Positions 1-52,668 of a stretch of 52,668 bases of DNA are shown piece by piece. Numbering within the stretch: position 1 is the first letter of the stretch; every line of letters starts with the position of its first letter. Source of the stretch: Saprospiraceae bacterium (lineage in GTDB: Bacteria; Bacteroidota; Bacteroidia; Chitinophagales; Saprospiraceae); the NCBI GenBank assembly GCA_043756725.1, contig JAYUQN010001025.1, forward strand, positions 1-52,668. Reading direction: 5' to 3'. Below the pieces are notes generated by a model. It saw only the letters and a list, made by a program, of their open reading frames with translations. It was not told where the DNA came from and did not search any database. The position numbers and the translations under genes are program-made.

Positions 1-753
1 ATTCGGGTTCTGAATTTCACCGCCTAAAAAACCGACGGTATTCCACCCTTCATACGCCCAAAAAGCAGCAAGCATTGCCCCAAATAAGGATTTTATGAAA
101 ACACCTTCTGTCCAGCCGTGTTCAACATAAGTTGTTGCAGGAGTCGCTATATTTGAAAAACTGCCACCGCCAAAAAACAAACCTGAAATAACGATGAGTG
201 CCAAGCCCGCAATCACAAATTTTGTAATCCACGTGCTTAAAAGTTCACCGCCTTTTACACCTCTTGTATTGATATTTGTTAAAATCAAAATGAGAACAAT
301 GGCTAATGCTTTCACCCCAAAATTGTCAAAAGGCTGAAAAACACCAATTTTGATGCTTTCAATAGAAGCGTCCAAATGCGGCAAAGGTAAGAGTGAATTA
401 AAAGATTGCGCAAAAACGTAAGCAATAGAAGATATTGATGCCGTTTTAATGACCGCAAATGTGCTCCAACCAAACAAAAATGCCGTAAATCTGCCATAAA
501 TGCGCTTGAAATAAACATATTCGCCGCCCGACCCTGCAAGCATACCCGCAATTTCAGCATTGCTTAAAGCACCACAAAGGCTAATGATACCCGCCAGAAT
601 CCACGCCATCAAAACAAGTTTGGGCGATTGTAAATCGGCAGACATAGGCGCTACTTTTTTATAAACACCCGTACCGATAACCGAACTCACAACTAAAATA
701 GTCGCCGAAGCGAGGGTGATGGTTTTTATTAATTGTCCTTGTTTCTTTTCCAT
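1..753 (-). CDS. APC-family amino acid permease, N-terminal part only (runs off the left edge)
   Basis: It is absent from the ORF track because it has no stop in the window. The reverse-strand ATG at 753..751 opens a frame that stays open to base 1 (251 codons). The product reads MEKKQGQLIKTITLASATILVVSSVIGTGVYKK...GALSNAEIAGMLAGSGGEYVYFKRIYGRFTAFLFGWS... and is a multi-TM hydrophobic protein typical of APC transporters. The tracked ORF 312..560 is a different frame inside it. Confidence 0.8.
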   Translation of the reverse strand, partial: MEKKQGQLIKTITLASATILVVSSVIGTGVYKKVAPMSADLQSPKLVLMAWILAGIISLCGALSNAEIAGMLAGSGGEYVYFKRIYGRFTAFLFGWSTFAVIKTASISSIAYVFAQSFNSLLPLPHLDASIESIKIGVFQPFDNFGVKALAIVLILILTNINTRGVKGGELLSTWITKFVIAGLALIVISGLFFGGGSFSNIATPATTYVEHGWTEGVFIKSLFGAMLAAFWAYEGWNTVGFLGGEIQNPN

Positions 754-981
754 AAAAAATATATTTGGTTAGTTTTTCAATTAAAGAGGGAAGGTCGTAA
801 TTTTTTTGAAAAAAAATGAACCCTCTTAAAATTATGATAGATAAAATGCTCCTTTTGTCTTATTTATCTTTTAAAAATGTTATATTCTTAACACATTTTT
901 ATGGTTTATATGAACTAATAACCATTTTTAGACGTTTTAATTAATGTTGCAAAGAAATTTTATATTTGAAAAAGCTATAAA

Positions 982-1224
982 ATGACAAAGTATTTAACCT
1001 TAAATGAGATAAAACAACACTTTCCTGATGAGTGGATTTTGTTAGGCGACCCTAAGACAGACGGCTTAGATGTTTTGGGCGGCTTAGTTTTGTATCATAG
1101 TAAAGATAAGAAAGAGGTCTGTTATCTTGGGAGGGATAAAATTAAACCCTTTGCTATGTCCACTTTAATTTATACAGGGGAATTAAAAACTATGCGAAAA
1201 TTAGGCATCTTAAAACGACTATGA
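982..1224 (+). CDS. Small hypothetical protein (80 aa), first gene of a 4-bp-overlapping pair
   Basis: The ORF has an ATG start, and its stop overlaps the next start (ATGA at 1221..1224). The segment FPDEWILLGDPKTDGLDVLGGLVLYHSKDKKEV resembles the small partner proteins found upstream of bacterial retropepsin-like genes. That assignment comes from memory of the pattern only. Confidence 0.5.
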   Translation: MTKYLTLNEIKQHFPDEWILLGDPKTDGLDVLGGLVLYHSKDKKEVCYLGRDKIKPFAMSTLIYTGELKTMRKLGILKRL

Positions 1225-1613
1225 CAAATTTCTCCTTCCAACTTACTGATGATGATAGCGTAATCGTTTTAATAGCTTTCATCGAAGACCGTTTTCGCCT
1301 TCGATTAGCTTTAGATACAGCCGCTTCTCATACCACAATAGATTCTAATGTGCTTTTCATGTTGGGTTTTGAACTCAAAGATGCCATCGGCGAAGTTGAA
1401 GTTGAAACTTCAAACGGTATTATACTCGTTGAAGAACATCGTTTAGCAAAACTCACTTGCTTAAATATTGAGCGAACACATTTTGTTGTCCAAGTCTATG
1501 ATTTTTTAGCACATGGAGTGACCTCTAATTAGGATGGTGTAATTGGTCTTGATTTTTTAAAAAGCCAAAAAATTTGTCTTGACTTTAAGAAATTTTTGAT
1601 TTCTGTTCATTGA
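1221..1613 (+). pseudogene. Retropepsin-like (clan AA) aspartic protease interrupted by one in-frame TAG
   Basis: LALDTAASHTTID matches the D-T/S-G-A active-site region. TAG at 1530..1532 is followed in the same frame by DGVIGLDFLKSQKICLDFKKFLISVH then TGA (1611..1613). That continuation is the conserved (Y)DG(I/V)LG(M/L)DFL C-terminal strand of this fold. Confidence 0.7.
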
Positions 1614-1630
1614 TGCTTAAAGGGGTTTCT

Positions 1631-2692
1631 CTATCTTACCAAACCCAACCCTCCCCTATTCGGCAAAGTCATAAACCCCTCTTTCAAGATAAAACCGCTT
1701 TTCACAATGTCCACAGCGAGGTCTAAACTGCCATCAAGGTCAATGTATTTTGTATTTTTACAACTGTATGCCGCATGAAGGGCGGCTGTAATACTCACAA
1801 TACTTTCATCATTACAGCCCCAAAAAAGGTCAATATTTGAAAATTTGGCAATATTGGCAATTTTCATGGCTTCGGAAATACCACCACATTTCATCAATTT
1901 TATGTTGAAAATACCGAAAGTTCTATCGGCAGCTAATTGAAAAGCGGCTTCGCCATCGTGCAGGCTTTCATCGGCAGCTAAACGATTGCGGATGGCTATA
2001 GGTAGGGTTTTTATACCCCCCTCAGTACCAACGAGACTGGGTTGCTCAACAAGTTCAATTTTCAGTTTTTCAATACGCTTGAAAAAAGGGATTATTTCCT
2101 CCACTTTATAGCCTTGATTGGCATCTACTCGTAGTTGAAGTTTATTGCCAAATTGCTCCCTTAATTTCACCAATCTTTCAATATCGAGTTCAAAATCAAC
2201 GCCTATTTTCACTTTTAAGGCTTTGAAACCTGCGTCAAAATATTCTTTGGCTTCGTCCAAAGTCTCTTGCACGCCTTTTATGCCGATAGTGACAGATGTG
2301 GGTAGTTTTTTAATTTCTTGGTTGTAAAATTTCACAATCGGAATGCCCAAATATTGACCGAAAGCATCGTGCAAGGCAATATCCATCGCTGCCAAAGTGC
2401 CCGGTTTGTGAGGAAAAGCCTGTTTCACTTCTTGTAAAATGGTAAACATTTCACCGATATTGCGCCCTACAAATTTCTGAATCGCCTCGGTTTGTAGGTT
2501 TTCAAAAGATTCATGGACATCTTCATCCACCACTTCTTTTGAGGGATTGGCAGCACCGATGCCAATTTTACCGTTTTTCAACTCGATTTCTACAAATACG
2601 CTTTCTACATCCGTAATGGTTTTGAAAGCGATGGTGTAGGGACGGGTGAGGGTGAGGTTTTTTTTATAGACTTTTATGGATTTGATTTTCAT
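1631..2692 (-). CDS. Dipeptide epimerase (L-Ala-D/L-Glu epimerase type), enolase superfamily
   Basis: The protein is 353 aa and carries the catalytic and metal motifs in order: ALKVKIG, RVDANQGY, VEQP, ADES, FNIKLMKCGG. Its start overlaps the stop of the upstream S9 peptidase gene by 1 nt. Confidence 0.9.
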   Translation of the reverse strand: MKIKSIKVYKKNLTLTRPYTIAFKTITDVESVFVEIELKNGKIGIGAANPSKEVVDEDVHESFENLQTEAIQKFVGRNIGEMFTILQEVKQAFPHKPGTLAAMDIALHDAFGQYLGIPIVKFYNQEIKKLPTSVTIGIKGVQETLDEAKEYFDAGFKALKVKIGVDFELDIERLVKLREQFGNKLQLRVDANQGYKVEEIIPFFKRIEKLKIELVEQPSLVGTEGGIKTLPIAIRNRLAADESLHDGEAAFQLAADRTFGIFNIKLMKCGGISEAMKIANIAKFSNIDLFWGCNDESIVSITAALHAAYSCKNTKYIDLDGSLDLAVDIVKSGFILKEGFMTLPNRGGLGLVR

Positions 2693-4821
2693 TATTTTTT
2701 ATTTTTCAACTTCCGCTCAAAAAAATCAGCAATCGCCAAATAGATTTTATACCAACTTTCATGTCTCAAAAAGCTATGCACTTCATCGGGTACAACCAGT
2801 AATTCTGTTTCAACATTTTTTTTACGCAAGAGGCGTAGGATGTTTTCTGTTTCTGAAAAAGGCACATTTTGGTCGTCATCACCGTGGGCAAATAGGACGG
2901 GTGATTTCCAACCATCAAGGTAAAAAATGGGCGAGGATTTATAGGCAATTTGGGCGTGTTTTGGAAAGCGCAAAGAATCATAATCGGGCATAAAAGTCGG
3001 AATTTCAGTATTCCAATTGTGGACTCCGTGAATATCACCACCCGCTGCAAACAAATCGGAACGCCTTGCTAGAGCATGAGCTGTCATGTACCCGCCGTAA
3101 CTACCGCCCCAAACCACAATTTTTGATGCCGATACTGAGGGGTGTGCTTTGAGCCACTCCCCTGCCGCTTCGAGGTCTTGAAATTCGCTGTTGCCTGATG
3201 CGCCATAGTTTTCAGCTTCTCTGAAATTTCTGCCGTAGCCTATCCCACTCCTATAATTTATAGCCAAAGCCACGTAGCCTTGGGAAGCAAAATATTGACT
3301 CAGGTGATAGGCATTTCCATAATATGCCCCTGGGTGATAGCCCAAAAGCATCTGCCTGCGTGACCCACCATGTACAAAAATAACGGCAGGGTGCGATTTG
3401 TCATTTTTCAAATTTTTAGGTAAAAAAACTTGGTTTTGAAATTTCAAACCATCTTTGGCAGTTAGCGTAATGGCTTGTGGTTCAACGAGTTGTGACTGTG
3501 GGAATGTTTTAGAAGGTTCTCCAATATGGGTAAAAATGCCTTTTGAAATATCGTACATTACCACGTGGGTAGGTGTACGTTCATCGCTTTGTAGTAAAAA
3601 AAGTGTATTGCTATTTGCCGCTTGTTGGATGTTTAGTTCTATCGTTTTACCTTTTGTCAAAACCTGTGCGTAGCCTTTTTCAACCGTTTCATTTCGCAAA
3701 GGCAAAGCGTTTTGGCTGGGCAAATCTGCCACCCAAATATGTTTTCTATCCATGTCACTTTGATTGCTGTTGAAAAGCACTTGTCTTTTATCACGGCTTA
3801 AAACCACTTCGTCCACTTCAAAATCGCCTTTTGTTAATTGTACAGGTTTTCCACCCGTAGAAGGAACAGCATACAATTGTTGCCAACCTGTTTTTTCCCA
3901 AGCAAAAACGAGGTGATTTGTGCTTGTCCAAAGCAATTGTTGTTTGCCTGTGTGATTCCAATAAACACTGCCCATACCTTTATCTGCAGTGAAAATGGTG
4001 CGGTATGGACTGGTGCTTTGTGTTAAATCGGCTACAATGATTGACCAGGGTTCTTGCTCACGGAGAGGGAAAAAACTCACTGTTGGTTCTAAATCTCGTC
4101 TTAACCTCAAAAATGCTATTTGTTTGCTATCGGGCGACCAAACAGGTTCTGTATCCGTGTCAATTGAGGGATTTATAAACGTATAATCCTTTTTTTCAAA
4201 ATCATAAACGCCAACAAAACTATGTTTGCCTCGATTACTTACAAAAGCCAGTTTTTGACCATCGGGCGACCAACGCACTTGCGTAGCCCCGTTGCGAACT
4301 TGGCATAATTGGGTAGCCGCGAGTGTGTCATACACATTTTTAATATAAATTTGACCACCTCGTGTAAACACTAATTTTTGACCATTGGGTGAAACACTTG
4401 GATTTGCGCCCGTCCCAATTTTCACCGTTTTTTTACTGCCCATATCCAATTGAAAAATGGTAGGGACTGTGCCTTCTAAAACATGGCTTGGGTTATGCGA
4501 CTGATTAGCTTGCACTTGTGGCGGGTTACCTTTGATGTAAAATAGCGCTCGTTCATCTTGTGCCCATTCCAAATTAGAAATTTCAATACCATCATCCTTA
4601 TCAAAATTGGTCAATTTTATGGGTAAATACTGAGGGGGGGTCGCCAAGTAAATATTGCGAATGCCTTTCACCATTTCCACCCAAACGATTTTATCGCCCG
4701 TAGGAGAAACAGTTAAATTAGAAGACATGGGGGCAGACATGAGGTTTTCGAGGGTCATGGTCTGCGCTGTTAAACTTTTCAGTGAAATGAAAAATAGAAA
4801 GATAAAACATAGGTTTTTCAT
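2692..4821 (-). CDS. Secreted S9-family serine peptidase (beta-propeller plus alpha/beta-hydrolase)
   Basis: The 709-aa protein starts with the signal peptide MKNLCFIFLFFISLKSLTAQ. The N-terminal half has TolB-like propeller repeats. The nucleophile elbow is WGGSYGGYM, followed by HGDDDQNVP and PDEVHSF (Asp and His). Confidence 0.9.
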   Translation of the reverse strand: MKNLCFIFLFFISLKSLTAQTMTLENLMSAPMSSNLTVSPTGDKIVWVEMVKGIRNIYLATPPQYLPIKLTNFDKDDGIEISNLEWAQDERALFYIKGNPPQVQANQSHNPSHVLEGTVPTIFQLDMGSKKTVKIGTGANPSVSPNGQKLVFTRGGQIYIKNVYDTLAATQLCQVRNGATQVRWSPDGQKLAFVSNRGKHSFVGVYDFEKKDYTFINPSIDTDTEPVWSPDSKQIAFLRLRRDLEPTVSFFPLREQEPWSIIVADLTQSTSPYRTIFTADKGMGSVYWNHTGKQQLLWTSTNHLVFAWEKTGWQQLYAVPSTGGKPVQLTKGDFEVDEVVLSRDKRQVLFNSNQSDMDRKHIWVADLPSQNALPLRNETVEKGYAQVLTKGKTIELNIQQAANSNTLFLLQSDERTPTHVVMYDISKGIFTHIGEPSKTFPQSQLVEPQAITLTAKDGLKFQNQVFLPKNLKNDKSHPAVIFVHGGSRRQMLLGYHPGAYYGNAYHLSQYFASQGYVALAINYRSGIGYGRNFREAENYGASGNSEFQDLEAAGEWLKAHPSVSASKIVVWGGSYGGYMTAHALARRSDLFAAGGDIHGVHNWNTEIPTFMPDYDSLRFPKHAQIAYKSSPIFYLDGWKSPVLFAHGDDDQNVPFSETENILRLLRKKNVETELLVVPDEVHSFLRHESWYKIYLAIADFFERKLKNKK

Positions 4822-4877
4822 AACGGATTTGATTTTTATTTTGGCTTAAAATTAGGTTTTTCTGATTAAAATATAAG

Positions 4878-4919
4878 AAAACGCCCGAAATAAAGCGATG
4901 ACTTTATTTAGGGCGTTTT
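4878..4919 (-). terminator. Hairpin terminator downstream of the 4924..6507 gene
   Basis: The arms are AAAACGCCCGAAATAAAG and CTTTATTTAGGGCGTTTT with one mismatch. On the minus-strand transcript the hairpin is followed by a U-rich run. Confidence 0.6.
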
Positions 4920-4923
4920 ATTT

Positions 4924-6507
4924 TTAAACACGCACCCAAAAAATGCGTTTTCCATCTACTTCAATCCAGTCTTTTTTCCAAAATTTCTTTTTATTATGGT
5001 CAAAAATTAAGAGATACCCAGTATCTAAACCCAAGCGGTCTAAATAATCGGCAAGTTGTAAAAGCCCTTCATCATGAGCCGCTTGTCCGTACCAAACTTT
5101 CAGTTCTGCTACGTATTGATGTTGAAAATAGGTGATAACGACATCTAAACGGCGTTCTTCTGACACTTGGGGTTCTCTAAAATCATACCCGCCACCATTT
5201 ATGATAGGTTTGATAAAGGCTAAAAATATTAATCGTCCATCTCGCTCTAAAAATTTTCGGTCTTTATCACTGTATTGTTGCTTCATAAAAGATTGAAAAT
5301 TTTCTAAGACTTTTACCATATCTAAACCATTATTGGGCAGACGGTATTGGCTCATAAAATCAAAAAGCGAGGAGTTATTGCCTTTAATTAAATTGGTGGT
5401 ACGCCATTTTGAAATCATATAATTAGCAATCCGCTCTCGATAAATACGGTTATGGATTTTCAATGTCCCACTTTCAGAGGCAGCAAAAATACCATGAAGT
5501 TTACCCAAGTTAATAGTTGGGTCGTCTGACCGAAAATCTATTTTTACACCGTCTATAATCACCGCATAAACAAGTTCATATAAAGCGGGATAATCTTCGA
5601 GGTTTTTTATGAGTGTATCAAAATTCGTATTACTTTCTTTGCGTAACAACAATTGAAAAGCCGCATTGAGGTCTTCATCTGTCCATTCTTTCACGGTTTT
5701 AGTAGGTAAAATCTCTTCGGCAATAATTTTACACATGTCGCTAGTTAAATAAGGATAGCCCGAAGTTAGATAAAATAACCGTTCTGCCATATAGGTTGTA
5801 TCCATTTTTACGCCCTGTTCTTGAGCATAATCATCTAGCATGGGTTTAATTTCACTAGGCTGCAAATTCATATCAACTAAAAATTCGGTGGCAATATTCC
5901 ACGGCGAATTATATTTTCGTTCTTCATCGGGGCGTATTTTAAGTTTCAAAGATTTTACATCATGCACCCCTGCAAGCATAATGCAATGAAAAGTAGGATT
6001 TCTTTTGCGTTCCAAATATTTGTCACGCAGCATGGCTAAAAAGCTGACAAACAATTGATTATTACTACTTTTATCCACTTCGTCAATAAAAACAACGGTT
6101 TTTTTAGCGGTTTTTGAACACAACTCGGTAATCACGCTTCGGAGGTCTTCCAAGTTATTAGTTTTAGCTGCAGTTTCAACTAACCACGATTTCAATTCAG
6201 GCGCAGACTCATGGGCAACATTGCTTAATAATCGAACAAAACCTGATGAAAACTTAATTTCATCATTAAAAATAGCATCGCCAATGCCTTCAAAACTGAT
6301 ATGGAAAATAATGTATTCACCAGAATCTATCAACCTTTGTCTTAACGTGTGCATGGTCGTCGTTTTTCCGTATTGGCGTGGGCGGTTGATGATAAAATAT
6401 TTCCCTTTTTCTATCATAGAAAAAGTTTCATCTAACTGCTTTGACACATCAGCCATATAATGTTCATCAGGAAAACATAAACCTGTTACATTGAATTCTT
6501 TTGCCAT
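4924..6507 (-). CDS. AAA-ATPase-like protein with C-terminal PD-(D/E)XK nuclease-like domain
   Basis: Walker A is RPRQYGKTTT and Walker B is VVFIDEVD. The C-terminus has RRLDVVITYFQHQYVAELKVWYG, a D...E-x-K pattern. This architecture is common in Bacteroidota (predicted AAA-ATPase plus PDDEXK). Confidence 0.8.
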   Translation of the reverse strand: MAKEFNVTGLCFPDEHYMADVSKQLDETFSMIEKGKYFIINRPRQYGKTTTMHTLRQRLIDSGEYIIFHISFEGIGDAIFNDEIKFSSGFVRLLSNVAHESAPELKSWLVETAAKTNNLEDLRSVITELCSKTAKKTVVFIDEVDKSSNNQLFVSFLAMLRDKYLERKRNPTFHCIMLAGVHDVKSLKLKIRPDEERKYNSPWNIATEFLVDMNLQPSEIKPMLDDYAQEQGVKMDTTYMAERLFYLTSGYPYLTSDMCKIIAEEILPTKTVKEWTDEDLNAAFQLLLRKESNTNFDTLIKNLEDYPALYELVYAVIIDGVKIDFRSDDPTINLGKLHGIFAASESGTLKIHNRIYRERIANYMISKWRTTNLIKGNNSSLFDFMSQYRLPNNGLDMVKVLENFQSFMKQQYSDKDRKFLERDGRLIFLAFIKPIINGGGYDFREPQVSEERRLDVVITYFQHQYVAELKVWYGQAAHDEGLLQLADYLDRLGLDTGYLLIFDHNKKKFWKKDWIEVDGKRIFWVRV

Positions 6508-6558
6508 GATTAATTTTTAGTTAAACAAAAAAAACAAAAATAAGACATTTTGGTTATT

Positions 6559-7632
6559 TCACTCTAATATATTTTTAATAGTCTCAACTATCTCCCCTAC
6601 CCCATCTTCCAAAGGCAGCACAACTGGAATGTTCAGTACCCCCCTCAGTATTTTTGCCTTTTCACGAGCTTTTTCGAGCGTCAATCCATGCGTATTGAGC
6701 GTAACAGCTATGACTTCCGAGCCGTACATTTTTATCAAAGCCACCTCACTTTCTACGCTGGGGATTTCAGCTTTTATATTGTCCTCCGTGCCTTCATAAT
6801 ATTGTCGGGCGGGGATGCCTTGTAAAACCACATATTTGGCTTGTCCTGAAAGCAACAACTCCGAACCTGTGGGTCCTATGGGGTTTCGCAAAGCGGATTG
6901 TCCGTTTAGAAAAATAACATCGGGTTTGGTTTCTTCAAAACATTTGACGATTTGGGTTTCTAATTCACCTGTTAAAAAATCGTTGAGGGTGGAGTCTAAT
7001 ATGAAAGCATAGCGTCCGTCTTGCATCCAGCCTGTTTGTCCTGTTGAAATCATTTCGGCTTTTAAGCCTTGTTTTCGACATTCTTGGGTTAAAAAGCGGG
7101 CGGTTGTGCGTTTTCCAACAGCGCAATCCATGCCTAATACGGCTATCCGAGGGGCAGTTACTTTTGAAATACGCCCCGACCAGTACGACATTTCAGTGGC
7201 TTTTTTGGCTTTTCGCACATCGGTCAAAGTAATGTCGTGTTTTTTAGCGAGTTTTACAAAATCGGGTTTATCGTTCAAAAACTCGTGTAAGCCATTGATG
7301 ACATTCAGTCCATTTTTCACCGCTTTTTTTAAAACGGACAACATATCGACTGGAATTTTACCACCTGAAACGGCTATACCTATTATAATGTGTTTCGGTT
7401 TTAGCGTTACGGATTTCGAGAGAGTTTTTAAGGCATTTTCAACCGTGTCAAAAATGGGAATATTGCGGTGCTTGCCATCGAGGATTTCACCTGCATCGTC
7501 ACCCGCACAAACGTAATCTATAATGCCTACTATTTTGAAACGCTCGGAATAACGAACCAGACCATGAGCCGTTTTACCGTTTTCAGTATTGTATAAACCG
7601 TGAGTAAGGATTAAAGCTGTATTTTCAGACAT
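6559..7632 (-). CDS. DUF1611-family protein (P-loop-like, often linked to D-Glu/dipeptide metabolism)
   Basis: The 357-aa protein has the family-typical segment RIAVLGMDCAVGKRTTARFL. Its genomic context with the dipeptide epimerase fits the family. Confidence 0.7.
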   Translation of the reverse strand: MSENTALILTHGLYNTENGKTAHGLVRYSERFKIVGIIDYVCAGDDAGEILDGKHRNIPIFDTVENALKTLSKSVTLKPKHIIIGIAVSGGKIPVDMLSVLKKAVKNGLNVINGLHEFLNDKPDFVKLAKKHDITLTDVRKAKKATEMSYWSGRISKVTAPRIAVLGMDCAVGKRTTARFLTQECRKQGLKAEMISTGQTGWMQDGRYAFILDSTLNDFLTGELETQIVKCFEETKPDVIFLNGQSALRNPIGPTGSELLLSGQAKYVVLQGIPARQYYEGTEDNIKAEIPSVESEVALIKMYGSEVIAVTLNTHGLTLEKAREKAKILRGVLNIPVVLPLEDGVGEIVETIKNILE

Positions 7633-7774
7633 GATATTTGATTTATGACGGCAATTTATTAGGTTTTCATAAAATAACTATTTTTTAAGGTTAAAACTTT
7701 CGGATTAAGTGCGTTAATCTTTACTTTTCAGTTTTTAAAATACATGACTATTTCTGGATACACGAATTTCAATT

Positions 7775-8209
7775 ATGAAAAAATACATTTTCGCTTTATT
7801 GTTATTTTCTATACCCCCTCAGTATTTTCATGCCCAAACGCCGACTTTCGATTGGCAAGGGCATAGGGGCTCAAGGGGTTTGATGCCCGAAAATACCATT
7901 CCCGCTTTTTTGAAAGCCCTTGATTTGGGGATGAAAACATTAGAGCTTGACCTTACCGTGAGTGCCGATAATCAACTTATCATTTCGCATGAACCCTGGC
8001 TCAACCATGATATTTGCTTAAAAGCGGATGTGTTTAGCCCTGCTTATCTACTTGTTACTAAAAAAATGGTGAAACAATGCCATAATAAAGGAATAAAAAT
8101 CGTACCGTGGACGGTGAATGAAACTAAGGCTATGTTGAAATTGATGAAATTGGGCGTAGATGGGATTATTACGGATTATCCGAATCGGATACCTGTTTTG
8201 AATAGGTGA
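7775..8209 (+). CDS. Glycerophosphodiester phosphodiesterase (GDPD) homologue, abnormally short (144 aa)
   Basis: A signal peptide is followed by WQGHRGSRGLMPENTIPAF...LELDLTVSADNQLIISHEP, the N-terminal GDPD motifs. This is joined almost directly to the C-terminal motif KIVPWTVNETKAMLKLMKLGVDGIITDYPNR. The central third of the TIM barrel appears to be missing, in frame. Confidence 0.65.
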   Translation: MKKYIFALLLFSIPPQYFHAQTPTFDWQGHRGSRGLMPENTIPAFLKALDLGMKTLELDLTVSADNQLIISHEPWLNHDICLKADVFSPAYLLVTKKMVKQCHNKGIKIVPWTVNETKAMLKLMKLGVDGIITDYPNRIPVLNR

Positions 8210-8284
8210 TGGCGCAGGTTTAGGATAAGTTTTAAAAAAAACTTACCTAAACCTTGATAGTTTAATTCAATTATACTAAAGTGA

Positions 8285-8405
8285 AAGTGGTTTTCGGATT
8301 CTGAAATGTAACTCTGTGTACCTCCTTTCCCTCTGTGAGCGATTTTTTTTGCTCACAGAGAAACATAGAGGTTTCACAGAGGTCTGTTAAATCCGAAAAG
8401 CACTT
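8285..8405. repeat. 121-bp imperfect long palindrome
   Basis: The outer arms are AAGTGGTTTTCGGATT and AATCCGAAAAGCACTT. The inner perfect stem is CTCTGTGAGC-GATTTTTTTT-GCTCACAGAG (8331..8360). A smaller hairpin, GGTTTAGGATAAGTTTT/AAAACTTACCTAAACC, lies at 8217..8249. Confidence 0.7.
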
Positions 8406-8489
8406 TCTATTTAGTACAAACAAAAAATTACATCATTTACAATGATTACATTGTAATTTATTCTTACAAAAAATAACCTTATTTTACTA

Positions 8490-8945
8490 TTATGGAATGG
8501 GCGATACAGCCCCTTTGTCATTTTCATATTGCTTGATATAAGCATCAATGGCAATTTGCACAATGTCTTTGATATTTTGTCTATCCCAATAAGCAATAGC
8601 TTTTATTTTTTCAAGAGCTTCCTCTTTGACGATAAACGTAGCACGGGTTTCACCGATTTTTAACCCTTTTTGGACAGAACTTACCTCTTTCATTTTTTTA
8701 ACCTCTCTAAAATTTCTAACCTCTCTGAAATATTGAGGCATTTGAGATCCTTCATTAACTTCACTCAGGGTATTCGATACTGAGAGAATGTTATATGCTG
8801 ACCGAGAGAGATCTTGTTGGGACTGAAGTACTTCAATTTTTTCTTCTTCTATAATGGGCGCAACTTGAACAGGTTGAGCAGTGGGTTCATTACGTCGCGG
8901 TGTCGCTAATAACATATCCGCATTAATAAGCATTTTTTTTGCCAT
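8490..8945 (-). CDS. Small partition-partner protein encoded downstream of parA (ParB/ParG analogue, assignment by position)
   Basis: The 151-aa protein is encoded 54 bp downstream of parA on the same strand. Its C-terminal segment TRATFIVKEEALEKIKAIAYWDRQNIKDIVQIAIDAYIKQYE looks like a ribbon-helix-helix or small DNA-binding domain. Confidence 0.55.
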   Translation of the reverse strand: MAKKMLINADMLLATPRRNEPTAQPVQVAPIIEEEKIEVLQSQQDLSRSAYNILSVSNTLSEVNEGSQMPQYFREVRNFREVKKMKEVSSVQKGLKIGETRATFIVKEEALEKIKAIAYWDRQNIKDIVQIAIDAYIKQYENDKGAVSPIP

Positions 8946-8963
8946 TTTTCATATTTTTTACAC

Positions 8964-10052
8964 TGTTTACATATTTTACAATGTAAACAAATAAAGAAAT
9001 CACATTATTATTTCTTGAATTAGTTGGCGATAATCATCCGCACCCACGCTTTTAGGCGCATAGCGGAAAATATCTAAGCCCTGCGTCGGTGCTTCTGCCA
9101 AAGCAATATTTGACCGAATAACTGTTTTAAAAGCAATATCGCCTAATGACTGCCGAATCGTGTCTAAAACATTTCTGTTCAGTACTTTCCGTCCATCAAA
9201 TTTGGTGATGAAAACATGGTCTATGCTCAAACCAATGCGCGATATGGCTTCGCTCAAAATAGCATAGCCTTTCAAAGCTAAAAATTCTGCTTCAATCGGT
9301 ACATAAATTTCATCAGAAGCAATAAAGGCATTGATGGTCAAAAGCCCTAAAGAGGGCGGACAATCAATCAGAATATAGTCATATTGATTTTTCAAAGGTG
9401 TTATGAGGCGACTTAATATCTCCTCACGCTTAAATTCACCTGACAATTCAATTTCCGCTTTGATTAAATCTAAGGATGAGGGAATGATAAATAGCCCATC
9501 GGTAATGCGTATCGGCTCCAATGGATATTCTCCCCTCAAAGCACCATAAATGGGCTTATCGGTGTCAAATAAACCCAGACTTTGGGTTAGGTTGAATTGT
9601 GGGTCGAGGTCAATTAATAAAATGCGTTTGCCTTCCATACTCATGCCGACACCGATATTAACCGTTGAGGTTGTTTTACCAACACCCCCTTTGAAATTAG
9701 CGATTGAGATAATTTTGCTCAATGTTTACATTGTTTAAAGTGTTTACAAAAATAATTTACAGAGCAAAGATACAATGATTACAGAGATTACATAGTATAT
9801 TTTGTAATAAAATATTACTTTGTTTACATAAATTATGCAGAAAAACCTTGAAATAAGATGAGGGTAGCAAATCAAGTTAGCGAAGCTATGCAGTTTAAAA
9901 GTTGTTTATTTTGGATTGGGGCAACTTAATAGTCAAGTTAGCTATACTTTACTAAGCAAGATTAAAAAAAGCTTAAAAAGCAAATTTAACTATAAAAAAA
10001 TTTAAAAAAATTTAAAATTATTACAATGTAATCAATGTAATAATTGTAAACA
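8964..10052. promoter_or_regulatory. Cluster of TGTTTACA/TGTAAACA octamers around parA (candidate centromere/operator sites)
   Basis: TGTTTACA occurs at 8964, 9723, 9741 and 9821. TGTAAACA occurs at 8982 and 10045. About 0.03 copies are expected by chance in 1.1 kb. The pair at 8964..8989 forms a palindrome between parA and its partner gene. TTACAATG/CATTGTAA palindromes lie at 8437..8456 and 10021 onward. Confidence 0.5.
9000..9722 (-). CDS. parA: ParA/Soj-family partition ATPase
   Basis: The deviant Walker A is IANFKGGVGKTTST. LLIDLDPQ and ILIDCPPSLG motifs are also present. The protein is 240 aa. Confidence 0.92.
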   Translation of the reverse strand: MSKIISIANFKGGVGKTTSTVNIGVGMSMEGKRILLIDLDPQFNLTQSLGLFDTDKPIYGALRGEYPLEPIRITDGLFIIPSSLDLIKAEIELSGEFKREEILSRLITPLKNQYDYILIDCPPSLGLLTINAFIASDEIYVPIEAEFLALKGYAILSEAISRIGLSIDHVFITKFDGRKVLNRNVLDTIRQSLGDIAFKTVIRSNIALAEAPTQGLDIFRYAPKSVGADDYRQLIQEIIM

Positions 10053-10346
10053 GTGCATCAAATTATCATAAAATATAATAAATTATCAATGTGTTCAATG
10101 TGTAATCCTTGTATACGTTGTAATAATTGAATTTAACAGCAAACTTCATTCTTTTTAATTATATCTAAAAAAGAGATAATTACCAGCCAGATACTGAGGG
10201 GTGTAATTTCTATTAAAAAAAAACCTGAAAAAGTTAAAAAAGTTAAGCGTTTATCTTTTTTTCATTTAATTTTTATCTTTTACGAAACCTACTTTCTTTT
10301 ATAATTAGCTGATAATCAATTTTTTATATGCTGCTAATTTTTTATC

Positions 10347-10660
10347 TCGGTACACTTGTGGGGCTTGTTCGGTACATTTATGGGGTTTATTCGGTACATT
10401 ATTAGGGTGCTCCCAGTACATTTATGGGGTTGATTCGGTACATTTATGGGGCTTTTTAAGTTTTTTCCCATTATCTCGGTACACTTATGGGGTTTTTGCC
10501 TCTAATTGTGCTATTCCTAACCTCTCGGGAAGGATTATTTTTCTCAACTCGGTACATTTATGGGGTTTTGAGAGAGATGCTTAAAGTCTTATTCGGTACA
10601 TGGTTGGGGTTGGAATAGAAGTATTATTTTCGGTACATCGATATTTTATTTGTACCGAAT
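10347..10660 (+). repeat. Iteron array (putative plasmid-type origin of replication)
   Basis: The unit TCGGTACA(T/C)TT(A/G)TGGGG starts at 10347, 10369, 10391, 10413 and 10435, an exact 22-bp phasing. Further copies start at 10476, 10549 and 10593. A half-site palindrome, TTCGGTACA...TGTACCGAA, lies at 10629..10659. The array sits directly upstream of the rep gene and next to an AT-rich kilobase. Confidence 0.85.
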
Positions 10661-10726
10661 AAAAAGAGTTTCCTATATTTGTCCTGTAATGCCTGTAATG
10701 ATAATTAATACCAAATCCACGATACT

Positions 10727-11995
10727 ATGCAATCACCAAATTTACTGCCTGACAAATATGCCCGCATCGACAACCAGTTTGTTTTCAACGCTCGGTATCG
10801 TTTGCCTGCCCGCGAACAAAAGATAATTCTTTATCTTATTTCTAAGATTAATCCCATTAAGGAAAACGAATTTCATAAACAGCGGTTATCAATCGGTGAA
10901 ATGAAGCAATTGCTCACCAGAGAAGGAGCCAAATATGGCAGTTTTTACAGCGAATTGACAACGATAGCCGAGACGATGACAAATTGTAAAATAACATTTC
11001 CAACGCAATTTGAATTCAATGGCACACGCTTAAAAGGGGCTATCAACTGGTTTCAGCACTGTATTCCGATAGAAGATGAAAAAGGCGAATTGTATCTCGA
11101 ATTTGTTTTTTCCGAAATTTTGAAACCTTTTATCATTGATTTAAAAGAATACGTGAAAATTGGGGTCGCAGAAGTGTTTCCAATGCGCAGTGGTTATGCC
11201 ATCAGAATGTTTCAATTGCTGAAAGCAGAATATGATCGATTGAAAGAATATAAAAAAGTGGTGCATTATGATTTATCTTTAGAGAAACTCAAAGAGCTTT
11301 TGAGTATAGAAGGCAAATACAATTATCCCGATTTTAAGAATTTTCGTGTGCGTGTTCTTGACCCTATTCGAGATGATATTAATGAATTTAGTAATAACAT
11401 TCAGATTGATTATGATTATTTGAAAACGGGTAAAAAAGTGACGGGTATCAAGTTTATCATTTCAGCAAAAAATGATAAACCTTTGAAAATTACGAGCCTC
11501 TCTCCACAAGAGTCCTTACGGACAGTATCAGACACCCCAAAACCAGAAAAAAGCCCGAAAACCAAAAAAGTTGCGACTGAAAAAAAGCTTGACTTATCGC
11601 TCTTGACCCGTGCTCAACTGCAAGCCGCAAAATTGCTTTCTGATTTTGGTGTTTTTGAAGGGATTGCTGTAAAACAAATATTACCGACCATTGGCGGTTC
11701 AGAAGTTGTCGGTTTTGAGGATATATTTATACAAAAAGCTTTAACCTATTTTCAAAATAATACTAAAAAGCGGGATACAGATGATTTGAGCGCGCCCACT
11801 TTTGTGGTGTGGTGGCATGAAAAAAAGATTTTTGATACCCACTCTGATTCGGGTGCATGGACTATTTTGATGGAGCAAGTATCGGATGAAAAAAAGAAAA
11901 TGCAACAGAATGACCCCATAGCTTATGACAATCGCCTCATGGCTCGAACAATGACAAACACTGCTTTTGAACAATGGTATCGTCAAAATAAATAG
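10727..11995 (+). CDS. Rep_3-type plasmid replication initiator
   Basis: The 422-aa protein has ARYRLPAREQKIILYLISKI, FPMRSGYAIRMFQLLKAEYD and FKNFRVRVLDPIRDDINEFSN...TGKKVTGIKFII. These match the characteristic Rep_3 winged-helix pattern. Iterons lie upstream. Confidence 0.88.
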   Translation: MQSPNLLPDKYARIDNQFVFNARYRLPAREQKIILYLISKINPIKENEFHKQRLSIGEMKQLLTREGAKYGSFYSELTTIAETMTNCKITFPTQFEFNGTRLKGAINWFQHCIPIEDEKGELYLEFVFSEILKPFIIDLKEYVKIGVAEVFPMRSGYAIRMFQLLKAEYDRLKEYKKVVHYDLSLEKLKELLSIEGKYNYPDFKNFRVRVLDPIRDDINEFSNNIQIDYDYLKTGKKVTGIKFIISAKNDKPLKITSLSPQESLRTVSDTPKPEKSPKTKKVATEKKLDLSLLTRAQLQAAKLLSDFGVFEGIAVKQILPTIGGSEVVGFEDIFIQKALTYFQNNTKKRDTDDLSAPTFVVWWHEKKIFDTHSDSGAWTILMEQVSDEKKKMQQNDPIAYDNRLMARTMTNTAFEQWYRQNK

Positions 11996-12171
11996 GGTAG
12001 GGAAAGATTTGTTTATAATGGTTTGATAAGTTCACAGATTATTAAAAAAGAAAATAGCATTTTATATAAAAATCTTTTTACTTTGTGTTTGTTTTTTGTG
12101 GCTGGCGTAAAGTATAATAAATTATTTATATAGATGGCTTATAAAATTCCCACAGCAATTTGAGTTATGAA

Positions 12172-13068
12172 ATGACGATTAAGGATGCCAATACCCTGTC
12201 CATTGTGAAGGTGCTTGAAAAGTTAGCCTTCCAGCCAATTGAAGTGCCGCAACATGGAAACGATGTGTGGTATATCTCTCCCTTTCGCCCGAAGGAGCGA
12301 GCTGCTAATTTTCATGTAGATATGCGTCGTAATATTTGGTATGATTTCGTCATTAATACAGGTGGTTCGACACTTGATTTTATTAAGCATTTTAAGGATT
12401 GTGATGAATCAACGGCTTTGGATATTATCGGCGGTTTTTTTAAGCAATCAAGTTTATCTTCGGCTAATAATTATAATAAACCCAATAACTCGGCTATCAA
12501 TACGCTTTTCGTTTTAAACGATGTCAAACCTTTGACGAACCCTTCGCTTTTATCCTACCTTTTGGAAGAAAAACGCATCAATACAAATGTGGCTAAAAAA
12601 TACCTTGTGGAAGTAGCTTATACGCATACGGAAGATAAAAAAAGTTATTATGCCTCAGCTATGGAAAATGAATCGGGCGGTTATGAGGTGCGCAATAAGT
12701 ATTTTGAAGGGTTTTTAGGTAAAAAAGACATCACTATACTGAGGGGGGGTACAACCCATGAAAATACGCTTTCAGTCTTTATGAATTTGATGGATTTTTT
12801 ATCAGCGGTTGAATATTATGGAACTATAATGACAGCCAATGATGTGATAATTGTACACCATACCGATTTTTTACAGAAAGCCATGAATGTGATTGAAAAC
12901 AATAAATATCAACGCGTTTTCACCTATTTTGAAAACGGCGAAGTAGGAGAGGAGCGTATAAAAGCGTTTCAAAAAGGGTTTGGTAAAATACACGAACCCT
13001 GTCATGGTTTTTATTATCCTCATAATGATTTTAATGCTTATTGGCAGCATTTTAGGGGTAAAAAGTAG
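12172..13068 (+). CDS. Toprim/primase-like protein of the kind found on Bacteroidota mobile replicons
   Basis: ATG at 12172 is preferred over the tracked TTG at 12160. The N-terminus is zinc-finger-like without the Cys ligands (WYISPFRPKERAANFHVDMRRNIWYDF). The Toprim-like core is LSVFMNLMDFLSA ... TYFENGEVGEE. The acidic Toprim residues look partly substituted. Confidence 0.6.
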   Translation: MTIKDANTLSIVKVLEKLAFQPIEVPQHGNDVWYISPFRPKERAANFHVDMRRNIWYDFVINTGGSTLDFIKHFKDCDESTALDIIGGFFKQSSLSSANNYNKPNNSAINTLFVLNDVKPLTNPSLLSYLLEEKRINTNVAKKYLVEVAYTHTEDKKSYYASAMENESGGYEVRNKYFEGFLGKKDITILRGGTTHENTLSVFMNLMDFLSAVEYYGTIMTANDVIIVHHTDFLQKAMNVIENNKYQRVFTYFENGEVGEERIKAFQKGFGKIHEPCHGFYYPHNDFNAYWQHFRGKK

Positions 13069-13143
13069 TTGCGAATTTATTCGCAACGGAAAATTAATGC
13101 CTTCCTCAATAGTTTAACATAGGTTTTTTAATAATTAAGTAAC

Positions 13144-13179
13144 CACCTGTAGCGGCAAATTTAGTCGCCGCTACAGGTG
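13144..13179. repeat. Perfect 13-bp-arm hairpin (CACCTGTAGCGGC / GCCGCTACAGGTG)
   Basis: The loop is AAATTTAGTC. It shares the CTGTAGCGGC arm core with the 18458..18529 palindrome. A separate hairpin, GTTGCGAA-TTTA-TTCGCAAC, lies at 13068..13087 and overlaps the primase stop codon. Confidence 0.7.
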
Positions 13180-13327
13180 ATTAAACAAGATTTAGGGTAA
13201 GGCTTTTTTGATTGAACGCAGCGACAATATCATCCATCTTTGCGAGATAAAATTTTTTACAGATGAATTGATTATGGATAAAAAAATGGTAGATAATCTG
13301 AAAAATAAAAGAACTATTTTCAATTAC

Positions 13328-13478
13328 CAATAGTCCGTGCATTTTTTTGAAATAGTATTAAATTGGGCTTTTTGGGGAAACTACGTAAAATATTATTTCG
13401 ATTTTTTAGATATAACTTTGACAAAGTTGTGCTAAAAACAAAATTATATTTTTCGCTTAAAAAATGCACGGACTATTG
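13328..13478 (-). repeat. MITE-like element, copy A (151 bp, 20-bp terminal inverted repeats)
   Basis: The terminal inverted repeats are CAATAGTCCGTGCATTTTTT and AAAAAATGCACGGACTATTG. The reverse complement aligns with 37384..37550 through AAGCG(A/G)AAAATA..AGCACAACTTTG(T/A)CAAAGTT..ATCGAAA. Confidence 0.6.
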
Positions 13479-13627
13479 AAAACTAATTATCACGAAACAA
13501 AAAAAATATGTTTTGTACCCTTTAAATGGTATTTGGTAAGCATTTTGTATTATGAGAAAGATTGAAGAACAATAGTGCTTACTTTTTAAGCATTTTACAA
13601 ATAAATCAGCAAAAACGATACGCTTCT

Positions 13628-16600
13628 ATGAAAGGTAAACTATTTTATGTCCTTTCGTTTTTGGCTATTTGCACTTTATTAAGTGCAAGCCTAACGCCAA
13701 AAAAATTCTATGAAATTTTAGATACAGTCAAGTCCGTTCAACCTGTGTCAAAAACAAGTGAAAGGGAAATTTCTGAAAAAATAAGTGCTTATACTGTCCA
13801 AAGGGACTCCTATGGAGAGGGGGGGGCTGATGCCGCTTTTTTACCGCCCATAGCACCCAGTGAAACCTGCACAGAGGCTATGCAAATCTGTTCGGGCGTC
13901 ACAGTGCCTGCTCGAACTTCCAGCGGTACGGCAGAAGCGGGTCCTTATTATGGCTGCTTGAGCACTGTGCCTAACCCCACTTGGGTGTATGTGAAAATTG
14001 CAACAAGCGGAACGCTTTCATTTAATGTAACGCTTGCGCCTTCTGCGGATGTCGATTTTGCGGCTTGGGGTCCTTTTGTTGCACCCACTTGCGGGGCGGC
14101 TTTGAGTTCGTTAAAGATGAAAGCCTGTGATTACAACACAACAAATGGCGGCACGGCGAATCTCGGAAATGTTTTAGCAGGGGAATATTATATGATTTTA
14201 TTAACCAACTATTCTAATACAGCAGGCAATATTTCGGCTACAATTAATGGGGGATCCACAGCAACCTTAGAATGTGCAACGCCCGGTGGCTATGGAGGCA
14301 ATTTGAAACTCTGGTTTAAAGCCAACGCAGGAACCAATACGACGACCAATGGTGGCGCTATTTCTCAATGGACGGATCAAGGGGGGCAAGGTAAAAACGT
14401 GACGCAAGCCACGGCTGGAAACAGACCTTTGTTTGTCACAAATGGCATTAATTTTAACCCTGCTATTGATTACGATGGCTCGAATGACTATTTGCTCAAC
14501 ACAACAACGGGCATAACGGGCGGCGATAAAACGTATTTTGCCGTAACGATTGCCAATACTTTACCGCTTACGACGGTAGGTATTATCGGTGCGGGTACAA
14601 CCTTAGATGAAACTGATTTTGGCTATGAAAATGGGAAGCTCAATATGTATGAAAATTTGCTTGGTACGGCTTCTGGCACAACAGCTATTTCAACAGCAAT
14701 ACCCATACTTTCTACAGGTATAGAATCAAGCAATGCTTTGTCATTTTTCAACAATGGTGCGGCGAATGGTTCGGGTTCTTATAGTTACAGTAATTCAACT
14801 ATTCGTTTTACGGTAGGTTGTCATAGCTTGGGATCTGCTTTATTGCCTGTTTATAAAAACTATTGGGATGGCTATATTTCAGAAGTTATTATGTATGATG
14901 GGGCGCTCACTGTTACGAATCGGGAAAGAGTAGAATCTTACTTAGGTATAAAATATGGTATTGAAGTGGGGCATAATTATCTTTCAAGCGATGGAACGGT
15001 TATTTGGGATAAAACGGTTAATGCCGCTTACCACAATAATGTCGCGGGCATAGGGCGTGATGATTTGGGTGGCTTAAACCAACGACAATCGAAGTCTGTT
15101 AATGCGTCTGCGCTTGTAACGATTGGTAATAATAATACCATTGTGGCTACCAATCAAGCCAATCCTAATAATTTTAGTGCGAATAAGTCCTATCTGATTA
15201 TGGGCGATAACAATGGTGCTGCTACGTGGCAGAACACTGAAACGGCTATTTTACGCAAACGCTTAACCCGTGAATGGAAAATAGGTGAATTAGGGACGGT
15301 GGGTTCTGTGAAAATACAAATACCAGACAATTCAAGCGTTTTAGCCTCAAAATTGCCTGCTGAAACGATGACGGTATATCTTTGGACGGATGCTGATGGT
15401 GATTTTTCAAGCGGTGCTATTGAAACGGCTATGACTTTGAGTGGTACGAATTGGGAAGCGAATATGGATTTTACAAATGGTCAATATTTTACTTTTGCAA
15501 CCGTCATGCCTCCAAGCCCGGGCTGCGTGGAAGGCGCAACGCTTTGGTTGAAAGCCAATAACGGGGCATCGCCTGTGGGAGGAGGAGGAGGTGCTTTAAC
15601 AAGTTGGACAGATAAAACAGCGGCTAATACTTTTACTATCAGTGGAACAGCTCCTACGGTTGTTGCTAATGGTTTCAATTTTAACCCGATTGTGCGCTTT
15701 GGCGGAGCGGGTAAATTGGTTGGCAATGTGGCTGTTGATATGAATGAGGGATATGCCGTAGTCAGTTATAATGGGGCGAGTAGCCTTGAAAGAGGAACGG
15801 TTGTAAGCCCTACCACAAATACGACATCAGATGGGAGTTCCCGTTATATGTTTCGTTCAGCTTCGGGGGGCATTTTTTATACAGGCATTATGTCTGCTAC
15901 CACTCTTCCAGCCACTTATTTAACTATGCCTGTGCCTAATAGTGGTGAAATCGCTTTATACAGTGCCAATTCAGCTAATATTTATAGAAAAAATGGGGTT
16001 GCAACGGGTTCTGGTTCTTCAGCAAATGGGATGAATGGCATACCCCAAGTGGGAGACCGTTCTCTTAATGATAGTAAATTGAATGGTGATTTGGCAGAGG
16101 TTATTTTATATGGCGCAACTATTTCAGCAACTGAAAGAGATAAAATTGAAACCTATCTGGCAGTGAAATATGGTCTTACTTTAGGACACAATTACGTCAG
16201 TGCTTCGGGCACAACTGTTTTCGCAGCAAATGGCGCAAGCTCAACGGATTTTGATGCCAATGTATTTGGTATTGGGCGTGAAGACTGTCAAGAATTGCAT
16301 CAAAAACAAGCGAAATCGGCGAATATAAATGGTATAGTCACGCTCGGTTTAGGCACAATTGCCGCTACCAATATTGCCAATACCAATACTTTAATGGAAG
16401 ATACCTATTTAATCATCGGCGATAATAATATGGCTGCAGGAGCTTCCGCTTTACCAACTGGCATGGCAAGTGCTTGTATACCGCCTGTGGGTATGGACGG
16501 GATTTTTGACCGAATTTGGAAAGCCCAAGAGACGGGTACAGTAGGCAGCACCCTTGTAAGTGTGCCAACGGCGAGCTTAACGGGTTTGGGATCGGCTAAT

Positions 16601-18457
16601 CCTGTGTATTTAGTGGTAGCAGATGATGTCGCTTTGACAATCAATGTGAAATATTTAATTATGACTGCCAATGGTGCCAATCAACAGGTGGCATTCGATT
16701 TTAATGGCACTCAATACTTCACTTTTGCGGGTAGTTTGGCAACTGAAACGTATTGCGCAGGCAGCCATTATGTGCGATGGGCAACACAAGGATGGGCAGC
16801 AGGTGCACTCACTAAAACGGTGAATTTGAACAATGGCTTAGTCATGACAACAACTGTGGCGGACTCGCAAAACATTTTACGAGCAGGCTATCCACGTTTG
16901 TATCAAGGTTTACCTATGGCTTATATCAATTCAAACAGTGCGTCAAAAGACATTACTTGGACGTCTCAATTCAATCAAACCATAGCCAGTTGCAATTTTA
17001 GCGTCTATGATATTGATAAAATACAGACTTTATTTGAACATGTAGACATCAAGGGTTATAAGGGTGCAACGGTCGTGAATCCTGTTTTGACCAAATCGTT
17101 GAGCAGTTATGTGTCCATTAGTGGCACGGTTGGCTCAGGTCAAATTAATAATACGACCACTTATAGCCCTTCTGCAAAATTGAATGTGGCTTTTAATGCG
17201 CCAATTGACAAAGTGGTTATTACATATAAAAACAATAAAAACACTTTGTATCCTCGAGGTGCAGCCATGCTTTTAAGCGATTTTATCATTTATTGTCCTG
17301 AGCCTGTTGTGACACCTGATAAAATTGCTTTGTCTAAAATAGCACCTATTGGCAATGTGAATCATGGCGATACAATTACCTATACTTTCAAATTTAACAA
17401 TGCGGATTGTGATGATAAAACCGTCAATTTTACAGACGTTTTGCCCGCAGGTTTTGTATGGAAAGCTAATACTTTAATAACGCCTTTGAACGGCACGGTT
17501 AATAGTTATGGAGGTACCAATACGGTGAGCATAACAGGCATAACCGTACCGCCTGGCATGAGTAGTTTTACTTTAGATGCTTATGCGGGTGCGGCAATCG
17601 GTACGCATAATAATCAAGCATCTTTTGTTGTGAATGGTACTACCTATTTATCAGACGATCCTTTTCAAACTGGGGCAAATAATGCAACGCCTATTATTTT
17701 AGTAGCCCCGCCGACAACGCCTCTTTTGACAATGGTGAAAGCTGTTTCTAAAGATACAGTTGTGAAAACAGATATTTTGACTTTCACCTATACTTTCAAT
17801 AACACAAGTGGTTCTGCAATTATAACAGATTTTACGGATGAAATTCAGCCCGATACGGTGCGCTATAAAGCGGCTTCGCTTGTTTATGGCGCAGGTCAAA
17901 CAGGTACAGCTAATGCATACAGCAATGTAAGTTCTTTGTATATTGAAAATTTAAGTATCCCAACTGGGGTTTCAACCTTAACGGTTCAAGTGGAAATGAA
18001 TGGTGCGAGTTTGGGTACTTATCAAAATATAGCCACCGTTATACCGACAACCGCATCGGGTTTTAGAGCCATTGAAATAAACTCTAATGAAGTGGCTTGG
18101 GCAATTGCACAAGGAGCCGCTTTTGAGTACGCTTTTGATTGTTTGGGGTCTACTGTGCAAGGCAGTTTTGCGGCTAATGGCACGGCGGGACAGGCGGGGA
18201 CGATAAAAATTCCTATCAATACGATACATAATGGTACAACAAGTTTTACCATTACAGGTACAGGTTTTACAGGCAATTTAACGACAAATATTACAGCTAA
18301 TACTGCTTTTATTACCCTTCCTATTGTGTATGATGGTTCGGGTACTGAGGGGTCTCGTATTTTAACGATAAGCTCGCCTGATGGCATGGGGAATTGCTCG
18401 GTGCAAGTGTTGATTAGTGTGGCTTGTAAAGCGGAAGGCGGCCGTATTGGGCAGTAA
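13628..18457 (+). CDS. Giant secreted repeat protein (about 1610 aa): LamG-like modules, DUF11-type repeats, one FxFxC module
   Basis: ATG at 13628 gives the signal peptide MKGKLFYVLSFLAICTLLSASL, so the tracked TTG at 13562 is probably too far upstream. Two LamG-like modules end in (V/I)E(S/T)YL(G/A)(I/V)KYG(I/L)..GHNY...GIGR(D/E)D...(N/H)Q(R/K)Q(S/A)KS. The DUF11-like repeats include KIAPIGNVNHGDTITYTFKFNN and MVKAVSKDTVVKTDILTFTYTFNN. The C-terminal tail is CKAEGGRIGQ. Confidence 0.85.
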   Translation: MKGKLFYVLSFLAICTLLSASLTPKKFYEILDTVKSVQPVSKTSEREISEKISAYTVQRDSYGEGGADAAFLPPIAPSETCTEAMQICSGVTVPARTSSGTAEAGPYYGCLSTVPNPTWVYVKIATSGTLSFNVTLAPSADVDFAAWGPFVAPTCGAALSSLKMKACDYNTTNGGTANLGNVLAGEYYMILLTNYSNTAGNISATINGGSTATLECATPGGYGGNLKLWFKANAGTNTTTNGGAISQWTDQGGQGKNVTQATAGNRPLFVTNGINFNPAIDYDGSNDYLLNTTTGITGGDKTYFAVTIANTLPLTTVGIIGAGTTLDETDFGYENGKLNMYENLLGTASGTTAISTAIPILSTGIESSNALSFFNNGAANGSGSYSYSNSTIRFTVGCHSLGSALLPVYKNYWDGYISEVIMYDGALTVTNRERVESYLGIKYGIEVGHNYLSSDGTVIWDKTVNAAYHNNVAGIGRDDLGGLNQRQSKSVNASALVTIGNNNTIVATNQANPNNFSANKSYLIMGDNNGAATWQNTETAILRKRLTREWKIGELGTVGSVKIQIPDNSSVLASKLPAETMTVYLWTDADGDFSSGAIETAMTLSGTNWEANMDFTNGQYFTFATVMPPSPGCVEGATLWLKANNGASPVGGGGGALTSWTDKTAANTFTISGTAPTVVANGFNFNPIVRFGGAGKLVGNVAVDMNEGYAVVSYNGASSLERGTVVSPTTNTTSDGSSRYMFRSASGGIFYTGIMSATTLPATYLTMPVPNSGEIALYSANSANIYRKNGVATGSGSSANGMNGIPQVGDRSLNDSKLNGDLAEVILYGATISATERDKIETYLAVKYGLTLGHNYVSASGTTVFAANGASSTDFDANVFGIGREDCQELHQKQAKSANINGIVTLGLGTIAATNIANTNTLMEDTYLIIGDNNMAAGASALPTGMASACIPPVGMDGIFDRIWKAQETGTVGSTLVSVPTASLTGLGSANPVYLVVADDVALTINVKYLIMTANGANQQVAFDFNGTQYFTFAGSLATETYCAGSHYVRWATQGWAAGALTKTVNLNNGLVMTTTVADSQNILRAGYPRLYQGLPMAYINSNSASKDITWTSQFNQTIASCNFSVYDIDKIQTLFEHVDIKGYKGATVVNPVLTKSLSSYVSISGTVGSGQINNTTTYSPSAKLNVAFNAPIDKVVITYKNNKNTLYPRGAAMLLSDFIIYCPEPVVTPDKIALSKIAPIGNVNHGDTITYTFKFNNADCDDKTVNFTDVLPAGFVWKANTLITPLNGTVNSYGGTNTVSITGITVPPGMSSFTLDAYAGAAIGTHNNQASFVVNGTTYLSDDPFQTGANNATPIILVAPPTTPLLTMVKAVSKDTVVKTDILTFTYTFNNTSGSAIITDFTDEIQPDTVRYKAASLVYGAGQTGTANAYSNVSSLYIENLSIPTGVSTLTVQVEMNGASLGTYQNIATVIPTTASGFRAIEINSNEVAWAIAQGAAFEYAFDCLGSTVQGSFAANGTAGQAGTIKIPINTIHNGTTSFTITGTGFTGNLTTNITANTAFITLPIVYDGSGTEGSRILTISSPDGMGNCSVQVLISVACKAEGGRIGQ

Positions 18458-18529
18458 CTGTAGCGGCGGATTTATCCGCAGACCTGTTTGACTTGTTGTG
18501 CAACTCGGCGGATAAATCCGCCGCTACAG
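18458..18529. repeat. 72-bp palindrome with 22-bp perfect arms, starting at the base after the stop codon
   Basis: The arms are CTGTAGCGGCGGATTTATCCGC and GCGGATAAATCCGCCGCTACAG. Each arm contains its own sub-palindrome, GCGGA-TTTA-TCCGC. Confidence 0.85.
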
Positions 18530-18564
18530 GGTTAAAAAATAGATAAACGCAATTTTTTTTTGAA

Positions 18565-21500
18565 ATGAAAAATATGAATCCGAAAACCAATTTCCTCACT
18601 TCTTGCTGGAGGGTGTTTCAAACGAACAATAACCTTCCGAAGGGTGTTTTGATGAAATTTAAGACCCCCTTGATGCTTTCAGCTTCATCACGACTGGGCG
18701 TGACAGTATTTATAGGCATTTTCACGCTTTTTTTCACCTTTTTTCACGCTGAAAAAACGTATGCCCAAGCCTGTGGCAGTTGTACAACGGCGAATTGTTC
18801 AGGCATAAAGCAATATGCCAATAAAACCGATGCCTTAGCAGGAGTAGGTAAAATATGGAAAAATTACAGCCCTGCCTTGACCAATGTAACAGGTGCTTTC
18901 ACCGTTTATGCAACCATTACGACAGATGCGAATGGGCAAGTATCGGTCATGCAAGAGATGCAAGTGCAAGGCAATTCAACGGGCTTATCGGCACAATCGT
19001 CTGCAGTAGCGGGGTCGAGGTCATACTCATTATATGCACTTTCGGATGTCAATTGTACATCGGCTATTTTAGCTGCCAATATCTTGAACGATGGTAGTTC
19101 TTCAACTTTCAATCCTGCATGGACGAATTTACAACCTAATACAAGTTATAAATTGGCTTTAAGAACCAATTTGGGGGTGATGGCTGCGGGGTATTCGTAT
19201 ATGGGTTTTAATATACGTTTTTATAATAATGTTAGACCTTTTTCAAGTTTTGCTTTCAATTGTGGTTCGGCTGCGGCTGTGGGTACATTCTATGCCAGTG
19301 GTGTAAGTGGGCAAAATGGTACTTTAACCGTACCTATTTCAAGTGCTACATCAGGTTACGCTAATTTTACGGTAACAGGTGGCGGTTTTTCGGGTTCGGC
19401 TTCAGTGAATATTGCAACGGGGCAGACATCTGTTTCAATACCTTTGACTTTTGATGGTTCTGGTGTGGCGAGAAGCCAGCCTTTAACGGTGACATCTACA
19501 CAAGGTACGGGTACGTGTACGCCTACCGTGCAGGTGAAACCTTTGATAGCTTCCTTTGCTTTCAACTGCGGTACAGCCGCTTCAACAGGAAGTTTTATAG
19601 CAAATAATACAGGTGGACAAACAGGCTCTTTGATGATACCCCTCAGTAATACAACGGCTGGGGAGGCGGTTTTTAATGTATCGGGTGGTGGCTTTTCGGG
19701 CAGTTTGACAACGACTTTGACGGCGGGGCAAGCCTCGGTTTCAATACCGATAACTTTTAGTGGCTCGGGTTCGGCGGGTAATCGTGCGGTGTCGGTGACT
19801 TCGGCACAGGGAACAGGTAGTTGTGGTTTGACTATCAATGTTATTTCACAAGCGGGTGGTTTTACTTTTAATTGTGGAACTGCGAGTATTGTGGGTCGTT
19901 TTGTAGCCAATGGTACGGGTAATCAAGGTGGTTTTATCACTGTTCCTATTACGGGAGCGATAGCGGGTACTTCTACTTTTAACGTTTCGGGAACAGGTTT
20001 TTCAGGCAGCTTGACGACTGTTTTAACGAATAATCAAACGCAAATTAATATTCCTATTACGTATGATGGTTCGGGGGCATCGGGAACGAGACCCCTCAGT
20101 ATAACAGCAACAACGGGCGGTGGTTCGTGTGTAATCAATGTAAACATAGTAAACCCTTCGCCAAATGGCGCAATAACTTTCAATTGCCCTGCAACGGCTT
20201 CTATCAATGGCAATTTTATAGCCAATGGTACGGCTAATCAGACAGGTCTTTTGAATATAAATTTTACAACGCAAACGGGGGGTGAAATTAGTTTATCCGT
20301 TTCGGGCAGTGGTTTTACAGGCAGTATAACGACAAATGTAAGTGCTGGTCAAACGGGCGTAAATATGCTTGTGACATACAACGGAACGGGTGTGGCGGGT
20401 AATCATGCGATAACGGTTACATCAAGCCAAGCGACAGGAACTTGTGCGATGGATATACCAGTTCAAGCTCTTTTTGCTTTCAGTTGTGGTGTTTTCAATA
20501 CATCTTCTAACTTTTTAGCGAATGGTCAAGCCCAAACGGGTACTTTGGTGATACCCCTCAGTAATGCAACGGCTGGGTCGGCTACTTTCACGCTTTCGGC
20601 TGGTGGTTTTACGGGCAGTTTTACTACGGTTTTGAGAGATAGTCAACGGTTTGTGGCTATTCCTGTTAGTTATGATGGGTCGGGGGCTACGGGCAGTCAT
20701 GCGGCTACGGTGACTTCTTCACAAGGTTCTGGAAGCTGTGCAATTGGGGTGAAAGTGAAAGACCCTGCGGCTGATGGCTGCGATTTTATAAAAGGACAAA
20801 ATATTATTTTAAACATACACAGCAATAATACAAATGCTTCATTTTCAACGCATTATATTTTAGTTGATGCCAATGGTATTATTCAATATCAAACGGCAGC
20901 TATGCCTTTTACCAATATTGAAAAGGGTGAATATGAGGCTTATGCTGTGAATTATATGGGTACTGCCCCGACTTTGACGGCTGGAACATCTTTAAATGCG
21001 ATAGGTGGAAATTGCGTTTCAATATCAAATGCTTTGCCGATAAAAGTGTGTGCAGGGTTTCAATTTAGTTGCGGGGGTGCTACTTATACAGGTACTTTTA
21101 TTGCGAATGGCGTTGTAGGTCAAACGGGTACTTTATACGTGACAATTTTAAATGCTTTGCCTATTCCAACAACCGTTTCAGTTAATAATAATGGTTTTAT
21201 TGGCTCAAAAACGGAAACTTTAACGGCAGGACAGAACACGATTGCGATACCTGTTACTTATGATGGTTCAGGCGGTGGTGGGACAGTTTTGCTAACTATT
21301 TCGGGGGTTAATGCTTATGGTACTTGTACAATGGGTGTGACAACTTTGCCACCACATCCAGCTTCTCCCTTTGCTTTTAATTGTAATTCGGCTGTTTTAA
21401 ATACTAATTTTATAGCGAATGGGGCAACACAATCGGGTAGTGTGCAGGTGAATATAGCGACAATTTCAGCGAATGCGACGACTAATTTTACATTCAATGC

Positions 21501-21705
21501 AACAAATTTTGGAGGTGGTTTGACCAATGCAGTTTTGAGTGCGGGACAAACGAGTATTGCTGTGCCGATAGAATTTAATGGGGCAAAGCCGCATGGTACT
21601 TTTGCCGTGACTTTGGCTTCGCCTCATGCTTCTAATAATTGTTTGATTAATGTACCTGTGGGGATTGATTGTACGGTGGTGTTGGGGGTTTTGACGCGGA
21701 ATTAA
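18565..21705 (+). CDS. Secreted protein built from about ten tandem 95-aa FxFxCG modules, plus one Cys-bounded YxAVNY module
   Basis: An alternative start at 18652 gives MKFKTPLM... with the hydrophobic core GVTVFIGIFTLFFTFF. The repeated pattern is F(A/T)FNCG..(A/S)..G.F.ANG..GQ.G.L..P......G...F.V.G.GF.GS.TT.L.AGQ....IP..(Y/F)DGSG..G......TS.QG.G(S/T)C. The tail is CTVVLGVLTRN. Confidence 0.85.
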   Translation: MKNMNPKTNFLTSCWRVFQTNNNLPKGVLMKFKTPLMLSASSRLGVTVFIGIFTLFFTFFHAEKTYAQACGSCTTANCSGIKQYANKTDALAGVGKIWKNYSPALTNVTGAFTVYATITTDANGQVSVMQEMQVQGNSTGLSAQSSAVAGSRSYSLYALSDVNCTSAILAANILNDGSSSTFNPAWTNLQPNTSYKLALRTNLGVMAAGYSYMGFNIRFYNNVRPFSSFAFNCGSAAAVGTFYASGVSGQNGTLTVPISSATSGYANFTVTGGGFSGSASVNIATGQTSVSIPLTFDGSGVARSQPLTVTSTQGTGTCTPTVQVKPLIASFAFNCGTAASTGSFIANNTGGQTGSLMIPLSNTTAGEAVFNVSGGGFSGSLTTTLTAGQASVSIPITFSGSGSAGNRAVSVTSAQGTGSCGLTINVISQAGGFTFNCGTASIVGRFVANGTGNQGGFITVPITGAIAGTSTFNVSGTGFSGSLTTVLTNNQTQINIPITYDGSGASGTRPLSITATTGGGSCVINVNIVNPSPNGAITFNCPATASINGNFIANGTANQTGLLNINFTTQTGGEISLSVSGSGFTGSITTNVSAGQTGVNMLVTYNGTGVAGNHAITVTSSQATGTCAMDIPVQALFAFSCGVFNTSSNFLANGQAQTGTLVIPLSNATAGSATFTLSAGGFTGSFTTVLRDSQRFVAIPVSYDGSGATGSHAATVTSSQGSGSCAIGVKVKDPAADGCDFIKGQNIILNIHSNNTNASFSTHYILVDANGIIQYQTAAMPFTNIEKGEYEAYAVNYMGTAPTLTAGTSLNAIGGNCVSISNALPIKVCAGFQFSCGGATYTGTFIANGVVGQTGTLYVTILNALPIPTTVSVNNNGFIGSKTETLTAGQNTIAIPVTYDGSGGGGTVLLTISGVNAYGTCTMGVTTLPPHPASPFAFNCNSAVLNTNFIANGATQSGSVQVNIATISANATTNFTFNATNFGGGLTNAVLSAGQTSIAVPIEFNGAKPHGTFAVTLASPHASNNCLINVPVGIDCTVVLGVLTRN

Positions 21706-21775
21706 TTTGAATTAGGATTTGTAGGATTTTGAAGGATATTAAGGATTTGGATACCCCCTCAGTATTTTGAACTAT

Positions 21776-22738
21776 TTACAATGAGTTCTTTGAATTTAAA
21801 TGTAAAAAGTATTTCAATACTTTATAAATTTCACTCAATTGATGATAAGTCGTAAACCCATTATTTGTATGAAATTCAAAGGTATTGGCTTGTTTTCGGG
21901 TCAATTGACAGAAGTGAAAACTGGAACTGCCCCAAAAATAACCCCCATAAAGGGTTTCAATTTTAGGGAATTGATGCAAGGTGGCTATTAATTTGGCTAA
22001 AATAACTTGGTCATCTCTGATTGAAGATGGACGTTTCCAATTGGCTTCAAGGATGAAAAGCGGTTGAGGGTCAGAATCGTAACCTGTGTAAATTATCCAA
22101 TCAAGTTGTGTTTTTATAAGATTGTTGTTAATGATTGTTTGAATAGGGTAGTTATGGGTTGTTTCATTAAGGTTGAAATTGTTTTCAGAAGATTGATTTA
22201 TTTGAAAAATTAGGGGGGCTATGAAATTGAAAATAGATTTTTCATCACGCATTTCAGAATATGCTCTTGAACTGCGTTGGTGTTCACTCATTTTTTTAAT
22301 AAAATCATTTTCAACATCAGTCAAAGGTATATTGGACTTAAAAAGGTTGTTGAAAGCAACATCTTCACTTCGGTAAAATTTTTTGACAGTTGCTAAAGAT
22401 TTAAGTTGTTCATCGGAAATAAAATTAGGATTGATGGATTCTATTTTTTCAACAGTACTGTCAGGAACTTCAACTATATCTGATGTGTCCATTTCAAATA
22501 TTTGAAAACCGTAGGCTGAATCACCGTCAATTGAAGATTCTTCGATAAGGCGTAACAAGGTGGCTGCCGTTAGTTCATTTGCTTTTTTACCAACGGGCAG
22601 ATAATCCAAGAGCTTATCATAAGTTTTTGGATTGTCTAAAATGTATTGAGTGACAGATAAAGTATCATTTGCTTTAAAATGCCATATTTCACTTACGCCT
22701 TCATCTAAGGAGACAGTGAAAACGAATAATTTTGCCAT
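21776..22738 (-). CDS. Hypothetical cytoplasmic protein (320 aa), the only reverse-strand gene inside the giant-gene array
   Basis: The ORF is clean and has no signal peptide. The C-terminal half has a D...E-x-K-like pattern (QLDWIIYTGYDSDPQPLFILEANWKRP), suggesting a restriction-endonuclease-like fold. No family could be recognised with confidence. Confidence 0.65.
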   Translation of the reverse strand: MAKLFVFTVSLDEGVSEIWHFKANDTLSVTQYILDNPKTYDKLLDYLPVGKKANELTAATLLRLIEESSIDGDSAYGFQIFEMDTSDIVEVPDSTVEKIESINPNFISDEQLKSLATVKKFYRSEDVAFNNLFKSNIPLTDVENDFIKKMSEHQRSSRAYSEMRDEKSIFNFIAPLIFQINQSSENNFNLNETTHNYPIQTIINNNLIKTQLDWIIYTGYDSDPQPLFILEANWKRPSSIRDDQVILAKLIATLHQFPKIETLYGGYFWGSSSFHFCQLTRKQANTFEFHTNNGFTTYHQLSEIYKVLKYFLHLNSKNSL

Positions 22739-22946
22739 AATCTTATCGGGTTTTAGGTTAAAATAAGTAAAGATTGATTGAGCAAATGTACGACTAAACC
22801 AATGAAAAAGACAAGATAAACCGTGTTTTGGTTATAAAATCCCAAAATGCGTTTTTTTTCACTTAAACATATTATATTTTTTAAATTTTAAAATATACCA
22901 TAAAATAATAGTAATGAAATTTTTAACACTTATTTTTATTTTTAAA

Positions 22947-23002
22947 CACATAGTCACATAGGACACATAGAGAGAAAACTATGTGTCCTATGTAACTATG
23001 TG
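22947..23002. promoter_or_regulatory. 56-bp palindrome with 24-nt arms, 57 bp upstream of the 2853-aa gene (candidate operator)
   Basis: The arms are CACATAGTCACATAGGACACATAG and CTATGTGTCCTATGTAACTATGTG (one mismatch) around the loop AGAGAAAA. Each arm contains three CACATAG-type direct repeats. The site lies in the divergent intergenic region. Confidence 0.5.
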
Positions 23003-23058
23003 TTTAATAAAAAAAACTAAGTATTAAACCAAAAATAAACTCAAAATCGCAGATAAAC

Positions 23059-26000
23059 ATGAAGCCACATTTTTACAATTTTTTTAAGGTTTTTCAAAAA
23101 AAGCCTAACAGTTTTTCAAAAGTCTTAGGATTTGCCCTTTTTGTGGCAATTTTTGGGCAATTGCCTAATGCCCATGCCCAAAGCCGTTTGGCTTTTATGC
23201 ACGGGGCTGATGACAACAGTGGCACAGGTTCGGGTGTCTCTATCTGGGTCAGTAATGGCAATGGCACTTTTAAACAGTGCAAAATCTCCGACACAGGTTT
23301 TGACCGTGACAATCTGCAAAGTGAAGTTTTTGGTGACGATGGGTCATCAACGACTTTTTATGCCGATGTGACGGGCGATGGCGTGGTGGACATTGTTCAT
23401 GCCTCCGAATATGGCGGCACAAATGCCATTCATGTTTATCGAGGCAACGGCAGAGGTGGTTTTTCTAAAACCGCTATTACCACTTCGGGTATGCAATCGG
23501 GTAGCGATGGCTATGTTTTTACGGGCAATAGTGGCGGTGAAAGCTCATTTTTAGCGGACGTGAATGGCGATGGCAATCTGGATTATGTGACTTCGGGCAA
23601 TGACCGAAATATCCACACCTATCTTGGAAATGGCAATGGCACTTTTGCCACAAGCCGTGTTTCAACCACTTTGACAGGCGCAAATGGCTATCAAACATCG
23701 GGCATTTCAACCGCAGAAGTTGCCTTTTTAACAGATGTAAATGGTGACGGCAAAGCGGATTTGGTGGCAACCAATGAAGGTGATGGGCGCAGTATTCGGG
23801 TCTGGTTGGCAACGACTTTGGGCAATTTTAATGCAACACCTGTTACCACAACAGGTTTTCAACAAACAGGCAGTTCTATTTTTACAGGTATTGGCGGTAA
23901 TGAAACATCGGCTATGATTGATGTGAATGGTGATGGTAAAATGGACTTTGTGCATACCAACGAGTTTGATGCGAACAATGATATTTTTACTTTTTTAGGC
24001 AATGGTGATGGCAGTTTTGCAACAACTTATGTGCGTTCAGTCGTGACAAATCCTGCGGGAACGTATTATCAAGCGATTGGTGATTGGGCGGGAGACTATG
24101 CCCAATGGATAGATGTAACGGGCGATAATAAAGTGGATTTTGTCACTTCTGCCGATTATTTAGGGGTCAATAGTGGCATTTATGTTTATACGGGTAATGG
24201 TGATGGTACTTTTAATGCTGCACCGATTGTCACTTTGGGTTGTGGCGGTTTTCAAACGGGTAGTGATTTTACTGAAACGACACGCATTGTACAAGTGTTT
24301 TCAACGGGAACTACTTTTGCCAATAACTGCCGTGTGAATCCAACAGGTACAACAACAGCCCCGGGTGGTGTCAATGATTTATTGCTTTGGTTAAAAGCCG
24401 ATGATTTAACCGCAAATGCAGAAGGAACAAGTTTGGCGACTTGGTCAGATAGTTTGTCATGGGGTTCGGTGGGGCAATATTACCCGACTTATAGACCGAC
24501 TTTCAATAAAACAACCGCTTCTAAACTTGTCAATTTTAATCCCTCTGTATCTTTCAATGGTGGGCAAGAATTGAAAACAGACCACCGTTTGTATTGCAAT
24601 AATTCGCAATTTCAATTGGTTTCAGTTGCGCTTGATGAGCGCAATAATCCTGTTGAGTTGCGTGCACCATTTGGTATTGGGGGCGATGGCAATTATCCTG
24701 CAATGGATATGCAAACTGATGGTATTAGCCCAAATGGTTTTAATCCGTGGATGTCTTACAGTTCGCCTGCGGAATGGGGAGCTGGAACAGGTGTTTTATA
24801 CAATGGCAATACAGGTGGCACTAATCGCCAACCACAGATTTTTTCTTTGGGTTCAACAAATGCCTCTACATCGGCAGTGGATAATATTGTGTCTTGGGTT
24901 GATGGTAAAAAAGATGCCACAACGCTTGATGCGAAACAACAAACTGAAATTGGCAACGGCATGTTCTTGGGTTCTTCGGGTGATGCTCAATGGCTTGGGC
25001 GTATTCCAGAAACCCTCATTTTCACCCGTCAATTGAATGATGGTGAAATGCAAAAAGTCAATTCTTATTTGGCTATAAAATATGGTATTACTTTGAGCCA
25101 AACGATGGCGCAAAATTACCTCGCTTCGGATAGTTCTGTGCTTTGGAATGCGACAACCAATGCCGCTTATAAAAGCGATATTGTGGTAATTGGGCGTGAT
25201 GATGCTTCGGGTTTAAATCAAAAACAATCAAAATCTGTTAATACGGGTATTCAACCAATTATCAGTTTGGGCGCAATTGCGGCAACAAATCAAGCGAATA
25301 CAGGCAGTTTTTTAACAAATAAAAACTTTGAAGCGATTGGACACAATGACTTGGCAGCTAATTACGCAACGGCTTATGCGCCAAGTAGTTTTACACCTGT
25401 TGCCCCTTTTTACCGCATGAACCGTATTTGGAAAGTACAGGAAACGGGAACAATTGGAACAGTAACAATCGGCATACCCCTCAGTAATGGGGCTGAAAGA
25501 TTGCTCGTTAGCACTGATGCGAGTTTCGCACCAGCCAGTACGCAAGAGATTTTATTAACCAACGATGGCAACGATAATTTGAAAGCTACGGTGGATTTGG
25601 CAGATGGGCAATTTTTTACTTTTGGGCGTATTGCCGTGGCACCAGGCTGTGTAGTGAGTGGACTGCAAATGTGGCTTAAAGCTGATGCAGGTGTAACGGG
25701 TTCAACGGCAGTAACAAAATGGGATGACCAATCCGTGAATGGACGGGCTTTGGTGCAAAATACCACGGGTAACGCACCTGCGGCTAATGCAACTATTAAC
25801 TTCAATCCAGCCTTTACTTTTGATGGTGTCAATGACCGTTTAGAATATAAAGGCACTCGTTTTATGAGTACAACGAGTTCAGGAACAATGTACGGGGCAG
25901 CGACAAATAAATACGATGGCGGTTATGAAAACTTGGGTGTATTGGGTATTGATAACCCGCACATGGGTACATTAGCCAATCAACAAATTATGTGGATGAA

Positions 26001-29000
26001 CTCTTCTGCGCCCGTGCGGATTGACCAACCGGGTACATTGACACCCGACCAACTTTATACGTGGGGCTACTTCTGGAATGGAGGAACACCGGATGTAGGG
26101 AGTGGTTTGCGCTTAGACGGCAAAGAGTTTTACGATGCCACAACAGAGGCTACTGCCGTTGGAAGTAGTGGTGTATCTGACGGTATGTTCACCGTAGGCA
26201 GTTATGAAGGACTTGAAAATTGGAATGGTAAAATTGCCGAAGTTATTTTATACGACCGCAATTTGACCAATGTTGAAAAAGATAAAATTGAAACTTATTT
26301 AGCGATAAGATATGGTAATTCTTTGAAACACAATTACTTATCGGGTGCGGGCGTAACTATTTATGATACAACGGGTTATGTGAATAATATTGCGGGTATT
26401 GGCAAAGAAGTGTGTCAAGGTTTAAATCAAAAACAATCAAAATCGGTTAATTCAGGTGTTCAACCGATTATTGGTTTGGCACGTATTGACTCCACAAATG
26501 CGGCTAATACGACTGAATTTGCCGCCAATAACAGCTTTATGGTTTGGGGTAGCAATACAGGTGCTACAAATTTTGGTACGGCTATCACCCCACCTGCGGG
26601 TATTTCATTGAATAACCGCTATGGTCGTATTTGGAAAATACAAGAAACAGGAACGGTGGGTATTGTAAAAGTCGCTTTCCCAATTCGTTCTGGCAATGGT
26701 GCAACGGTTTATTTAGTCCGTTCAACTGATGCGACTTTTGATGCAACGGACGAATTTACCCCCCTCAGTAATTTGACCGTTTCGGGTAAAGAATATTTAG
26801 CAGCGAATATTAATTTTAACAATGGTGATTATTTTACAGTTGCCACATTTTTAACAGCCCCCGGTTGTGTGGCTTCCAATTTAGGTCTTTGGTTAAAAGC
26901 GGATTTTTCGGGTACTTCTACGGGTGAAAATGCGGAGGATTGGCAAGACCACTCTACAAATGTGAATGATGTTGAGGTAAATGGTACGATGATTTTGCAA
27001 AAAGGGGACGCTAATCACAATTTTCAACCTTATTTTGGCAATTTTTCAGCGACAAATTTTTTCAAGGACATGAACAGTTCCTTAGCACCACAAGGCGCAT
27101 TTTTGGCTTCGGAGGTGACGATGATTGCAGCAGTGCGCCCAAATACTTCAACTGGAACGGGTCGTATCATGGGAATTGACAATGATGATAATTTTTCAGG
27201 TGAACCCGCTTTGAGTTTGAGTGCAGGTAATCCCAACTATTATCGCTATTGGAATACAACAAAAGATTTTGTTACCACCACTATTCCAACTACGGCTAAT
27301 CAAAGCACGGTTATTTCAGCCCGTACCAATGGTACTGAAATAAAATTGGGCAATAATGGGGCTTTTGAAAGCTCAACAGTTGTTGCAGGAAGCGGTATGT
27401 GGGGCGATATTATGACCGTTGGTTATGGTTCTTGGAGTGCGGCAGGGGCTTTTCCCGGTGAAATTCAAGAAGTAATTTGGTATAAATCGGCTTTAAGCAA
27501 TACAGAAGTTCAAAAAATTAATTCTTATTTGGGTATAAAATATGGTACTTCTTTGAACCACCCTTATCTTTCGGGTGCGGGTACAACCATTTATGATACA
27601 ACAGGATATGCGTATAATATTGCGGGTATCGGGCGTGAATTGTGTCAAGGTTTAAATCAAAAACAATCGAGAAGTCAAAATGTAGGCGTGCAGCCAATTA
27701 TCGCTTTGACCGCTTTGGCTGAAACAAATTTTGACAATTCGGCTACACTTGAAGAAGGGGCTTATATGATTTGGGGCAGCACAAGCGGCACAGGCACTTT
27801 TAGTAATACGATAAACGTACCCGCAAGTGTAACGGCAAATAACCGTTTTTCAAGAATTTGGAAAGTGCAAGAAACGGGAACAGTTGGAACGGTACAAGTG
27901 GCTTTGCCTTCCACTTTGGGCAATGGTGCAACGGTTTATTTAGTGCGTTCCACCGATGCAACATTCGATGCAAGTGATGAATACCTCCCCCTCTCCATAG
28001 GAGTCCCTTCGGACAGTATTTTGACCGTTGGAGGCAGTGATTATTTGGCTACAACGATTAATTTCAACAATGGCGATTATTTCACCATAGCAACTTACCT
28101 CACAGCACCCGGTTGTGTGGCGGCTAATTTGAATTTGTGGTTAAAAGCCGATAAAGGGCTTTCATCTACAACAGATGGTACTACATTGAACTACTGGGCA
28201 AATCAATCTATCAATGGCATTGACAGTGTTTACCAAGCAACAGCTACAGCAAGACCTACGGTTTTCAACACAACCAAAGGCAATTTGGTGAATTTTAACC
28301 CTTCCCTAAGTTTTGATGGAGGCGATGAATTGATAAGCTCAAACCGTCTTTTCAGCAATACTGCGCCTTTTACGACTATTGCAATGGCAATTGACCGCCG
28401 AACAAATACGGCTGAATTGCGTGCACCAATGGGCATGGGCTACGGAAATGGCAATTTTTTAGGTCTTGATTTTCAAACAGATGGCGTTAGTCCTTATGGT
28501 TTCAACCCTTATTCAGGTGTTGATGCCGAATGGGGGAATACAACGCCCAATTATAGATTGAACGGTTTGGGTCATGGCTCAACCAATCAAAATGGTAATA
28601 TTGTTGGTTTGACAACCAATAACGTTGCGGCTGGCTCGGATAATGTGATTGCTTATGTGAATGGTTCTAAGGACAATACGACTATTTCAGCCAATCAAAA
28701 CGCTTTATTTGGCAATGGTATTTATGTCGGTTCGAGTGGTGATGCTCAATGGCTTGGGTTAGTTCCCGAAGTGATTGTGTATGACCGCCAATTGACAGAT
28801 GCTGAAATGCAGCGTGTTTATTCTTATTTGGCTATAAAATATGGGACTACTTTGAAACAGCCTTATTTGAATGGTGCAGGGAATGTGGTGTATGATACAA
28901 CAGGTTATTCTAAGGATATTGCAGGTATTGCCTATGAAAAGTGTCAAGGTTTAAATCAAAAACAATCGCAAAGTGGCAATCAAGGGGTGCGTCCAACAAT

Positions 29001-31620
29001 GAGTTTGGGGTCAATTGCTGCCACAAATGAAGCCAACGCCAATACATTTGCAGCCGATAATTCTTTTGAAATATGGGGCAGTAACGGCTTGGCTGCGGGT
29101 TATAATGTGACTTATACGCCGAGTTCTTACACGCCTATTTTTCCATTTAAATACATGAATAGACAATGGAAAGTGCAAGAAACAGGTACAGTAGGACCCG
29201 TTACGGTGAAAATAAACTCTAATGCCGATTATCTTTTAGTGGATACAGACGGAGACGGCAATTTTGCAACAGGTACAATAGATGAAATTGCTTTAACGAA
29301 TAAACAAGCCACCTATAATTTCAAAAATGGTGATGTTTTCACTTTTGGTAGAGAAGTGGTGGTTCAGACTTGTAACAATGGTTTGGCTTTTGTTCACGGT
29401 GACGATGCGACTTATGCGGCATCGGGCGGTGGTGCTGTTACCGAAGGGCTTTCTGCATGGCGGTCAAATGGTGATGGCACTTTCAGCAATACCCGCATTA
29501 CGCAAACTGGTTTTAATAGAAACAATACAGGAACGGAAGTTTTTGGCAATGATGTGTTTGCTTCAACTTATACATCTGATGTGGACAATGACGGCGATGT
29601 GGATATGATACATGTAACAGAAGACAATGCCAACAGCATTTATGTATATTTAAACAATGGCAACAGCACTTTCCAAACAACGCCAATTGTGACAACAGGT
29701 ATGCAAATGGGTACAAATAATGGTTTTGCAGGTCAATCGGCTGGTGAACAAGGTTGGATTGGTGACGCAAATGGTGATGGCAATGTGGACTATATTTTCT
29801 CTGGAAATGATGCCCAAGTCCATGTGTATTTGGGTTCTGGCGATGGTAAATTTGCTTTAACCCGCATTTCTTCTACTTTAATTGCTACGGGTTATCTCAC
29901 AAGTGGGATTTCAGGTGCTGAATTATTTTTAGTGGCAGATGTCAATAATGATGGTTCGATTGACTTAGTAGGCACTTATGACCCCGGACACATGCGGGTT
30001 TGGTTGGGCAATGGTGACGGCAGTTTTCAAGCCTATCCTTATTTTGATGCGGATATTCAAGACAGTGGTACGAGTAATTCTTCGGGCAGTGCGGACGATG
30101 AATACTCACAATTTGCAGACGTGGACGCTGATGGCGACTTGGATTATGTTCACGCAGAAGGCATGGATGGGACACCTCAAATTTGGGCTTTTTTAAACAA
30201 TGGCGATGGTACTTTTGCGACTAATGCTGTTTTAACCCAAGCCTCCACAAACCCTGGCGTTGGTTTAACAGATTTTGCGAATTATAATGTCGGCACACAA
30301 AGTTTCTTCGCCGATGTGAATAGCGATGGCAAAGCGGATTATATTTCAACCATTGACAATAATGGGGTAGGGTCTCAAAATGGTATCTATGTTTATTTGG
30401 CAACTTCAAATGGTAGTTTTGCCGTAACGCCAATTGCTACACCGATTACAACAGGTTTTGCAACAGGCTCAAATAATGCTACTGAAACCAGTTTTATTGC
30501 CTGTGGTATTGTCGTTTGTAATGCAGGAAACAATGCCCCCTCAGTATCTGCGACAAAAACGAATATTTGCCCCGCAACAATGGCTAATTTAAGCACTATT
30601 GTACCAGATAATAGCCCAAGTGGTGTTGTAACAACATGGCATACAGCTACACCTGCCACTTTATCGAATAGAGTTGCAGACAGTACGGCTGTCGGTGCGG
30701 GTGTCTATTATGCAGCATTTTTAGATAAAATAAATGGGTGTATTAGCCCGACTTCAACAGCCGTGACGGTGACAATAAATGCCTGTACAGCACCCGATTT
30801 GAAAACAACGATTTATCAACCCAATCCGTCATTGGTAGCCAATACAGCCAGTAATTTACCTGTTTCGGTGAAAAATGTGGGCGGTGCTTCGGCTTCGGGG
30901 GTTATTACAACAATCGTTACTTTACCAACGGGCGTATCTACACCCACTAATTTCACGACTAATGGCTCAACTTGTAACAGAAGTGGTCAAACGGTAACGT
31001 GTACCAATGCGGGTCCAATTGCAGTGAATGACAGTATTTTACTCAATGTGCCAATAACGCCAAGTGTATTATTGGTTGGTTCAACGCCTACTTTCAATGC
31101 GACTACAAATCCTGTTTCGGGTGAAACCAATACCAGCAACAATGCTGCAACGCCGACAACGGCATCAACAGCCGTAGTTGTTTTAACTGCACCCGATTTG
31201 ACAACAACGATTGGGCAACCCAATCCAGCTTTGGTAGTAGGACAAGCAAGCAATTTGCCGATTACCTTAAACAATGTTGGAACAGGTTCAGCCCCAGGGG
31301 TTATCACAACAACTATAACATTGCCAACAGGCGTAACCGCCCCTGCAACTTTTATTAACAATGGTTGGACGTGTTTGACATCTGCACCAACAGTGACGTG
31401 TACCAATTTAGGACCTATTGCAGCAGGAGGCAGCAGCACATTCAATGTGCCAGTCACACCTAATGCGTCAGTAGTGGGCACAAATCCAGTTTTTAATGCC
31501 AATACATTCCCAGTAATAGGTGAAACCAATACAAGCAATAATATAGGAACACCGACGCCGACAGCAGCAGCCGTACAAGCAGCCAGTTGTAATTGGACAC
31601 CGGGGGGTATTGGTAAATAA
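23059..31620 (+). CDS. Giant secreted protein (2853 aa): two FG-GAP/VCBS-like propeller blocks, four LamG-like modules, two DUF11/CARDB-like repeats
   Basis: The N-terminus is a signal peptide ending ...GQLPNAHAQ. FG-GAP-type calcium loops (ADVTGDGVVDIVH, ADVNGDGNLDYVTS, TDVNGDGKADLVAT, IDVNGDGKMDFVHT) occur near both ends. Four modules carry the repeated (S/T)YLAI(K/R)YG...GLNQKQS(K/R/Q)S...RIWK(V/I)QETGT(V/I)G motif set. Two near-identical modules follow: APDL(K/T)TTI.QPNP.LV...ASNLP. The tail is CNWTPGGIGK. Confidence 0.9.
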   Translation: MKPHFYNFFKVFQKKPNSFSKVLGFALFVAIFGQLPNAHAQSRLAFMHGADDNSGTGSGVSIWVSNGNGTFKQCKISDTGFDRDNLQSEVFGDDGSSTTFYADVTGDGVVDIVHASEYGGTNAIHVYRGNGRGGFSKTAITTSGMQSGSDGYVFTGNSGGESSFLADVNGDGNLDYVTSGNDRNIHTYLGNGNGTFATSRVSTTLTGANGYQTSGISTAEVAFLTDVNGDGKADLVATNEGDGRSIRVWLATTLGNFNATPVTTTGFQQTGSSIFTGIGGNETSAMIDVNGDGKMDFVHTNEFDANNDIFTFLGNGDGSFATTYVRSVVTNPAGTYYQAIGDWAGDYAQWIDVTGDNKVDFVTSADYLGVNSGIYVYTGNGDGTFNAAPIVTLGCGGFQTGSDFTETTRIVQVFSTGTTFANNCRVNPTGTTTAPGGVNDLLLWLKADDLTANAEGTSLATWSDSLSWGSVGQYYPTYRPTFNKTTASKLVNFNPSVSFNGGQELKTDHRLYCNNSQFQLVSVALDERNNPVELRAPFGIGGDGNYPAMDMQTDGISPNGFNPWMSYSSPAEWGAGTGVLYNGNTGGTNRQPQIFSLGSTNASTSAVDNIVSWVDGKKDATTLDAKQQTEIGNGMFLGSSGDAQWLGRIPETLIFTRQLNDGEMQKVNSYLAIKYGITLSQTMAQNYLASDSSVLWNATTNAAYKSDIVVIGRDDASGLNQKQSKSVNTGIQPIISLGAIAATNQANTGSFLTNKNFEAIGHNDLAANYATAYAPSSFTPVAPFYRMNRIWKVQETGTIGTVTIGIPLSNGAERLLVSTDASFAPASTQEILLTNDGNDNLKATVDLADGQFFTFGRIAVAPGCVVSGLQMWLKADAGVTGSTAVTKWDDQSVNGRALVQNTTGNAPAANATINFNPAFTFDGVNDRLEYKGTRFMSTTSSGTMYGAATNKYDGGYENLGVLGIDNPHMGTLANQQIMWMNSSAPVRIDQPGTLTPDQLYTWGYFWNGGTPDVGSGLRLDGKEFYDATTEATAVGSSGVSDGMFTVGSYEGLENWNGKIAEVILYDRNLTNVEKDKIETYLAIRYGNSLKHNYLSGAGVTIYDTTGYVNNIAGIGKEVCQGLNQKQSKSVNSGVQPIIGLARIDSTNAANTTEFAANNSFMVWGSNTGATNFGTAITPPAGISLNNRYGRIWKIQETGTVGIVKVAFPIRSGNGATVYLVRSTDATFDATDEFTPLSNLTVSGKEYLAANINFNNGDYFTVATFLTAPGCVASNLGLWLKADFSGTSTGENAEDWQDHSTNVNDVEVNGTMILQKGDANHNFQPYFGNFSATNFFKDMNSSLAPQGAFLASEVTMIAAVRPNTSTGTGRIMGIDNDDNFSGEPALSLSAGNPNYYRYWNTTKDFVTTTIPTTANQSTVISARTNGTEIKLGNNGAFESSTVVAGSGMWGDIMTVGYGSWSAAGAFPGEIQEVIWYKSALSNTEVQKINSYLGIKYGTSLNHPYLSGAGTTIYDTTGYAYNIAGIGRELCQGLNQKQSRSQNVGVQPIIALTALAETNFDNSATLEEGAYMIWGSTSGTGTFSNTINVPASVTANNRFSRIWKVQETGTVGTVQVALPSTLGNGATVYLVRSTDATFDASDEYLPLSIGVPSDSILTVGGSDYLATTINFNNGDYFTIATYLTAPGCVAANLNLWLKADKGLSSTTDGTTLNYWANQSINGIDSVYQATATARPTVFNTTKGNLVNFNPSLSFDGGDELISSNRLFSNTAPFTTIAMAIDRRTNTAELRAPMGMGYGNGNFLGLDFQTDGVSPYGFNPYSGVDAEWGNTTPNYRLNGLGHGSTNQNGNIVGLTTNNVAAGSDNVIAYVNGSKDNTTISANQNALFGNGIYVGSSGDAQWLGLVPEVIVYDRQLTDAEMQRVYSYLAIKYGTTLKQPYLNGAGNVVYDTTGYSKDIAGIAYEKCQGLNQKQSQSGNQGVRPTMSLGSIAATNEANANTFAADNSFEIWGSNGLAAGYNVTYTPSSYTPIFPFKYMNRQWKVQETGTVGPVTVKINSNADYLLVDTDGDGNFATGTIDEIALTNKQATYNFKNGDVFTFGREVVVQTCNNGLAFVHGDDATYAASGGGAVTEGLSAWRSNGDGTFSNTRITQTGFNRNNTGTEVFGNDVFASTYTSDVDNDGDVDMIHVTEDNANSIYVYLNNGNSTFQTTPIVTTGMQMGTNNGFAGQSAGEQGWIGDANGDGNVDYIFSGNDAQVHVYLGSGDGKFALTRISSTLIATGYLTSGISGAELFLVADVNNDGSIDLVGTYDPGHMRVWLGNGDGSFQAYPYFDADIQDSGTSNSSGSADDEYSQFADVDADGDLDYVHAEGMDGTPQIWAFLNNGDGTFATNAVLTQASTNPGVGLTDFANYNVGTQSFFADVNSDGKADYISTIDNNGVGSQNGIYVYLATSNGSFAVTPIATPITTGFATGSNNATETSFIACGIVVCNAGNNAPSVSATKTNICPATMANLSTIVPDNSPSGVVTTWHTATPATLSNRVADSTAVGAGVYYAAFLDKINGCISPTSTAVTVTINACTAPDLKTTIYQPNPSLVANTASNLPVSVKNVGGASASGVITTIVTLPTGVSTPTNFTTNGSTCNRSGQTVTCTNAGPIAVNDSILLNVPITPSVLLVGSTPTFNATTNPVSGETNTSNNAATPTTASTAVVVLTAPDLTTTIGQPNPALVVGQASNLPITLNNVGTGSAPGVITTTITLPTGVTAPATFINNGWTCLTSAPTVTCTNLGPIAAGGSSTFNVPVTPNASVVGTNPVFNANTFPVIGETNTSNNIGTPTPTAAAVQAASCNWTPGGIGK

Positions 31621-31719
31621 CAGGCAAGGCAAAATTTTTTGCCCAAACATATTCAATTTTTTAGTGCTTAAAAATCTACCTAAAAACTGTAATAGGTTTT
31701 TAAACAAAAGAATAAACAG

Positions 31720-31748
31720 GTGTCAGCCGCCTTAAAAGCGGCTGACAC
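31720..31748 (+). terminator. Hairpin GTGTCAGCCGC-CTTAAAA-GCGGCTGACAC downstream of the 2853-aa gene
   Basis: The stem is a perfect 11 bp. No clear T-tract follows it, so terminator function is inferred from position only. Confidence 0.45.
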
Positions 31749-31794
31749 CATAAAAAAATATTTTCAACAATTAAATACAAAAATAATTTTTAAA

Positions 31795-32880
31795 ATGAAA
31801 AAGACATTACTTGCAATTGCGGCAACACTCACTTTTGGCTACGCCAATGCACAAATTAAAGTGGGTAGCAACCCCACAACAATCAACACCGCACTCAACC
31901 TCGAAGTTGAGGCAACCAATGGCATAAAACTCGCCGTTGATAAAGCCACAGGTAAAGTAGGAATTGGCACAACAACGCCAACGGATATGCTTACCATACG
32001 AAACAGCACAGCACAACCTGTTGCCATCGTGTCAAATGGGGCAAATCATGCCAATACACCACTCATGGGTGTTAAAGACGAAGGCGTTAGAAATGCTTAT
32101 TTGGGGGTAGATCCTACATCTCATAGTTTATTTTTATTGAACTATGGGAGTGGAACATTAGATATGGGCAATAATGGGATATTCAAAAGCTCATTGGTGA
32201 TGACCGACCTCGGTAAAGTAGGAATTGGCACAACGACACCAAATGCCAACTTAGAGGTGATTGGTAGCACTAAAACGGATGCGCTTCAAGTCGTTGTTGG
32301 TGCAGGTGCTGGAAAAGTTTTAACTTCTGATGCAGCAGGTTTGGCTTCTTGGGCAACGCCATCATCTGCCTCTCCTGTAACTTTTATTCAGACAACCCCT
32401 GCTTACAATGCGCCAATCACTGCGGGGAATTGGAGCAATCAAGTAGAAAGCTCAGGTGTGTATAAATCGCAAGCAGGTATCTTTACTTTTACACTTGCAA
32501 GGGCTTCGGATGTCGTTAGCACAGGTACTATCAGTGGTGGTACGCCTTGTTCGGGCTGTGTTGATGATGGCGGTGGTGTCAATAATAACCTTAGTGTGAT
32601 GGGTAAGGCTTATTATACGATAAGAAATTCGAGTAATGTTGTTGTCGGAACATCTCAATCATCAACAATGCTTATTCAAAGAGCTGCAAGTGGGCACAAT
32701 GGTGCAACAGGATCTGCTTTGTCTTTGAGTGTTACGGCATTGCCAGCGGGTACTTATAGTATTGATGTTTATTATACGGTTAATGGTGGCGCAAGCCCAT
32801 GGACTTTTTTTAGTGCGACTTCTAATTTTGTCTTTTCGCCCTCAAATTTAGCGATTCAAATATTGGCATTGCCTAATTAA
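31795..32880 (+). CDS. Secreted tail-fibre-like protein (362 aa)
   Basis: ATG at 31795 gives MKKTLLAIAATLTFGYANAQ. The tracked GTG start at 31720 lies inside the upstream hairpin. The motif GKVGIGTTTP(T/N) occurs twice; as recalled, it is typical of Bacteroidota tail-fibre/needle-like repeat proteins. Confidence 0.7.
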   Translation: MKKTLLAIAATLTFGYANAQIKVGSNPTTINTALNLEVEATNGIKLAVDKATGKVGIGTTTPTDMLTIRNSTAQPVAIVSNGANHANTPLMGVKDEGVRNAYLGVDPTSHSLFLLNYGSGTLDMGNNGIFKSSLVMTDLGKVGIGTTTPNANLEVIGSTKTDALQVVVGAGAGKVLTSDAAGLASWATPSSASPVTFIQTTPAYNAPITAGNWSNQVESSGVYKSQAGIFTFTLARASDVVSTGTISGGTPCSGCVDDGGGVNNNLSVMGKAYYTIRNSSNVVVGTSQSSTMLIQRAASGHNGATGSALSLSVTALPAGTYSIDVYYTVNGGASPWTFFSATSNFVFSPSNLAIQILALPN

Positions 32881-33011
32881 TAAAAAGGACTTTCTCAATA
32901 TTTTGAGTATAAATCAACGATTGAAGATAAGTTTTTAGAGTTGATACATTACATTTTTAACACCGCTATTAAAAGGTGGATTTACAAATTTTAAAATAAA
33001 TACAAAAGCTG

Positions 33012-35186
33012 ATGATACAATTACTTCACAAAAGTAAAATTTCATTGTGGTTGTGTGTCGTGATATTTTTGAATTTACATGAGAAAACGCACGCACAATC
33101 ATCAAGCTCGGGCAGTGCTTATGTCTATGGCGGAGGTATCACAAGCATGGTAGGGCAACATAATTTCCTAACAGGCAGTGGCACTATTAGCCTCGGCATT
33201 ATTGGCAGTGAGCGCAGCACAAGCAGTAGTTATGGATTCCTTCAAGGCTCAAGTTGGCTCAATGCCAGCGACAATGCCTTTATTGATGGCTATGCCACAA
33301 CATACAGCACGAGTGCTTTCACATTTCCTATTGGCGATAATGGCAAATACCGTCCTGCGGCTATTACGGCTGCTTCAAATGCTGCCCCGACATCTGCCGC
33401 TTACTATGGTGTAAACCCCACAACCGCCACAACAAGTAGTTTGGCAGGAGGTACTGAAGTTGCTTTGCCAACAGGCGCACCTTTTTCAATTTCATCAAAA
33501 GGCACAAACGTAAATTTGGTGACAGATAAAGAATATTGGGATATAAAAGGTACTACAGTTACTAAAATTTCACTTACTTGGGATGCCAATAGTGCTATTG
33601 GAACACTCACAAGCAGTACCCTTGCCAATCTTACAATAGTGGGCTGGAATGGTACACAATGGGTGAAAATCCCTTCAACCGTGGACGCAACCTCCATTTT
33701 AGGAGGCGCAAGCGCTTTAACTGCGGGTTCAATCACAACTGATGCGGCATTGATACCCAATACTTATACTGTTTATTCCTTTGGTGTTTCGGTTGCTTGT
33801 GCAGTGCCAACGGTTGGTGGTGCGGTAACATATAGTGGTGGCACACTTTGTAATGCCTCAAATATTGGTTCGGCAATGCTTACAGGCAATACGGGCGATG
33901 TTGTGCGGTGGGAAACTTCCACAAATGCAGGTGGCACATGGTCGCCTATTACGTCAACAGCCAGTTATTATAATTTTACAAACACAGCCAGCGGACAACA
34001 ATACCGTGCTGTGGTCAATAATGGTGCAGGTTGTTTAGATGAAAATGCTGCACCTGTCACGATTGCTACAAGCGCAGCCGCTTGTACAAGTGTGAGTTGC
34101 GACAATTCAACGGGGAATATCTCCATTACAGTCACAACGCCGCCCTCACTTGCCACTTATGACAGTAGGATTATTATGACCAATGCGAGTGGTGTTATTC
34201 AATACGCATCAGCTATCAATCAGACAACTATTAATGGTGTAGCTGTTGGGGATTATTTGGTGTATCGGGTCGTTTATGATGCTTCCCAAACGCCTTTGCC
34301 TACAATGACAGTGGGTACGAATATTACAGCTATTGGTGGCGCATGTGCTAAGTTTACCAATCAATTAGCGTATAAAGTTTGTGTTGGAGGTAATGTTTTA
34401 GTCTCTATAAAAGTCCTTTTATCGGGCAATTATAATACACTAACAGGTTTGATGCACGATGAATTGCGGGTGAAAAACCTCATCCCAACCGCTCAACCTT
34501 ATAGCGGATTAACAGATTTTGCTTACTCTGGCACTGAAACAACGACCCCCTCAGTATTGAGCGTGTCTGGCATAAATGCCATCGTGGATTGGGTCTTGGT
34601 AGAACTCCGTGATGCCACTACGCCAACAACCATAGTTGCCCGAAAAGCCGCTTTATTGCAGCGAGATGGGGATATTGTGGACACGGATGGCGTTTCACCG
34701 CTTACTCTAATCGCTGCTTCTGGCAATTACTACGTAGCGGTGCGTCATAGAAACCATTTGGGCGTAATGACCGCTACAACCCGTGCTTTGAGTGGCACAA
34801 CGACTTCTGTTGATTTTACAAGTATTTTAACGGTCAATTATCAACGGAGTGGCGTAACAGGCAATGTCCATGCTCAAAAAACAGTGGGTCTAAAACGGGC
34901 ATTGTGGGCAGGAAATACCAATATCAATGCTTATGTGTCCTTCACAAGTGGGGGCAATGATACCGACCCTGTGTATTTCAAAGTCTTAGGCGATGTGGGC
35001 AATTCGGCTTTTGCAGCGAACTATATTGTCAATAATACCTACGCCCGTGAGGACATGAACTTAGATGGCAAGGTGATTTATCAGTCCACAGACAATGAAT
35101 TGGATACGATATTGTTTGGTCTTTTAGGGCATTTGCTGAATTTGAATGCTTTGAATTCTTATGTTATTTATCAACAATTACCGTAA
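33012..35186 (+). CDS. Secreted 724-aa protein with one Ig-like W.TS..GG.(T/S)W module, one Cys-bounded module and a dockerin-like C-terminal domain
   Basis: It has a signal peptide. VRWETSTNAGGTWSPI...QQYRAVVNNGAGC is shared with 37819..45348. The CDNSTGNISI...AYKVCVG module is present. The C-terminal domain VDWVLVELRD...LLQRDGDIVDTDG...VAVRHRNHLGVM...EDMNLDGKVIYQSTDNELDTILF is homologous to the end of 37819..45348. Confidence 0.85.
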   Translation: MIQLLHKSKISLWLCVVIFLNLHEKTHAQSSSSGSAYVYGGGITSMVGQHNFLTGSGTISLGIIGSERSTSSSYGFLQGSSWLNASDNAFIDGYATTYSTSAFTFPIGDNGKYRPAAITAASNAAPTSAAYYGVNPTTATTSSLAGGTEVALPTGAPFSISSKGTNVNLVTDKEYWDIKGTTVTKISLTWDANSAIGTLTSSTLANLTIVGWNGTQWVKIPSTVDATSILGGASALTAGSITTDAALIPNTYTVYSFGVSVACAVPTVGGAVTYSGGTLCNASNIGSAMLTGNTGDVVRWETSTNAGGTWSPITSTASYYNFTNTASGQQYRAVVNNGAGCLDENAAPVTIATSAAACTSVSCDNSTGNISITVTTPPSLATYDSRIIMTNASGVIQYASAINQTTINGVAVGDYLVYRVVYDASQTPLPTMTVGTNITAIGGACAKFTNQLAYKVCVGGNVLVSIKVLLSGNYNTLTGLMHDELRVKNLIPTAQPYSGLTDFAYSGTETTTPSVLSVSGINAIVDWVLVELRDATTPTTIVARKAALLQRDGDIVDTDGVSPLTLIAASGNYYVAVRHRNHLGVMTATTRALSGTTTSVDFTSILTVNYQRSGVTGNVHAQKTVGLKRALWAGNTNINAYVSFTSGGNDTDPVYFKVLGDVGNSAFAANYIVNNTYAREDMNLDGKVIYQSTDNELDTILFGLLGHLLNLNALNSYVIYQQLP

Positions 35187-35189
35187 TAT

Positions 35190-35323
35190 GTAGCTTCGGC
35201 TTTAGCCGAACCCGTTTAAACGGCTTTAGCCGTTCAATGCGATTAATTTAGTTCGCAGATTTAGGGTAAGTTTTTTACAACGGCTAAAGCCGTTTAAACG
35301 GGTTCGGCTGAAGCCGAAGCTAC
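35190..35323. repeat. 134-bp palindrome with 45-nt arms (one mismatch) made of nested sub-palindromes
   Basis: The left arm is GTAGCTTCGGCTTTAGCCGAACCCGTTTAAACGGCTTTAGCCGTT, and its complement lies at 35279..35323. The sub-hairpins are TTCGGC-TTTA-GCCGAA, CCGTTTAAACGG and ACGGC-TTTA-GCCGT. The element starts 4 nt after the stop codon. Confidence 0.85.
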
Positions 35324-35336
35324 TTAAATAAAAACA

Positions 35337-36176
35337 ATGAAAAAATCAATCTTATACGCCGCTTTAATCGGCATGAGTTTAAAAAGCCAAGCCCAAGTCA
35401 AATTGCAATTGACTTTGATGGCAGATAAAAAAACATACATGGTCAGTATGTTGCCTGAAAAAACCTTGACGATGCCTCAAAACATCACAGGCACGGCACA
35501 AGTAACGGTCAGAATACCCGCCCACGTCCGTTTCACCGCAGGCGATATTAAAAACCTGCAAACAGGGGTAGAATGGGTAAACAGTGTGCATTTAGAAAGC
35601 CCAAAAGCTGATGCACAACACGACTATATTTCATTTTCATTAAAAACGATGGGAACACGCAATATCCCTTACGAAATGGGTAAGGAAACCCCGCTTTTCA
35701 CATTCACCAATATCCGCACCGATTGTGTTGGTTTGGTAGAATTGATTGACGACAATGACCCCTCAGTATCGAAGGTCTTAAAAGAGGGTTATAATGTGAA
35801 AAACCATCTAAGCGTCATGGGCGTACAAGGCGAAGCGGTGACGGGTGTTTTAACTAAAAAAGCGGATTGTTCTGCAATAGCATCAAGTGTTACAGACTTG
35901 AATAGTCCATTTAAAATACTGTCTGCCTTTCCCATTCCTGCCAGTACAGACTTGACAATTGAGTATCAAATGACGGTAAAAGATGCCTCAAAAGGGCAGT
36001 TGATTATCAAAGATATGGTTGGGAAAGAAATCACGCGCCAAAACATACCCCTCAGTATAAATAGAGAAAAAGCGAGTGTTACTGTCTCTAATTGGGCGGT
36101 GGGCTTGTATTTATTTCATATTCAAGATGCACAGGGGCGGGTATCGGGTGTGCAGAAGTTTGTTGTGGTGAAATAG
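35337..36176 (+). CDS. T9SS cargo protein (279 aa) with a type-A C-terminal sorting domain
   Basis: The signal peptide is MKKSILYAALIGMSLKSQAQ. The C-terminal 85 aa read FPIPASTDLTIEY...IIKDMVGKEI...VSNWAVGLYLFHIQDAQGRVSGVQKFVVVK, a typical Por/T9SS CTD. The N-terminal domain is homologous to that of 36443..37057. Confidence 0.85.
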   Translation: MKKSILYAALIGMSLKSQAQVKLQLTLMADKKTYMVSMLPEKTLTMPQNITGTAQVTVRIPAHVRFTAGDIKNLQTGVEWVNSVHLESPKADAQHDYISFSLKTMGTRNIPYEMGKETPLFTFTNIRTDCVGLVELIDDNDPSVSKVLKEGYNVKNHLSVMGVQGEAVTGVLTKKADCSAIASSVTDLNSPFKILSAFPIPASTDLTIEYQMTVKDASKGQLIIKDMVGKEITRQNIPLSINREKASVTVSNWAVGLYLFHIQDAQGRVSGVQKFVVVK

Positions 36177-36179
36177 GGA

Positions 36180-36259
36180 GACTTGTACATAGGTTTAGTA
36201 AACGGAAATTTTTTTTTTCAAAAAAAAAAATTTCCGTTTACTAAACCTATGCACAAGTC
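36180..36259. repeat. 80-bp palindrome centred on T10-C-A11
   Basis: The arms are ACTTGTACATAGGTTTAGTAAACGGAAA(T)n and (A)nTTTCCGTTTACTAAACCTATGCACAAGT with one mismatch. The element starts 4 nt after the stop codon. Confidence 0.85.
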
Positions 36260-36266
36260 CGCCTCA

Positions 36267-36377
36267 AATTGCCCCCCTACCCCCAAAGGGGGAGTACATC
36301 GGAAATGAGATTGAAAATTACCACAATTTTTAACAGCATTTCGAGTGTACTCCCCCTTTGGGGGTAGGGGGGCAATT
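36267..36377. repeat. 111-bp hairpin element with 32-nt perfect arms
   Basis: The arms are AATTGCCCCCCTACCCCCAAAGGGGGAGTACA and TGTACTCCCCCTTTGGGGGTAGGGGGGCAATT. Each arm contains CCCCCAAAGGGGG. The loop is 47 nt. Confidence 0.85.
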
Positions 36378-36442
36378 GGGGTGGGTCGAATATTTTAAAA
36401 AGTAAAATAAAGTAAAATAAAAATAACAAAACCATTTAAAAA

Positions 36443-37057
36443 ATGCAAAAACTAAGTTTCACACTCTTCCTATTTTTAGGCACTCTTTTATCATTAAAAG
36501 CTGCCACACCCGTCCGTTTTAAATTGGTGTACAACAATGCTACGTCAAAATACGAGGTCTATATGAATTCAACAACTGCTTATATCGGCAATCCCGACCG
36601 CTTGATTTCATCGGCACAAGTGACGCTCGTAGTACCAACAGGCGCAGGGGCAGCCCAATTTCAACCAACAAGCATCACAGGCGGAACAGGCGGCGGCGCA
36701 ACAGCTATGTCGTGGACAATCTCACGAGCCAATGCGCCTACTGAAAACGCTACAAAAGACTATATTCTCTTTGAATACAGCGCATCATCAAACCCTTCAG
36801 TAAGTTTTGATATTCCAGCGAATACCGATATTTTATTGTTTTCATTCAGCAATAGTGGAACGTGTCCAAGCGCACCTATTGCTTTGATAAACAATACCAA
36901 TGACCCCTTTATATTCCCCAATTCTCAAAGCCTTCAAACGGCAAATGGTATGACGATTTATGGCAATGGTGGTGACGCTTATGGGAGCAATTTGAGTGGG
37001 AATGTGTCTTGTGCTGTTGTGTCATGTGCGGCGAATGCAGGGGTTTTAAGTCGTTAA
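36443..37057 (+). CDS. Secreted 204-aa paralogue of the 35337..36176 N-terminal domain, ending in the short Cys tail instead of a T9SS CTD
   Basis: The signal peptide is MQKLSFTLFLFLGTLLSLKA. VRFKLVYNNATSKYEVYM...SSAQVTLVVP...DYILFEY...LLFSFSNSGTC...LINNTNDP aligns with VKLQLTLMADKKTYMVSM...GTAQVTVRIP...DYISFSL...PLFTFTNIRTDC...LIDDNDP. The tail is CAANAGVLSR. Confidence 0.75.
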   Translation: MQKLSFTLFLFLGTLLSLKAATPVRFKLVYNNATSKYEVYMNSTTAYIGNPDRLISSAQVTLVVPTGAGAAQFQPTSITGGTGGGATAMSWTISRANAPTENATKDYILFEYSASSNPSVSFDIPANTDILLFSFSNSGTCPSAPIALINNTNDPFIFPNSQSLQTANGMTIYGNGGDAYGSNLSGNVSCAVVSCAANAGVLSR

Positions 37058-37110
37058 ATTTTTTTGCTTACTCATATTATGTTTTTTAAAATTTTAAATA
37101 TAGACTTTAT

Positions 37111-37314
37111 AAGTAGTCGAATTGAAATAAACGCTGTTATTGACTAACCACGCTCTTTAGGGCGTGGGGCAGAAATTAAACCATTTTAGGCTTTAGCCGC
37201 TCATCTTAATACCAAAAAGTTAAGCGGCTAAAGCCTAAATTAAGCTCTATTCCCAGCCCACGCCCTAAAGGACGTGGTTAGTTAATAACAGCGTTTATTT
37301 CAATTCTACTACTT
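37111..37314. repeat. 204-bp hairpin element with arms of about 90 nt
   Basis: The left arm is AAGTAGTCGAATTGAAATAAACGCTGTTATTGACTAACCACGCTCTTTAGGGCGTGG...AGGCTTTAGCCGCT, and its imperfect complement ends at 37314. The nested sub-hairpins are CCACGC-TCTTTAGG-GCGTGG and GGC-TTTA-GCC. Confidence 0.8.
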
Positions 37315-37383
37315 ACTACTAAATCTTCGCACGAATAAAAAAAAGCATTACAGGATACATATTAAATGTTTAACAGTTCAGTT

Positions 37384-37550
37384 AATAGTTCGGTAATTTT
37401 TTAAGCGGAAAATAAAATTTCGTTTTCAGCACAACTTTGACAAAGTTCCAAACTTTGTCAAAGTTATAGCTAAAATATCGAAACAAAATTTTACTTGATT
37501 TTTAAAGAAAGTCTAATTTGATAATATTTTAAAAAAATTACCGAACTATT
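37384..37550 (+). repeat. MITE-like element, copy B (167 bp)
   Basis: The terminal inverted repeats are AATAGTTCGGTAATTTTTT and AAAAAAATTACCGAACTATT. The interior is homologous to the reverse complement of 13328..13478. It carries a duplicated palindrome, AACTTTGACAAAGTT / AACTTTGTCAAAGTT. Confidence 0.6.
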
Positions 37551-37818
37551 GTCAGTAGTATATATAGACTTAAATAGGTTTAAATTTGAAAAATGTAAAA
37601 TACAGTTTACCCCCCCTCAGTATTTTGACTAAAAAAAAAGTCAAAAACTAAAAAATGAAAATACAACACTTATACCAATGGTTTTTATTTAAAATTAAAA
37701 AAAACCTTAGTTTAAGCAAATACTCAATAGGTTGAAAAAGCTAAAAATATTGAAATAACTATTTGATAGTCAATATTTTACAAAACATATAACGTTTATA
37801 AATTAGTTACAAATAAAC

Positions 37819-40800
37819 ATGAAACGATTGTTACACACAAAGGCAACCAACGCTTTCTTTCCCAAAACTTGGGCTTTGACACATAAGGCGCAGCTTATTT
37901 GTCATTATATTGATCGAACATTCCGACAAAGTCGGGAGGGAGGCATTTTAACAGTGTTAAAAAATAATTGGCTAAATTTTTATCGAAACAGCTTGTTTTG
38001 GCTCTGGCAAATATGCGTGCTCTTGCTCTGTTTGGGAAGCCAAGTGGCTCTTGCCCAACAAGAGAATTTGCCCTGCAATGCCCTCAATTCAACACCTTTT
38101 ATTCCACCAACCATTACAGGAACATTGAGCCAAACAACGTCCACAAGTGGTGTTGGTACAGTGTATTGGGAAAGTAGTGCGGGTTGCGTTTTGGGTTTAC
38201 CCTTGGGTTGTGGTAGTACACGTATCCCGGCTAATGTTATCAACAGCAGTACAACCGATTTTGCAAGAGTAAACTTGGCAGTCGGCTTAGGCTTATCGGC
38301 AACAATGCGCGTGACTGAAGCTACGAATACCTATTCAGCAGGTAATTTTGCAGGTTATTTGATAGATAATGCCTCTTTGGTGAGTGCAGGTTTATTGAGT
38401 GCGATAACGGTTAAAACGTATAATAACGGCACTTTGGCAGAAACAAGTTCCGCAGGTTCATTGATTGGCGTGAGTTCTACTTTGGTAGCCAATAAATATG
38501 AAGTTGGTTTTTATACCACACAGCCTTTTGATGCCATTGAAATTACGTTTAACAGTGTCGCAGGATTAGCCGTTACTTATGATGTGTATTATCCTGTTGT
38601 GCGTAAATATTGTGCATCGCCGAGTTTGGTTTGCAATACAAAAACAGGTTTGAACAAAAATGCAACACCCGCCCAATCCTTTGCGACTGAAATTGATTAT
38701 GCGAATACAGGCATCAGTGGCGTTGCCCTTGCGACAATATCCAATCCAGAATCGGCTATTAGCCCAAGTACAACCGATTTTGCAAGCGTCCTTTTTCCAG
38801 TGGGTATAGGTAGCGCGACTTTGGCAGTGAAAGACCATGCTACGACTTATGACGCAGGGCATTTAGTAGGTTTCGATATTGAAAATGTGACCGCTTTGGG
38901 TGTAGGACTTTTTAATAGTACCACAATAACGACTTATCTGAATGGCGTGCAAAGGGAAACAGCTTCGGGCAGCAGTTTGGCAATATCGGGTGGTTTATTG
39001 AGCAGTTCGGGTCGGCAAATTGTTGCTTTTGTAACAAATATGAGTTTTGATGAAATTAAAATTACGTTAAATCAAAATGGCGTAAGTCTTGGTACAACTA
39101 AAATTTATAATGCTGTTGTCCAAAAATTTTGTGCTGCCACCATTGCTTGTAATCAAACCTACTCTTTCAACAATCCCGACTATCCTGTTGTGATAGACGG
39201 GCTTTTGACGGGGCTATCGGGTGTGGCTTGTGTGGGTTGTTCTGTCAGTAATACAGATAATCTACTCACGGCAAGCACAACGGATTATGCAACGATTAAC
39301 GTTTTGGCAGGTTTAGCCGCTTCTGGTGCTGTTGCCGTTCAGGATGTCCTTTATACTTATCCTGCGGGAACTGCAGCAGGGTTTACGATTAAAGATGAAA
39401 ACAGCCTTTTGGAATTGAATTTATTGGGTTCTATGACGGTTTCAACCTATAATAATGGTGTTTTACAAGAGTCCAAAACAGCCAATAATTTGTTTAATTT
39501 TACTGTAACAACCCAATGGACGGGTTTGGGTTCGGGTGCTTATAATATTGGTTTTATAGCAACCTTGCCTTTTGATGAAATCCGATTAAGCGTGGGTTCT
39601 TTGCTAAGTGGTTTAAATACCATCCGTGTTTATGGCGCATTTGTGAATACAGAAACGTCCTATGGCGGTTCGCTTATTTGTGCTTCCACTTTCAATTTTA
39701 ATTGTGCAACAGCCACTTCGACAGGTACATTTATGGCAAATGGCACAAGTGGACAATTAGGCAATTTAACTCTACTCATTACAGGCACAACGGCTGGTAG
39801 TGCCGCTTTTACTGTAACAGGTTCTGGATTTACAGCTAACGCAATTATACCCCTTACAGCAGGTCAAACATCAGTTACAATACCCATTAGTTACAATGGT
39901 AGTGGTTCGGCAGGGTCAAGAACTTTGACCATTAATGCCTTATCTGCTACGGGTACGTGTACGCCTTCTGTAACTGTTGTCCCCGATAACAGCCATTGTC
40001 TTACCTCATTACCAACTTTATTGCCACTTGGGTCGGTACTTTCTATTGTTGATTTTTGCCCCAAAGGTTCGTATAATTATTACAAATCGGCAGGGTCTTC
40101 CCAAGATATGTTGGCAATAAACCCTAATAACAATGTGTTTCAGCCAACAAATGTGGTCATAGATGCAACCGTAACGGGTACTAATAGCCAATCAAGTGGC
40201 GGTTTTACAACAGCAATAGCACATCGTTTGATTAGCATTGAAGCTACTGGCACACATCCTATAAATGGTGGCATAAAAGTTCGTATTTATTACAATCCTT
40301 CTGAATTTTCAACATTACCAACCGCAAATCGCCGTTGGTTCAAACACCCTGCCCATACAAAAGCCAATGTTTTATCGAATTTAACAGCCACAGGTTTGAC
40401 CAATGCCACGTTTTTGACACCCGATTCAGTAGGCACTGAAAATGGCTTATCCTTCGTAGAGTTTTTTAACATTCAAAACTTTTCAACTTTTGGATACATG
40501 GGTTCGCAAGCACCCGAAGACTGTACAAATGGTATAGACGATGATGGCGATGGTTTGATAGACTGCGATGACCCCGATTGTGGTAAACCCATTATCACAT
40601 CTATTGTAAAAACAAACCCCGCCATATCAAGTTGCCCTAACTTGAATGATGGGTCAATTACTATCACCGCAACAGGTTCTAACCTACGGTATTCAAAAAA
40701 TACGGGTACAACTTGGCAAGTTTCCAATGCTTTCAATGGTTTGACAGCAGGAACAACAACCATTCGGATTCAAGACAGTGTTTCAACTTGTTTAATAGAT

Positions 40801-43800
40801 ACAACCATCGTTTTAACCGCACCAACTTGTAATGAAGCCCCTACAATTACGTCTGCCACAACTGCTAATTTTGCTGAAAATGGCACAGGAACAGCTTATA
40901 CAGTCATTGCAAATGACGCTGATGCTGGTCAAACCAAGACCTATTCGTTTGAAACAGGTGGCGCAGATAATGCTTTATTTTCAATAAATCCAACAACGGG
41001 TGCAGTGACTTTTAATACAAGTCCCGATTTTGAAAATCCAACAGATGCGAGTAACGATAATGTGTATAATATTAAAATAAAAGTTTGTGATGATGGCACG
41101 CCTCAATTATGCGTCATTCAAGATGTGGCAATAACGGTAACGAATGTTGCCGATACAGAAATTTGCAACAATCAAATAGATGATGATGGCGATGGTAAAA
41201 TAGACGGTGAAGACCCCGATTGTACTGAACCCGCTTGTAGCAATACCACAGGTACAATTACAGGAACTATTGCAGGACAAAATACAAATGCAAGTTTCAC
41301 CCAAAAATATGTCTTAACCGATAGTACAGGGAAGATTTTACAGATTTTAAACACCCCCTCAGTATCAGGCTTGTCTGCGGGTAAATACCGTTTTTATGCT
41401 GTGAATTATGAAACAGCAAGTGGCATTACAGGTTTAACGGCTAATCAAAACATAAGCGGCGTAACTGGAACGTGCGTAAATATTTCGCTACCCTTATTGT
41501 ATAAAATATGTGTAGGTACTGAAATCTGCAACAATCAACTCGATGATGATGGCGACGGTAAAATAGACGGCGAAGACCCCGATTGTGCCGAACCCGCTTG
41601 TGATAATACAACTGGAACAATTACCGCTACTATTGCAGGTCAAAATACAGGTGCAGGTTTCACCCAAAAATATGTTTTAACCGATAGTACAGGTAAGATT
41701 TTACAGATTTTAACCACCCCCTCAGTATCGGGCTTGTCTGCGGGTAAATACCGTTTTTATGCTGTGAATTATGAAACAGCAAGTGGCATTACAGGTTTAA
41801 CGGCTAATCAAAATATAACGGCTGTAACGGGTACGTGTGTCAATATTTCATTGCCTTTATTGTATAAAATATGTATGCTGCCTTGTTCTGTTATCAATAT
41901 TCCCAATATTTCAAAAACAAACCCGAGTGTAACAAGTTGCCCTGTTTTAAATGATGGCACTGTCACAATAACAGCAACGGGTTCAAATTTAAGATATTCA
42001 AGAGACAGTGGGGCTACTTGGCAAACTTCCAATATTTTCAATAATTTGATAGCTGGAACGGTTTTAATTCGCGTGCAAGACAGTGTAGGCTTGTGTTATA
42101 AAGATACAAGTATTGTTTTAAATGCGCCCCTTTGTTGTGCAACACCCACAGTAGGTGGAACAACAAGTTTGGTTGGCGGTCAAACGTTATGCGATGTTTA
42201 TAATGCAGACAGGATAGCTGTGAGTGGCAAAACGGGCAATGTTCTTAAATGGCAAACTTCAACCAATGGCGGTACTTCATGGACAGATATTCCTTTTACG
42301 GGCGATACATTGAGTTTTAACAATGCCATTAACAATCAAAAATACAGAGTCCTTATCAGCAATGGTACATATTGCAGCAATGATACTTCAACAGTAACGA
42401 CCATTCAAACAGAACCTTATGCGTGTTGTAATAGTACAGATGGTTCAATATCAGCGACTTATGGAGGTTTTAGTACAGACCCAAGTCATACAAATAAATT
42501 TGCATTGACCGATACCACAGGGCGTATTTTACAAATTACGAACACCCTTTCCGTAGGAACACCTAAGGTGCAGTATTCTAATTTAAATACGGGCTGGTAC
42601 TATATCTACGCCATTACTTATGATTCTTTGGGCTATGTGCGCGGTTTAAATGTTGGGTCAGATATTGATACTTTAAATGGAGAATGTTTATTGAAAACAG
42701 CACCCATACCTTATAAAGTCTGTCGGGGTGCAAAATTGGAACATAGCGTAGAGGTCAGTGCTTCAACTGTTTGTCTAAATGGCATCAGTGATTATACTTT
42801 AATAGTTAGAAATACAAGTACCAATCCTGCTCGAAATGTGGTTATTTCAGATACTTTGGCAACAGGTTTAGTGTTTTTAGTAGATACTGTTCAACTCACA
42901 GGTGGAGCAACTTATTCTGCCAATACCGTTCCTGCGACCAATGCTACAGGTGTTTTACAATGGGGGAGTTTTGATATTCCTGCGGGCGATTCGGTCATAA
43001 TTACCGCTATTTTCAAAGTAGCAAACACAGCTATGGCAGGTATTTTTCACAACAGCTTAGGCTCTATTTCAACCCAAGATACAATTGTGCCTTTTATAGG
43101 CAATTTAGCCGCAAATACCTCCGATGATTTGACCGTAAGCACCACAGGCGATTGTGCAAATGGTGGGCAATCCATAGCGTGTAGCCCCTCATTTTATCAA
43201 ATTTTTACACAAAATCGCTCTACCAAATTCGCTCAATTAAATGTGCCAACGCTGAGTTACACCGTCGTCGGTTCAGGTCCAAGAGGCATGAATGCCATAG
43301 GAGTGAATGAAAAAACAGGCTTTGCTTACGGGGTTTTGAACGTGTCTGGTATGACCCGTTTTATAAAAATAGGAGCCAATAATACCGTTTTTGATATGGG
43401 CGTTAATCTCGGCAGCCCTTTTATCATAGCAGGTGATTGCGATACAAGCGGCTATTGGTGGGCAAAACACGGCAACCAGTTTTTGAAAGTAAAACTTTCA
43501 GACAATAGCCAAATCCATTATACCCCCACAGGCTCTGCTGTTTGGGGCGCGGATATGGTTTTTAGAAGAGTTGATAAAAAGTTTTACAGTGCAAATGGTA
43601 CAACTTTAAGTATTTATGACCCGCTTTCAAATAACGTTTCAACCCTAACTTTGACAGGCGACGTCACCACAAATGGCTCTGGCACTTATGGCGGTCAATG
43701 GGCAGGGGCGGATGGTGAAATCTATATTTCAAGCAACGTGTCAGGTAAAATTTATAAAGTAGATGTGGCAACAGGGGCAACAAGTTTGATTATCACAACA

Positions 43801-45348
43801 GCGGGCGGCATGAGCGTCAACGATGGTTACTATTGCCCCGATGCTATTCGCGCTTTGGGCGACAAAGACAAAGACGGTATCATTAATTACACGGATATTG
43901 ACGATGATAATGATGGTATTTTAGACACCACAGAAGGCATGGTGGATACAGATAATGATGGCATCACAAACGATTTTGATTTGGACAGTGACAATGATGG
44001 CATCCCCGACATTATAGAATCTCAGACAACTGCTGGATTTATGATACCCAGTGGAACTCTGACCGCAACAGGCTTATGGAATAATTATGGCACAGGCACA
44101 ACGCCTATTGATACCGATAATGACTTAATACCCGATTATTTGGACGCAAACAGCGACAACGAAGGCGGCACTGACACCTTTGAAGGTGCTCTAATTTTGT
44201 CAAATAACGACTCTGATAAAGACGGTTTAGATGATGCCATTGATGATAATGACACCGCTTTTGGCTCTCCTCATGCAGGCATTACTAACGTTTTAACCCA
44301 ATATCCGAATACAGGAACCCAAACAGATTGGCGAAATTCTCTGCCAACTACCCCCTCAGTATCAGGCACAAATTTGACCGTTTGGCAAGATACAACTATC
44401 TCGCTTTGCTTGCCCATTGCCGATAATAACCCTTTGCATACGTTTATACCTACTTTGTGTGGAATGCCTTTACATGGCTCTGTGTCAGGTTTGACGGTCA
44501 ATAATCTGACACGACAAGTGTGTTTTAACTACACTTCGGACAGCCTTTTCATAGGACAAGACAGTTTCTGCGTGCGAATTTGCAATCAGAGTGGGTATTG
44601 CGATACGGCTTCTATAAAAATCAATATTGTAGCGGGTTGTGTAACGATGCAGGTGAAAGTTTTACTTGAAGGAGCTTATGAAACTTCTACCAGTAAAATG
44701 ACTACTATATTAAATCAACGGGGTTTGCTACCGGGTCAAACGCCTATCGGTCAATTTGCCATAGCAACCCCGAAAGGGCAACCCTACAAAGGTGCACCGT
44801 GGAGTTACGCTGGCACAGAAGGCGATACCATAACCACTTACCCGCCAACGGTAACGGATTGGGTGTTGCTAACTTTGAGAGCTGATACCTTGAGTTATAC
44901 GCCGCTTTATCGGGTGGCAGGTTGGCTGCACGAAAACGGCACGATTACATTCTCGCAAGGCTGTATCGCCATTCCAAACGGTTCGTACTTTGTTTTAATA
45001 GAACATAGAAACCACATGGGCGTACTGTCGTATCGAAAAGTGTCTATTGAAAACCGTGTAATGAACTTCGATTTCACCACAGCCGATTCGTACATCCGCA
45101 CCAACCCTCCATCTTTTGGTCAAAAATTGAAAGGTGGAAAATGGACGATGTATGCAGGAGACGGTAAAAAAGATACATTCACGACAAATTTTGACATCAA
45201 TTTCAACGATACGCAATTGTGGAAAGGGCAATCAGGTACATTTGACCAATATAAATTTGGCGATTTCAACCTCGATGCCGATGTCAATTTCTTAGATAAT
45301 CAATTGTGGAAAATAAACAATGGAAAATATTCGGGTGTTCCACATTAA
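37819..45348 (+). CDS. Giant secreted multidomain adhesin-like protein (2509 aa from the tracked ATG)
   Basis: The hydrophobic signal core FWLWQICVLLLCLGSQVALAQ sits about 60 aa in, so GTG at 37954 is an alternative start. Four roughly 190-aa repeats (S(T/S)TDFA.VN...TYSAGNFAGY...TYNNG...FDEI(K/R)IT) come first. They are followed by one FNFNCA module, C-x-N-x-(I/L)DDDGDG.IDC.DPDC metal-binding motifs, SprB-type repeats and a cadherin-like domain (APTITSATTANFAENG...). Then come three Cys-bounded modules, one DUF11-like repeat, thrombospondin-type-3 calcium repeats (DTDNDGITNDFDLDSDNDGIPD) and a dockerin-like C-terminal domain. Confidence 0.9.
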   Translation: MKRLLHTKATNAFFPKTWALTHKAQLICHYIDRTFRQSREGGILTVLKNNWLNFYRNSLFWLWQICVLLLCLGSQVALAQQENLPCNALNSTPFIPPTITGTLSQTTSTSGVGTVYWESSAGCVLGLPLGCGSTRIPANVINSSTTDFARVNLAVGLGLSATMRVTEATNTYSAGNFAGYLIDNASLVSAGLLSAITVKTYNNGTLAETSSAGSLIGVSSTLVANKYEVGFYTTQPFDAIEITFNSVAGLAVTYDVYYPVVRKYCASPSLVCNTKTGLNKNATPAQSFATEIDYANTGISGVALATISNPESAISPSTTDFASVLFPVGIGSATLAVKDHATTYDAGHLVGFDIENVTALGVGLFNSTTITTYLNGVQRETASGSSLAISGGLLSSSGRQIVAFVTNMSFDEIKITLNQNGVSLGTTKIYNAVVQKFCAATIACNQTYSFNNPDYPVVIDGLLTGLSGVACVGCSVSNTDNLLTASTTDYATINVLAGLAASGAVAVQDVLYTYPAGTAAGFTIKDENSLLELNLLGSMTVSTYNNGVLQESKTANNLFNFTVTTQWTGLGSGAYNIGFIATLPFDEIRLSVGSLLSGLNTIRVYGAFVNTETSYGGSLICASTFNFNCATATSTGTFMANGTSGQLGNLTLLITGTTAGSAAFTVTGSGFTANAIIPLTAGQTSVTIPISYNGSGSAGSRTLTINALSATGTCTPSVTVVPDNSHCLTSLPTLLPLGSVLSIVDFCPKGSYNYYKSAGSSQDMLAINPNNNVFQPTNVVIDATVTGTNSQSSGGFTTAIAHRLISIEATGTHPINGGIKVRIYYNPSEFSTLPTANRRWFKHPAHTKANVLSNLTATGLTNATFLTPDSVGTENGLSFVEFFNIQNFSTFGYMGSQAPEDCTNGIDDDGDGLIDCDDPDCGKPIITSIVKTNPAISSCPNLNDGSITITATGSNLRYSKNTGTTWQVSNAFNGLTAGTTTIRIQDSVSTCLIDTTIVLTAPTCNEAPTITSATTANFAENGTGTAYTVIANDADAGQTKTYSFETGGADNALFSINPTTGAVTFNTSPDFENPTDASNDNVYNIKIKVCDDGTPQLCVIQDVAITVTNVADTEICNNQIDDDGDGKIDGEDPDCTEPACSNTTGTITGTIAGQNTNASFTQKYVLTDSTGKILQILNTPSVSGLSAGKYRFYAVNYETASGITGLTANQNISGVTGTCVNISLPLLYKICVGTEICNNQLDDDGDGKIDGEDPDCAEPACDNTTGTITATIAGQNTGAGFTQKYVLTDSTGKILQILTTPSVSGLSAGKYRFYAVNYETASGITGLTANQNITAVTGTCVNISLPLLYKICMLPCSVINIPNISKTNPSVTSCPVLNDGTVTITATGSNLRYSRDSGATWQTSNIFNNLIAGTVLIRVQDSVGLCYKDTSIVLNAPLCCATPTVGGTTSLVGGQTLCDVYNADRIAVSGKTGNVLKWQTSTNGGTSWTDIPFTGDTLSFNNAINNQKYRVLISNGTYCSNDTSTVTTIQTEPYACCNSTDGSISATYGGFSTDPSHTNKFALTDTTGRILQITNTLSVGTPKVQYSNLNTGWYYIYAITYDSLGYVRGLNVGSDIDTLNGECLLKTAPIPYKVCRGAKLEHSVEVSASTVCLNGISDYTLIVRNTSTNPARNVVISDTLATGLVFLVDTVQLTGGATYSANTVPATNATGVLQWGSFDIPAGDSVIITAIFKVANTAMAGIFHNSLGSISTQDTIVPFIGNLAANTSDDLTVSTTGDCANGGQSIACSPSFYQIFTQNRSTKFAQLNVPTLSYTVVGSGPRGMNAIGVNEKTGFAYGVLNVSGMTRFIKIGANNTVFDMGVNLGSPFIIAGDCDTSGYWWAKHGNQFLKVKLSDNSQIHYTPTGSAVWGADMVFRRVDKKFYSANGTTLSIYDPLSNNVSTLTLTGDVTTNGSGTYGGQWAGADGEIYISSNVSGKIYKVDVATGATSLIITTAGGMSVNDGYYCPDAIRALGDKDKDGIINYTDIDDDNDGILDTTEGMVDTDNDGITNDFDLDSDNDGIPDIIESQTTAGFMIPSGTLTATGLWNNYGTGTTPIDTDNDLIPDYLDANSDNEGGTDTFEGALILSNNDSDKDGLDDAIDDNDTAFGSPHAGITNVLTQYPNTGTQTDWRNSLPTTPSVSGTNLTVWQDTTISLCLPIADNNPLHTFIPTLCGMPLHGSVSGLTVNNLTRQVCFNYTSDSLFIGQDSFCVRICNQSGYCDTASIKINIVAGCVTMQVKVLLEGAYETSTSKMTTILNQRGLLPGQTPIGQFAIATPKGQPYKGAPWSYAGTEGDTITTYPPTVTDWVLLTLRADTLSYTPLYRVAGWLHENGTITFSQGCIAIPNGSYFVLIEHRNHMGVLSYRKVSIENRVMNFDFTTADSYIRTNPPSFGQKLKGGKWTMYAGDGKKDTFTTNFDINFNDTQLWKGQSGTFDQYKFGDFNLDADVNFLDNQLWKINNGKYSGVPH
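41155..41880 (+). repeat. Tandem 363-bp (121-codon) duplication inside the 2509-aa gene
   Basis: Copy 1 is 41155..41517 and copy 2 is 41518..41880. They are roughly 90 percent identical by eye. Each encodes EICNNQ(I/L)DDDGDGKIDGEDPDC.EPAC.NTTGTIT..IAGQNT...FTQKYVLTDSTGKILQIL.TPSVSGLSAGKYRFYAVNYE...LLYKIC. Each also carries one copy of the CCCCTCAGTA motif. Confidence 0.9.
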
Positions 45349-45403
45349 TGTTTTACCTTTGTTAGAAATAGCGAAACAAAGCTGTTTTTTAACCAAAACT
45401 AAG

Positions 45404-45450
45404 ACCCCTCAGTATCACGAATCGCGCGATATTGAGGGGTTCTTTTTTTT
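45404..45450 (+). terminator. Rho-independent terminator of the 2509-aa gene, with a stem made from the CCCCTCAGTAT motif
   Basis: ACCCCTCAGTATC (45404..45416) pairs with GATATTGAGGGGT (45428..45440). That gives 12 pairs including one G-U, and the stem is followed by a T8 run (45443..45450). Confidence 0.8.
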
Positions 45451-45471
45451 AAGTAGATTTAAAACCACGAG

Positions 45472-45747
45472 CTATTTTTCTGTTTTATAACTCGAAACTT
45501 CTTTATGAAGTTCTTTTGATAAAGGTAACAGTTTTTTAAAACTGTTTGTGAAATCTTTTTTCAAATTTTTAATTTCCAATTCAGACAGGTGTTTCCATGC
45601 TTCTCTAAATTCATAATTTAGCTTGTCTTTTTGAACCTCATCTTCCGCCATGAGGTAGAGCATAAAAAAGGTTTGCAAACTTTTATTAGCGGTTATTTGA
45701 CAAACCAACTCATTTACCCTTGCATATTTATATAAATTAGGTTTCAT
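45472..45747 (-). CDS. Hypothetical 91-aa protein
   Basis: The ORF has an ATG start, does not overlap other ORFs and is K/E-rich and helical-looking. No recognisable motif was found. Confidence 0.45.
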   Translation of the reverse strand: MKPNLYKYARVNELVCQITANKSLQTFFMLYLMAEDEVQKDKLNYEFREAWKHLSELEIKNLKKDFTNSFKKLLPLSKELHKEVSSYKTEK

Positions 45748-45837
45748 TTTTTTACAAAAATAAACTTTTTAATTGACGTTGCCAACTTTTAATTGAAAAC
45801 TACCCCCCTCAGTATTTTCACCATTTTTAAGAGATAA

Positions 45838-46632
45838 TCATAAAGTGCTTAACAAACCACCATCAACTGGAATATTTACCCCATTCACATAAGCGGCTAA
45901 GTCAGAAGCTAAAAAAGTGGCAACATTAGCCATATCTTCGGGCTGACCAATATGCCCCACAGGAATTGTCGCAGCCATTTGTTTCACAACAGTATCTCTA
46001 TCCAAGTTTGCATTTTTCATCCGAATATCAATCAAAGATTCCAATCTTTCAGTGAAAATCAAGCCTGTTAATAGATTATTGACCGTAATACCATCTTTAC
46101 CCAATTCCATTGCCAATGATTTTGCCCAATTGACCATACCTGCCCGAATGGTGTTCGATATGCCCAAATCAATGCGGGGTTGTTTTGCCGTAGAGGAAGC
46201 AATGGTGATGATGCGCCCCCAATGTTGCACTTGCATAGCGGGTACAAAGGCTTGTACCAACATTTGACTTGCCATAATTGCGGCATTAAAATAGTCCAAA
46301 TACTGAGGGGGGGTTGCATTGTAAGCGGAATTTGGTACAGGTCCACCCGAGTTTAAAACGAGGATGGAAACGGGCATTTCAGCCGTATCTTTTACATATT
46401 GCGCTAAGGTGCGTTCCAGTTTTTTCAAATCTGTAAAATCTATGACTTTGAAATCGTGCTTTTGCCCTTTCGCTTTTGGCAGATTTTTCACAGCCGCTTT
46501 CAGTTTTTCACCATTACGCCCCGTTAAAGTGACGTTTGCGCCACATTCTGCCATTTTATGAGCAATAGCATAGCCAATACCTTGTGAACTGCCACCTATG
46601 AAGGCTCTTCGATTTTTTAATGAAATATTCAT
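45838..46632 (-). CDS. SDR-family oxidoreductase
   Basis: The 264-aa protein has the N-terminal cofactor motif IGGSSQGIGYAIA, plus NSGG and the catalytic region ASSTAK. The usual Y-x3-K is not obvious, so the subclass is unknown. Confidence 0.85.
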   Translation of the reverse strand: MNISLKNRRAFIGGSSQGIGYAIAHKMAECGANVTLTGRNGEKLKAAVKNLPKAKGQKHDFKVIDFTDLKKLERTLAQYVKDTAEMPVSILVLNSGGPVPNSAYNATPPQYLDYFNAAIMASQMLVQAFVPAMQVQHWGRIITIASSTAKQPRIDLGISNTIRAGMVNWAKSLAMELGKDGITVNNLLTGLIFTERLESLIDIRMKNANLDRDTVVKQMAATIPVGHIGQPEDMANVATFLASDLAAYVNGVNIPVDGGLLSTL

Positions 46633-46635
46633 TGG

Positions 46636-47958
46636 TTATGTTTCTTTTAATTTATTTTCAATTTCGTCCGTTATTTGATTTCCTATGGTATTGATGAAAT
46701 TAATTATTTCTTCATGTGAAAGTGTTTCAGAGTATTTTTTTTCAATTATAGGTGCCAAAATACATGTAGTGCTTTTTATCAAAAAGCCGTCATTCTTAAA
46801 TGAAACTTCAATTTCAATATAAATATGATCAGATTTTTTACTCAGATTTTTATATTCTGTCCAGAGTGAATTAAAACTCATTTTACTCAAATTAGCTAAA
46901 TAATTGTCTTTTTTTAAACCCTCAAGAGTTGCTTTTAAATCTATGCTTTTAAGAGGTGTTTCGATGCCACTAAAAAAGTATATTGATTTAGAACAATTAT
47001 CATAAAATTTATTGAAAATAGAAAATTTACTTTCAGCATATTCAAAAATAGGAGCTATACTATTAATTGTTACTAAATAGACCGTCTCATTAGATTTCAA
47101 CAAAACATTATTGCCGTTAGTTGCTTGATATTCAAGCAATTGCAAACGCTTCTCCCAATCCTCCAACTCAAATATACTTTCGCCTTTAGCCCCTTTGATA
47201 CAAATTTCAAAAGAACGAATCAAAAGATTACCCAGCATTTCATATAAAGGCACAGGATTTTCTTCATACTGTTGGGCATGAGAAATATATTTGCTATACA
47301 AATCCTTTTCTTCTGTCCGAATAATAATAGGTGGATAGCCATAAGAAATTAAAATCAAGTTCATCAAAATCCGTGCAGTTCGTCCATTACCATCTAAAAA
47401 AGGGTGAATAGTCAAGAAGCGAAGATGGTATTCAAAAGCAATTTCGGGAACAGTTTTCTTGGATTTATGCTTTTTAACAGCCATCAATTCATTATCAAGC
47501 CAATTGGTAAGACTGTTTGTGGCTTCAATTGTTTCTTCTTGTGGTGTAAAATCGAAGCGTTCGCCTTGATAATTGTAGATATAATTGTTGCAATTTTTGA
47601 AACGCCCCGGCATATCCGCTTCATCAAAAATAATGGCTTTATGGATTTCTTTGATGCGATTTTCCGTTATTCGTATTTCACCACGCCCGACTTTTTGGAT
47701 GTTTTTAATGATTTCATCATGCCCTCGCATTTCCATAACATCTCGTAGTGGCTTGCCTCTGACATCTAATTGTTCCATCATCACGCTGCGGGTTTCCTCA
47801 AAAGTCAAAGTGCCACCTTCCATTTTATTAGAATGATAATTCCATTCGAGCCTAAATTTATAGTTGATTTTTTGCAAACGGTCATTGGGGATAGGGTGGA
47901 AGCTATCCAATTCGAGTTTCAATCTTTCTATTTCTGTTAAAATGGTTGGCAAAGACAT
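46636..47958 (-). CDS. Fic-domain protein (probable AMPylase) with an N-terminal inhibitory motif and an uncharacterised 190-aa C-terminal extension
   Basis: The Fic motif is HPFLDGNGRTARILMNL. An upstream S-x3-E-G inhibitory-helix motif (HSNKMEGG) is present. The protein is 440 aa. Confidence 0.9.
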   Translation of the reverse strand: MSLPTILTEIERLKLELDSFHPIPNDRLQKINYKFRLEWNYHSNKMEGGTLTFEETRSVMMEQLDVRGKPLRDVMEMRGHDEIIKNIQKVGRGEIRITENRIKEIHKAIIFDEADMPGRFKNCNNYIYNYQGERFDFTPQEETIEATNSLTNWLDNELMAVKKHKSKKTVPEIAFEYHLRFLTIHPFLDGNGRTARILMNLILISYGYPPIIIRTEEKDLYSKYISHAQQYEENPVPLYEMLGNLLIRSFEICIKGAKGESIFELEDWEKRLQLLEYQATNGNNVLLKSNETVYLVTINSIAPIFEYAESKFSIFNKFYDNCSKSIYFFSGIETPLKSIDLKATLEGLKKDNYLANLSKMSFNSLWTEYKNLSKKSDHIYIEIEVSFKNDGFLIKSTTCILAPIIEKKYSETLSHEEIINFINTIGNQITDEIENKLKET

Positions 47959-47973
47959 GTTTTACTTTTTACG

Positions 47974-48348
47974 TCAAAGATAATCGCTCACTGCAAAACA
48001 AGTTACATTATCAGGCAGGTTTTCAAAATCTTTAAAAGAATTGGTGGTGTAAATCGCATCAATATGCGCCAAATCAAAGCCTTTGCTGAAAATACCGTGA
48101 CTGACTATCAACACTATTTTACCCGCATTATGGCGTTTCAACAAAGCCGACAAACCGACAAACGTACCCCCACCATCGTAAATATCATCTACAATAAAGC
48201 AGATTTTGCCTTCAAAATCACTTTCCATTGTCTTAAAATCCGATAAATTGCCCGTTTTTACATCCCGCATTTTCATACATTCAGCTACTCGTGGTTTCAA
48301 CAAAGGTGGTCTGAAATTGAACCTATTTTTAATGTAATAGGATGCGAT
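47974..48348 (-). pseudogene. 3-prime remnant of a type I phosphoribosyltransferase (Prs/PRTase-like)
   Basis: The PRPP-binding loop is KICFIVDDIYDGGGTF. Only about 110-125 codons are open: the frame runs to a stop at 48349..48351 with no ATG, and the tracked start is TTG at 48303. The N-terminal half of the fold is absent. Confidence 0.55.
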
Positions 48349-48455
48349 TTAAAGAATGAAACCAATCGTTTTGAAATTTATAATCCAAGAAAAATCTATG
48401 ATTATTTTGTAATTAATCAAAAAAGTTGATATATTTGACTATAAAAGTGAAAAAA

Positions 48456-48806
48456 ATGAACAATCCTGATTATATAGATGAAGCTATTAGCCAACTACGA
48501 ATAGAAAGACCTAAAAATCTGAAGATTAATATCGTAGTAGAAACAGATGAGGCTCGTGTAGCATCAATGAGGCAACAGTCGTATTTGAAAAAAAAGTATC
48601 GTCTTGCGCTTAAATTTTCTGCAATGATGGACATTCAAAAATATGCAGAAACACATCCAGAATGGGGTGCAAAGGATGTTTTGGTAGAAATTATGAAAAA
48701 CTATTATTCAGACTTTCCGCCTGTGATAGTGCTTGAAATGGCGGAGTATATTGTGACTGAATGGGAGAAAATACAATCTTCTAAAAAAGAATTGGCTTTG
48801 ACTTAA
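48456..48806 (+). CDS. Hypothetical 116-aa protein
   Basis: ATG at 48456 is preferred over the tracked TTG at 48426. No recognisable motif was found. Confidence 0.5.
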   Translation: MNNPDYIDEAISQLRIERPKNLKINIVVETDEARVASMRQQSYLKKKYRLALKFSAMMDIQKYAETHPEWGAKDVLVEIMKNYYSDFPPVIVLEMAEYIVTEWEKIQSSKKELALT

Positions 48807-49026
48807 AAATATACCCCTCAGTATTTTTGTAAAAAATCAACAGATAGAATATATATTTTCTTATTTTCTACGCATCGTTTTGAGCTAAGAGATTTGTTAA
48901 AAGAGTTTTATTGGGTTGAACGTGAAGATGTATTGCAAGTTTTGGCGTTTTCAGCAAATATTCTTAATGACCGTATTATTTTAATTGAAAAGCCGCTTGT
49001 GTATTGGTACACAAACGGCTTGTCTT
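48807..49026 (+). pseudogene. Possible start-less remnant of a DUF433-type antitoxin-like gene
   Basis: The frame is open with no ATG/GTG start. It reads ...LRDLLKEFYWVEREDVLQVLAFSANIL..., resembling the DUF433 C-terminal pattern IL.DYP.L..EDI.AAL.YAA. The assignment is from memory. Confidence 0.3.
48991..49020. terminator. Hairpin between convergent transcription units
   Basis: The arms are AGCCGCTTGTGTA and TACACAAACGGCT with one mismatch, around the loop TTGG. Confidence 0.45.
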
Positions 49027-49045
49027 AAAACTTTTTAGGTAGCAG

Positions 49046-49612
49046 TTATTTAATGATTTTTGCATCAACAGTACCGTCTTTAAAATGATATACCAAGTCT
49101 TTTCTTCCGCTTCTCGGCAAAGACTTAAAGGTTAAATCAAACTTTACAGCTACTCGAGTAGAATCAAGAAAAGTTAATTCCACATAATTTGATATTTTAG
49201 TAGTATCCAATACAAAATTCACTGAAGGTCCATCATGCTCTTTTAAACCATAATGTATAAGGCATTCATTGTCTAATCTTTCAAGCGAGGTTTTGAGTGT
49301 AAACTTAGAGTACTTATTCAATCTATTAGGAATTGTAAATGTAAAAATCTCAGTTATATAGTTGGTAGAGTCATCAAAAAATGTACCAGCAGTAACATCA
49401 ACTGCCTTAATATCAGCACGTAAATGTGCGCCCGATGAGGCAGTCCAAATCTTATTATTTAGTGTAGCACTTGCTTGACCGAATTTCATATTTCCGGGTC
49501 TAAAAATTCTCACATTATCAATCATTTCTGCTATTTCAGTTTCAACAACTGGCTTTTTGCAAGAAGCCACAAATAAGGATATAGAGATTAAAATAATGGT
49601 AAAGAATTTCAT
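49046..49612 (-). CDS. Lipoprotein of unknown function, translationally coupled to the metalloprotease gene
   Basis: The signal peptide plus lipobox-like sequence is MKFFTIILISISLFVASC. Its start overlaps the upstream stop (ATGA on the minus strand at 49612..49609). Confidence 0.7.
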   Translation of the reverse strand: MKFFTIILISISLFVASCKKPVVETEIAEMIDNVRIFRPGNMKFGQASATLNNKIWTASSGAHLRADIKAVDVTAGTFFDDSTNYITEIFTFTIPNRLNKYSKFTLKTSLERLDNECLIHYGLKEHDGPSVNFVLDTTKISNYVELTFLDSTRVAVKFDLTFKSLPRSGRKDLVYHFKDGTVDAKIIK

Positions 49613-51423
49613 AATTTTATAAGTTTTACAATGTTAAACTGTTGTTTATTTTGCAATTTCAGCATATAAAATCCAGTTGGAATATTTGATAAATCAATCT
49701 TAAAAGCATGAAATCCTTTGGTGAAAATTTCATTTTTAATATTTTTGACATTTCTGCCTTGAAAATCAACTATATCAATGGATGTATTTGAAAGCTCATC
49801 ATTGATGTCAAATTCAAGGTTATAATAGCCATTGCTTGGATTAGGGTATACGTTTACCGACGTATTTTGATTAGTTGAGCCTTGTGTTAGGTAATAATTA
49901 TTATCACAACTTGCATTGAATGGAGTAGAAACAACTTTTACAACACCATCATTTGATGTTACCCGTAGGTGGATCCAAAAATTCGATATCCCTGAATTAT
50001 AAAAGTAAATTGTCGAGCCAGTTCCTATTCTATTAGCAGGATTATCATCAAACATCGAGTTTAATGTCAAAAACCATTCATAAGTATACGGTGACTGGCC
50101 TGGCATACCAGGTGCTGCGGGGGACACACTTGCATTTAACTGAAGTACATTACAAGTTACCCCTGAATAAGAAATATAGGCATCCAATTCCGGTGAAGTC
50201 CTAAAATTTTGAACAATACAACCCGTATTGCGTATAGTTTTAGTATTATTGGCTTCTTGACCCGTAACATTACTACCAGTCACTGCATTATTATATGAAA
50301 TATCTGGATTTGAGAAATGAAGGATTGTTCTATCTATCTCGCTTTGATGACCAACAGCCATCATTGTTTTTCTTATGACGCCTGTACCATCTGTAAACCT
50401 AAATCCATGTCCACAACTTGGTTCATCATCATCGCCAATACCATCATTGGATCTATTATGCCTCGCACCTAATAAATGACCAATTTCATGTGGAAATGAC
50501 CAAAATCCCCCTAAAGAATGTTGAACTTCAACAATTGCATAAGATTTGGCATCCTCTAATTCTAAGGTTCCATATTGTCCAAAATAAGGAGACCCAAATA
50601 AATTATAGTTGTTATTTGTAATTGCCACAACCAAATCAGCTTTATATAAGTTTCTTAAATTCTGTGCTTGTGTATTATTTATTAGATCGTTTATAGCAAC
50701 CTCAATATTATGATTACTTGAAAATGGTGTGTTGAAATTCACAGCTCTTACTCTAATTTGTTTATTAGATATTCCGCTGTTTTGTAAAGCTAAATTCGTA
50801 AAAGCTTGTAAAAGTGGTATGTAAAGGACTTGTGACCAAAAATCCATATTTTCCGTTATCCAATTAGTTGCTTCGGGTGTAATTAATAAGAGAACATCAA
50901 TTGTGGCTGGGCAAAAAGTACCGTCAGATAATGTACATGGATTTTCAATAGTTTGCATTCTTTGTTGTAAGGCAAATCCATTAGTTTGAGGTGAAGGTTC
51001 TATTGGACATACGGCCTTTTCATATTTAGAAATGTCATGCTCTACCAAAAGACAGAAATTATTTTTTAGAGGCTGTAACAAAAAGAATTTATCATCATAT
51101 TGAATAGCTCCCATTATTCCTTCTGGTTTTACAGCAAGCAGCATATAGCCTGATTTGCCTATTAGCTCTCCTGACCAAATATAATCATCTTTGCCGAAAT
51201 ACTCGAATCTTTTTGATTTTACTGTAATATTTTCTCCAGCAAGTGATACGGTGAGTGCGTCTTTAACAAGTGATTCCTTTAGTTTTTTGACTTTAACAAC
51301 AGTAACGTTTTTTGTGTGTTTATTGCCTTTTACTGTTGTGATAATTTTTTTCTGATTTGCATTTAATTGAGCTTCCTCGGGTGAAGATTCAGAAAAAAAT
51401 TTGTTAGGATTTTGTGCAATCAA
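49609..51423 (-). CDS. Metzincin zinc metalloprotease with a T9SS type-A C-terminal sorting domain; the 5-prime end is out of frame with its ATG and signal peptide
   Basis: The zinc motif is HEIGHLLGARH (HExxHxxGxxH). The C-terminal VYPNPSNGYYNLEF...GFYMLKLQNKQQFNIVKLIKL is a T9SS CTD. The tracked start is TTG in the middle of a hydrophobic segment. The ATG at 51505 is in another frame, separated by a 7-bp repeat (see the finding at 51423..51505). Confidence 0.85.
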   Translation of the reverse strand: MIAQNPNKFFSESSPEEAQLNANQKKIITTVKGNKHTKNVTVVKVKKLKESLVKDALTVSLAGENITVKSKRFEYFGKDDYIWSGELIGKSGYMLLAVKPEGIMGAIQYDDKFFLLQPLKNNFCLLVEHDISKYEKAVCPIEPSPQTNGFALQQRMQTIENPCTLSDGTFCPATIDVLLLITPEATNWITENMDFWSQVLYIPLLQAFTNLALQNSGISNKQIRVRAVNFNTPFSSNHNIEVAINDLINNTQAQNLRNLYKADLVVAITNNNYNLFGSPYFGQYGTLELEDAKSYAIVEVQHSLGGFWSFPHEIGHLLGARHNRSNDGIGDDDEPSCGHGFRFTDGTGVIRKTMMAVGHQSEIDRTILHFSNPDISYNNAVTGSNVTGQEANNTKTIRNTGCIVQNFRTSPELDAYISYSGVTCNVLQLNASVSPAAPGMPGQSPYTYEWFLTLNSMFDDNPANRIGTGSTIYFYNSGISNFWIHLRVTSNDGVVKVVSTPFNASCDNNYYLTQGSTNQNTSVNVYPNPSNGYYNLEFDINDELSNTSIDIVDFQGRNVKNIKNEIFTKGFHAFKIDLSNIPTGFYMLKLQNKQQFNIVKLIKL

Positions 51424-51458
51424 GACAGTTTGAATTAATAAACATAAGACAATTAGTA

Positions 51459-51489
51459 CGTGATGCGTGATGCGTGATGCGTGATGCGT
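51459..51489 (-). repeat. Heptanucleotide tandem repeat (CGTGATG on plus strand, CGCATCA on the coding strand), 4 copies plus a partial copy
   Basis: The sequence acgtgatgcgtgatgcgtgatgcgtgatgcgta was read directly. It lies inside the 5-prime region of the metalloprotease gene. Confidence 0.95.
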
Positions 51490-51834
51490 AATAAAGTTGT
51501 TTCATTTTAAATTTTGATTTGATTAAAAAATAAATTTTAATAGGCAAATATAAGATTAATCATCGTATAAGTCAAATATTTTATACTTATTTTTATACTT
51601 GATTACAAAGCTTGTCCCCTCAGTATTAACATGAATTATACTAATTAAACCAAATTATTTATGATTTATTAGTAGTTAAATTAGTGTTGCAAGTCATTTG
51701 GCTCGTGTTAAAAAAGTGAAATACTGAAGGGTAGCCATTCATCAATCCAAAATAAGACAGTATAGGACAGTTATTTCAAAAAGAGGTTTTACCTTTGAGG
51801 GTGAAAAAAATCAATCAATTAAAAATATAAACGT

Positions 51835-52668
51835 ATGTCTATAAACAAAAACTACAAGCACGTAAGCTACCTCTGGGACGAGTCCAAAGCCGCATCAATG
51901 GCAGGCGATGAAGTCGCATTATTCATCTATCGCTCCAACTTATTAGGGGCAGATTTGCGCTTAACAAACTACGGCGGCGGCAATACCTCTGTCAAAATAA
52001 CCGACAAAGACCCTTTGACAGGCGAATCCATAGAAGTGATGTGGATAAAAGGCTCGGGTGGTGACATCGGCACTTTGAAAAAATCGGGTTGCGCTGCCTT
52101 GTACATGGAGCGTTTGTTGAACCTTGAAAACGTCTATCGGGGCATCGAACACGAGGACGAAATGGTCGAGCTTTTCAACCATTGCATCTTCGATTTGGCA
52201 TCTAAAGCACCGTCTATTGATACGCCTTTGCACGGCTTTTTACCTTTCACTCACATTGACCACTTGCACCCAGACGCAGCCATCGCCATTGCTGCCGCTA
52301 AAGACGGTGCTAAAATCACACACGACCTATTCAATGGTGAAATCGGTTGGGTAGAATGGCAACGCCCTGGCTTCGATTTGGGCTTAAAACTCCGCACTTG
52401 TTTGAACGATGCGGCTGCAAAAGGCATCAAATTGAAAGGTATTATGTTGGGTTCGCACGGACTTTTCACTTGGGGCGATTCAGCTTACGAAAGTTATATA
52501 AATACATTAGAGGTGATTGAAAAATGTGGACAATACCTTGAGGATAATTATGGTAAAAAACGCCCTGTTTTCGGAGGTCAAAAAACGGAAAGTCTTTCAC
52601 CCGATGAAAGGCTTAAAAAAGCCGCTAAAATTGCTCCGATACTGAGGGGGTATTGTTCTTCCTCTGAT
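51835..52668 (+). CDS. Bifunctional rhamnulose-1-phosphate aldolase / short-chain dehydrogenase, N-terminal part (runs off the right edge)
   Basis: It is absent from the ORF track because it has no stop in the window. ATG at 51835 opens 278 codons to the window end. The product reads MSINKNYKHVSYLWDESKAASMAGDEVALFIYRSNLLGADLRLTNYGGGNTSVKI...VMWIKGSGGDIGTLK..., matching the conserved N-terminus of this family as recalled. Confidence 0.8.
   Translation, partial: MSINKNYKHVSYLWDESKAASMAGDEVALFIYRSNLLGADLRLTNYGGGNTSVKITDKDPLTGESIEVMWIKGSGGDIGTLKKSGCAALYMERLLNLENVYRGIEHEDEMVELFNHCIFDLASKAPSIDTPLHGFLPFTHIDHLHPDAAIAIAAAKDGAKITHDLFNGEIGWVEWQRPGFDLGLKLRTCLNDAAAKGIKLKGIMLGSHGLFTWGDSAYESYINTLEVIEKCGQYLEDNYGKKRPVFGGQKTESLSPDERLKKAAKIAPILRGYCSSSD

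Follow-up and report, generated by a model that had tools for sequence, protein, structure and literature searches.

To our knowledge, DNA uptake signals are known so far solely from Neisseria and the relatives of Haemophilus. In the Pasteurellaceae, the USS (core AAGTGCGGT in H. influenzae) has a short asymmetric core found about once per kb on both strands. It is tolerated within genes in several frames, kept at orthologous positions among related species and spaced more evenly than random; perfect copies outnumber one-mismatch copies, and pairs are co-opted as terminators. The canonical H. influenzae USS has a 9-bp core flanked on one side by a pair of T-tracts in helical phase (PMC3458573). 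The DUS of the Neisseriaceae (AT-GCCGTCTGAA and its dialects), whose receptor is the minor pilin ComP, is a clade-specific word of 10-12 bp occurring about once per kb, enriched after gene ends and paired in inverted orientation in terminators; it has no phased A/T flanks and is depleted in mobile elements. Cyanobacterial HIP1 (GCGATCGC) is a hyper-abundant, clade-restricted short word of debated function, palindromic, linked to methyltransferases and conserved at orthologous sites. Chi (GCTGGTGG) and KOPS (GGGNAGGG) are over-represented oligomers of 5-8 nt that act at the DNA level, with few-fold enrichment and strong strand polarity.

Here we analyse a 10-mer, CCCCTCAGTA, from a 52,668-nt contig of a Saprospiraceae bacterium (the window) and from related genomes. 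The word resembles the USS in all the respects above, including one-sided helical phasing of the A/T tracts next to the core, but its sequence is unrelated, its bearers belong to a different phylum, its flank is phased over 4-5 helical turns rather than two, and a variable C-run 5′ of the core is its own feature. It shares with the DUS clade specificity, length, density, enrichment after gene ends and inverted terminator pairs; unlike the DUS, it has the phased flank, is dense in phage-like contigs, and shows no dialects across the clade contigs despite their deep divergence. The likeness to HIP1 in abundance, conservation, clade restriction and debated function is set against an asymmetric core, a one-sided phased flank and an association with terminators. 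Like Chi and KOPS the word acts at the DNA level, but it is 10-12 nt long, several hundred-fold enriched and non-polar.

Abundance of the word in the window

The window contains 28 exact copies of CCCCTCAGTA (21 plus strand, 7 minus strand), and a recount returned every coordinate and strand reported for them in the earlier note. Dinucleotide-preserving shuffles of the window gave 0.04 expected copies (maximum 1), and the word ranks top among the 9-, 10- and 11-mers. One-mismatch copies number three (36793+, 45430−, 51722−) against 1.4 expected; those at 36793..36802 (+) and 51722..51731 (−) both read CCCTTCAGTA, a C>T transition. A precedes a C-run of 4-7 in 26/28 copies, and T lies directly 3′ of the core in 22/28. 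Of the extended consensus proposed earlier, the C-run length held up, as did the A before it and the T after the core, but no conservation was seen in the remainder of the flank within the proposed range.

The earlier division by gene context was also reproduced, with 16 genic sense copies, 5 genic antisense copies and 7 in intergenic or edge positions, as were the peptide readings (PLS, PSV and PQY in sense; LRG and TEG in antisense). Below, C4 to C7 give the C-run length. Antisense copies lie at 2018..2027 (+, C6; GTEG) in an MR_MLE epimerase gene (1631-2692, −), at 6641..6650 (+, C6; ILRG) in a DUF1611 gene (6559-7632, −), at 12737..12746 (−, C7; ILRG) in a primase-like Zn-ribbon gene (12160-13068, +) and at 18343..18352 (−, C4; GTEG) in the giant ORF 13562-18457 (+). 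Sense copies on the minus strand occur twice in the S9 peptidase gene (2692-4821, −), at 3133..3142 (C4; PSVS) and 4628..4637 (C7; PPQY), and once in an SDR gene (45838-46632, −), at 46301..46310 (C7; PPQY).

The plus-strand sense copies begin at 7815..7824 (C5; PPQY) in a short GDPD ORF (7775-8209, +). The giant ORF 18565-21705 holds three that read PLS, at 19639..19648, 20092..20101 and 20554..20563 (all C4), and the giant ORF 23059-31620 holds 25477..25486 (C4; PLS), 26761..26770 (C6; PLS) and 30537..30546 (C5; PSV). Further copies are found at 34547..34556 (C5; PSV) in ORF 33012-35186 and at 35759..35768 (C4; PSV) and 36048..36057 (C4; PLS) in a T9SS-CTD protein gene (35337-36176). The giant ORF 37819-45348 holds 44352..44361 (C5; PSV) as well as 41355..41364 (C5; PSV) and its duplicate 41718..41727 (C5), which occupy the two units of a 363-bp tandem repeat. 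With this pair in a tandem repeat and the pair 19639/20554 in paralogous repeats, about 26 window copies are independent.

Distribution across related genomes

From other genomes we took eight contigs on the strength of homology to S9 peptidase, ComEC or LeuRS, not of the motif. In each of them the identical 10-mer recurs, at 0.6-1.1 per kb. Together with the window they make nine contigs, one per genome, with 159 copies in 209.5 kb (0.76 per kb, about one per 1.3 kb); under a Markov-3 model, 0.27 copies would be expected in 132 kb. In a 132-kb pool, 88 perfect copies stand against 25 one-mismatch copies, the latter mostly transitions, which is what decaying sites would look like. The word is identical in relatives as distant as 58% S9 identity, in non-syntenic contexts. 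Sister lineages at 56-57% identity have no copy in 24 kb of non-redundant DNA and outgroup loci none in 1.14 Mb, and the boundary between the clade and its sister lineages is abrupt. CCCCTCAGTA marks the genomes of a whole clade and is no local repeat; long residence of the entire window in one host, as the earlier note suggested, is consistent with the data.

Conservation at orthologous sites

The word occupies the same codons in S9 peptidase, epimerase and DUF1611 orthologues, while neighbouring synonymous positions vary, and outgroup orthologues have similar peptides without it. Both S9 sites are kept in 5/5 orthologues; at 3133..3142 the outgroups read PEVD or PNVD and lack the motif, and around 4628..4637 synonymous sites differ. 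The epimerase site (2018..2027) is kept at the orthologous position in L002, L003, L004 and L182, and the DUF1611 site (6641..6650) is common to L004 and L182, with no motif at that position in L003. In pairwise alignments, core differences number 1 against 12.8 expected, 2 against 19.2 and 1 against 13.4, and divergence of the motif core is as much as 10-fold below background. Shared codons, variable synonymous neighbours and low core divergence together indicate a constraint on the DNA, which bears out the earlier view that the constraint does not act on a peptide: orthologous sites are kept against a diverging background. The alignments also show some lineage-specific turnover of CCCCTCAGTA sites; here the site and the orthologous non-motif sequence differ at several bases at once, and intermediates are rare.

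Intergenic copies and terminator hairpins

Non-coding DNA makes up 13.5% of the sequence but holds 24.5% of the sites (p = 1.4e-4), with densities of 2.3 per kb in convergent-gene gaps versus 0.9 per kb in divergent-gene gaps. Among intergenic copies adjoining a gene 3′ end, 20/30 lie within 100 nt of the stop codon. Gaps between sites are more even than random (coefficient of variation 0.78 versus 1.00, p = 0.0015).

Of the window's seven intergenic copies, said earlier to sit mostly just past gene 3′ ends, only four are within ~60 nt of one (21755, 45405, 45805, 48814). The copy at 21755..21764 (+, C5) lies between convergent genes, 12 nt away from where a minus-strand gene has its 3′ end (21776) and 50 nt after the 21705 stop; 45805..45814 (+, C6) lies 24 nt beyond the 3′ end of the SDR gene, and 48814..48823 (+, C4) 8 nt beyond the stop of ORF 48426-48806. 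Also intergenic are 37613..37622 (+, C7), 197 nt upstream of the giant ORF 37819-45348 and followed by a small A/T hairpin, and 51616..51625 (+, C4), 193 nt upstream of an M12B/T9SS protease gene (49609-51423, −). The copy at 52640..52649 (−, C5) is at the contig edge, and 10192..10201 (−, C4) lies in the ParA-Rep3 spacer, ~140 nt from an iteron array (10342-10640) and distinct from the iterons. Against reading the word itself as an iteron, the iteron sequences are different ones both in the window (TCGGTACAYTTATGGGG) and in L003 (TACTCAAAAAGTCATA).

Between convergent genes, the exact copy at 45405-45414 (+) pairs with the one-mismatch inverted copy at 45430-45439 (−) in a terminator-like hairpin (45404..45440). 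The terminator stem proposed there is real, with a predicted fold (−27.4 kcal/mol, z = −6.0) flanked by an A-run on the 5′ side and a T-run on the 3′ side. Perfect inverted motif pairs are intergenic in 3/3 cases, always in the order motif then complement.

A helically phased A/T flank

In its extended form the word reads (A/C)(C/A)CCCCTCAGTA-T, and 3′ of it A/T-rich patches recur at intervals of ~10.5 bp through 4-5 helical turns. On this side of the core the A/T content rises and falls with a 10.5-11 bp period, with peaks at +10-12, +20-22, +29-32, +41-43 and +50-52. Spectral power is 0.12-0.24 in this region; random positions give no more than 0.013, and the stretch upstream of the core gives 0.035-0.045. 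Genic copies show the phasing in sense and in antisense, intergenic copies show it too, and it recurs in five separate subsets; it is a new finding beyond the earlier note.

Competence genes and phage-like contigs

A check for competence genes, suggested earlier, found comF, comEC and comEA together on a motif-dense contig. This contig, L318, carries 16 copies of CCCCTCAGTA in 16 kb, four of them in comEC itself, and encodes comF (TIGR00201), comEC (PF03772) and a ComEA-like protein with four HHH_3 repeats. Homologues of ComEC, ComF and ComEA are widespread in Bacteroidota, including species not known as competent, and ComEC is also present in the motif-less sister lineage, so an uptake role would require the com genes, but their presence speaks only weakly for it. 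In the ~0.3 Mb of clade DNA available, neither DprA nor an outer-membrane DNA transporter nor a candidate receptor turned up.

Phage-like IMG/VR contigs that encode a terminase, a virion protein and a ParB-methyltransferase bear the motif at a host-like 0.8 per kb, again with the phased flank. This density is an anomaly for an uptake signal.

Alternative explanations

The 21:7 strand ratio of the window by itself had hinted at a polar signal for recombination or for a translocase, in the manner of Chi or KOPS. The loci of the eight other genomes are internally strand-balanced (10:7, 7:7, 6:5, 5:8 and 9:7 among them), and there is no switch of motif orientation around dnaA in L321. Antisense frame 0 reads TAC TGA, a stop, from which a sense:antisense ratio of 3:2 is expected; the pooled genic ratio of 77:43 fits it (p = 0.40), and the window bias is thus an effect of gene orientation. 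Since length, density and enrichment are also far from those of Chi and KOPS, we reject a polar signal as having very little chance of being correct. An origin of the copies from a small mobile repeat (MITE, REP or insertion), as its remnants or its targets, or as Rep-binding iterons of the plasmid-type module, could draw on the copy in the ParA-Rep3 spacer and on the metagenome contig L210, where five tandem ~60-bp units each hold the word; but sequence conservation stops at ~12 bp, and genic copies are in-frame codon substitutions with no insertion relative to outgroup proteins, so this origin is rejected as extremely improbable. It is also very improbable that the word serves a transducing phage or gene-transfer-agent-like particle as a recognition or packaging signal, spreading by biased packaging and recombination. 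Such a signal would follow the same molecular-drive logic as an uptake signal and would suit the dense phage-like contigs, but pac sites are normally present once per phage genome, not amassed within it at about one per kb; GTA genes were not seen, and the comF-comEC-comEA cluster is present.

Two further explanations are less remote. The word may be a site for an abundant chromosome-associated DNA-bending protein (nucleoid-structuring, condensin-loading, or acting in replication or segregation), with each site, or the density of sites as a whole, kept by selection for chromosome function and not by uptake bias. An asymmetric core with A/T phasing over ~50 bp suggests DNA wrapping or bending on a protein; the even spacing, the host-like density in phage-like contigs, which would share the host's nucleoid factor, and the abrupt clade boundary, as from gain of one protein, all fit. 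We nevertheless consider it unlikely, as we know of no nucleoid or segregation protein that uses thousands of perfect 10-12-bp sites, mostly genic and in either orientation, and no candidate protein was identified. The 3′-end enrichment and inverted-pair hairpins, moreover, follow the pattern of the DUS and USS (PMC3458573). A HIP1-like word that arises from sequence-specific repair or methylation-linked conversion bias (e.g., of the very-short-patch type), with no role in import, would explain the large excess of perfect over one-mismatch copies (28:3 in the window, 88:25 pooled), conservation at orthologous sites across genera and the presence of the word in phage-like DNA replicating in the same hosts. 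It strikes us as quite improbable: CCCCTCAGTA is not palindromic as HIP1 is, a repair bias at the core would not make one-sided phased A/T tracts 20-50 bp away, 3′-end enrichment and the preferred orientation of inverted pairs are left unexplained, and no cognate methyltransferase or repair gene was identified.

A proposed uptake signal in Bacteroidota

Judged by its sequence, CCCCTCAGTA has every sequence hallmark of known DNA uptake signals. With moderate confidence, we regard it as most likely an uptake-signal analogue that evolved independently in Bacteroidota, in an uncultured Saprospiraceae-like clade. The leading idea of the earlier note, a genome-wide, DNA-level motif resembling an uptake signal, is supported by every test made here: its clade-wide and orthologous occurrence, its absence from sister lineages and outgroups, strand balance, 3′-end enrichment, inverted-pair hairpins, phased flank and accompanying com genes. 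The note knew of no described counterpart in Bacteroidota, and we too found none in the literature searched; competent Bacteroidota studied so far (Riemerella) have no such word (PMC7965970). This last point counts against the uptake reading, as do the density in phage-like contigs, the lack of dialects, the abrupt clade boundary and the rarity of intermediates at lineage-specific sites. Transformation in Bacteroidota uses a TonB-dependent outer-membrane system, with no type IV pilus and secretin (PMC12478041, PMC8459023). The import machinery of the clade probably differs from that of USS bearers, and no pilin receptor of the ComP kind would be expected.

We infer sequence-biased uptake and the identity of its receptor, for which the clade's unusual four-repeat ComEA is one candidate. 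A component of DNA import in the clade would bind double-stranded DNA best when the CCCCTCAGTA core is present, and the phased A/T tracts would let the adjoining DNA bend easily in one direction, as has been suggested for the USS of Haemophilus. Word-bearing conspecific fragments would then be imported more often, by a route that may comprise ComEA, ComEC and ComF (the clade has genes for all three), and would recombine into the chromosome. Such biased import and recombination (molecular drive) would over time fix new copies where they are tolerated, that is, in codons able to spell PLS, PSV, PQY, LRG or TEG and in intergenic DNA, and inverted pairs beyond gene ends could be co-opted as terminator hairpins. 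The organisms that bear the motif are uncultured MAGs, and CCCCTCAGTA is known here from sequence alone. If it is an uptake signal, it is perhaps the first self-recognition tag of this kind to come to light outside Proteobacteria.

A densely repeated word in the window

Twenty-eight copies of the 10-mer CCCCTCAGTA (hereafter the word) are present in the 52,668-nt window, which is an entire NCBI contig, 21 on the plus strand and 7 on the minus strand; every coordinate and strand listed in the earlier note was exact. Dinucleotide-preserving shuffles of the window contained a mean of 0.04 copies and a maximum of 1. The word is the top 9-, 10- and 11-mer of the window, each occurrence of the 8-mers CCCCTCAG and CCTCAGTA lies inside a full copy, and one-mismatch copies number 3 against 1.4 expected. 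A C-run of 4 to 7 with an A before it is found in 26 of the 28 copies and a T directly 3′ of the core in 22, and beyond these features the flanks of the window copies show no further relatedness.

The minus-strand genes of the window encode an epimerase, an S9 peptidase, an AAA ATPase and a DUF1611 protein; a ParA/Rep3/primase-like module, four giant ORFs and several proteins with T9SS C-terminal domains follow, and this gene map assigns the contig to Bacteroidota. On this map the proposed division of the copies is reproduced (16 in sense, 5 in antisense and 7 intergenic or at the edge), together with the peptide readings PLS, PSV, PQY, LRG and TEG. Two pairs of genic copies belong to paralogous or tandem repeats, which leaves about 26 independent copies. 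A 363-bp tandem duplication (41154-41874; 2.0 copies, 89% identical) within the giant ORF at 37819-45348 doubles one copy (41355 and 41718).

The AAA-ATPase gene (4924-6507), which contains zero copies, is an insertion relative to the homologous loci L003, L004 and L182, where the S9 gene adjoins DUF1611. The GDPD ORF (7775-8209) is probably truncated (144 aa versus 296 aa in L182). A perfect 7-bp tandem repeat (CGTGATG, 4.4 copies) lies at 51459-51489, upstream of the M12B/T9SS protease gene. Rfam and tRNA scans gave no match.

The word marks a clade with an abrupt boundary

Contigs of relatives were fetched by graded S9 peptidase homology, a protein-based choice in which the motif was not used. 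The word is dense in L002 (S9 82% identical to that of the window; 17 copies in 22 kb), L004 (GCA_043754475.1; 69%, 11 copies in 13.5 kb), L003 (66%, 14 copies in 22 kb), L312 (62%, 13 copies in 22 kb), L313 (61%, 16 copies in 17 kb) and L314 (58%, 18 copies in 21 kb), the last three having unrelated gene neighborhoods. It is equally a feature of L318 (GCA_031367705.1; 16 copies in 16 kb), found via ComEC, and of L321 (GCA_016787525.1, an NCBI Saprospiraceae bacterium MAG; 26 copies in 22.8 kb), found via LeuRS. Pooling nine genomes yields 159 copies in 209.5 kb (0.76 per kb), and a third-order Markov model predicts 0.27 copies per 132 kb. With eight further contigs dense, CCCCTCAGTA is a clade-wide signature rather than a local repeat, present on both strands at about 1 per kb and orders of magnitude above composition, as uptake signals are.

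The boundary between presence and absence is abrupt. Over 24 kb of non-redundant DNA, contigs L315 and L316 of a sister lineage (GCA_043748865.1, S9 57%) and L317 (56%) contain 0 copies, nor is any other non-A/T k-mer prominent there. As a negative control we used outgroup loci from an S9 alignment scan, relatives at ≤46% identity among the matches listed, including Chitinophagaceae, Cyclobacteriaceae and Saprospiraceae-labeled MAGs; these 80 loci (1.14 Mb) contain 0 copies. No dialects of the word were seen among the loci examined. A metagenome scan returned at least 120 stretches, about 23 of clade origin among the matches listed. Samples in which the clade occurs include those of SRR22198361, ERZ27314299 and JGI 3300079307.

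Conservation and turnover at orthologous sites

In codon alignments of syntenic genes, four or five genomes share the position of the word in the S9 peptidase (sites reading PPQY and PSVS) and, antisense, in the epimerase (GTEG) and DUF1611 (ILRG). Synonymous positions adjoining these conserved sites vary between genomes. Outgroup proteins have similar residues there (PPAY, GPDY, RPEVD) with neither the word nor an indel, and copies thus arise by substitution in tolerant codons. Judged from these alignments, the constraint acts at the level of DNA. The word is therefore common to relatives, absent outside the clade and kept at orthologous positions, a combination shared with the uptake class.

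Differences within the core are far fewer than expected from background: 1 versus 12.8 between L182, a relative sharing the S9, epimerase and DUF1611 sites, and L004, 2 versus 19.2 between L003 and L004, and 1 versus 13.4 between the window and L182. The remaining pairwise alignments contain lineage-specific gains or losses, and at lineage-specific sites several bases differ at once from the non-motif orthologous sequence. One-mismatch copies are mildly enriched (25 observed in 132 kb versus about 4 expected) and are mostly C>T or G>A transitions, as decaying sites would look. L182-L191 divergence was ≤0.1% in a population-level SNP comparison.

A helically phased flank on the 3′ side

Of 189 non-redundant copies, 186 have C or A at position −1 (one has G) and 67% have T at +10. 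On the 3′ side of the core, A/T content rises and falls every 10.5-11 bp, peaking at +10-12, +20-22, +29-32, +41-43 and +50-52 with troughs at +14-16, +25-27, +35-38 and +46-47. The pattern recurs in each context class taken alone (sense-genic, antisense-genic and intergenic copies) and in each of five subsets, namely the window, the first relatives, metagenome contigs, phage-like contigs and five later loci. Spectral power is 0.12-0.24 on the 3′ side versus ≤0.013 at random positions, and 0.035-0.045 on the 5′ side. Because the phased pattern is 3′ only, the constrained element is one-sided and about 60 bp long, which implies directional DNA bending. The Haemophilus uptake signal sequence (USS) likewise combines a core with helically phased T-tracts on one side, is tolerated in genes and has pairs co-opted as terminators (PMC3458573), and the clade motif matches this architecture. 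The flank shows no consistent fit to the Bacteroidota −7 promoter box (TAnnTTTG), which was rejected.

Position relative to genes and strand use

Non-coding DNA makes up 13.5% of the total yet holds 24.5% of copies (p = 1.4e-4), with gene context in the pooled loci defined by a simple longest-ORF caller (≥90 aa) and no trained gene finder. The density is 2.3 per kb in convergent, 1.5 per kb in tandem and 0.9 per kb in divergent intergenic DNA, and 20 of the 30 intergenic copies adjoining a gene 3′ end lie within 100 nt of the stop codon. A partial inverted partner is found downstream of 15 of 59 intergenic copies versus upstream of 2. All three perfect inverted pairs are intergenic in the order motif then complement, one of them directly after the LeuRS stop in L321. 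The terminator stem proposed at 45404-45440 of the window was borne out by its fold (−27.4 kcal/mol, z = −6, with flanking A and T runs); most single intergenic copies, taken alone, gave no significant hairpin fold. Terminator association and inverted pairs are also properties of the uptake class, although the terminator share of the clade motif is lower than the ~50% reported for the Neisseriaceae DNA uptake sequence (DUS) and the USS (bioRxiv 10.1101/2025.10.24.684340). Copies are spaced more evenly than at random (the gaps have a coefficient of variation of 0.78 versus 1.00, p = 0.0015).

Plus:minus ratios inside loci are 10:7, 7:7, 6:5, 5:8 and 9:7, and metagenome contigs give 43:42. The 21:7 ratio of the window tracks its gene orientation. 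Genic copies are 77:43 sense:antisense against 3:2 expected (p = 0.40), the expectation following from antisense frame 0, which reads TAC TGA, a stop. At the within-locus scale, both orientations are used and there is no replication-strand polarity.

Plasmid-type module, other repeats and phage-like contigs

The ParA/Rep3 module of the window (9000-11995) contains about nine iterons TCGGTACAYTTATGGGG clustered at 10342-10640; the word is dispersed genome-wide and was rejected as a Rep3 iteron. The ParA/Rep3 pair is kept beside DUF1611-S9-epimerase in relatives at 66-69% S9 identity (L003 3534-6536; L182 2814-5831), and the iterons differ per relative (TACTCAAAAAGTCATA in L003). By appearance the locus is a replicon of plasmid type, perhaps a chromid or megaplasmid, that has kept a stable synteny with housekeeping-type genes; dnaA lies elsewhere, on a contig from a second motif-bearing MAG (L321, 3898-5343). 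Searched against PLSDB, Rep3 gave only distant Firmicutes and Proteobacteria matches, uninformative for taxonomy. We also rejected a REP/MITE/Correia-type repeat, a class defined by conserved elements of 30-150 bp that contain terminal or internal inverted repeats, as only ~12 bp are conserved and genic copies arise by substitution with no insertion. A JGI locus (L210, Ga0114942_1084465) has five tandem ~60-bp units at 380-670, each with TACTGAGGGG, an A-rich tract and CTCGAAAAGTGAGCAAAAGTGCGG, which the flank of the window copy at 10192 loosely resembles. In L002 (5764-6376), clusters of GATGTACGATGTGAGATGTACGA repeats lie on both sides of a 23S_rRNA_IVP-family gene.

Three phage-like IMG/VR contigs carry about 0.8 copies per kb, a host-like density, with the phased flank present: L050 (IMGVR_UViG_3300048691_000223), which encodes a terminase, a virion protein and a ParB-methyltransferase, L037, which encodes a terminase, and L014. 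Mobile elements are poor in Neisserial DUS, and the depletion in recently acquired or mobile DNA typical of the uptake class was not found here. Long-resident temperate phages could explain this density, which also fits a host DNA-binding or repair factor that selects or creates the word. Some phage-like contigs are strongly biased to one strand (11:1 for L014 and L037 together, IMGVR_UViG_3300037882_004998), and further ones with the motif are L081, L101, L057, L048 and L035.

Competence genes

In the motif-less sister GCA_043748865.1, comEC directly adjoins the S9 gene (L315 4230-6308; L316 451-2529), so ComEC does not distinguish motif-bearing from motif-less lineages. A search with this ComEC led to one homologue on L318, a contig dense in the motif, where comEC (PF03772 and DUF4131, with four motif copies) is clustered with comF (TIGR00201, zinc ribbon and PRTase), mltA and a gene for a 393-aa ComEA-like protein (12160-13341) that combines an N-terminal membrane anchor with four HHH_3 repeats. 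The ComEA-like protein also occurs in L319 and L320, in both of which a TonB-dependent receptor gene follows the comF-comEC-comEA-mltA cluster. That the four HhH repeats of ComEA correspond to the four to five A/T patches is no more than a suggestion. Neither DprA nor an outer-membrane DNA transporter or receptor was found in the limited clade DNA examined, and a PRTase fragment in the window (47974-48303) was rejected as ComF. Among named homologues, those nearest to ComEC and LeuRS come from Saprospiraceae MAGs. Riemerella is the one dissected Bacteroidota system; its transformation needs ComEC, ComF, DprA and RecA, and its outer-membrane DNA transporter is RA0C_RS04915/04920 (DdbC/DdbD, DUF5689). 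The top k-mers of Riemerella genomes are A-rich only (PMC7965970).

Discussion

The clade carries an asymmetric 10-12-bp word, enriched several hundred-fold and used in both orientations, that is clade-restricted, conserved at orthologous sites with some turnover, tolerated in particular reading frames, co-opted in terminators, evenly spaced and followed by a phased flank. To our knowledge this combination has been reported only for DUS and USS, and for this reason we consider, with moderate confidence, an analogue of uptake signals the best explanation of CCCCTCAGTA. The likeness had been raised in the earlier note, and clade restriction, orthologous conservation, strand balance, terminator pairs and the phased flank all speak for it. 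We infer that organisms of the clade are competent, with sequence-biased import, and that some protein of the clade reads the word, which would spread through biased import and recombination.

Comparative work treats sequence-specific DNA uptake as confined to two proteobacterial families (bioRxiv 10.1101/2025.10.24.684340), and recent surveys list only Neisseriaceae and Pasteurellaceae. Full-text literature searches gave no description of CCCCTCAGTA, nor of an uptake signal from Saprospiraceae or other Bacteroidota, in line with the earlier note. Membership of the DUS or USS families by descent was rejected, since the core is CCCCTCAGTA and not the AAGTGCGGT or ACAAGCGGT core, or the GCCGTCTGAA dialects, of the two proteobacterial families. 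The host is instead a Bacteroidota with T9SS C-terminal domains and Saprospiraceae-like LeuRS and ComEC. As sequence, host and probable machinery all differ, the motif lies outside those families and would be an independent invention. Outer-membrane DNA import in Bacteroidota uses no pilus. On balance we lean towards a first uptake signal outside Proteobacteria, of independent origin in this Saprospiraceae-like clade, with non-pilus import machinery as its reader and an A/T flank that reports DNA bending by that machinery. Candidate readers would be a TonB-dependent outer-membrane DNA transporter with a surface DNA-binding partner, the four-repeat ComEA, or both, and the long phased flank would reflect how the machinery bends DNA.

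Some observations do not fit DNA uptake neatly, namely the host-like density in phage-like contigs, the lack of dialects, the abrupt on/off boundary and the multi-base jumps at lineage-specific sites. A site for an abundant DNA-bending chromosomal protein would accommodate the phased flank, the even spacing and the phage density, and we consider it unlikely but the most serious of the alternatives. Repair or methylation drive of the HIP1 kind is improbable, being weakened by the distant phased flank and by the asymmetry of the word, and CCCCTCAGTA, which is not palindromic, does not belong to the HIP1-like class of palindromes with a cognate methyltransferase. Spread driven by phage packaging would rest on the drive logic that applies to uptake, but a phage normally has a single pac site, making this very improbable. 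A polar motif of the Chi/KOPS type, an alternative in the earlier note, has hardly any probability left: there is no co-orientation with replication, and the balanced loci, with a sense excess explained by the TGA frame, remove it at the scale testable here. Scarcely any weight at all falls to a mobile repeat or iteron, given only ~12 bp of conservation and iterons of different sequence.

In metagenomes the word sharply marks the clade and its phages, for taxonomy as well as for binning. Should the uptake signal be real, the gene for the receptor would be indicated directly by the sharp boundary that separates sister lineages, and comparing motif-bearing with motif-less sisters offers a clear way of finding a DNA receptor of a new kind. 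An uptake signal from another phylum, unrelated to the two known ones, would mean that such specificity and the mark it leaves on genomes arise repeatedly in evolution, and would provide an independent test of the molecular-drive model. The finding suggests transformation-based gene exchange among abundant environmental Saprospiraceae-like bacteria.

Follow-up and report, generated by a model that had tools for sequence, protein, structure and literature searches.

A 21-nt dispersed module splits a hyper-abundant word at a single bond in Saprospiraceae genomes

Introduction

No class of repeated DNA is less well understood than the very small dispersed repeats. One of them, SDR5, was reportedly described together with its host word HIP1 by Elhai et al. 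in 2008 (Genome Res 18:1484). As outlined in the accounts PMC4390886, PMC5861425, and bioRxiv 10.64898/2026.06.24.733823, SDR5 of Nostocaceae has a length of 21 nt and is precisely inserted between nt 3 and 4 of HIP1. Its mechanism and function are treated there as unexplained, and directed cutting of HIP1 is given as a suggestion of Elhai.

The module analyzed here was found in contig JAYUQN010001025.1 of a Saprospiraceae bacterium (the window, i.e., the whole stretch of 52,668 nt). Like SDR5, as portrayed in those accounts, it is a dispersed module of 21 nt (within the range of ~21–27 nt) with many copies per genome, precisely inserted at one bond of a hyper-abundant word, and present or absent between conserved homologues (Rep, PurD, and paralogous repeats). 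In contrast to SDR5 of Cyanobacteria, it belongs to Bacteroidota (Saprospiraceae), its host word [A/C]CCCCTCAGTA[T] is non-palindromic whereas HIP1 (GCGATCGC) is palindromic, and most of its copies reside in protein-coding genes; the likeness is one of description. As far as these accounts extend, the SDR5/HIP1 pair is the closest known and the only described counterpart of the Saprospiraceae module. The preliminary description of this DNA had called a 21-nt element aimed at a hyper-abundant motif unusual, which has to be qualified by this precedent.

The IS200/IS605 insertion sequences, PATEs, and REP/REPIN with RAYT share with the module a specific target of 4–5 nt, the absence of duplication, and a seamless empty site. 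These systems use recognition of DNA hairpins and mobilization in trans, and the like may apply to the module. As in PATEs, insertion is located 3' of a short target without duplication, the seamless junction following CCCCT. However, substrates of the IS200/IS605 type are 5–20 times longer and possess stable hairpins and guide sequences. PATEs have a length of ~100–400 nt with sub-terminal imperfect hairpins of ~8–10 bp, whereas the dyads of the 21-nt module comprise 3–4 bp; PATEs also have a full-length parent with the same ends, whereas a search of 434 kb of related DNA, a limited sample, gave no half-elements (left end only or right end only). No Y1/HUH gene, RAYT included, is encoded in the window. 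REP/REPIN are extragenic, whereas ~80% of the copies of the module are located in long ORFs. REP carry a GTAG or CGTC tag beside a palindrome of 20–40 nt (PMC3733652), and the module consensus contains neither tag. The terminal inverted repeats of 15–30 bp and the target-site duplication of MITEs are likewise lacking.

Rickettsia palindromic elements (RPEs) have a length of ~100–150 bp. Like the module, they are palindromic repeats within genes, where they are translated and their in-frame presence is tolerated; unlike the 21-nt module, which among the loci listed is restricted to Saprospiraceae, they occur in another lineage and are not known to target a hyper-abundant word. For the host word, though not for the insert, there are analogues in the Haemophilus USS, the Neisseria DUS, and HIP1 (9–12 nt, ~1 per kb, both strands). 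The host word resembles them in over-representation, presence on both strands, use of stop-free frames, conservation, AT-rich flanks, and an inverted pair with a T-run next to it behind one gene, a likeness in sequence distribution. It appears to be a USS- or HIP-like word, seemingly undescribed for Bacteroidota. To our knowledge, no uptake sequence has been described for Bacteroidota, and none was found in literature searches.

Results

Copies of the module in the window

The preliminary description reported three loci in which the same 21-nt insert splits a CCCCT/CAGTAT motif, one of them as the reverse complement. All three (copies A, B, and C) were confirmed, including the orientation of copy B; the position of copy C was corrected by a few bases (Table 1). 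A 21-mer search allowing up to 3 mismatches gave 2 matches in the window, with 0.00 expected from shuffles, and a covariance model recognized copies A, B, and C with E = 3.5e-14 to 1.1e-11 (about 1e-11 to 1e-15 overall). A fourth, divergent copy has changed yet complementary arms (TTCC-GTA-GGAA and CACC-TAA-GGTG). The frames at copies A, B, and C are open, with translations LPLSIGVPSDSI, YTVQRDSYGEGG, and SLSPQESLRTVS.

Table 1. Coordinates of the module copies, their flanking half-words, host ORFs, and one empty site in the window.
Feature	Position	Strand	Characteristics
Copy A	27993-28013	+	CTCCATAGGAGTCCCTTCGGA; CTCC-ATA-GGAG-TCC-CTTC-GGA; covariance model 54.5 bits, E 3.5e-14
Left half-word of copy A	27987-27992	+	CCCCCT
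Right half-word of copy A	28014-28019	+	CAGTAT
Host ORF of copy A	23059-31620		2853 aa, FG-GAP repeats; copy adds SIGVPSD
Empty site for copy A	26759-26770	+	unsplit word CCCCCCTCAGTA; paralogous position in repeat 2 of ORF 23059-31620
Copy B	13797-13817	-	identical to copy A at 20/21; 52.3 bits
Half-word of copy B	13818-13826	-	AGGGGGGGG as forward letters, CCCCCCCCT read on - strand
Other half-word of copy B	13791-13796	-	ATACTG as forward letters, CAGTAT on - strand
Host ORF of copy B	13562-18457		copy ~56 codons past likely ATG at 13628
Copy C	11502-11522	+	CTCCACAAGAGTCCTTACGGA; CTCC-ACA-AGAG-TCC-TTAC-GGA; 4 mismatches vs copy A; 46.1 bits
Left half-word of copy C	11496-11501	+	GCCTCT, decayed
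Right half-word of copy C	11523-11528	+	CAGTAT
Host ORF of copy C	10727-11995		Rep3 initiator; copy in linker behind WH2 domain
Fourth, divergent copy	42549-42570	+	22 nt, between CCCT and CAGTAT; inside ORF 37819-45348; 13.7 bits

The host word

The word CCCCTCAGTA occurs in the window in 28 exact copies, and in 31 if one mismatch is allowed (1.4 expected). In its extended, non-palindromic form of 11–12 nt, [A/C]CCCCT^CAGTA[T], where ^ marks the split bond, it is found on both strands and, within genes, in all stop-free frames, i.e., in five of the six reading frames, the sixth containing TGA. The flanks of the word are AT-rich, and an inverted pair of words followed by a T-run was observed behind one gene. 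All five words were kept between the window and locus L055 (~85% identity). Unsplit words are present at 0.3–1.1 per kb in every element-bearing genome. In unselected flanking DNA the ratio of split to unsplit words was ~1:50, so that ~2% of sites are filled there, compared with ~10% in the window.

Copies in other genomes

When 185,579 species genomes were scanned, at least 50 loci emerged, 48 of the 50 listed belonging to ~10 Saprospiraceae metagenome-assembled genomes (MAGs); MAG-358 has at least 15 loci with at least 17 copies. The two loci outside Saprospiraceae were rejected as chance matches, since these loci have neither words nor the flank. The left flank was left free in the search pattern, and each base of CCCCCT was nevertheless present in 46–51 of 53 copies; 51 of the 53 are placed at CCCCCT^CAGTA. 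The dyad arms were fixed by the pattern for the 50 listed loci, and the unbiased sample comprises ~7 copies. Lengths of the gap between CCCT and CAGTA peaked only at 0 (253 sites) and 21 nt (43 sites). Orientation relative to the word was constant in all copies, target-site duplication was absent, and no inverted-orientation or tandem copies were seen among those examined. Thus, both further copies and the split motif around them, which the preliminary description had proposed to look for, were found.

ORFs of at least 150 codons contain 45 of 56 copies, 24 in sense and 21 in antisense orientation and in five of the six frames, and split sites are distributed over the frames in the same way as the unsplit word. 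The genes concerned include those for PurD, methylmalonyl-CoA mutase, GH95, GH3, and PolX. The earlier statement that the insert always resides in coding sequence therefore holds for the window but not family-wide, ~20% of copies being located outside long ORFs. The splitting event is at the DNA level, as copies are found in genes unrelated to one another, in both orientations, in five of the six frames, and in intergenic DNA. Genic copies keep the frame open, and with a length divisible by three the simplest view is read-through, giving 7 added residues in tolerant loops. No match to the module was found in Rfam.

Filled and empty sites

Comparison of repeat 2 (26751-26790) with repeat 3 (27987-28020) of ORF 23059-31620 confirmed the clean 21-nt gap noted previously, located exactly between CCCCCT and CAGTA. 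In Rep, 13 of 13 orthologues (64–93% identity) are devoid of the 21 nt, and their xPSV motif is encoded by the unsplit ACCCCCTCAGTA. The alignment of the Rep genes of the window and L055 likewise contains a clean gap of 21 nt; the flank of copy C is unusually diverged, with 4 changes within 10 nt on the left. Among 45 close orthologues of PurD, only that of MAG-358 contains the 21 nt, whereas most have NTEG, which corresponds to the word on the opposite strand; neighbors also show equal-length substitutions of the word (NIEGG, NTKGV, and NTEKV). In P0208, a distant homologue, KNTEGG occupies the position aligned with the site of copy B.

Because the 21 nt are confined to one lineage per gene in Rep and PurD, the filled state is, judging from these alignments, derived and represents an insertion, not a deletion remnant. 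Together with the copies and their flanks, the orthologues support the original proposal that a 21-nt element inserts into a hyper-abundant motif. Filled and empty states were seen between lineages at 82–93% identity, and no such polymorphism was seen within one population.

Anatomy and subtypes of the module

The consensus is CCCCCT-CTCC-RAA-GGAG-TCC-TYWC-GGA-CAGTAT. Its conserved parts are two short dyads, CTCC/GGAG (spacer RAA) and TCC/GGA (spacer TYWC), while three positions in the spacers vary freely. In two variant copies the arms have changed but remain complementary, and in L010 (4953-4989) one base is shifted from spacer 2 to spacer 1 with the 21 nt kept. The two-dyad layout occurred in 3 of 16 non-canonical spacers (0.03 expected). 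Folding energies as DNA were -2.7 to -4.6 kcal/mol, no better than those of shuffles (z-scores -0.3 to -1.5), and dyads of 3–4 bp are too short for stable folding. The two mini-hairpins suggested earlier are supported by the conservation pattern only and not by energy.

The ratio of spacer subtypes A and G was 14:2 in JAEUUP and 2:6 in JANPGW (Fisher p = 0.005), and copies A and B of the window share the signature ATA / CTT[CT], which is absent from the other genomes compared. Since subtypes differ between genomes, copies have been multiplied or homogenized within lineages. Orthologous copies in different MAGs are identical in one pair (L011/L018), whereas those of another (L037/L040) differ at three positions, one in an arm and two in spacers.

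The same word also contains further short dyad-bearing inserts of unrelated sequence (21, 24, and 30 nt), placed at T^C and at CAGT^AT. The insertion bond of the module carries one base of ambiguity, and the 30-nt relative in L053 fixes T^C unambiguously. L020 and copy B, which are non-orthologous, agree in a further 10 nt of flank to the left of the word (~0.001 such pairs expected); this was the only flank-sharing pair among 1,431. Together with the diverged left flank in Rep, it hints that more than 21 nt could be transferred, as in gene conversion.

Discussion

The best explanation, to which we assign a probability of about 60%, is that the 21 nt represent a tiny insertion module of the small dispersed repeat type, non-coding and non-autonomous, set by a site-specific activity in trans at CCCCCT^CAGTA. 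As part of this explanation, it is proposed that the word is maintained in one lineage of Saprospiraceae (Bacteroidota). An activity supplied in trans would insert the module at one fixed bond of the hyper-abundant word; the enzyme would recognize the dyads, which could act as small hairpins when the DNA is single-stranded or as symmetric sites in the duplex, and would nick the word at T^C. A junction of this kind, seamless, specific for the target, and free of duplication, would fit single-strand "peel-and-paste" HUH/Y1 transposases (IS200/IS605, RAYT), and also directed cutting with subsequent copying from a filled site. A word split by the module is probably inactive, and this would account for the low occupancy and for the decay of the left half-word next to the Rep copy. 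Against this explanation, the dyads are far smaller than the ends of known IS200/IS605 or REP substrates, and unrelated inserts in one word would be explained equally well by a fragile or cleaved site in which filler accumulates and by several families of elements that share one enzyme. The window contains no candidate gene for a transposase, recombinase, reverse transcriptase, or nuclease.

The lack of a transposase in the window would also suit repair of breaks or gene conversion without a dedicated element, where a nuclease of host or selfish origin, a methylation-repair system, or a recombinase repeatedly nicks or cuts the word, which is then repaired from a filled word by micro-homology of the half-words or by capture of filler, the 21-nt form being the commonest donor. 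The unrelated inserts of 21, 24, and 30 nt at T^C and CAGT^AT, the flank common to L020 and copy B, and the four changes left of the Rep copy, whether brought or acquired, agree with such repair, and directed cutting at HIP1 is what Elhai proposed for SDR5 according to the accounts cited above. We nevertheless regard it as rather unlikely: homology arms of 6–7 nt are far short of the needs of RecA-type conversion, flank sharing is confined to a single pair, and random filler would not resemble one dominant 21-nt family with fixed orientation, conserved dyads, and compensating arms. Conservation of the arms beside variable spacers, and retention of some copies in orthologues of different MAGs (L011/L018, L037/L040), could instead point to a host-selected functional site, neither mobile nor selfish, for instance one bound by a dimeric protein or serving as an mRNA structural signal. 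This is improbable, given that the copies lie at arbitrary positions of unrelated housekeeping and surface-protein genes, sense and antisense, that occupancy over the frames follows the distribution of the host word, and that predicted folds are no more stable than shuffles.

The alternative raised in the preliminary description, namely that a 33-nt long form is ancestral and the word of 11–12 nt its deletion derivative, has in its favor that both halves are identical in the two forms and that the loss would keep the frame. It is very improbable, since unsplit words exceed split ones ~50:1 in unselected DNA, and all or most orthologues of Rep and PurD, distant ones included, are unsplit, with the 21 nt in a single terminal lineage. 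Moreover, the segment is flanked by a direct repeat of only 1 nt (C), which leaves recurrent exact deletion without an obvious mechanism, and the equal-length PurD variants indicate that the word turns over by point changes. Removal of the segment after transcription or translation, as a mini-intron, translational bypass, or intein-like peptide, would explain the sharp conserved boundaries, and retention in the mRNA had been named earlier as a point to check; yet an RNA or peptide signal could not serve antisense and sense copies in nearly equal numbers, five frames, and intergenic copies, while a length divisible by three and the open frames of all genic copies are what a translated insert needs, and Rfam gave no match. 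Such removal is scarcely credible. For chance similarity or ordinary ancestral coding sequence only the small size of the element speaks; with 0.00 matches expected in shuffles, covariance-model E-values of 1e-11 to 1e-15, and more than 50 copies in unrelated genes of ~10 genomes, chance similarity is excluded by the shuffles, the genome scan, and the covariance model.

The insertion module set in trans can be placed in a more specific picture, which is offered tentatively and which we consider somewhat less probable than not: Saprospiraceae may possess a system not described before, in which an enzyme acting in trans would nick a genome-wide, selectively maintained 11-nt word at one bond and insert, perhaps also excise, ultra-small 21-nt dyad modules with 24- and 30-nt relatives, as a convergent counterpart of SDR5/HIP1.

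The module is a second, independent case beside SDR5, which has stood without a mechanism since 2008, in another phylum and with a non-palindromic word. Its sites lie in well-known housekeeping genes, where filled and empty states are easily scored, and genes common to element-bearing genomes and absent from word-only genomes would be candidates for the enzyme. PurD and methylmalonyl-CoA mutase tolerate 7 arbitrary residues added by a process at the DNA level, and this tolerance bears on annotation and on the interpretation of indels in MAGs. If the proposed system of nicking and insertion is true, it would imply a general link between hyper-abundant words and site-specific cutting or insertion, and would define a class of mobile DNA smaller than all others.

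The 21-nt module and its host word

Three copies of a 21-nt module (A, B and C; see the table) are present in the window, each splitting an abundant 11–12-nt motif, the host word, and their sequences read as the preliminary description gave them. With the 21-mer of copy A and up to three mismatches, two window matches were found versus 0.00 in shuffled sequences, and a covariance model scored copies A–C at 46–54 bits (E = 1e-11 to 3.5e-14). The similarity among the copies is therefore not due to chance, and chance similarity carries little weight as an explanation of the module.

The exact string CCCCTCAGTA, the core of the host word [A/C]CCCCTCAGTA[T], occurs 28 times in 52.7 kb against an expectation of 1.4, and the host word has a density of 0.3–1.1 per kb in all related genomes (loci L002–L057). 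Its flanks are AT-rich at about -10 to -6 and +17 to +22, and its C-run varies in length from 4 to 9. Unsplit copies lie in long ORFs in 79% of cases, all in the five stop-free frames, with the translations xTEG, xPSV, PLSx, ILRG and PPQY. By analogy, the word seems to behave like a DNA uptake sequence or a HIP-type word; literature searches found no description of it or of a Saprospiraceae uptake sequence. At 45405-45450, directly past ORF 37819-45348, the word is paired with an imperfect inverted copy of itself (ACCCCTCAGTAT...ATATTGAGGGGT), after which comes TTCTTTTTTTT. In Neisseria and Haemophilus, paired uptake sequences serve as terminators, and this arrangement resembles them; a simple terminator scan of the window did not call it.

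Of the 29 window ORFs with 120 aa or more, 23 were annotated with Pfam, the remaining six lying inside or overlapping longer ORFs. The annotation identified Rep3, ParA, CHC2-zinc-finger/primase-like, Fic, peptidase and T9SS-sorted surface proteins; in none of these 23 did it find a transposase, a recombinase, a reverse transcriptase or an HUH protein. Region 9000-13068 is a plasmid-type backbone, which is also present in the metagenome contigs L055, L056 and L057. The two ends of the window show no overlap, and megablast of 9000-14000 against the plasmid database gave zero matches. The products of two giant ORFs, 23059-31620 (2853 aa) and 37819-45348 (2509 aa), are surface-type proteins carrying FG-GAP, DUF11, cadherin and DUF6923 domains, and T9SS sorting domains occur in neighbouring ORFs. 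Neither the Rfam scan nor the tRNA scan of the window gave a hit.

Features of the window and of related loci (window coordinates unless a locus is named)
Feature	Position	Strand	Details
ParA	9000-9722	-	
Four iteron-like repeats	10372, 10416, 10438, 10552		GTACATTTATGG
Rep3 initiator (Rep)	10727-11995		
Protein with CHC2 zinc finger	12160-13068		
Copy A	27993-28013	+	CTCCATAGGAGTCCCTTCGGA; CCCCCT on left, CAGTAT on right; host ORF 23059-31620, 2853-aa FG-GAP protein
Copy B	13797-13817	-	Reverse complement of copy A, 20/21 positions identical; host 1631-aa secreted-type protein
Copy C	11502-11522	+	CTCCACAAGAGTCCTTACGGA; left flank degraded to GCCTCT; host Rep3 plasmid initiator (10727-11995), linker after WH2 domain
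Host word, examples (of 28)	2018, 6641, 26761, 41355, 41718, 51616		
Copy with altered complementary arms	42549-42570		TTCC-GTA-GGAA, CACC-TAA-GGTG
Copy with altered complementary arms	L032:1348-1377		TCC-GAA-GGA, ATCC-TTT-GGAT
30-nt insert, PurD	L053		CCCCCT[TCCCGATGGCATCGGGATTTCGTTCCTCAA]CAGTAT; unambiguous bond T^C
Second copy of the 30-nt type, gene neighbouring PurD	L053		T^C
L053 insert sites	11064-11092, 9392-9420	-, -	
24-nt insert, PurD	L052		After CAGT
L052 insert sites	11060-11083, 16760-16783	-, (blank)	
24-nt type	L029 (997-1020) and L052		CCCGAC....TCGGGATGT.CCAT; T^C
Different 21-nt insert, PurD	L061:5313-5333	-	CACCGAGTGCTCGGGACAGGT; between CCCCT and CAGTAT
Another 21-nt insert, Rep	L060:879-899		After CAGT

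Direction of the change

A unit of ~1.2 kb (about 1230 nt) is present four times within ORF 23059-31620, and comparison of repeats 2 and 3 shows a clean 21-nt gap, placed precisely where CCCCCT meets CAGTA. At the Rep site, 13 of 13 orthologues (64–93% identity) have xPSV, the DNA reading ACCCCCTCAGTA. According to blastn, the window and the plasmid contig L055 are separated by one clean gap of 21 nt, which falls at CCCCCT^CAGTA; the five other words of their shared backbone (~85% identity) are all intact in both. For PurD, most of the 45 closest orthologues carry N-T-E-G, encoded by AATACTGAGGGG, which is the word on the opposite strand, and TVREDSF was found among them only in the protein of the JAEUUP genome MAG-358. 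The purD DNA of the latter is CCCCCT[CTCCAAAGGAGTCCTCTCGGA]CAGTAT, versus GACCCCCTCAGTAT in a relative; more distant PurD sequences are of equal length and have substitution variants of the word. Since the orthologues carry the unsplit word in all or most cases, the filled state is derived in Rep and PurD. Together with the gap between repeats 2 and 3, this upholds the earlier view of an insertion into the motif. The alternative raised with it, in which the abundant short word is a deletion remnant of a longer ancestral repeat, is disfavoured by the same orthologues and retains little weight. At locus B, the site of copy B, the sole homologue found is distant; it shows KNTEGG at the corresponding position, in weak agreement with an unsplit ancestral state.

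Immediately left of the Rep copy (window 11490-11501), 4 of 10 nt deviate from the orthologous ATTACCCCCT in L055/L057, a divergence far above that of the surrounding gene. This may reflect either quick decay of the half-word after splitting or changes brought by the insert.

Distribution and genic context

One genome per species (185,579 species) was scanned with the pattern CTCCNNNNGAGTCCNNNNGGACAGTA, in which the arms and right flank were fixed and the left flank was free. At least 50 loci were found; among the matches listed, 48 of 50 belonged to about ten Saprospiraceae MAGs. Each base of the left flank CCCCCT, not imposed by the pattern, was present in 46–51 of 53 copies, so that further copies do occur at the split motif, as expected from the preliminary description. 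The two outliers, from Pedobacter and a 'Bacteroidetes BD_1' contig, were rejected as chance matches because they lack the CCCCCT flank and have zero host words in 8 kb; every other module-bearing genome has 0.3–1.1 unsplit words per kb. The family consensus is aCCCCCT / CTCC-RAA-GGAG-TCC-TYWC-GGA / CAGTAt. Distances from CCCT to CAGTA in 371 kb peak solely at 0 (253 sites) and 21 (43 sites). No inverted-orientation copies or tandem doubles were found in related loci, nor any isolated half-elements such as a larger parent with identical ends might have at its borders. In unselected flanks of the scan loci (318 kb), the model added only four copies (~2% of word sites), a rate exceeded by the window with 3–4 copies per 31 words. 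A viral contig scan gave no match, and a metagenome scan with dyad 2 left free, for an unbiased test of arm conservation, returned one unrelated hairpin and nothing else.

ORFs of 150 codons or more contain 45 of the 56 copies, 24 in sense and 21 in antisense orientation, in five of six frames. The genes include those for PurD, methylmalonyl-CoA mutase, GH95, a GH3/beta-lactamase fusion, a PolX-type polymerase, a Roc-COR GTPase and TPR proteins. Split and unsplit sites have matching frame spectra, and the insertion is a DNA-level event inside real genes. As the copies have neither a shared peptide nor a single transcript orientation, it is unlikely that the insert acts at the protein or RNA level. 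The statement that the insert is always in frame in coding sequence holds for the window, where all three copies lie in an open reading frame, but not for the whole family, in which ~20% of copies are intergenic; the family-wide in-frame state is a consequence of a length that is a multiple of three and of gene density.

Structure of the insert

The insert consists of two short dyads, CTCC/GGAG around a 3-nt spacer and TCC/GGA around a 4-nt spacer, the second being extendable by a shared G and the first C of CAGTA. In the scan loci the search pattern itself required invariant arms, and the evidence was taken from elsewhere. A small unbiased sample, made up of the window copies and of second copies in loci, has almost unchanged arms and free variation at loop 1 position 1 and loop 2 positions 2–3. 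In L010:4953-4989 the first spacer has 4 nt and the second 3 nt, the total still being 21, and two copies have altered, complementary arms (see the table). Among 16 non-canonical spacers of 18–24 nt between half-words, three show the two-dyad layout versus 0.03 expected. Folding energies are small and not better than those of shuffles; they were dropped as support for hairpins, and the proposed folding into two mini-hairpins finds no support in the energies. In view of these weak energies, the dyads may be read by a protein, as hairpin or duplex, without folding alone.

Other inserts in the same word

Other inserts of 21, 24 and 30 nt, mutually unrelated in sequence, were found in the word (see the table), all multiples of three and in frame. 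A clear dyad, mostly of the CCCGA-N-TCGGG type, is present in every one except that of L060. In PurD alone, a single site holds four or more different inserts, depending on the lineage. There may be either several mini-families with a common targeting activity, or a word that is an often-cut, sequence-capturing site. P-nucleotide-type palindromic fill-in was rejected, as it does not fit odd-length spacers and arms unrelated to the flanks; a consistent 4-nt target duplication was also rejected, being seen, imperfectly, in one 24-nt insert only.

In addition, 33 nt with two imperfect dyads (TGATGCTTTCAGCTTCATCACGACTGGGCGTGA) lie between CCCCCT and CAGTAT at window 18671-18703, in the predicted signal-peptide region of ORF 18565-21705, whose N-terminus is plausible without them. 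The segment may be another insert class or a chance occurrence.

Propagation and possible mechanism

The A:G ratio of the first-spacer subtype is 14:2 in MAG-358 and 2:6 in JANPGW, another Saprospiraceae MAG (Fisher p = 0.005). Copies A and B, located in unrelated genes on opposite strands, have the common signature ATA / CTT[C/T], found in 0 of the other 50 copies. Such lineage-specific subtypes and the shared signature are signs of propagation. Some copies are old, since those of L011/L018 and L037/L040 are orthologous between MAGs. The non-orthologous copies at L020:4103-4139 (MAG-358 PurD) and window 13790-13836 (copy B) also have 10 extra left-flank bases in common, GCATCAGCCC before CCCCCT (~0.001 such pairs expected), and more than 21 nt may be transferred at times.

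The junctions have a fixed bond, a fixed orientation, a seamless empty site and zero target duplication. We favour, with a probability of about 0.6, a dedicated module mobilised in trans: its ends would be defined by the dyads, and the activity placing it would be supplied by another locus. Seamless, duplication-free, fixed-bond junctions are products of single-strand 'peel-and-paste' enzymes (IS200/IS605 TnpA, RAYT); to our knowledge, all known substrates of these are 5–20 times larger than the module. The main rival is break repair or gene conversion, by directed cutting of the word and subsequent copying from a filled site. The variety of inserts at one word, the L020/copy B pair with its common flank and the unusual divergence just left of the Rep copy speak for it, and we consider it improbable, at well under half the likelihood of the trans-mobilised module. 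An in-situ function of the module and its removal at the RNA or protein level are given small weight.

Comparison with known repeats

Unlike REP/REPIN sequences, the module is mostly intragenic and has no GTAG/CGTC tag; unlike MITEs, it has neither terminal inverted repeats nor target duplication. It differs from RPEs in size and agrees with PATEs in the junctions only. The closest case, as far as citing papers describe it, is SDR5, a 21-nt cyanobacterial repeat in the HIP1 word: the module behaves likewise, the comparison concerning reported behaviour, but belongs to another phylum and splits a non-palindromic word. The element is real and widespread in one lineage, and, with SDR5 as described in those papers, it is of a kind already known but obscure.

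What the first reader, a model, noticed from the sequence alone, without database searches (positions are those of the whole stretch)
51423..51505. A heptanucleotide repeat in the signal-peptide region puts the T9SS metalloprotease out of frame: candidate slipped-strand phase-variation switch
On the coding (minus) strand the 5-prime end reads ATGAAACAACTTTATTA(CGCATCA)x4 CGTACTAATTGTCTTATGTTTATTAATTCAAACTGTCTTGATTGCACAA. From the ATG at 51505, the frame gives MKQLYYASRITHHASRTNCLMFINSNCLDCTKS and then stops. The long metzincin frame upstream of its tracked TTG start (51423) reads ...THHVLIVLCLLIQTVLIAQNPNKFF, a signal-peptide hydrophobic core with no start codon. Removing one 7-bp unit, or adding two, fuses them into MKQLYYASRITHHVLIVLCLLIQTVLIAQNPNK.... 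That is a canonical Sec signal peptide, which a T9SS cargo protein needs. With four units the gene is therefore in an OFF configuration. This is the same logic as the pentamer repeats in the Neisseria opa signal-peptide regions. The downstream lipoprotein gene (49046..49612) is translationally coupled and would be switched together with it.
Basis: partly seen in the sequence, partly recalled or inferred. Interest (0 to 1): 0.7.

Follow-up and report, generated by a model that had tools for sequence, protein, structure and literature searches.

The report
Heptamer repeat switch in secreted protease
A four-copy 7-base repeat just after the start codon puts a secreted metalloprotease gene of an uncultured Bacteroidota bacterium out of frame; relatives carry the same repeat at the same spot in other copy numbers, so it is most likely a slippage on/off switch of a kind already known from pathogens.

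Summary
(CGCATCA)x4.4 lies at 51459..51489 on the minus strand, 17 nt after ATG 51505. It is the only perfect repeat of 3 or more copies with a 4-12 nt period in the window.

With four units, the ATG frame stops after 33 codons. The 604-codon metzincin ORF with a T9SS sorting domain is then left with only a TTG start and no signal peptide. Only 3, 6 or 9 units restore a Sec signal peptide ending LIA|Q.

New comparative evidence:
- The promoter and ATG-AAA start are conserved in two related lineages.
- The same heptamer sits at the same position in three diverged relatives, at 2.1, 2.3 and nominally about 21 copies, although synonymous sites are saturated.
- The gene is under purifying selection (dN/dS about 0.2).
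- Three other samples carry the same strain. Their only difference over 3 kb is the base bordering the tract.

No ON allele or direct length variation was seen in this strain. The tract is short. Two relatives have deleted the protease but kept the downstream lipoprotein.

Verdict: a real, probably ancient simple-sequence contingency locus captured in the OFF state. It works like E. coli NeuO and Neisseria Opa, so it is a new member of a known kind.

The parts
51459..51489 (-). Heptanucleotide tract (CGCATCA)x4.4, 31 periodic nt. All three sense frames encode cyclic ASRITHH without stops. The antisense strand has TGA in every frame.
51503..51505 (-). Native ATG start codon (ATG AAA ...). It is conserved in L165 and L168 and lies 17 nt upstream of the tract.
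51545..51575 (-). Promoter-like element TTGACT-N-TATATTTG (Bacteroidetes TTG / TAnnTTTG type), 39 nt upstream of the ATG. Its core positions are conserved in L165 and L168.
51404..51505 (-). Out-of-frame 33-codon product of the present four-unit (OFF) allele, including its TAA stop.
51415..51459 (-). Signal-peptide hydrophobic core and cleavage region (VLIVLCLLIQTVLIA, followed by Q at +1). It is reached from the ATG only when the unit number is a multiple of three.
51458..51458 (-). First base after the tract. It is T in the window and C in contig L124, and both alleles are inferred in the sample of L125. This is the only difference in about 3 kb among same-strain contigs.
49609..51423 (-). 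Metzincin (Reprolysin-like, HEIGHLLGARH) with a T9SS C-terminal sorting domain. The 604-codon ORF, as tracked from TTG, is intact.
49046..49612 (-). Downstream lipoprotein gene (lipobox VASC) whose start overlaps the protease stop by ATGA. It belongs to a small family of all-beta proteins with no significant PDB match.

Best explanation
The tract is a simple-sequence contingency locus. A heptanucleotide repeat sits in the part of the gene that codes for the n-region of the signal peptide of a T9SS-secreted metzincin.

Proposed mechanism:
1. Slipped-strand mispairing at replication adds or removes 7-nt units.
2. Because 7 is not a multiple of 3, only unit numbers divisible by three join the conserved ATG to the hydrophobic core and the A|Q cleavage site. 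That gives an exportable pre-protein (ON).
3. The other two phases terminate after 12-40 codons (OFF).
4. The window carries a four-unit OFF allele, one deletion step away from ON.

Shown: the tract, the frames, the intact and selected ORF, the conserved start and promoter, and the presence of the tract at the same site in diverged relatives with different copy numbers.

Inferred: that slippage happens at a useful rate in this strain, and that OFF also lowers expression of the overlapping downstream lipoprotein gene.
For: - Perfect 4.4-unit tract, unique in the window.
- Frame logic verified for n=1-9.
- Conserved promoter and ATG-AAA in window, L165 and L168.
- The same heptamer lies directly before the hydrophobic core in L002 (52% identical protein; nominally about 21 units), in L165 (2.1 units) and in L168 (2.3 units). 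Meanwhile synonymous sites between window and L002 are saturated (pS 0.72; nucleotide identity 0.60).
- dN/dS is 0.205 against L001 and 0.164 against L002, with no internal stops.
- The repaired N-terminus aligns with the signal peptides of roughly 30%-identical homologues and ends in A|Q (Q-rule, PMC5837995). Its hydrophobic core has a peak Kyte-Doolittle value of 3.9.
- Same-strain contigs from three other runs are identical over 3 kb except for the base at the tract border.
- L124 begins with exactly k-1 = 30 periodic nt, as simulated for an allele of 5 or more units.
- Four units exceeds the standard cut-off of 3 or more for 6-9 nt units (PMC5953494).
- A precedent exists in the NeuO heptanucleotide VNTR, which is ON only at multiples of three (PMC3046976).
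Against: - No ON allele (629 aa) exists in the 5.8-billion-protein collection, and no other tract length was recovered for this strain.
- The L124 contig break could equally be caused by another organism's long (CGCATCA)n tract in the same metagenome.
- The copy number in L002 is unreliable. Its first 50 nt are 66% GC against 36% for the rest, which indicates a chimeric join through the repeat.
- Four units is short compared with well-studied switches.
- Two relatives have deleted the protease, so the gene is dispensable, and this allele may simply be a step towards loss.
Confidence: 0.6

Rival explanations
1. This is a plain loss-of-function allele. A one-off slippage or indel event frameshifted a dispensable protease gene, the four-unit tract is too short to revert at a meaningful rate, and the gene is at the start of the decay already seen in relatives.
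For: - Only the OFF allele was found.
- L165 and L168 retain the leader with about two units but have deleted nearly the whole protease while keeping the lipoprotein.
- L165 is also out of frame.
- The window's T at 51458 shortens the periodic run by 3 nt relative to the C allele.
Against: - The 604-codon ORF is intact in a 33% GC gene, and dN/dS is about 0.2.
- The tract has been kept at this site across saturated synonymous divergence, and it is long in L002.
- A single-unit deletion restores the frame.
- The tract passes the usual cut-off for phase-variation candidates (PMC5953494).
Confidence: 0.27
2. The frameshift is an assembly or sequencing artefact. The real tract has three or six units, or more units that were collapsed.
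For: - Repeats are hard to assemble.
- Contigs L001, L124 and L125 all break at or next to the tract.
- L002 is chimeric at the tract.
Against: - The tract is 31 nt, well below read length and common final k-mer sizes.
- 7-nt indels are not a typical read error.
- At k=31 a four-unit allele assembles straight through in simulation.
- L124, from an independent sample and assembler, shows at least four full units directly before the same flank.
Confidence: 0.05
3. The heptamer array has a role other than frame switching, and the frame problem is bypassed or irrelevant. It could be a protein- or RNA-binding array near the start codon, like the TAACTGA repeats proposed as translational regulator sites in Beggiatoaceae.
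For: - (CGCATCA)n occurs in 120 or more places in many phyla.
- In 92 arrays, an open frame of 150 or more codons follows in the sense direction in 54 cases, against 25 in the antisense direction.
- MacGregor 2015 describes heptamer arrays just upstream of start codons (PMC4679880).
Against: - Same-composition control heptamers are about as common in viral contigs (17 hits against 10, 9 and 0), so the unit is not special.
- In this clade the tract lies after the conserved ATG, inside the coding region.
- There is no in-frame start codon between the tract and the hydrophobic core.
- The orientation bias is expected anyway, because the antisense strand carries TGA in every frame.
Confidence: 0.08

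Closest known systems
NeuO O-acetyltransferase poly-psi VNTR of E. coli K1 (prophage CUS-3)
   Same: Both have a heptanucleotide unit in the 5' coding region, just after the start codon. Both give a full-length protein only when the copy number is a multiple of three, and every three units encode one heptad (RLKTQDS there, ASRITHH here). Switching in NeuO is by strand slippage (PMC3046976).
   Different: The unit sequence differs (AAGACTC). NeuO is a cytoplasmic enzyme whose heptads tune its activity. Here the heptads lengthen the n-region of a cleaved signal peptide and are absent from the mature protein. Copy numbers of 2-93 and switching have been measured for NeuO; nothing has been measured here.
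Neisseria opa genes (CTCTT pentamer in the signal-peptide coding region)
   Same: The repeat lies inside the signal-peptide coding sequence of a surface or secreted protein. The frame, and so expression, is set by the unit number (PMC3745409, PMC5953494).
   Different: Opa uses a pentamer that encodes part of the hydrophobic core. It is a multi-copy adhesin family in a host-restricted pathogen. Here there is a single metzincin gene in an uncultured environmental Bacteroidota bacterium, exported by Sec and then T9SS.
Long simple sequence repeats of 5-11 nt, with heptamers predominant, as surveyed by Mrazek 2007; TAACTGA arrays of Beggiatoaceae, Cyanobacteria and Bacteroidetes
   Same: These are tandem heptanucleotide arrays that are scattered across phyla and often sit close to gene starts (PMC4679880).
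   Different: Those arrays are mostly intergenic, and TAACTGA contains stop codons. The array here is open in all sense frames and lies inside the ORF.
Invertible-promoter phase variation of Bacteroides surface structures (from my own knowledge)
   Same: Both give stochastic ON/OFF control of surface or secreted products in Bacteroidota.
   Different: The mechanism there is site-specific DNA inversion, not repeat slippage. No invertase or inverted repeats were implicated here.

Membership tests
SSR-mediated phase-variable (contingency) locus | A perfect tandem repeat at or above the accepted length threshold (3 or more units for 6-9 nt units) | tested here: met
   4.4 perfect units; cut-off taken from PMC5953494
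SSR-mediated phase-variable (contingency) locus | The tract lies inside the ORF, its unit length is not divisible by 3, and unit gain or loss toggles a full-length frame | tested here: met
   n=3, 6, 9 are open and all other n stop; the start codon is conserved
SSR-mediated phase-variable (contingency) locus | Different repeat numbers, both ON and OFF, among closely related cells or strains | tested here: inconclusive
   Only n=4 was recovered for this strain. The L124 contig break fits 5 or more units but has another possible cause. Between lineages the numbers are 2.1, 2.3, 4.4 and about 21.
SSR-mediated phase-variable (contingency) locus | A measured high-frequency, reversible switching rate | not testable with these tools
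   Needs cultures or raw reads
SSR-mediated phase-variable (contingency) locus | The downstream ORF is otherwise intact and functional | tested here: met
   604 codons without a stop; dN/dS 0.205 and 0.164
NeuO-type heptanucleotide 5' VNTR | A 7-nt unit next to the start codon, ON only at multiples of three | tested here: met
   compared with PMC3046976
NeuO-type heptanucleotide 5' VNTR | Homology to neuO or its AAGACTC unit | tested here: not met
   The unit is CGCATCA and the protein is a metzincin
T9SS cargo protein | C-terminal sorting domain (Por_Secre_tail / TIGR04183) | tested here: met
   PF18962 at 9.9e-13; TIGR04183 at 1.4e-08
T9SS cargo protein | N-terminal Sec signal peptide | tested here: not met
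   Absent from the present allele, because the TTG start lies at the end of the hydrophobic core. It is present only in the repaired frame.
Metzincin metalloprotease | HEXXHXXGXXH zinc-binding motif | tested here: met
   HEIGHLLGARH at residue 312; Reprolysin_3/4/5 hits

The most novel reading that the evidence does not exclude
This is an ancient, selectively maintained heptanucleotide contingency locus in the signal-peptide region of a T9SS-secreted metzincin operon of uncultured environmental Bacteroidota, retained across lineages whose synonymous sites are saturated. It would be the first repeat-slippage switch described for a T9SS cargo, in a phylum where phase variation is otherwise known from DNA inversion. 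The repeat length could also tune the signal-peptide n-region.
Probability: 0.45. Interest if true: 0.55.

Novelty: new member of a known kind. Interest (0 to 1): 0.42.

Why it matters
Repeat-slippage switches are textbook biology for host-adapted pathogens such as Neisseria, Haemophilus, Campylobacter and E. coli K1. They are hardly documented in Bacteroidota, in free-living uncultured bacteria, or for cargo of the type IX secretion system. A full-text search linking T9SS, phase variation and slipped-strand found only one general review.

If the switch is real, stochastic control of a secreted protease is under long-term selection outside the host-pathogen setting.

There is also a practical lesson. 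Gene callers annotate this gene from an internal TTG as a signal-less 604-aa protein.

Tried and rejected
- Metagenome scan with the exact flanks and a variable gap, to catch other tract lengths of this strain: 0 hits.
- Protein-guided metagenome scan for more orthologues: the patterns were too unspecific, and the one hit was an irrelevant 28%-identical relative.
- Exact look-ups of the 604-aa ORF and of the 33- and 47-aa leader ORFs: not on record.
- A search with the divergent RhaD fragment, to find same-strain contigs on the 5' side and to name the organism: best hit 87% identity, and no closer assignment than Bacteroidota.
- A protein search with (ASRITHH)x6: only 24 short ORFs of 41-73 aa, probably spurious.
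- The idea that CGCATCA is a special cross-phylum motif: rejected, because same-composition control heptamers are similarly frequent in viral contigs (17 against 10, 9 and 0), and the loci that carry it are rich in many other heptamers.
- A literature search for the tandem sequence itself: nothing relevant.
- Contig circularity: no terminal overlap, and a different gene runs off the window start.
- Lipoprotein function: no Pfam or NCBIfam hit. The AlphaFold model is good (pLDDT 83), but there is no PDB match with E below 0.06.
- Protease against PDB sequences: no hit.
- The L002 copy number as a hard figure: rejected, because its 5' 50 nt are a GC-rich chimeric join.

Full report
**1. Observation**

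The minus strand reads ATGAAACAACTTTATTA (CGCATCA)x4 CGTACTAATTGTC.... Tandem Repeats Finder gives period 7, 4.4 copies and 100% matches at 51459..51489. The 21-nt triple unit is expected 0.00 times in shuffles. This is the only perfect repeat of 3 or more copies with period 4-12 in the window.

The ATG 51505 frame ends after 33 codons, at 51404..51406. The long ORF 49609..51423 has only a TTG start. Upstream of that TTG it reads ...THHVLIVLCLLIQTVLIAQNPNKFF. Its domains are Reprolysin_3/4/5 and the T9SS sorting domain, and it carries the motif HEIGHLLGARH.

Rebuilding the leader with 1-9 units shows that only 3, 6 or 9 units give one open frame.

**2. Is ATG 51505 the real start?**

- A Bacteroidetes-type promoter match, TTG-N20-TATATTTG, lies at 51575..51545, 39 nt upstream.
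- Contigs found through orthologues of the downstream lipoprotein show the same layout. In L165 and L168 the blocks AATATTTGAC ... TTTG ... TTTTTTAAyCA ... TTTAmA-ATG-AAA are conserved and are followed within 12 nt by the heptamer.
- No in-frame start codon lies between the tract and the hydrophobic core.
- The repaired N-terminus (n-region with K2 and R9, hydrophobic core VLIVLCLLIQTVLI, then A|Q) aligns with the signal peptides of roughly 30%-identical homologues. It also follows the Bacteroidetes rule of glutamine at position +1 (PMC5837995).
- The TTG product would begin at the end of the hydrophobic core, so it could not be exported. A T9SS cargo needs that export step (established knowledge of the pathway).

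**3. Comparative evidence for the tract**

- The 52%-identical orthologue P0003 (contig L002) has the same unit at the same place. It is translated as (ASRITHH)n and is directly followed by LLILCLFISFRADA|QNPNRFF.
- The nominal copy number in L002 is about 21. However, the first 50 nt of that contig are 66% GC against 36% for the rest. This looks like a chimeric join through the repeat, so only "long" is safe to say.
- L165 has 2.1 units before LLLLCFLISIKADA|QNPNRFF..., but the protease is truncated after about 63 codons, and its ATG is out of frame with the hydrophobic core.
- L168 has 2.3 units fused to the last ~40 residues of the sorting domain.
- The tract is therefore ancestral to this clade, and its copy number differs in every lineage seen.
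- Between window and L002, nucleotide identity is 0.60 and pS is 0.72, which is saturated. The unit is nevertheless identical.
- dN/dS is 0.164 against L002 and 0.205 against L001. The gene has been functional over the long term.

**4. The same strain in other samples**

- Three Logan contigs (L124, L125, L126, from three SRA runs) encode the identical lipoprotein.
- They match the window at every base over up to 3036 nt, except position 51458, the base bordering the tract. It is T in the window and C in L124.
- A k=31 unitig simulation reproduces both contig starts exactly. L125 is what a mixture of T and C alleles gives. L124 is what a C allele with 5 or more units gives. A four-unit C allele would give the same start if another genome in the sample contributes long (CGCATCA)n tracts. 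A four-unit allele on its own would assemble straight through.
- This is suggestive of length variation, but it is not proof.

**5. Is the heptamer special?**

- (CGCATCA)x3 occurs in at least 120 places in the species-representative genomes. The hits are mostly in Chloroflexota, Verrucomicrobiota and Desulfobacterales, with a few in Bacteroidota.
- The surrounding loci are rich in other heptamer arrays: 232 of 261 perfect short repeats found there have period 7.
- Same-composition control heptamers are about as frequent in viral contigs (17 hits against 10, 9 and 0).
- This matches the known predominance of heptanucleotides among long simple repeats, as summarised in PMC4679880.
- The shared unit in window, L002, L165 and L168 therefore reflects common descent of this gene's leader, not a universal motif.

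**6. Mechanism and rivals**

The best reading (confidence 0.6) is a contingency locus that works by slipped-strand mispairing, with the window caught in an OFF phase one unit away from ON. The logic is that of NeuO, a heptanucleotide VNTR after the start codon that is ON only at multiples of three (PMC3046976), and of opa, where the repeat lies inside the signal-peptide coding region. Four units passes the usual candidate threshold (PMC5953494).

The main rival (0.27) is a plain null allele in a dispensable gene. It is supported by the absence of any ON allele and by the two lineages that deleted the protease. An assembly artefact (0.05) and a non-switch role for the array (0.08) are unlikely.

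**7. The lipoprotein**

- Its ATG overlaps the protease stop as ATGA. The same overlap is present in L001, and there is a 3-nt spacer in L002.
- The protein is conserved, at 43% identity to the L002 copy.
- It belongs to a small family of 16 representatives.
- It is predicted to be all-beta with good confidence (pLDDT 83), but it has no significant PDB match.
- It survives in lineages that lost the protease, so co-switching with the protease is plausible through polarity or coupling but remains unproven.

**8. Verdict**

It is a new member of a known kind, found in an unusual taxon and secretion system. Interest is moderate.

Noticed in passing
window 9000..11995: A plasmid-type replication and partition module. 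It has a ParA-like ATPase (9000..9722, minus strand), a Rep3-family initiator (10727..11995, plus strand) and 5.1 copies of a 22-nt iteron-like repeat just upstream of the initiator (10342..10454). The contig may be a plasmid or an integrated element. No terminal overlap was found.
   Followed up: partly
genome loci L003-L122 (e.g. L078 327..438, L035 6418..6484, L010 2776..2882): (CGCATCA)n arrays of 3-16 units occur in many phyla, especially Chloroflexota and Verrucomicrobiota, in genomes rich in other heptamer arrays. A long open frame follows more often in the sense direction (54 of 92 arrays) than in the antisense direction (25 of 92). Several arrays end right at a start codon. No paper containing this tandem sequence was found.
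   Followed up: partly
L165 3498..3738 and L168 2154..2357: In two related lineages the protease gene is almost wholly deleted. What remains is the promoter, the ATG, about 2 heptamer units and a stub. The downstream lipoprotein gene is intact in both.
   Followed up: yes
L002 1..50: The contig of the 52% orthologue begins with 50 nt at 66% GC that include the reverse complement of the heptamer. This is probably a chimeric or fold-back assembly through the repeat. The called N-terminus MREHGWACSNFRR is therefore not real.
   Followed up: yes
window 51835..52668 (+) and L165 1..3293: The protease operon lies next to rhamnose-utilisation genes in both lineages. In the window the divergent neighbour is a RhaD-like class II aldolase. 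In L165 the neighbours are rhaM, an FMN dehydrogenase and a GD_AH dehydratase.
   Followed up: no
window 41154..41874: A 363-nt tandem duplication (2.0 copies, 89% identical) lies inside the 2509-aa ORF 37819..45348 (DUF6923 repeat protein). Two other giant ORFs are present. One, 23059..31620 (2853 aa), has FG-GAP repeats. The other, 13562..18457 (1631 aa), has no Pfam hit.
   Followed up: no
window 47974..48303 (-): A 109-aa ORF matches only the C-terminal part of the phosphoribosyltransferase / PRPP-synthetase domains. It is possibly a gene fragment. It lies next to a Fic-domain gene (46636..47958).
   Followed up: no
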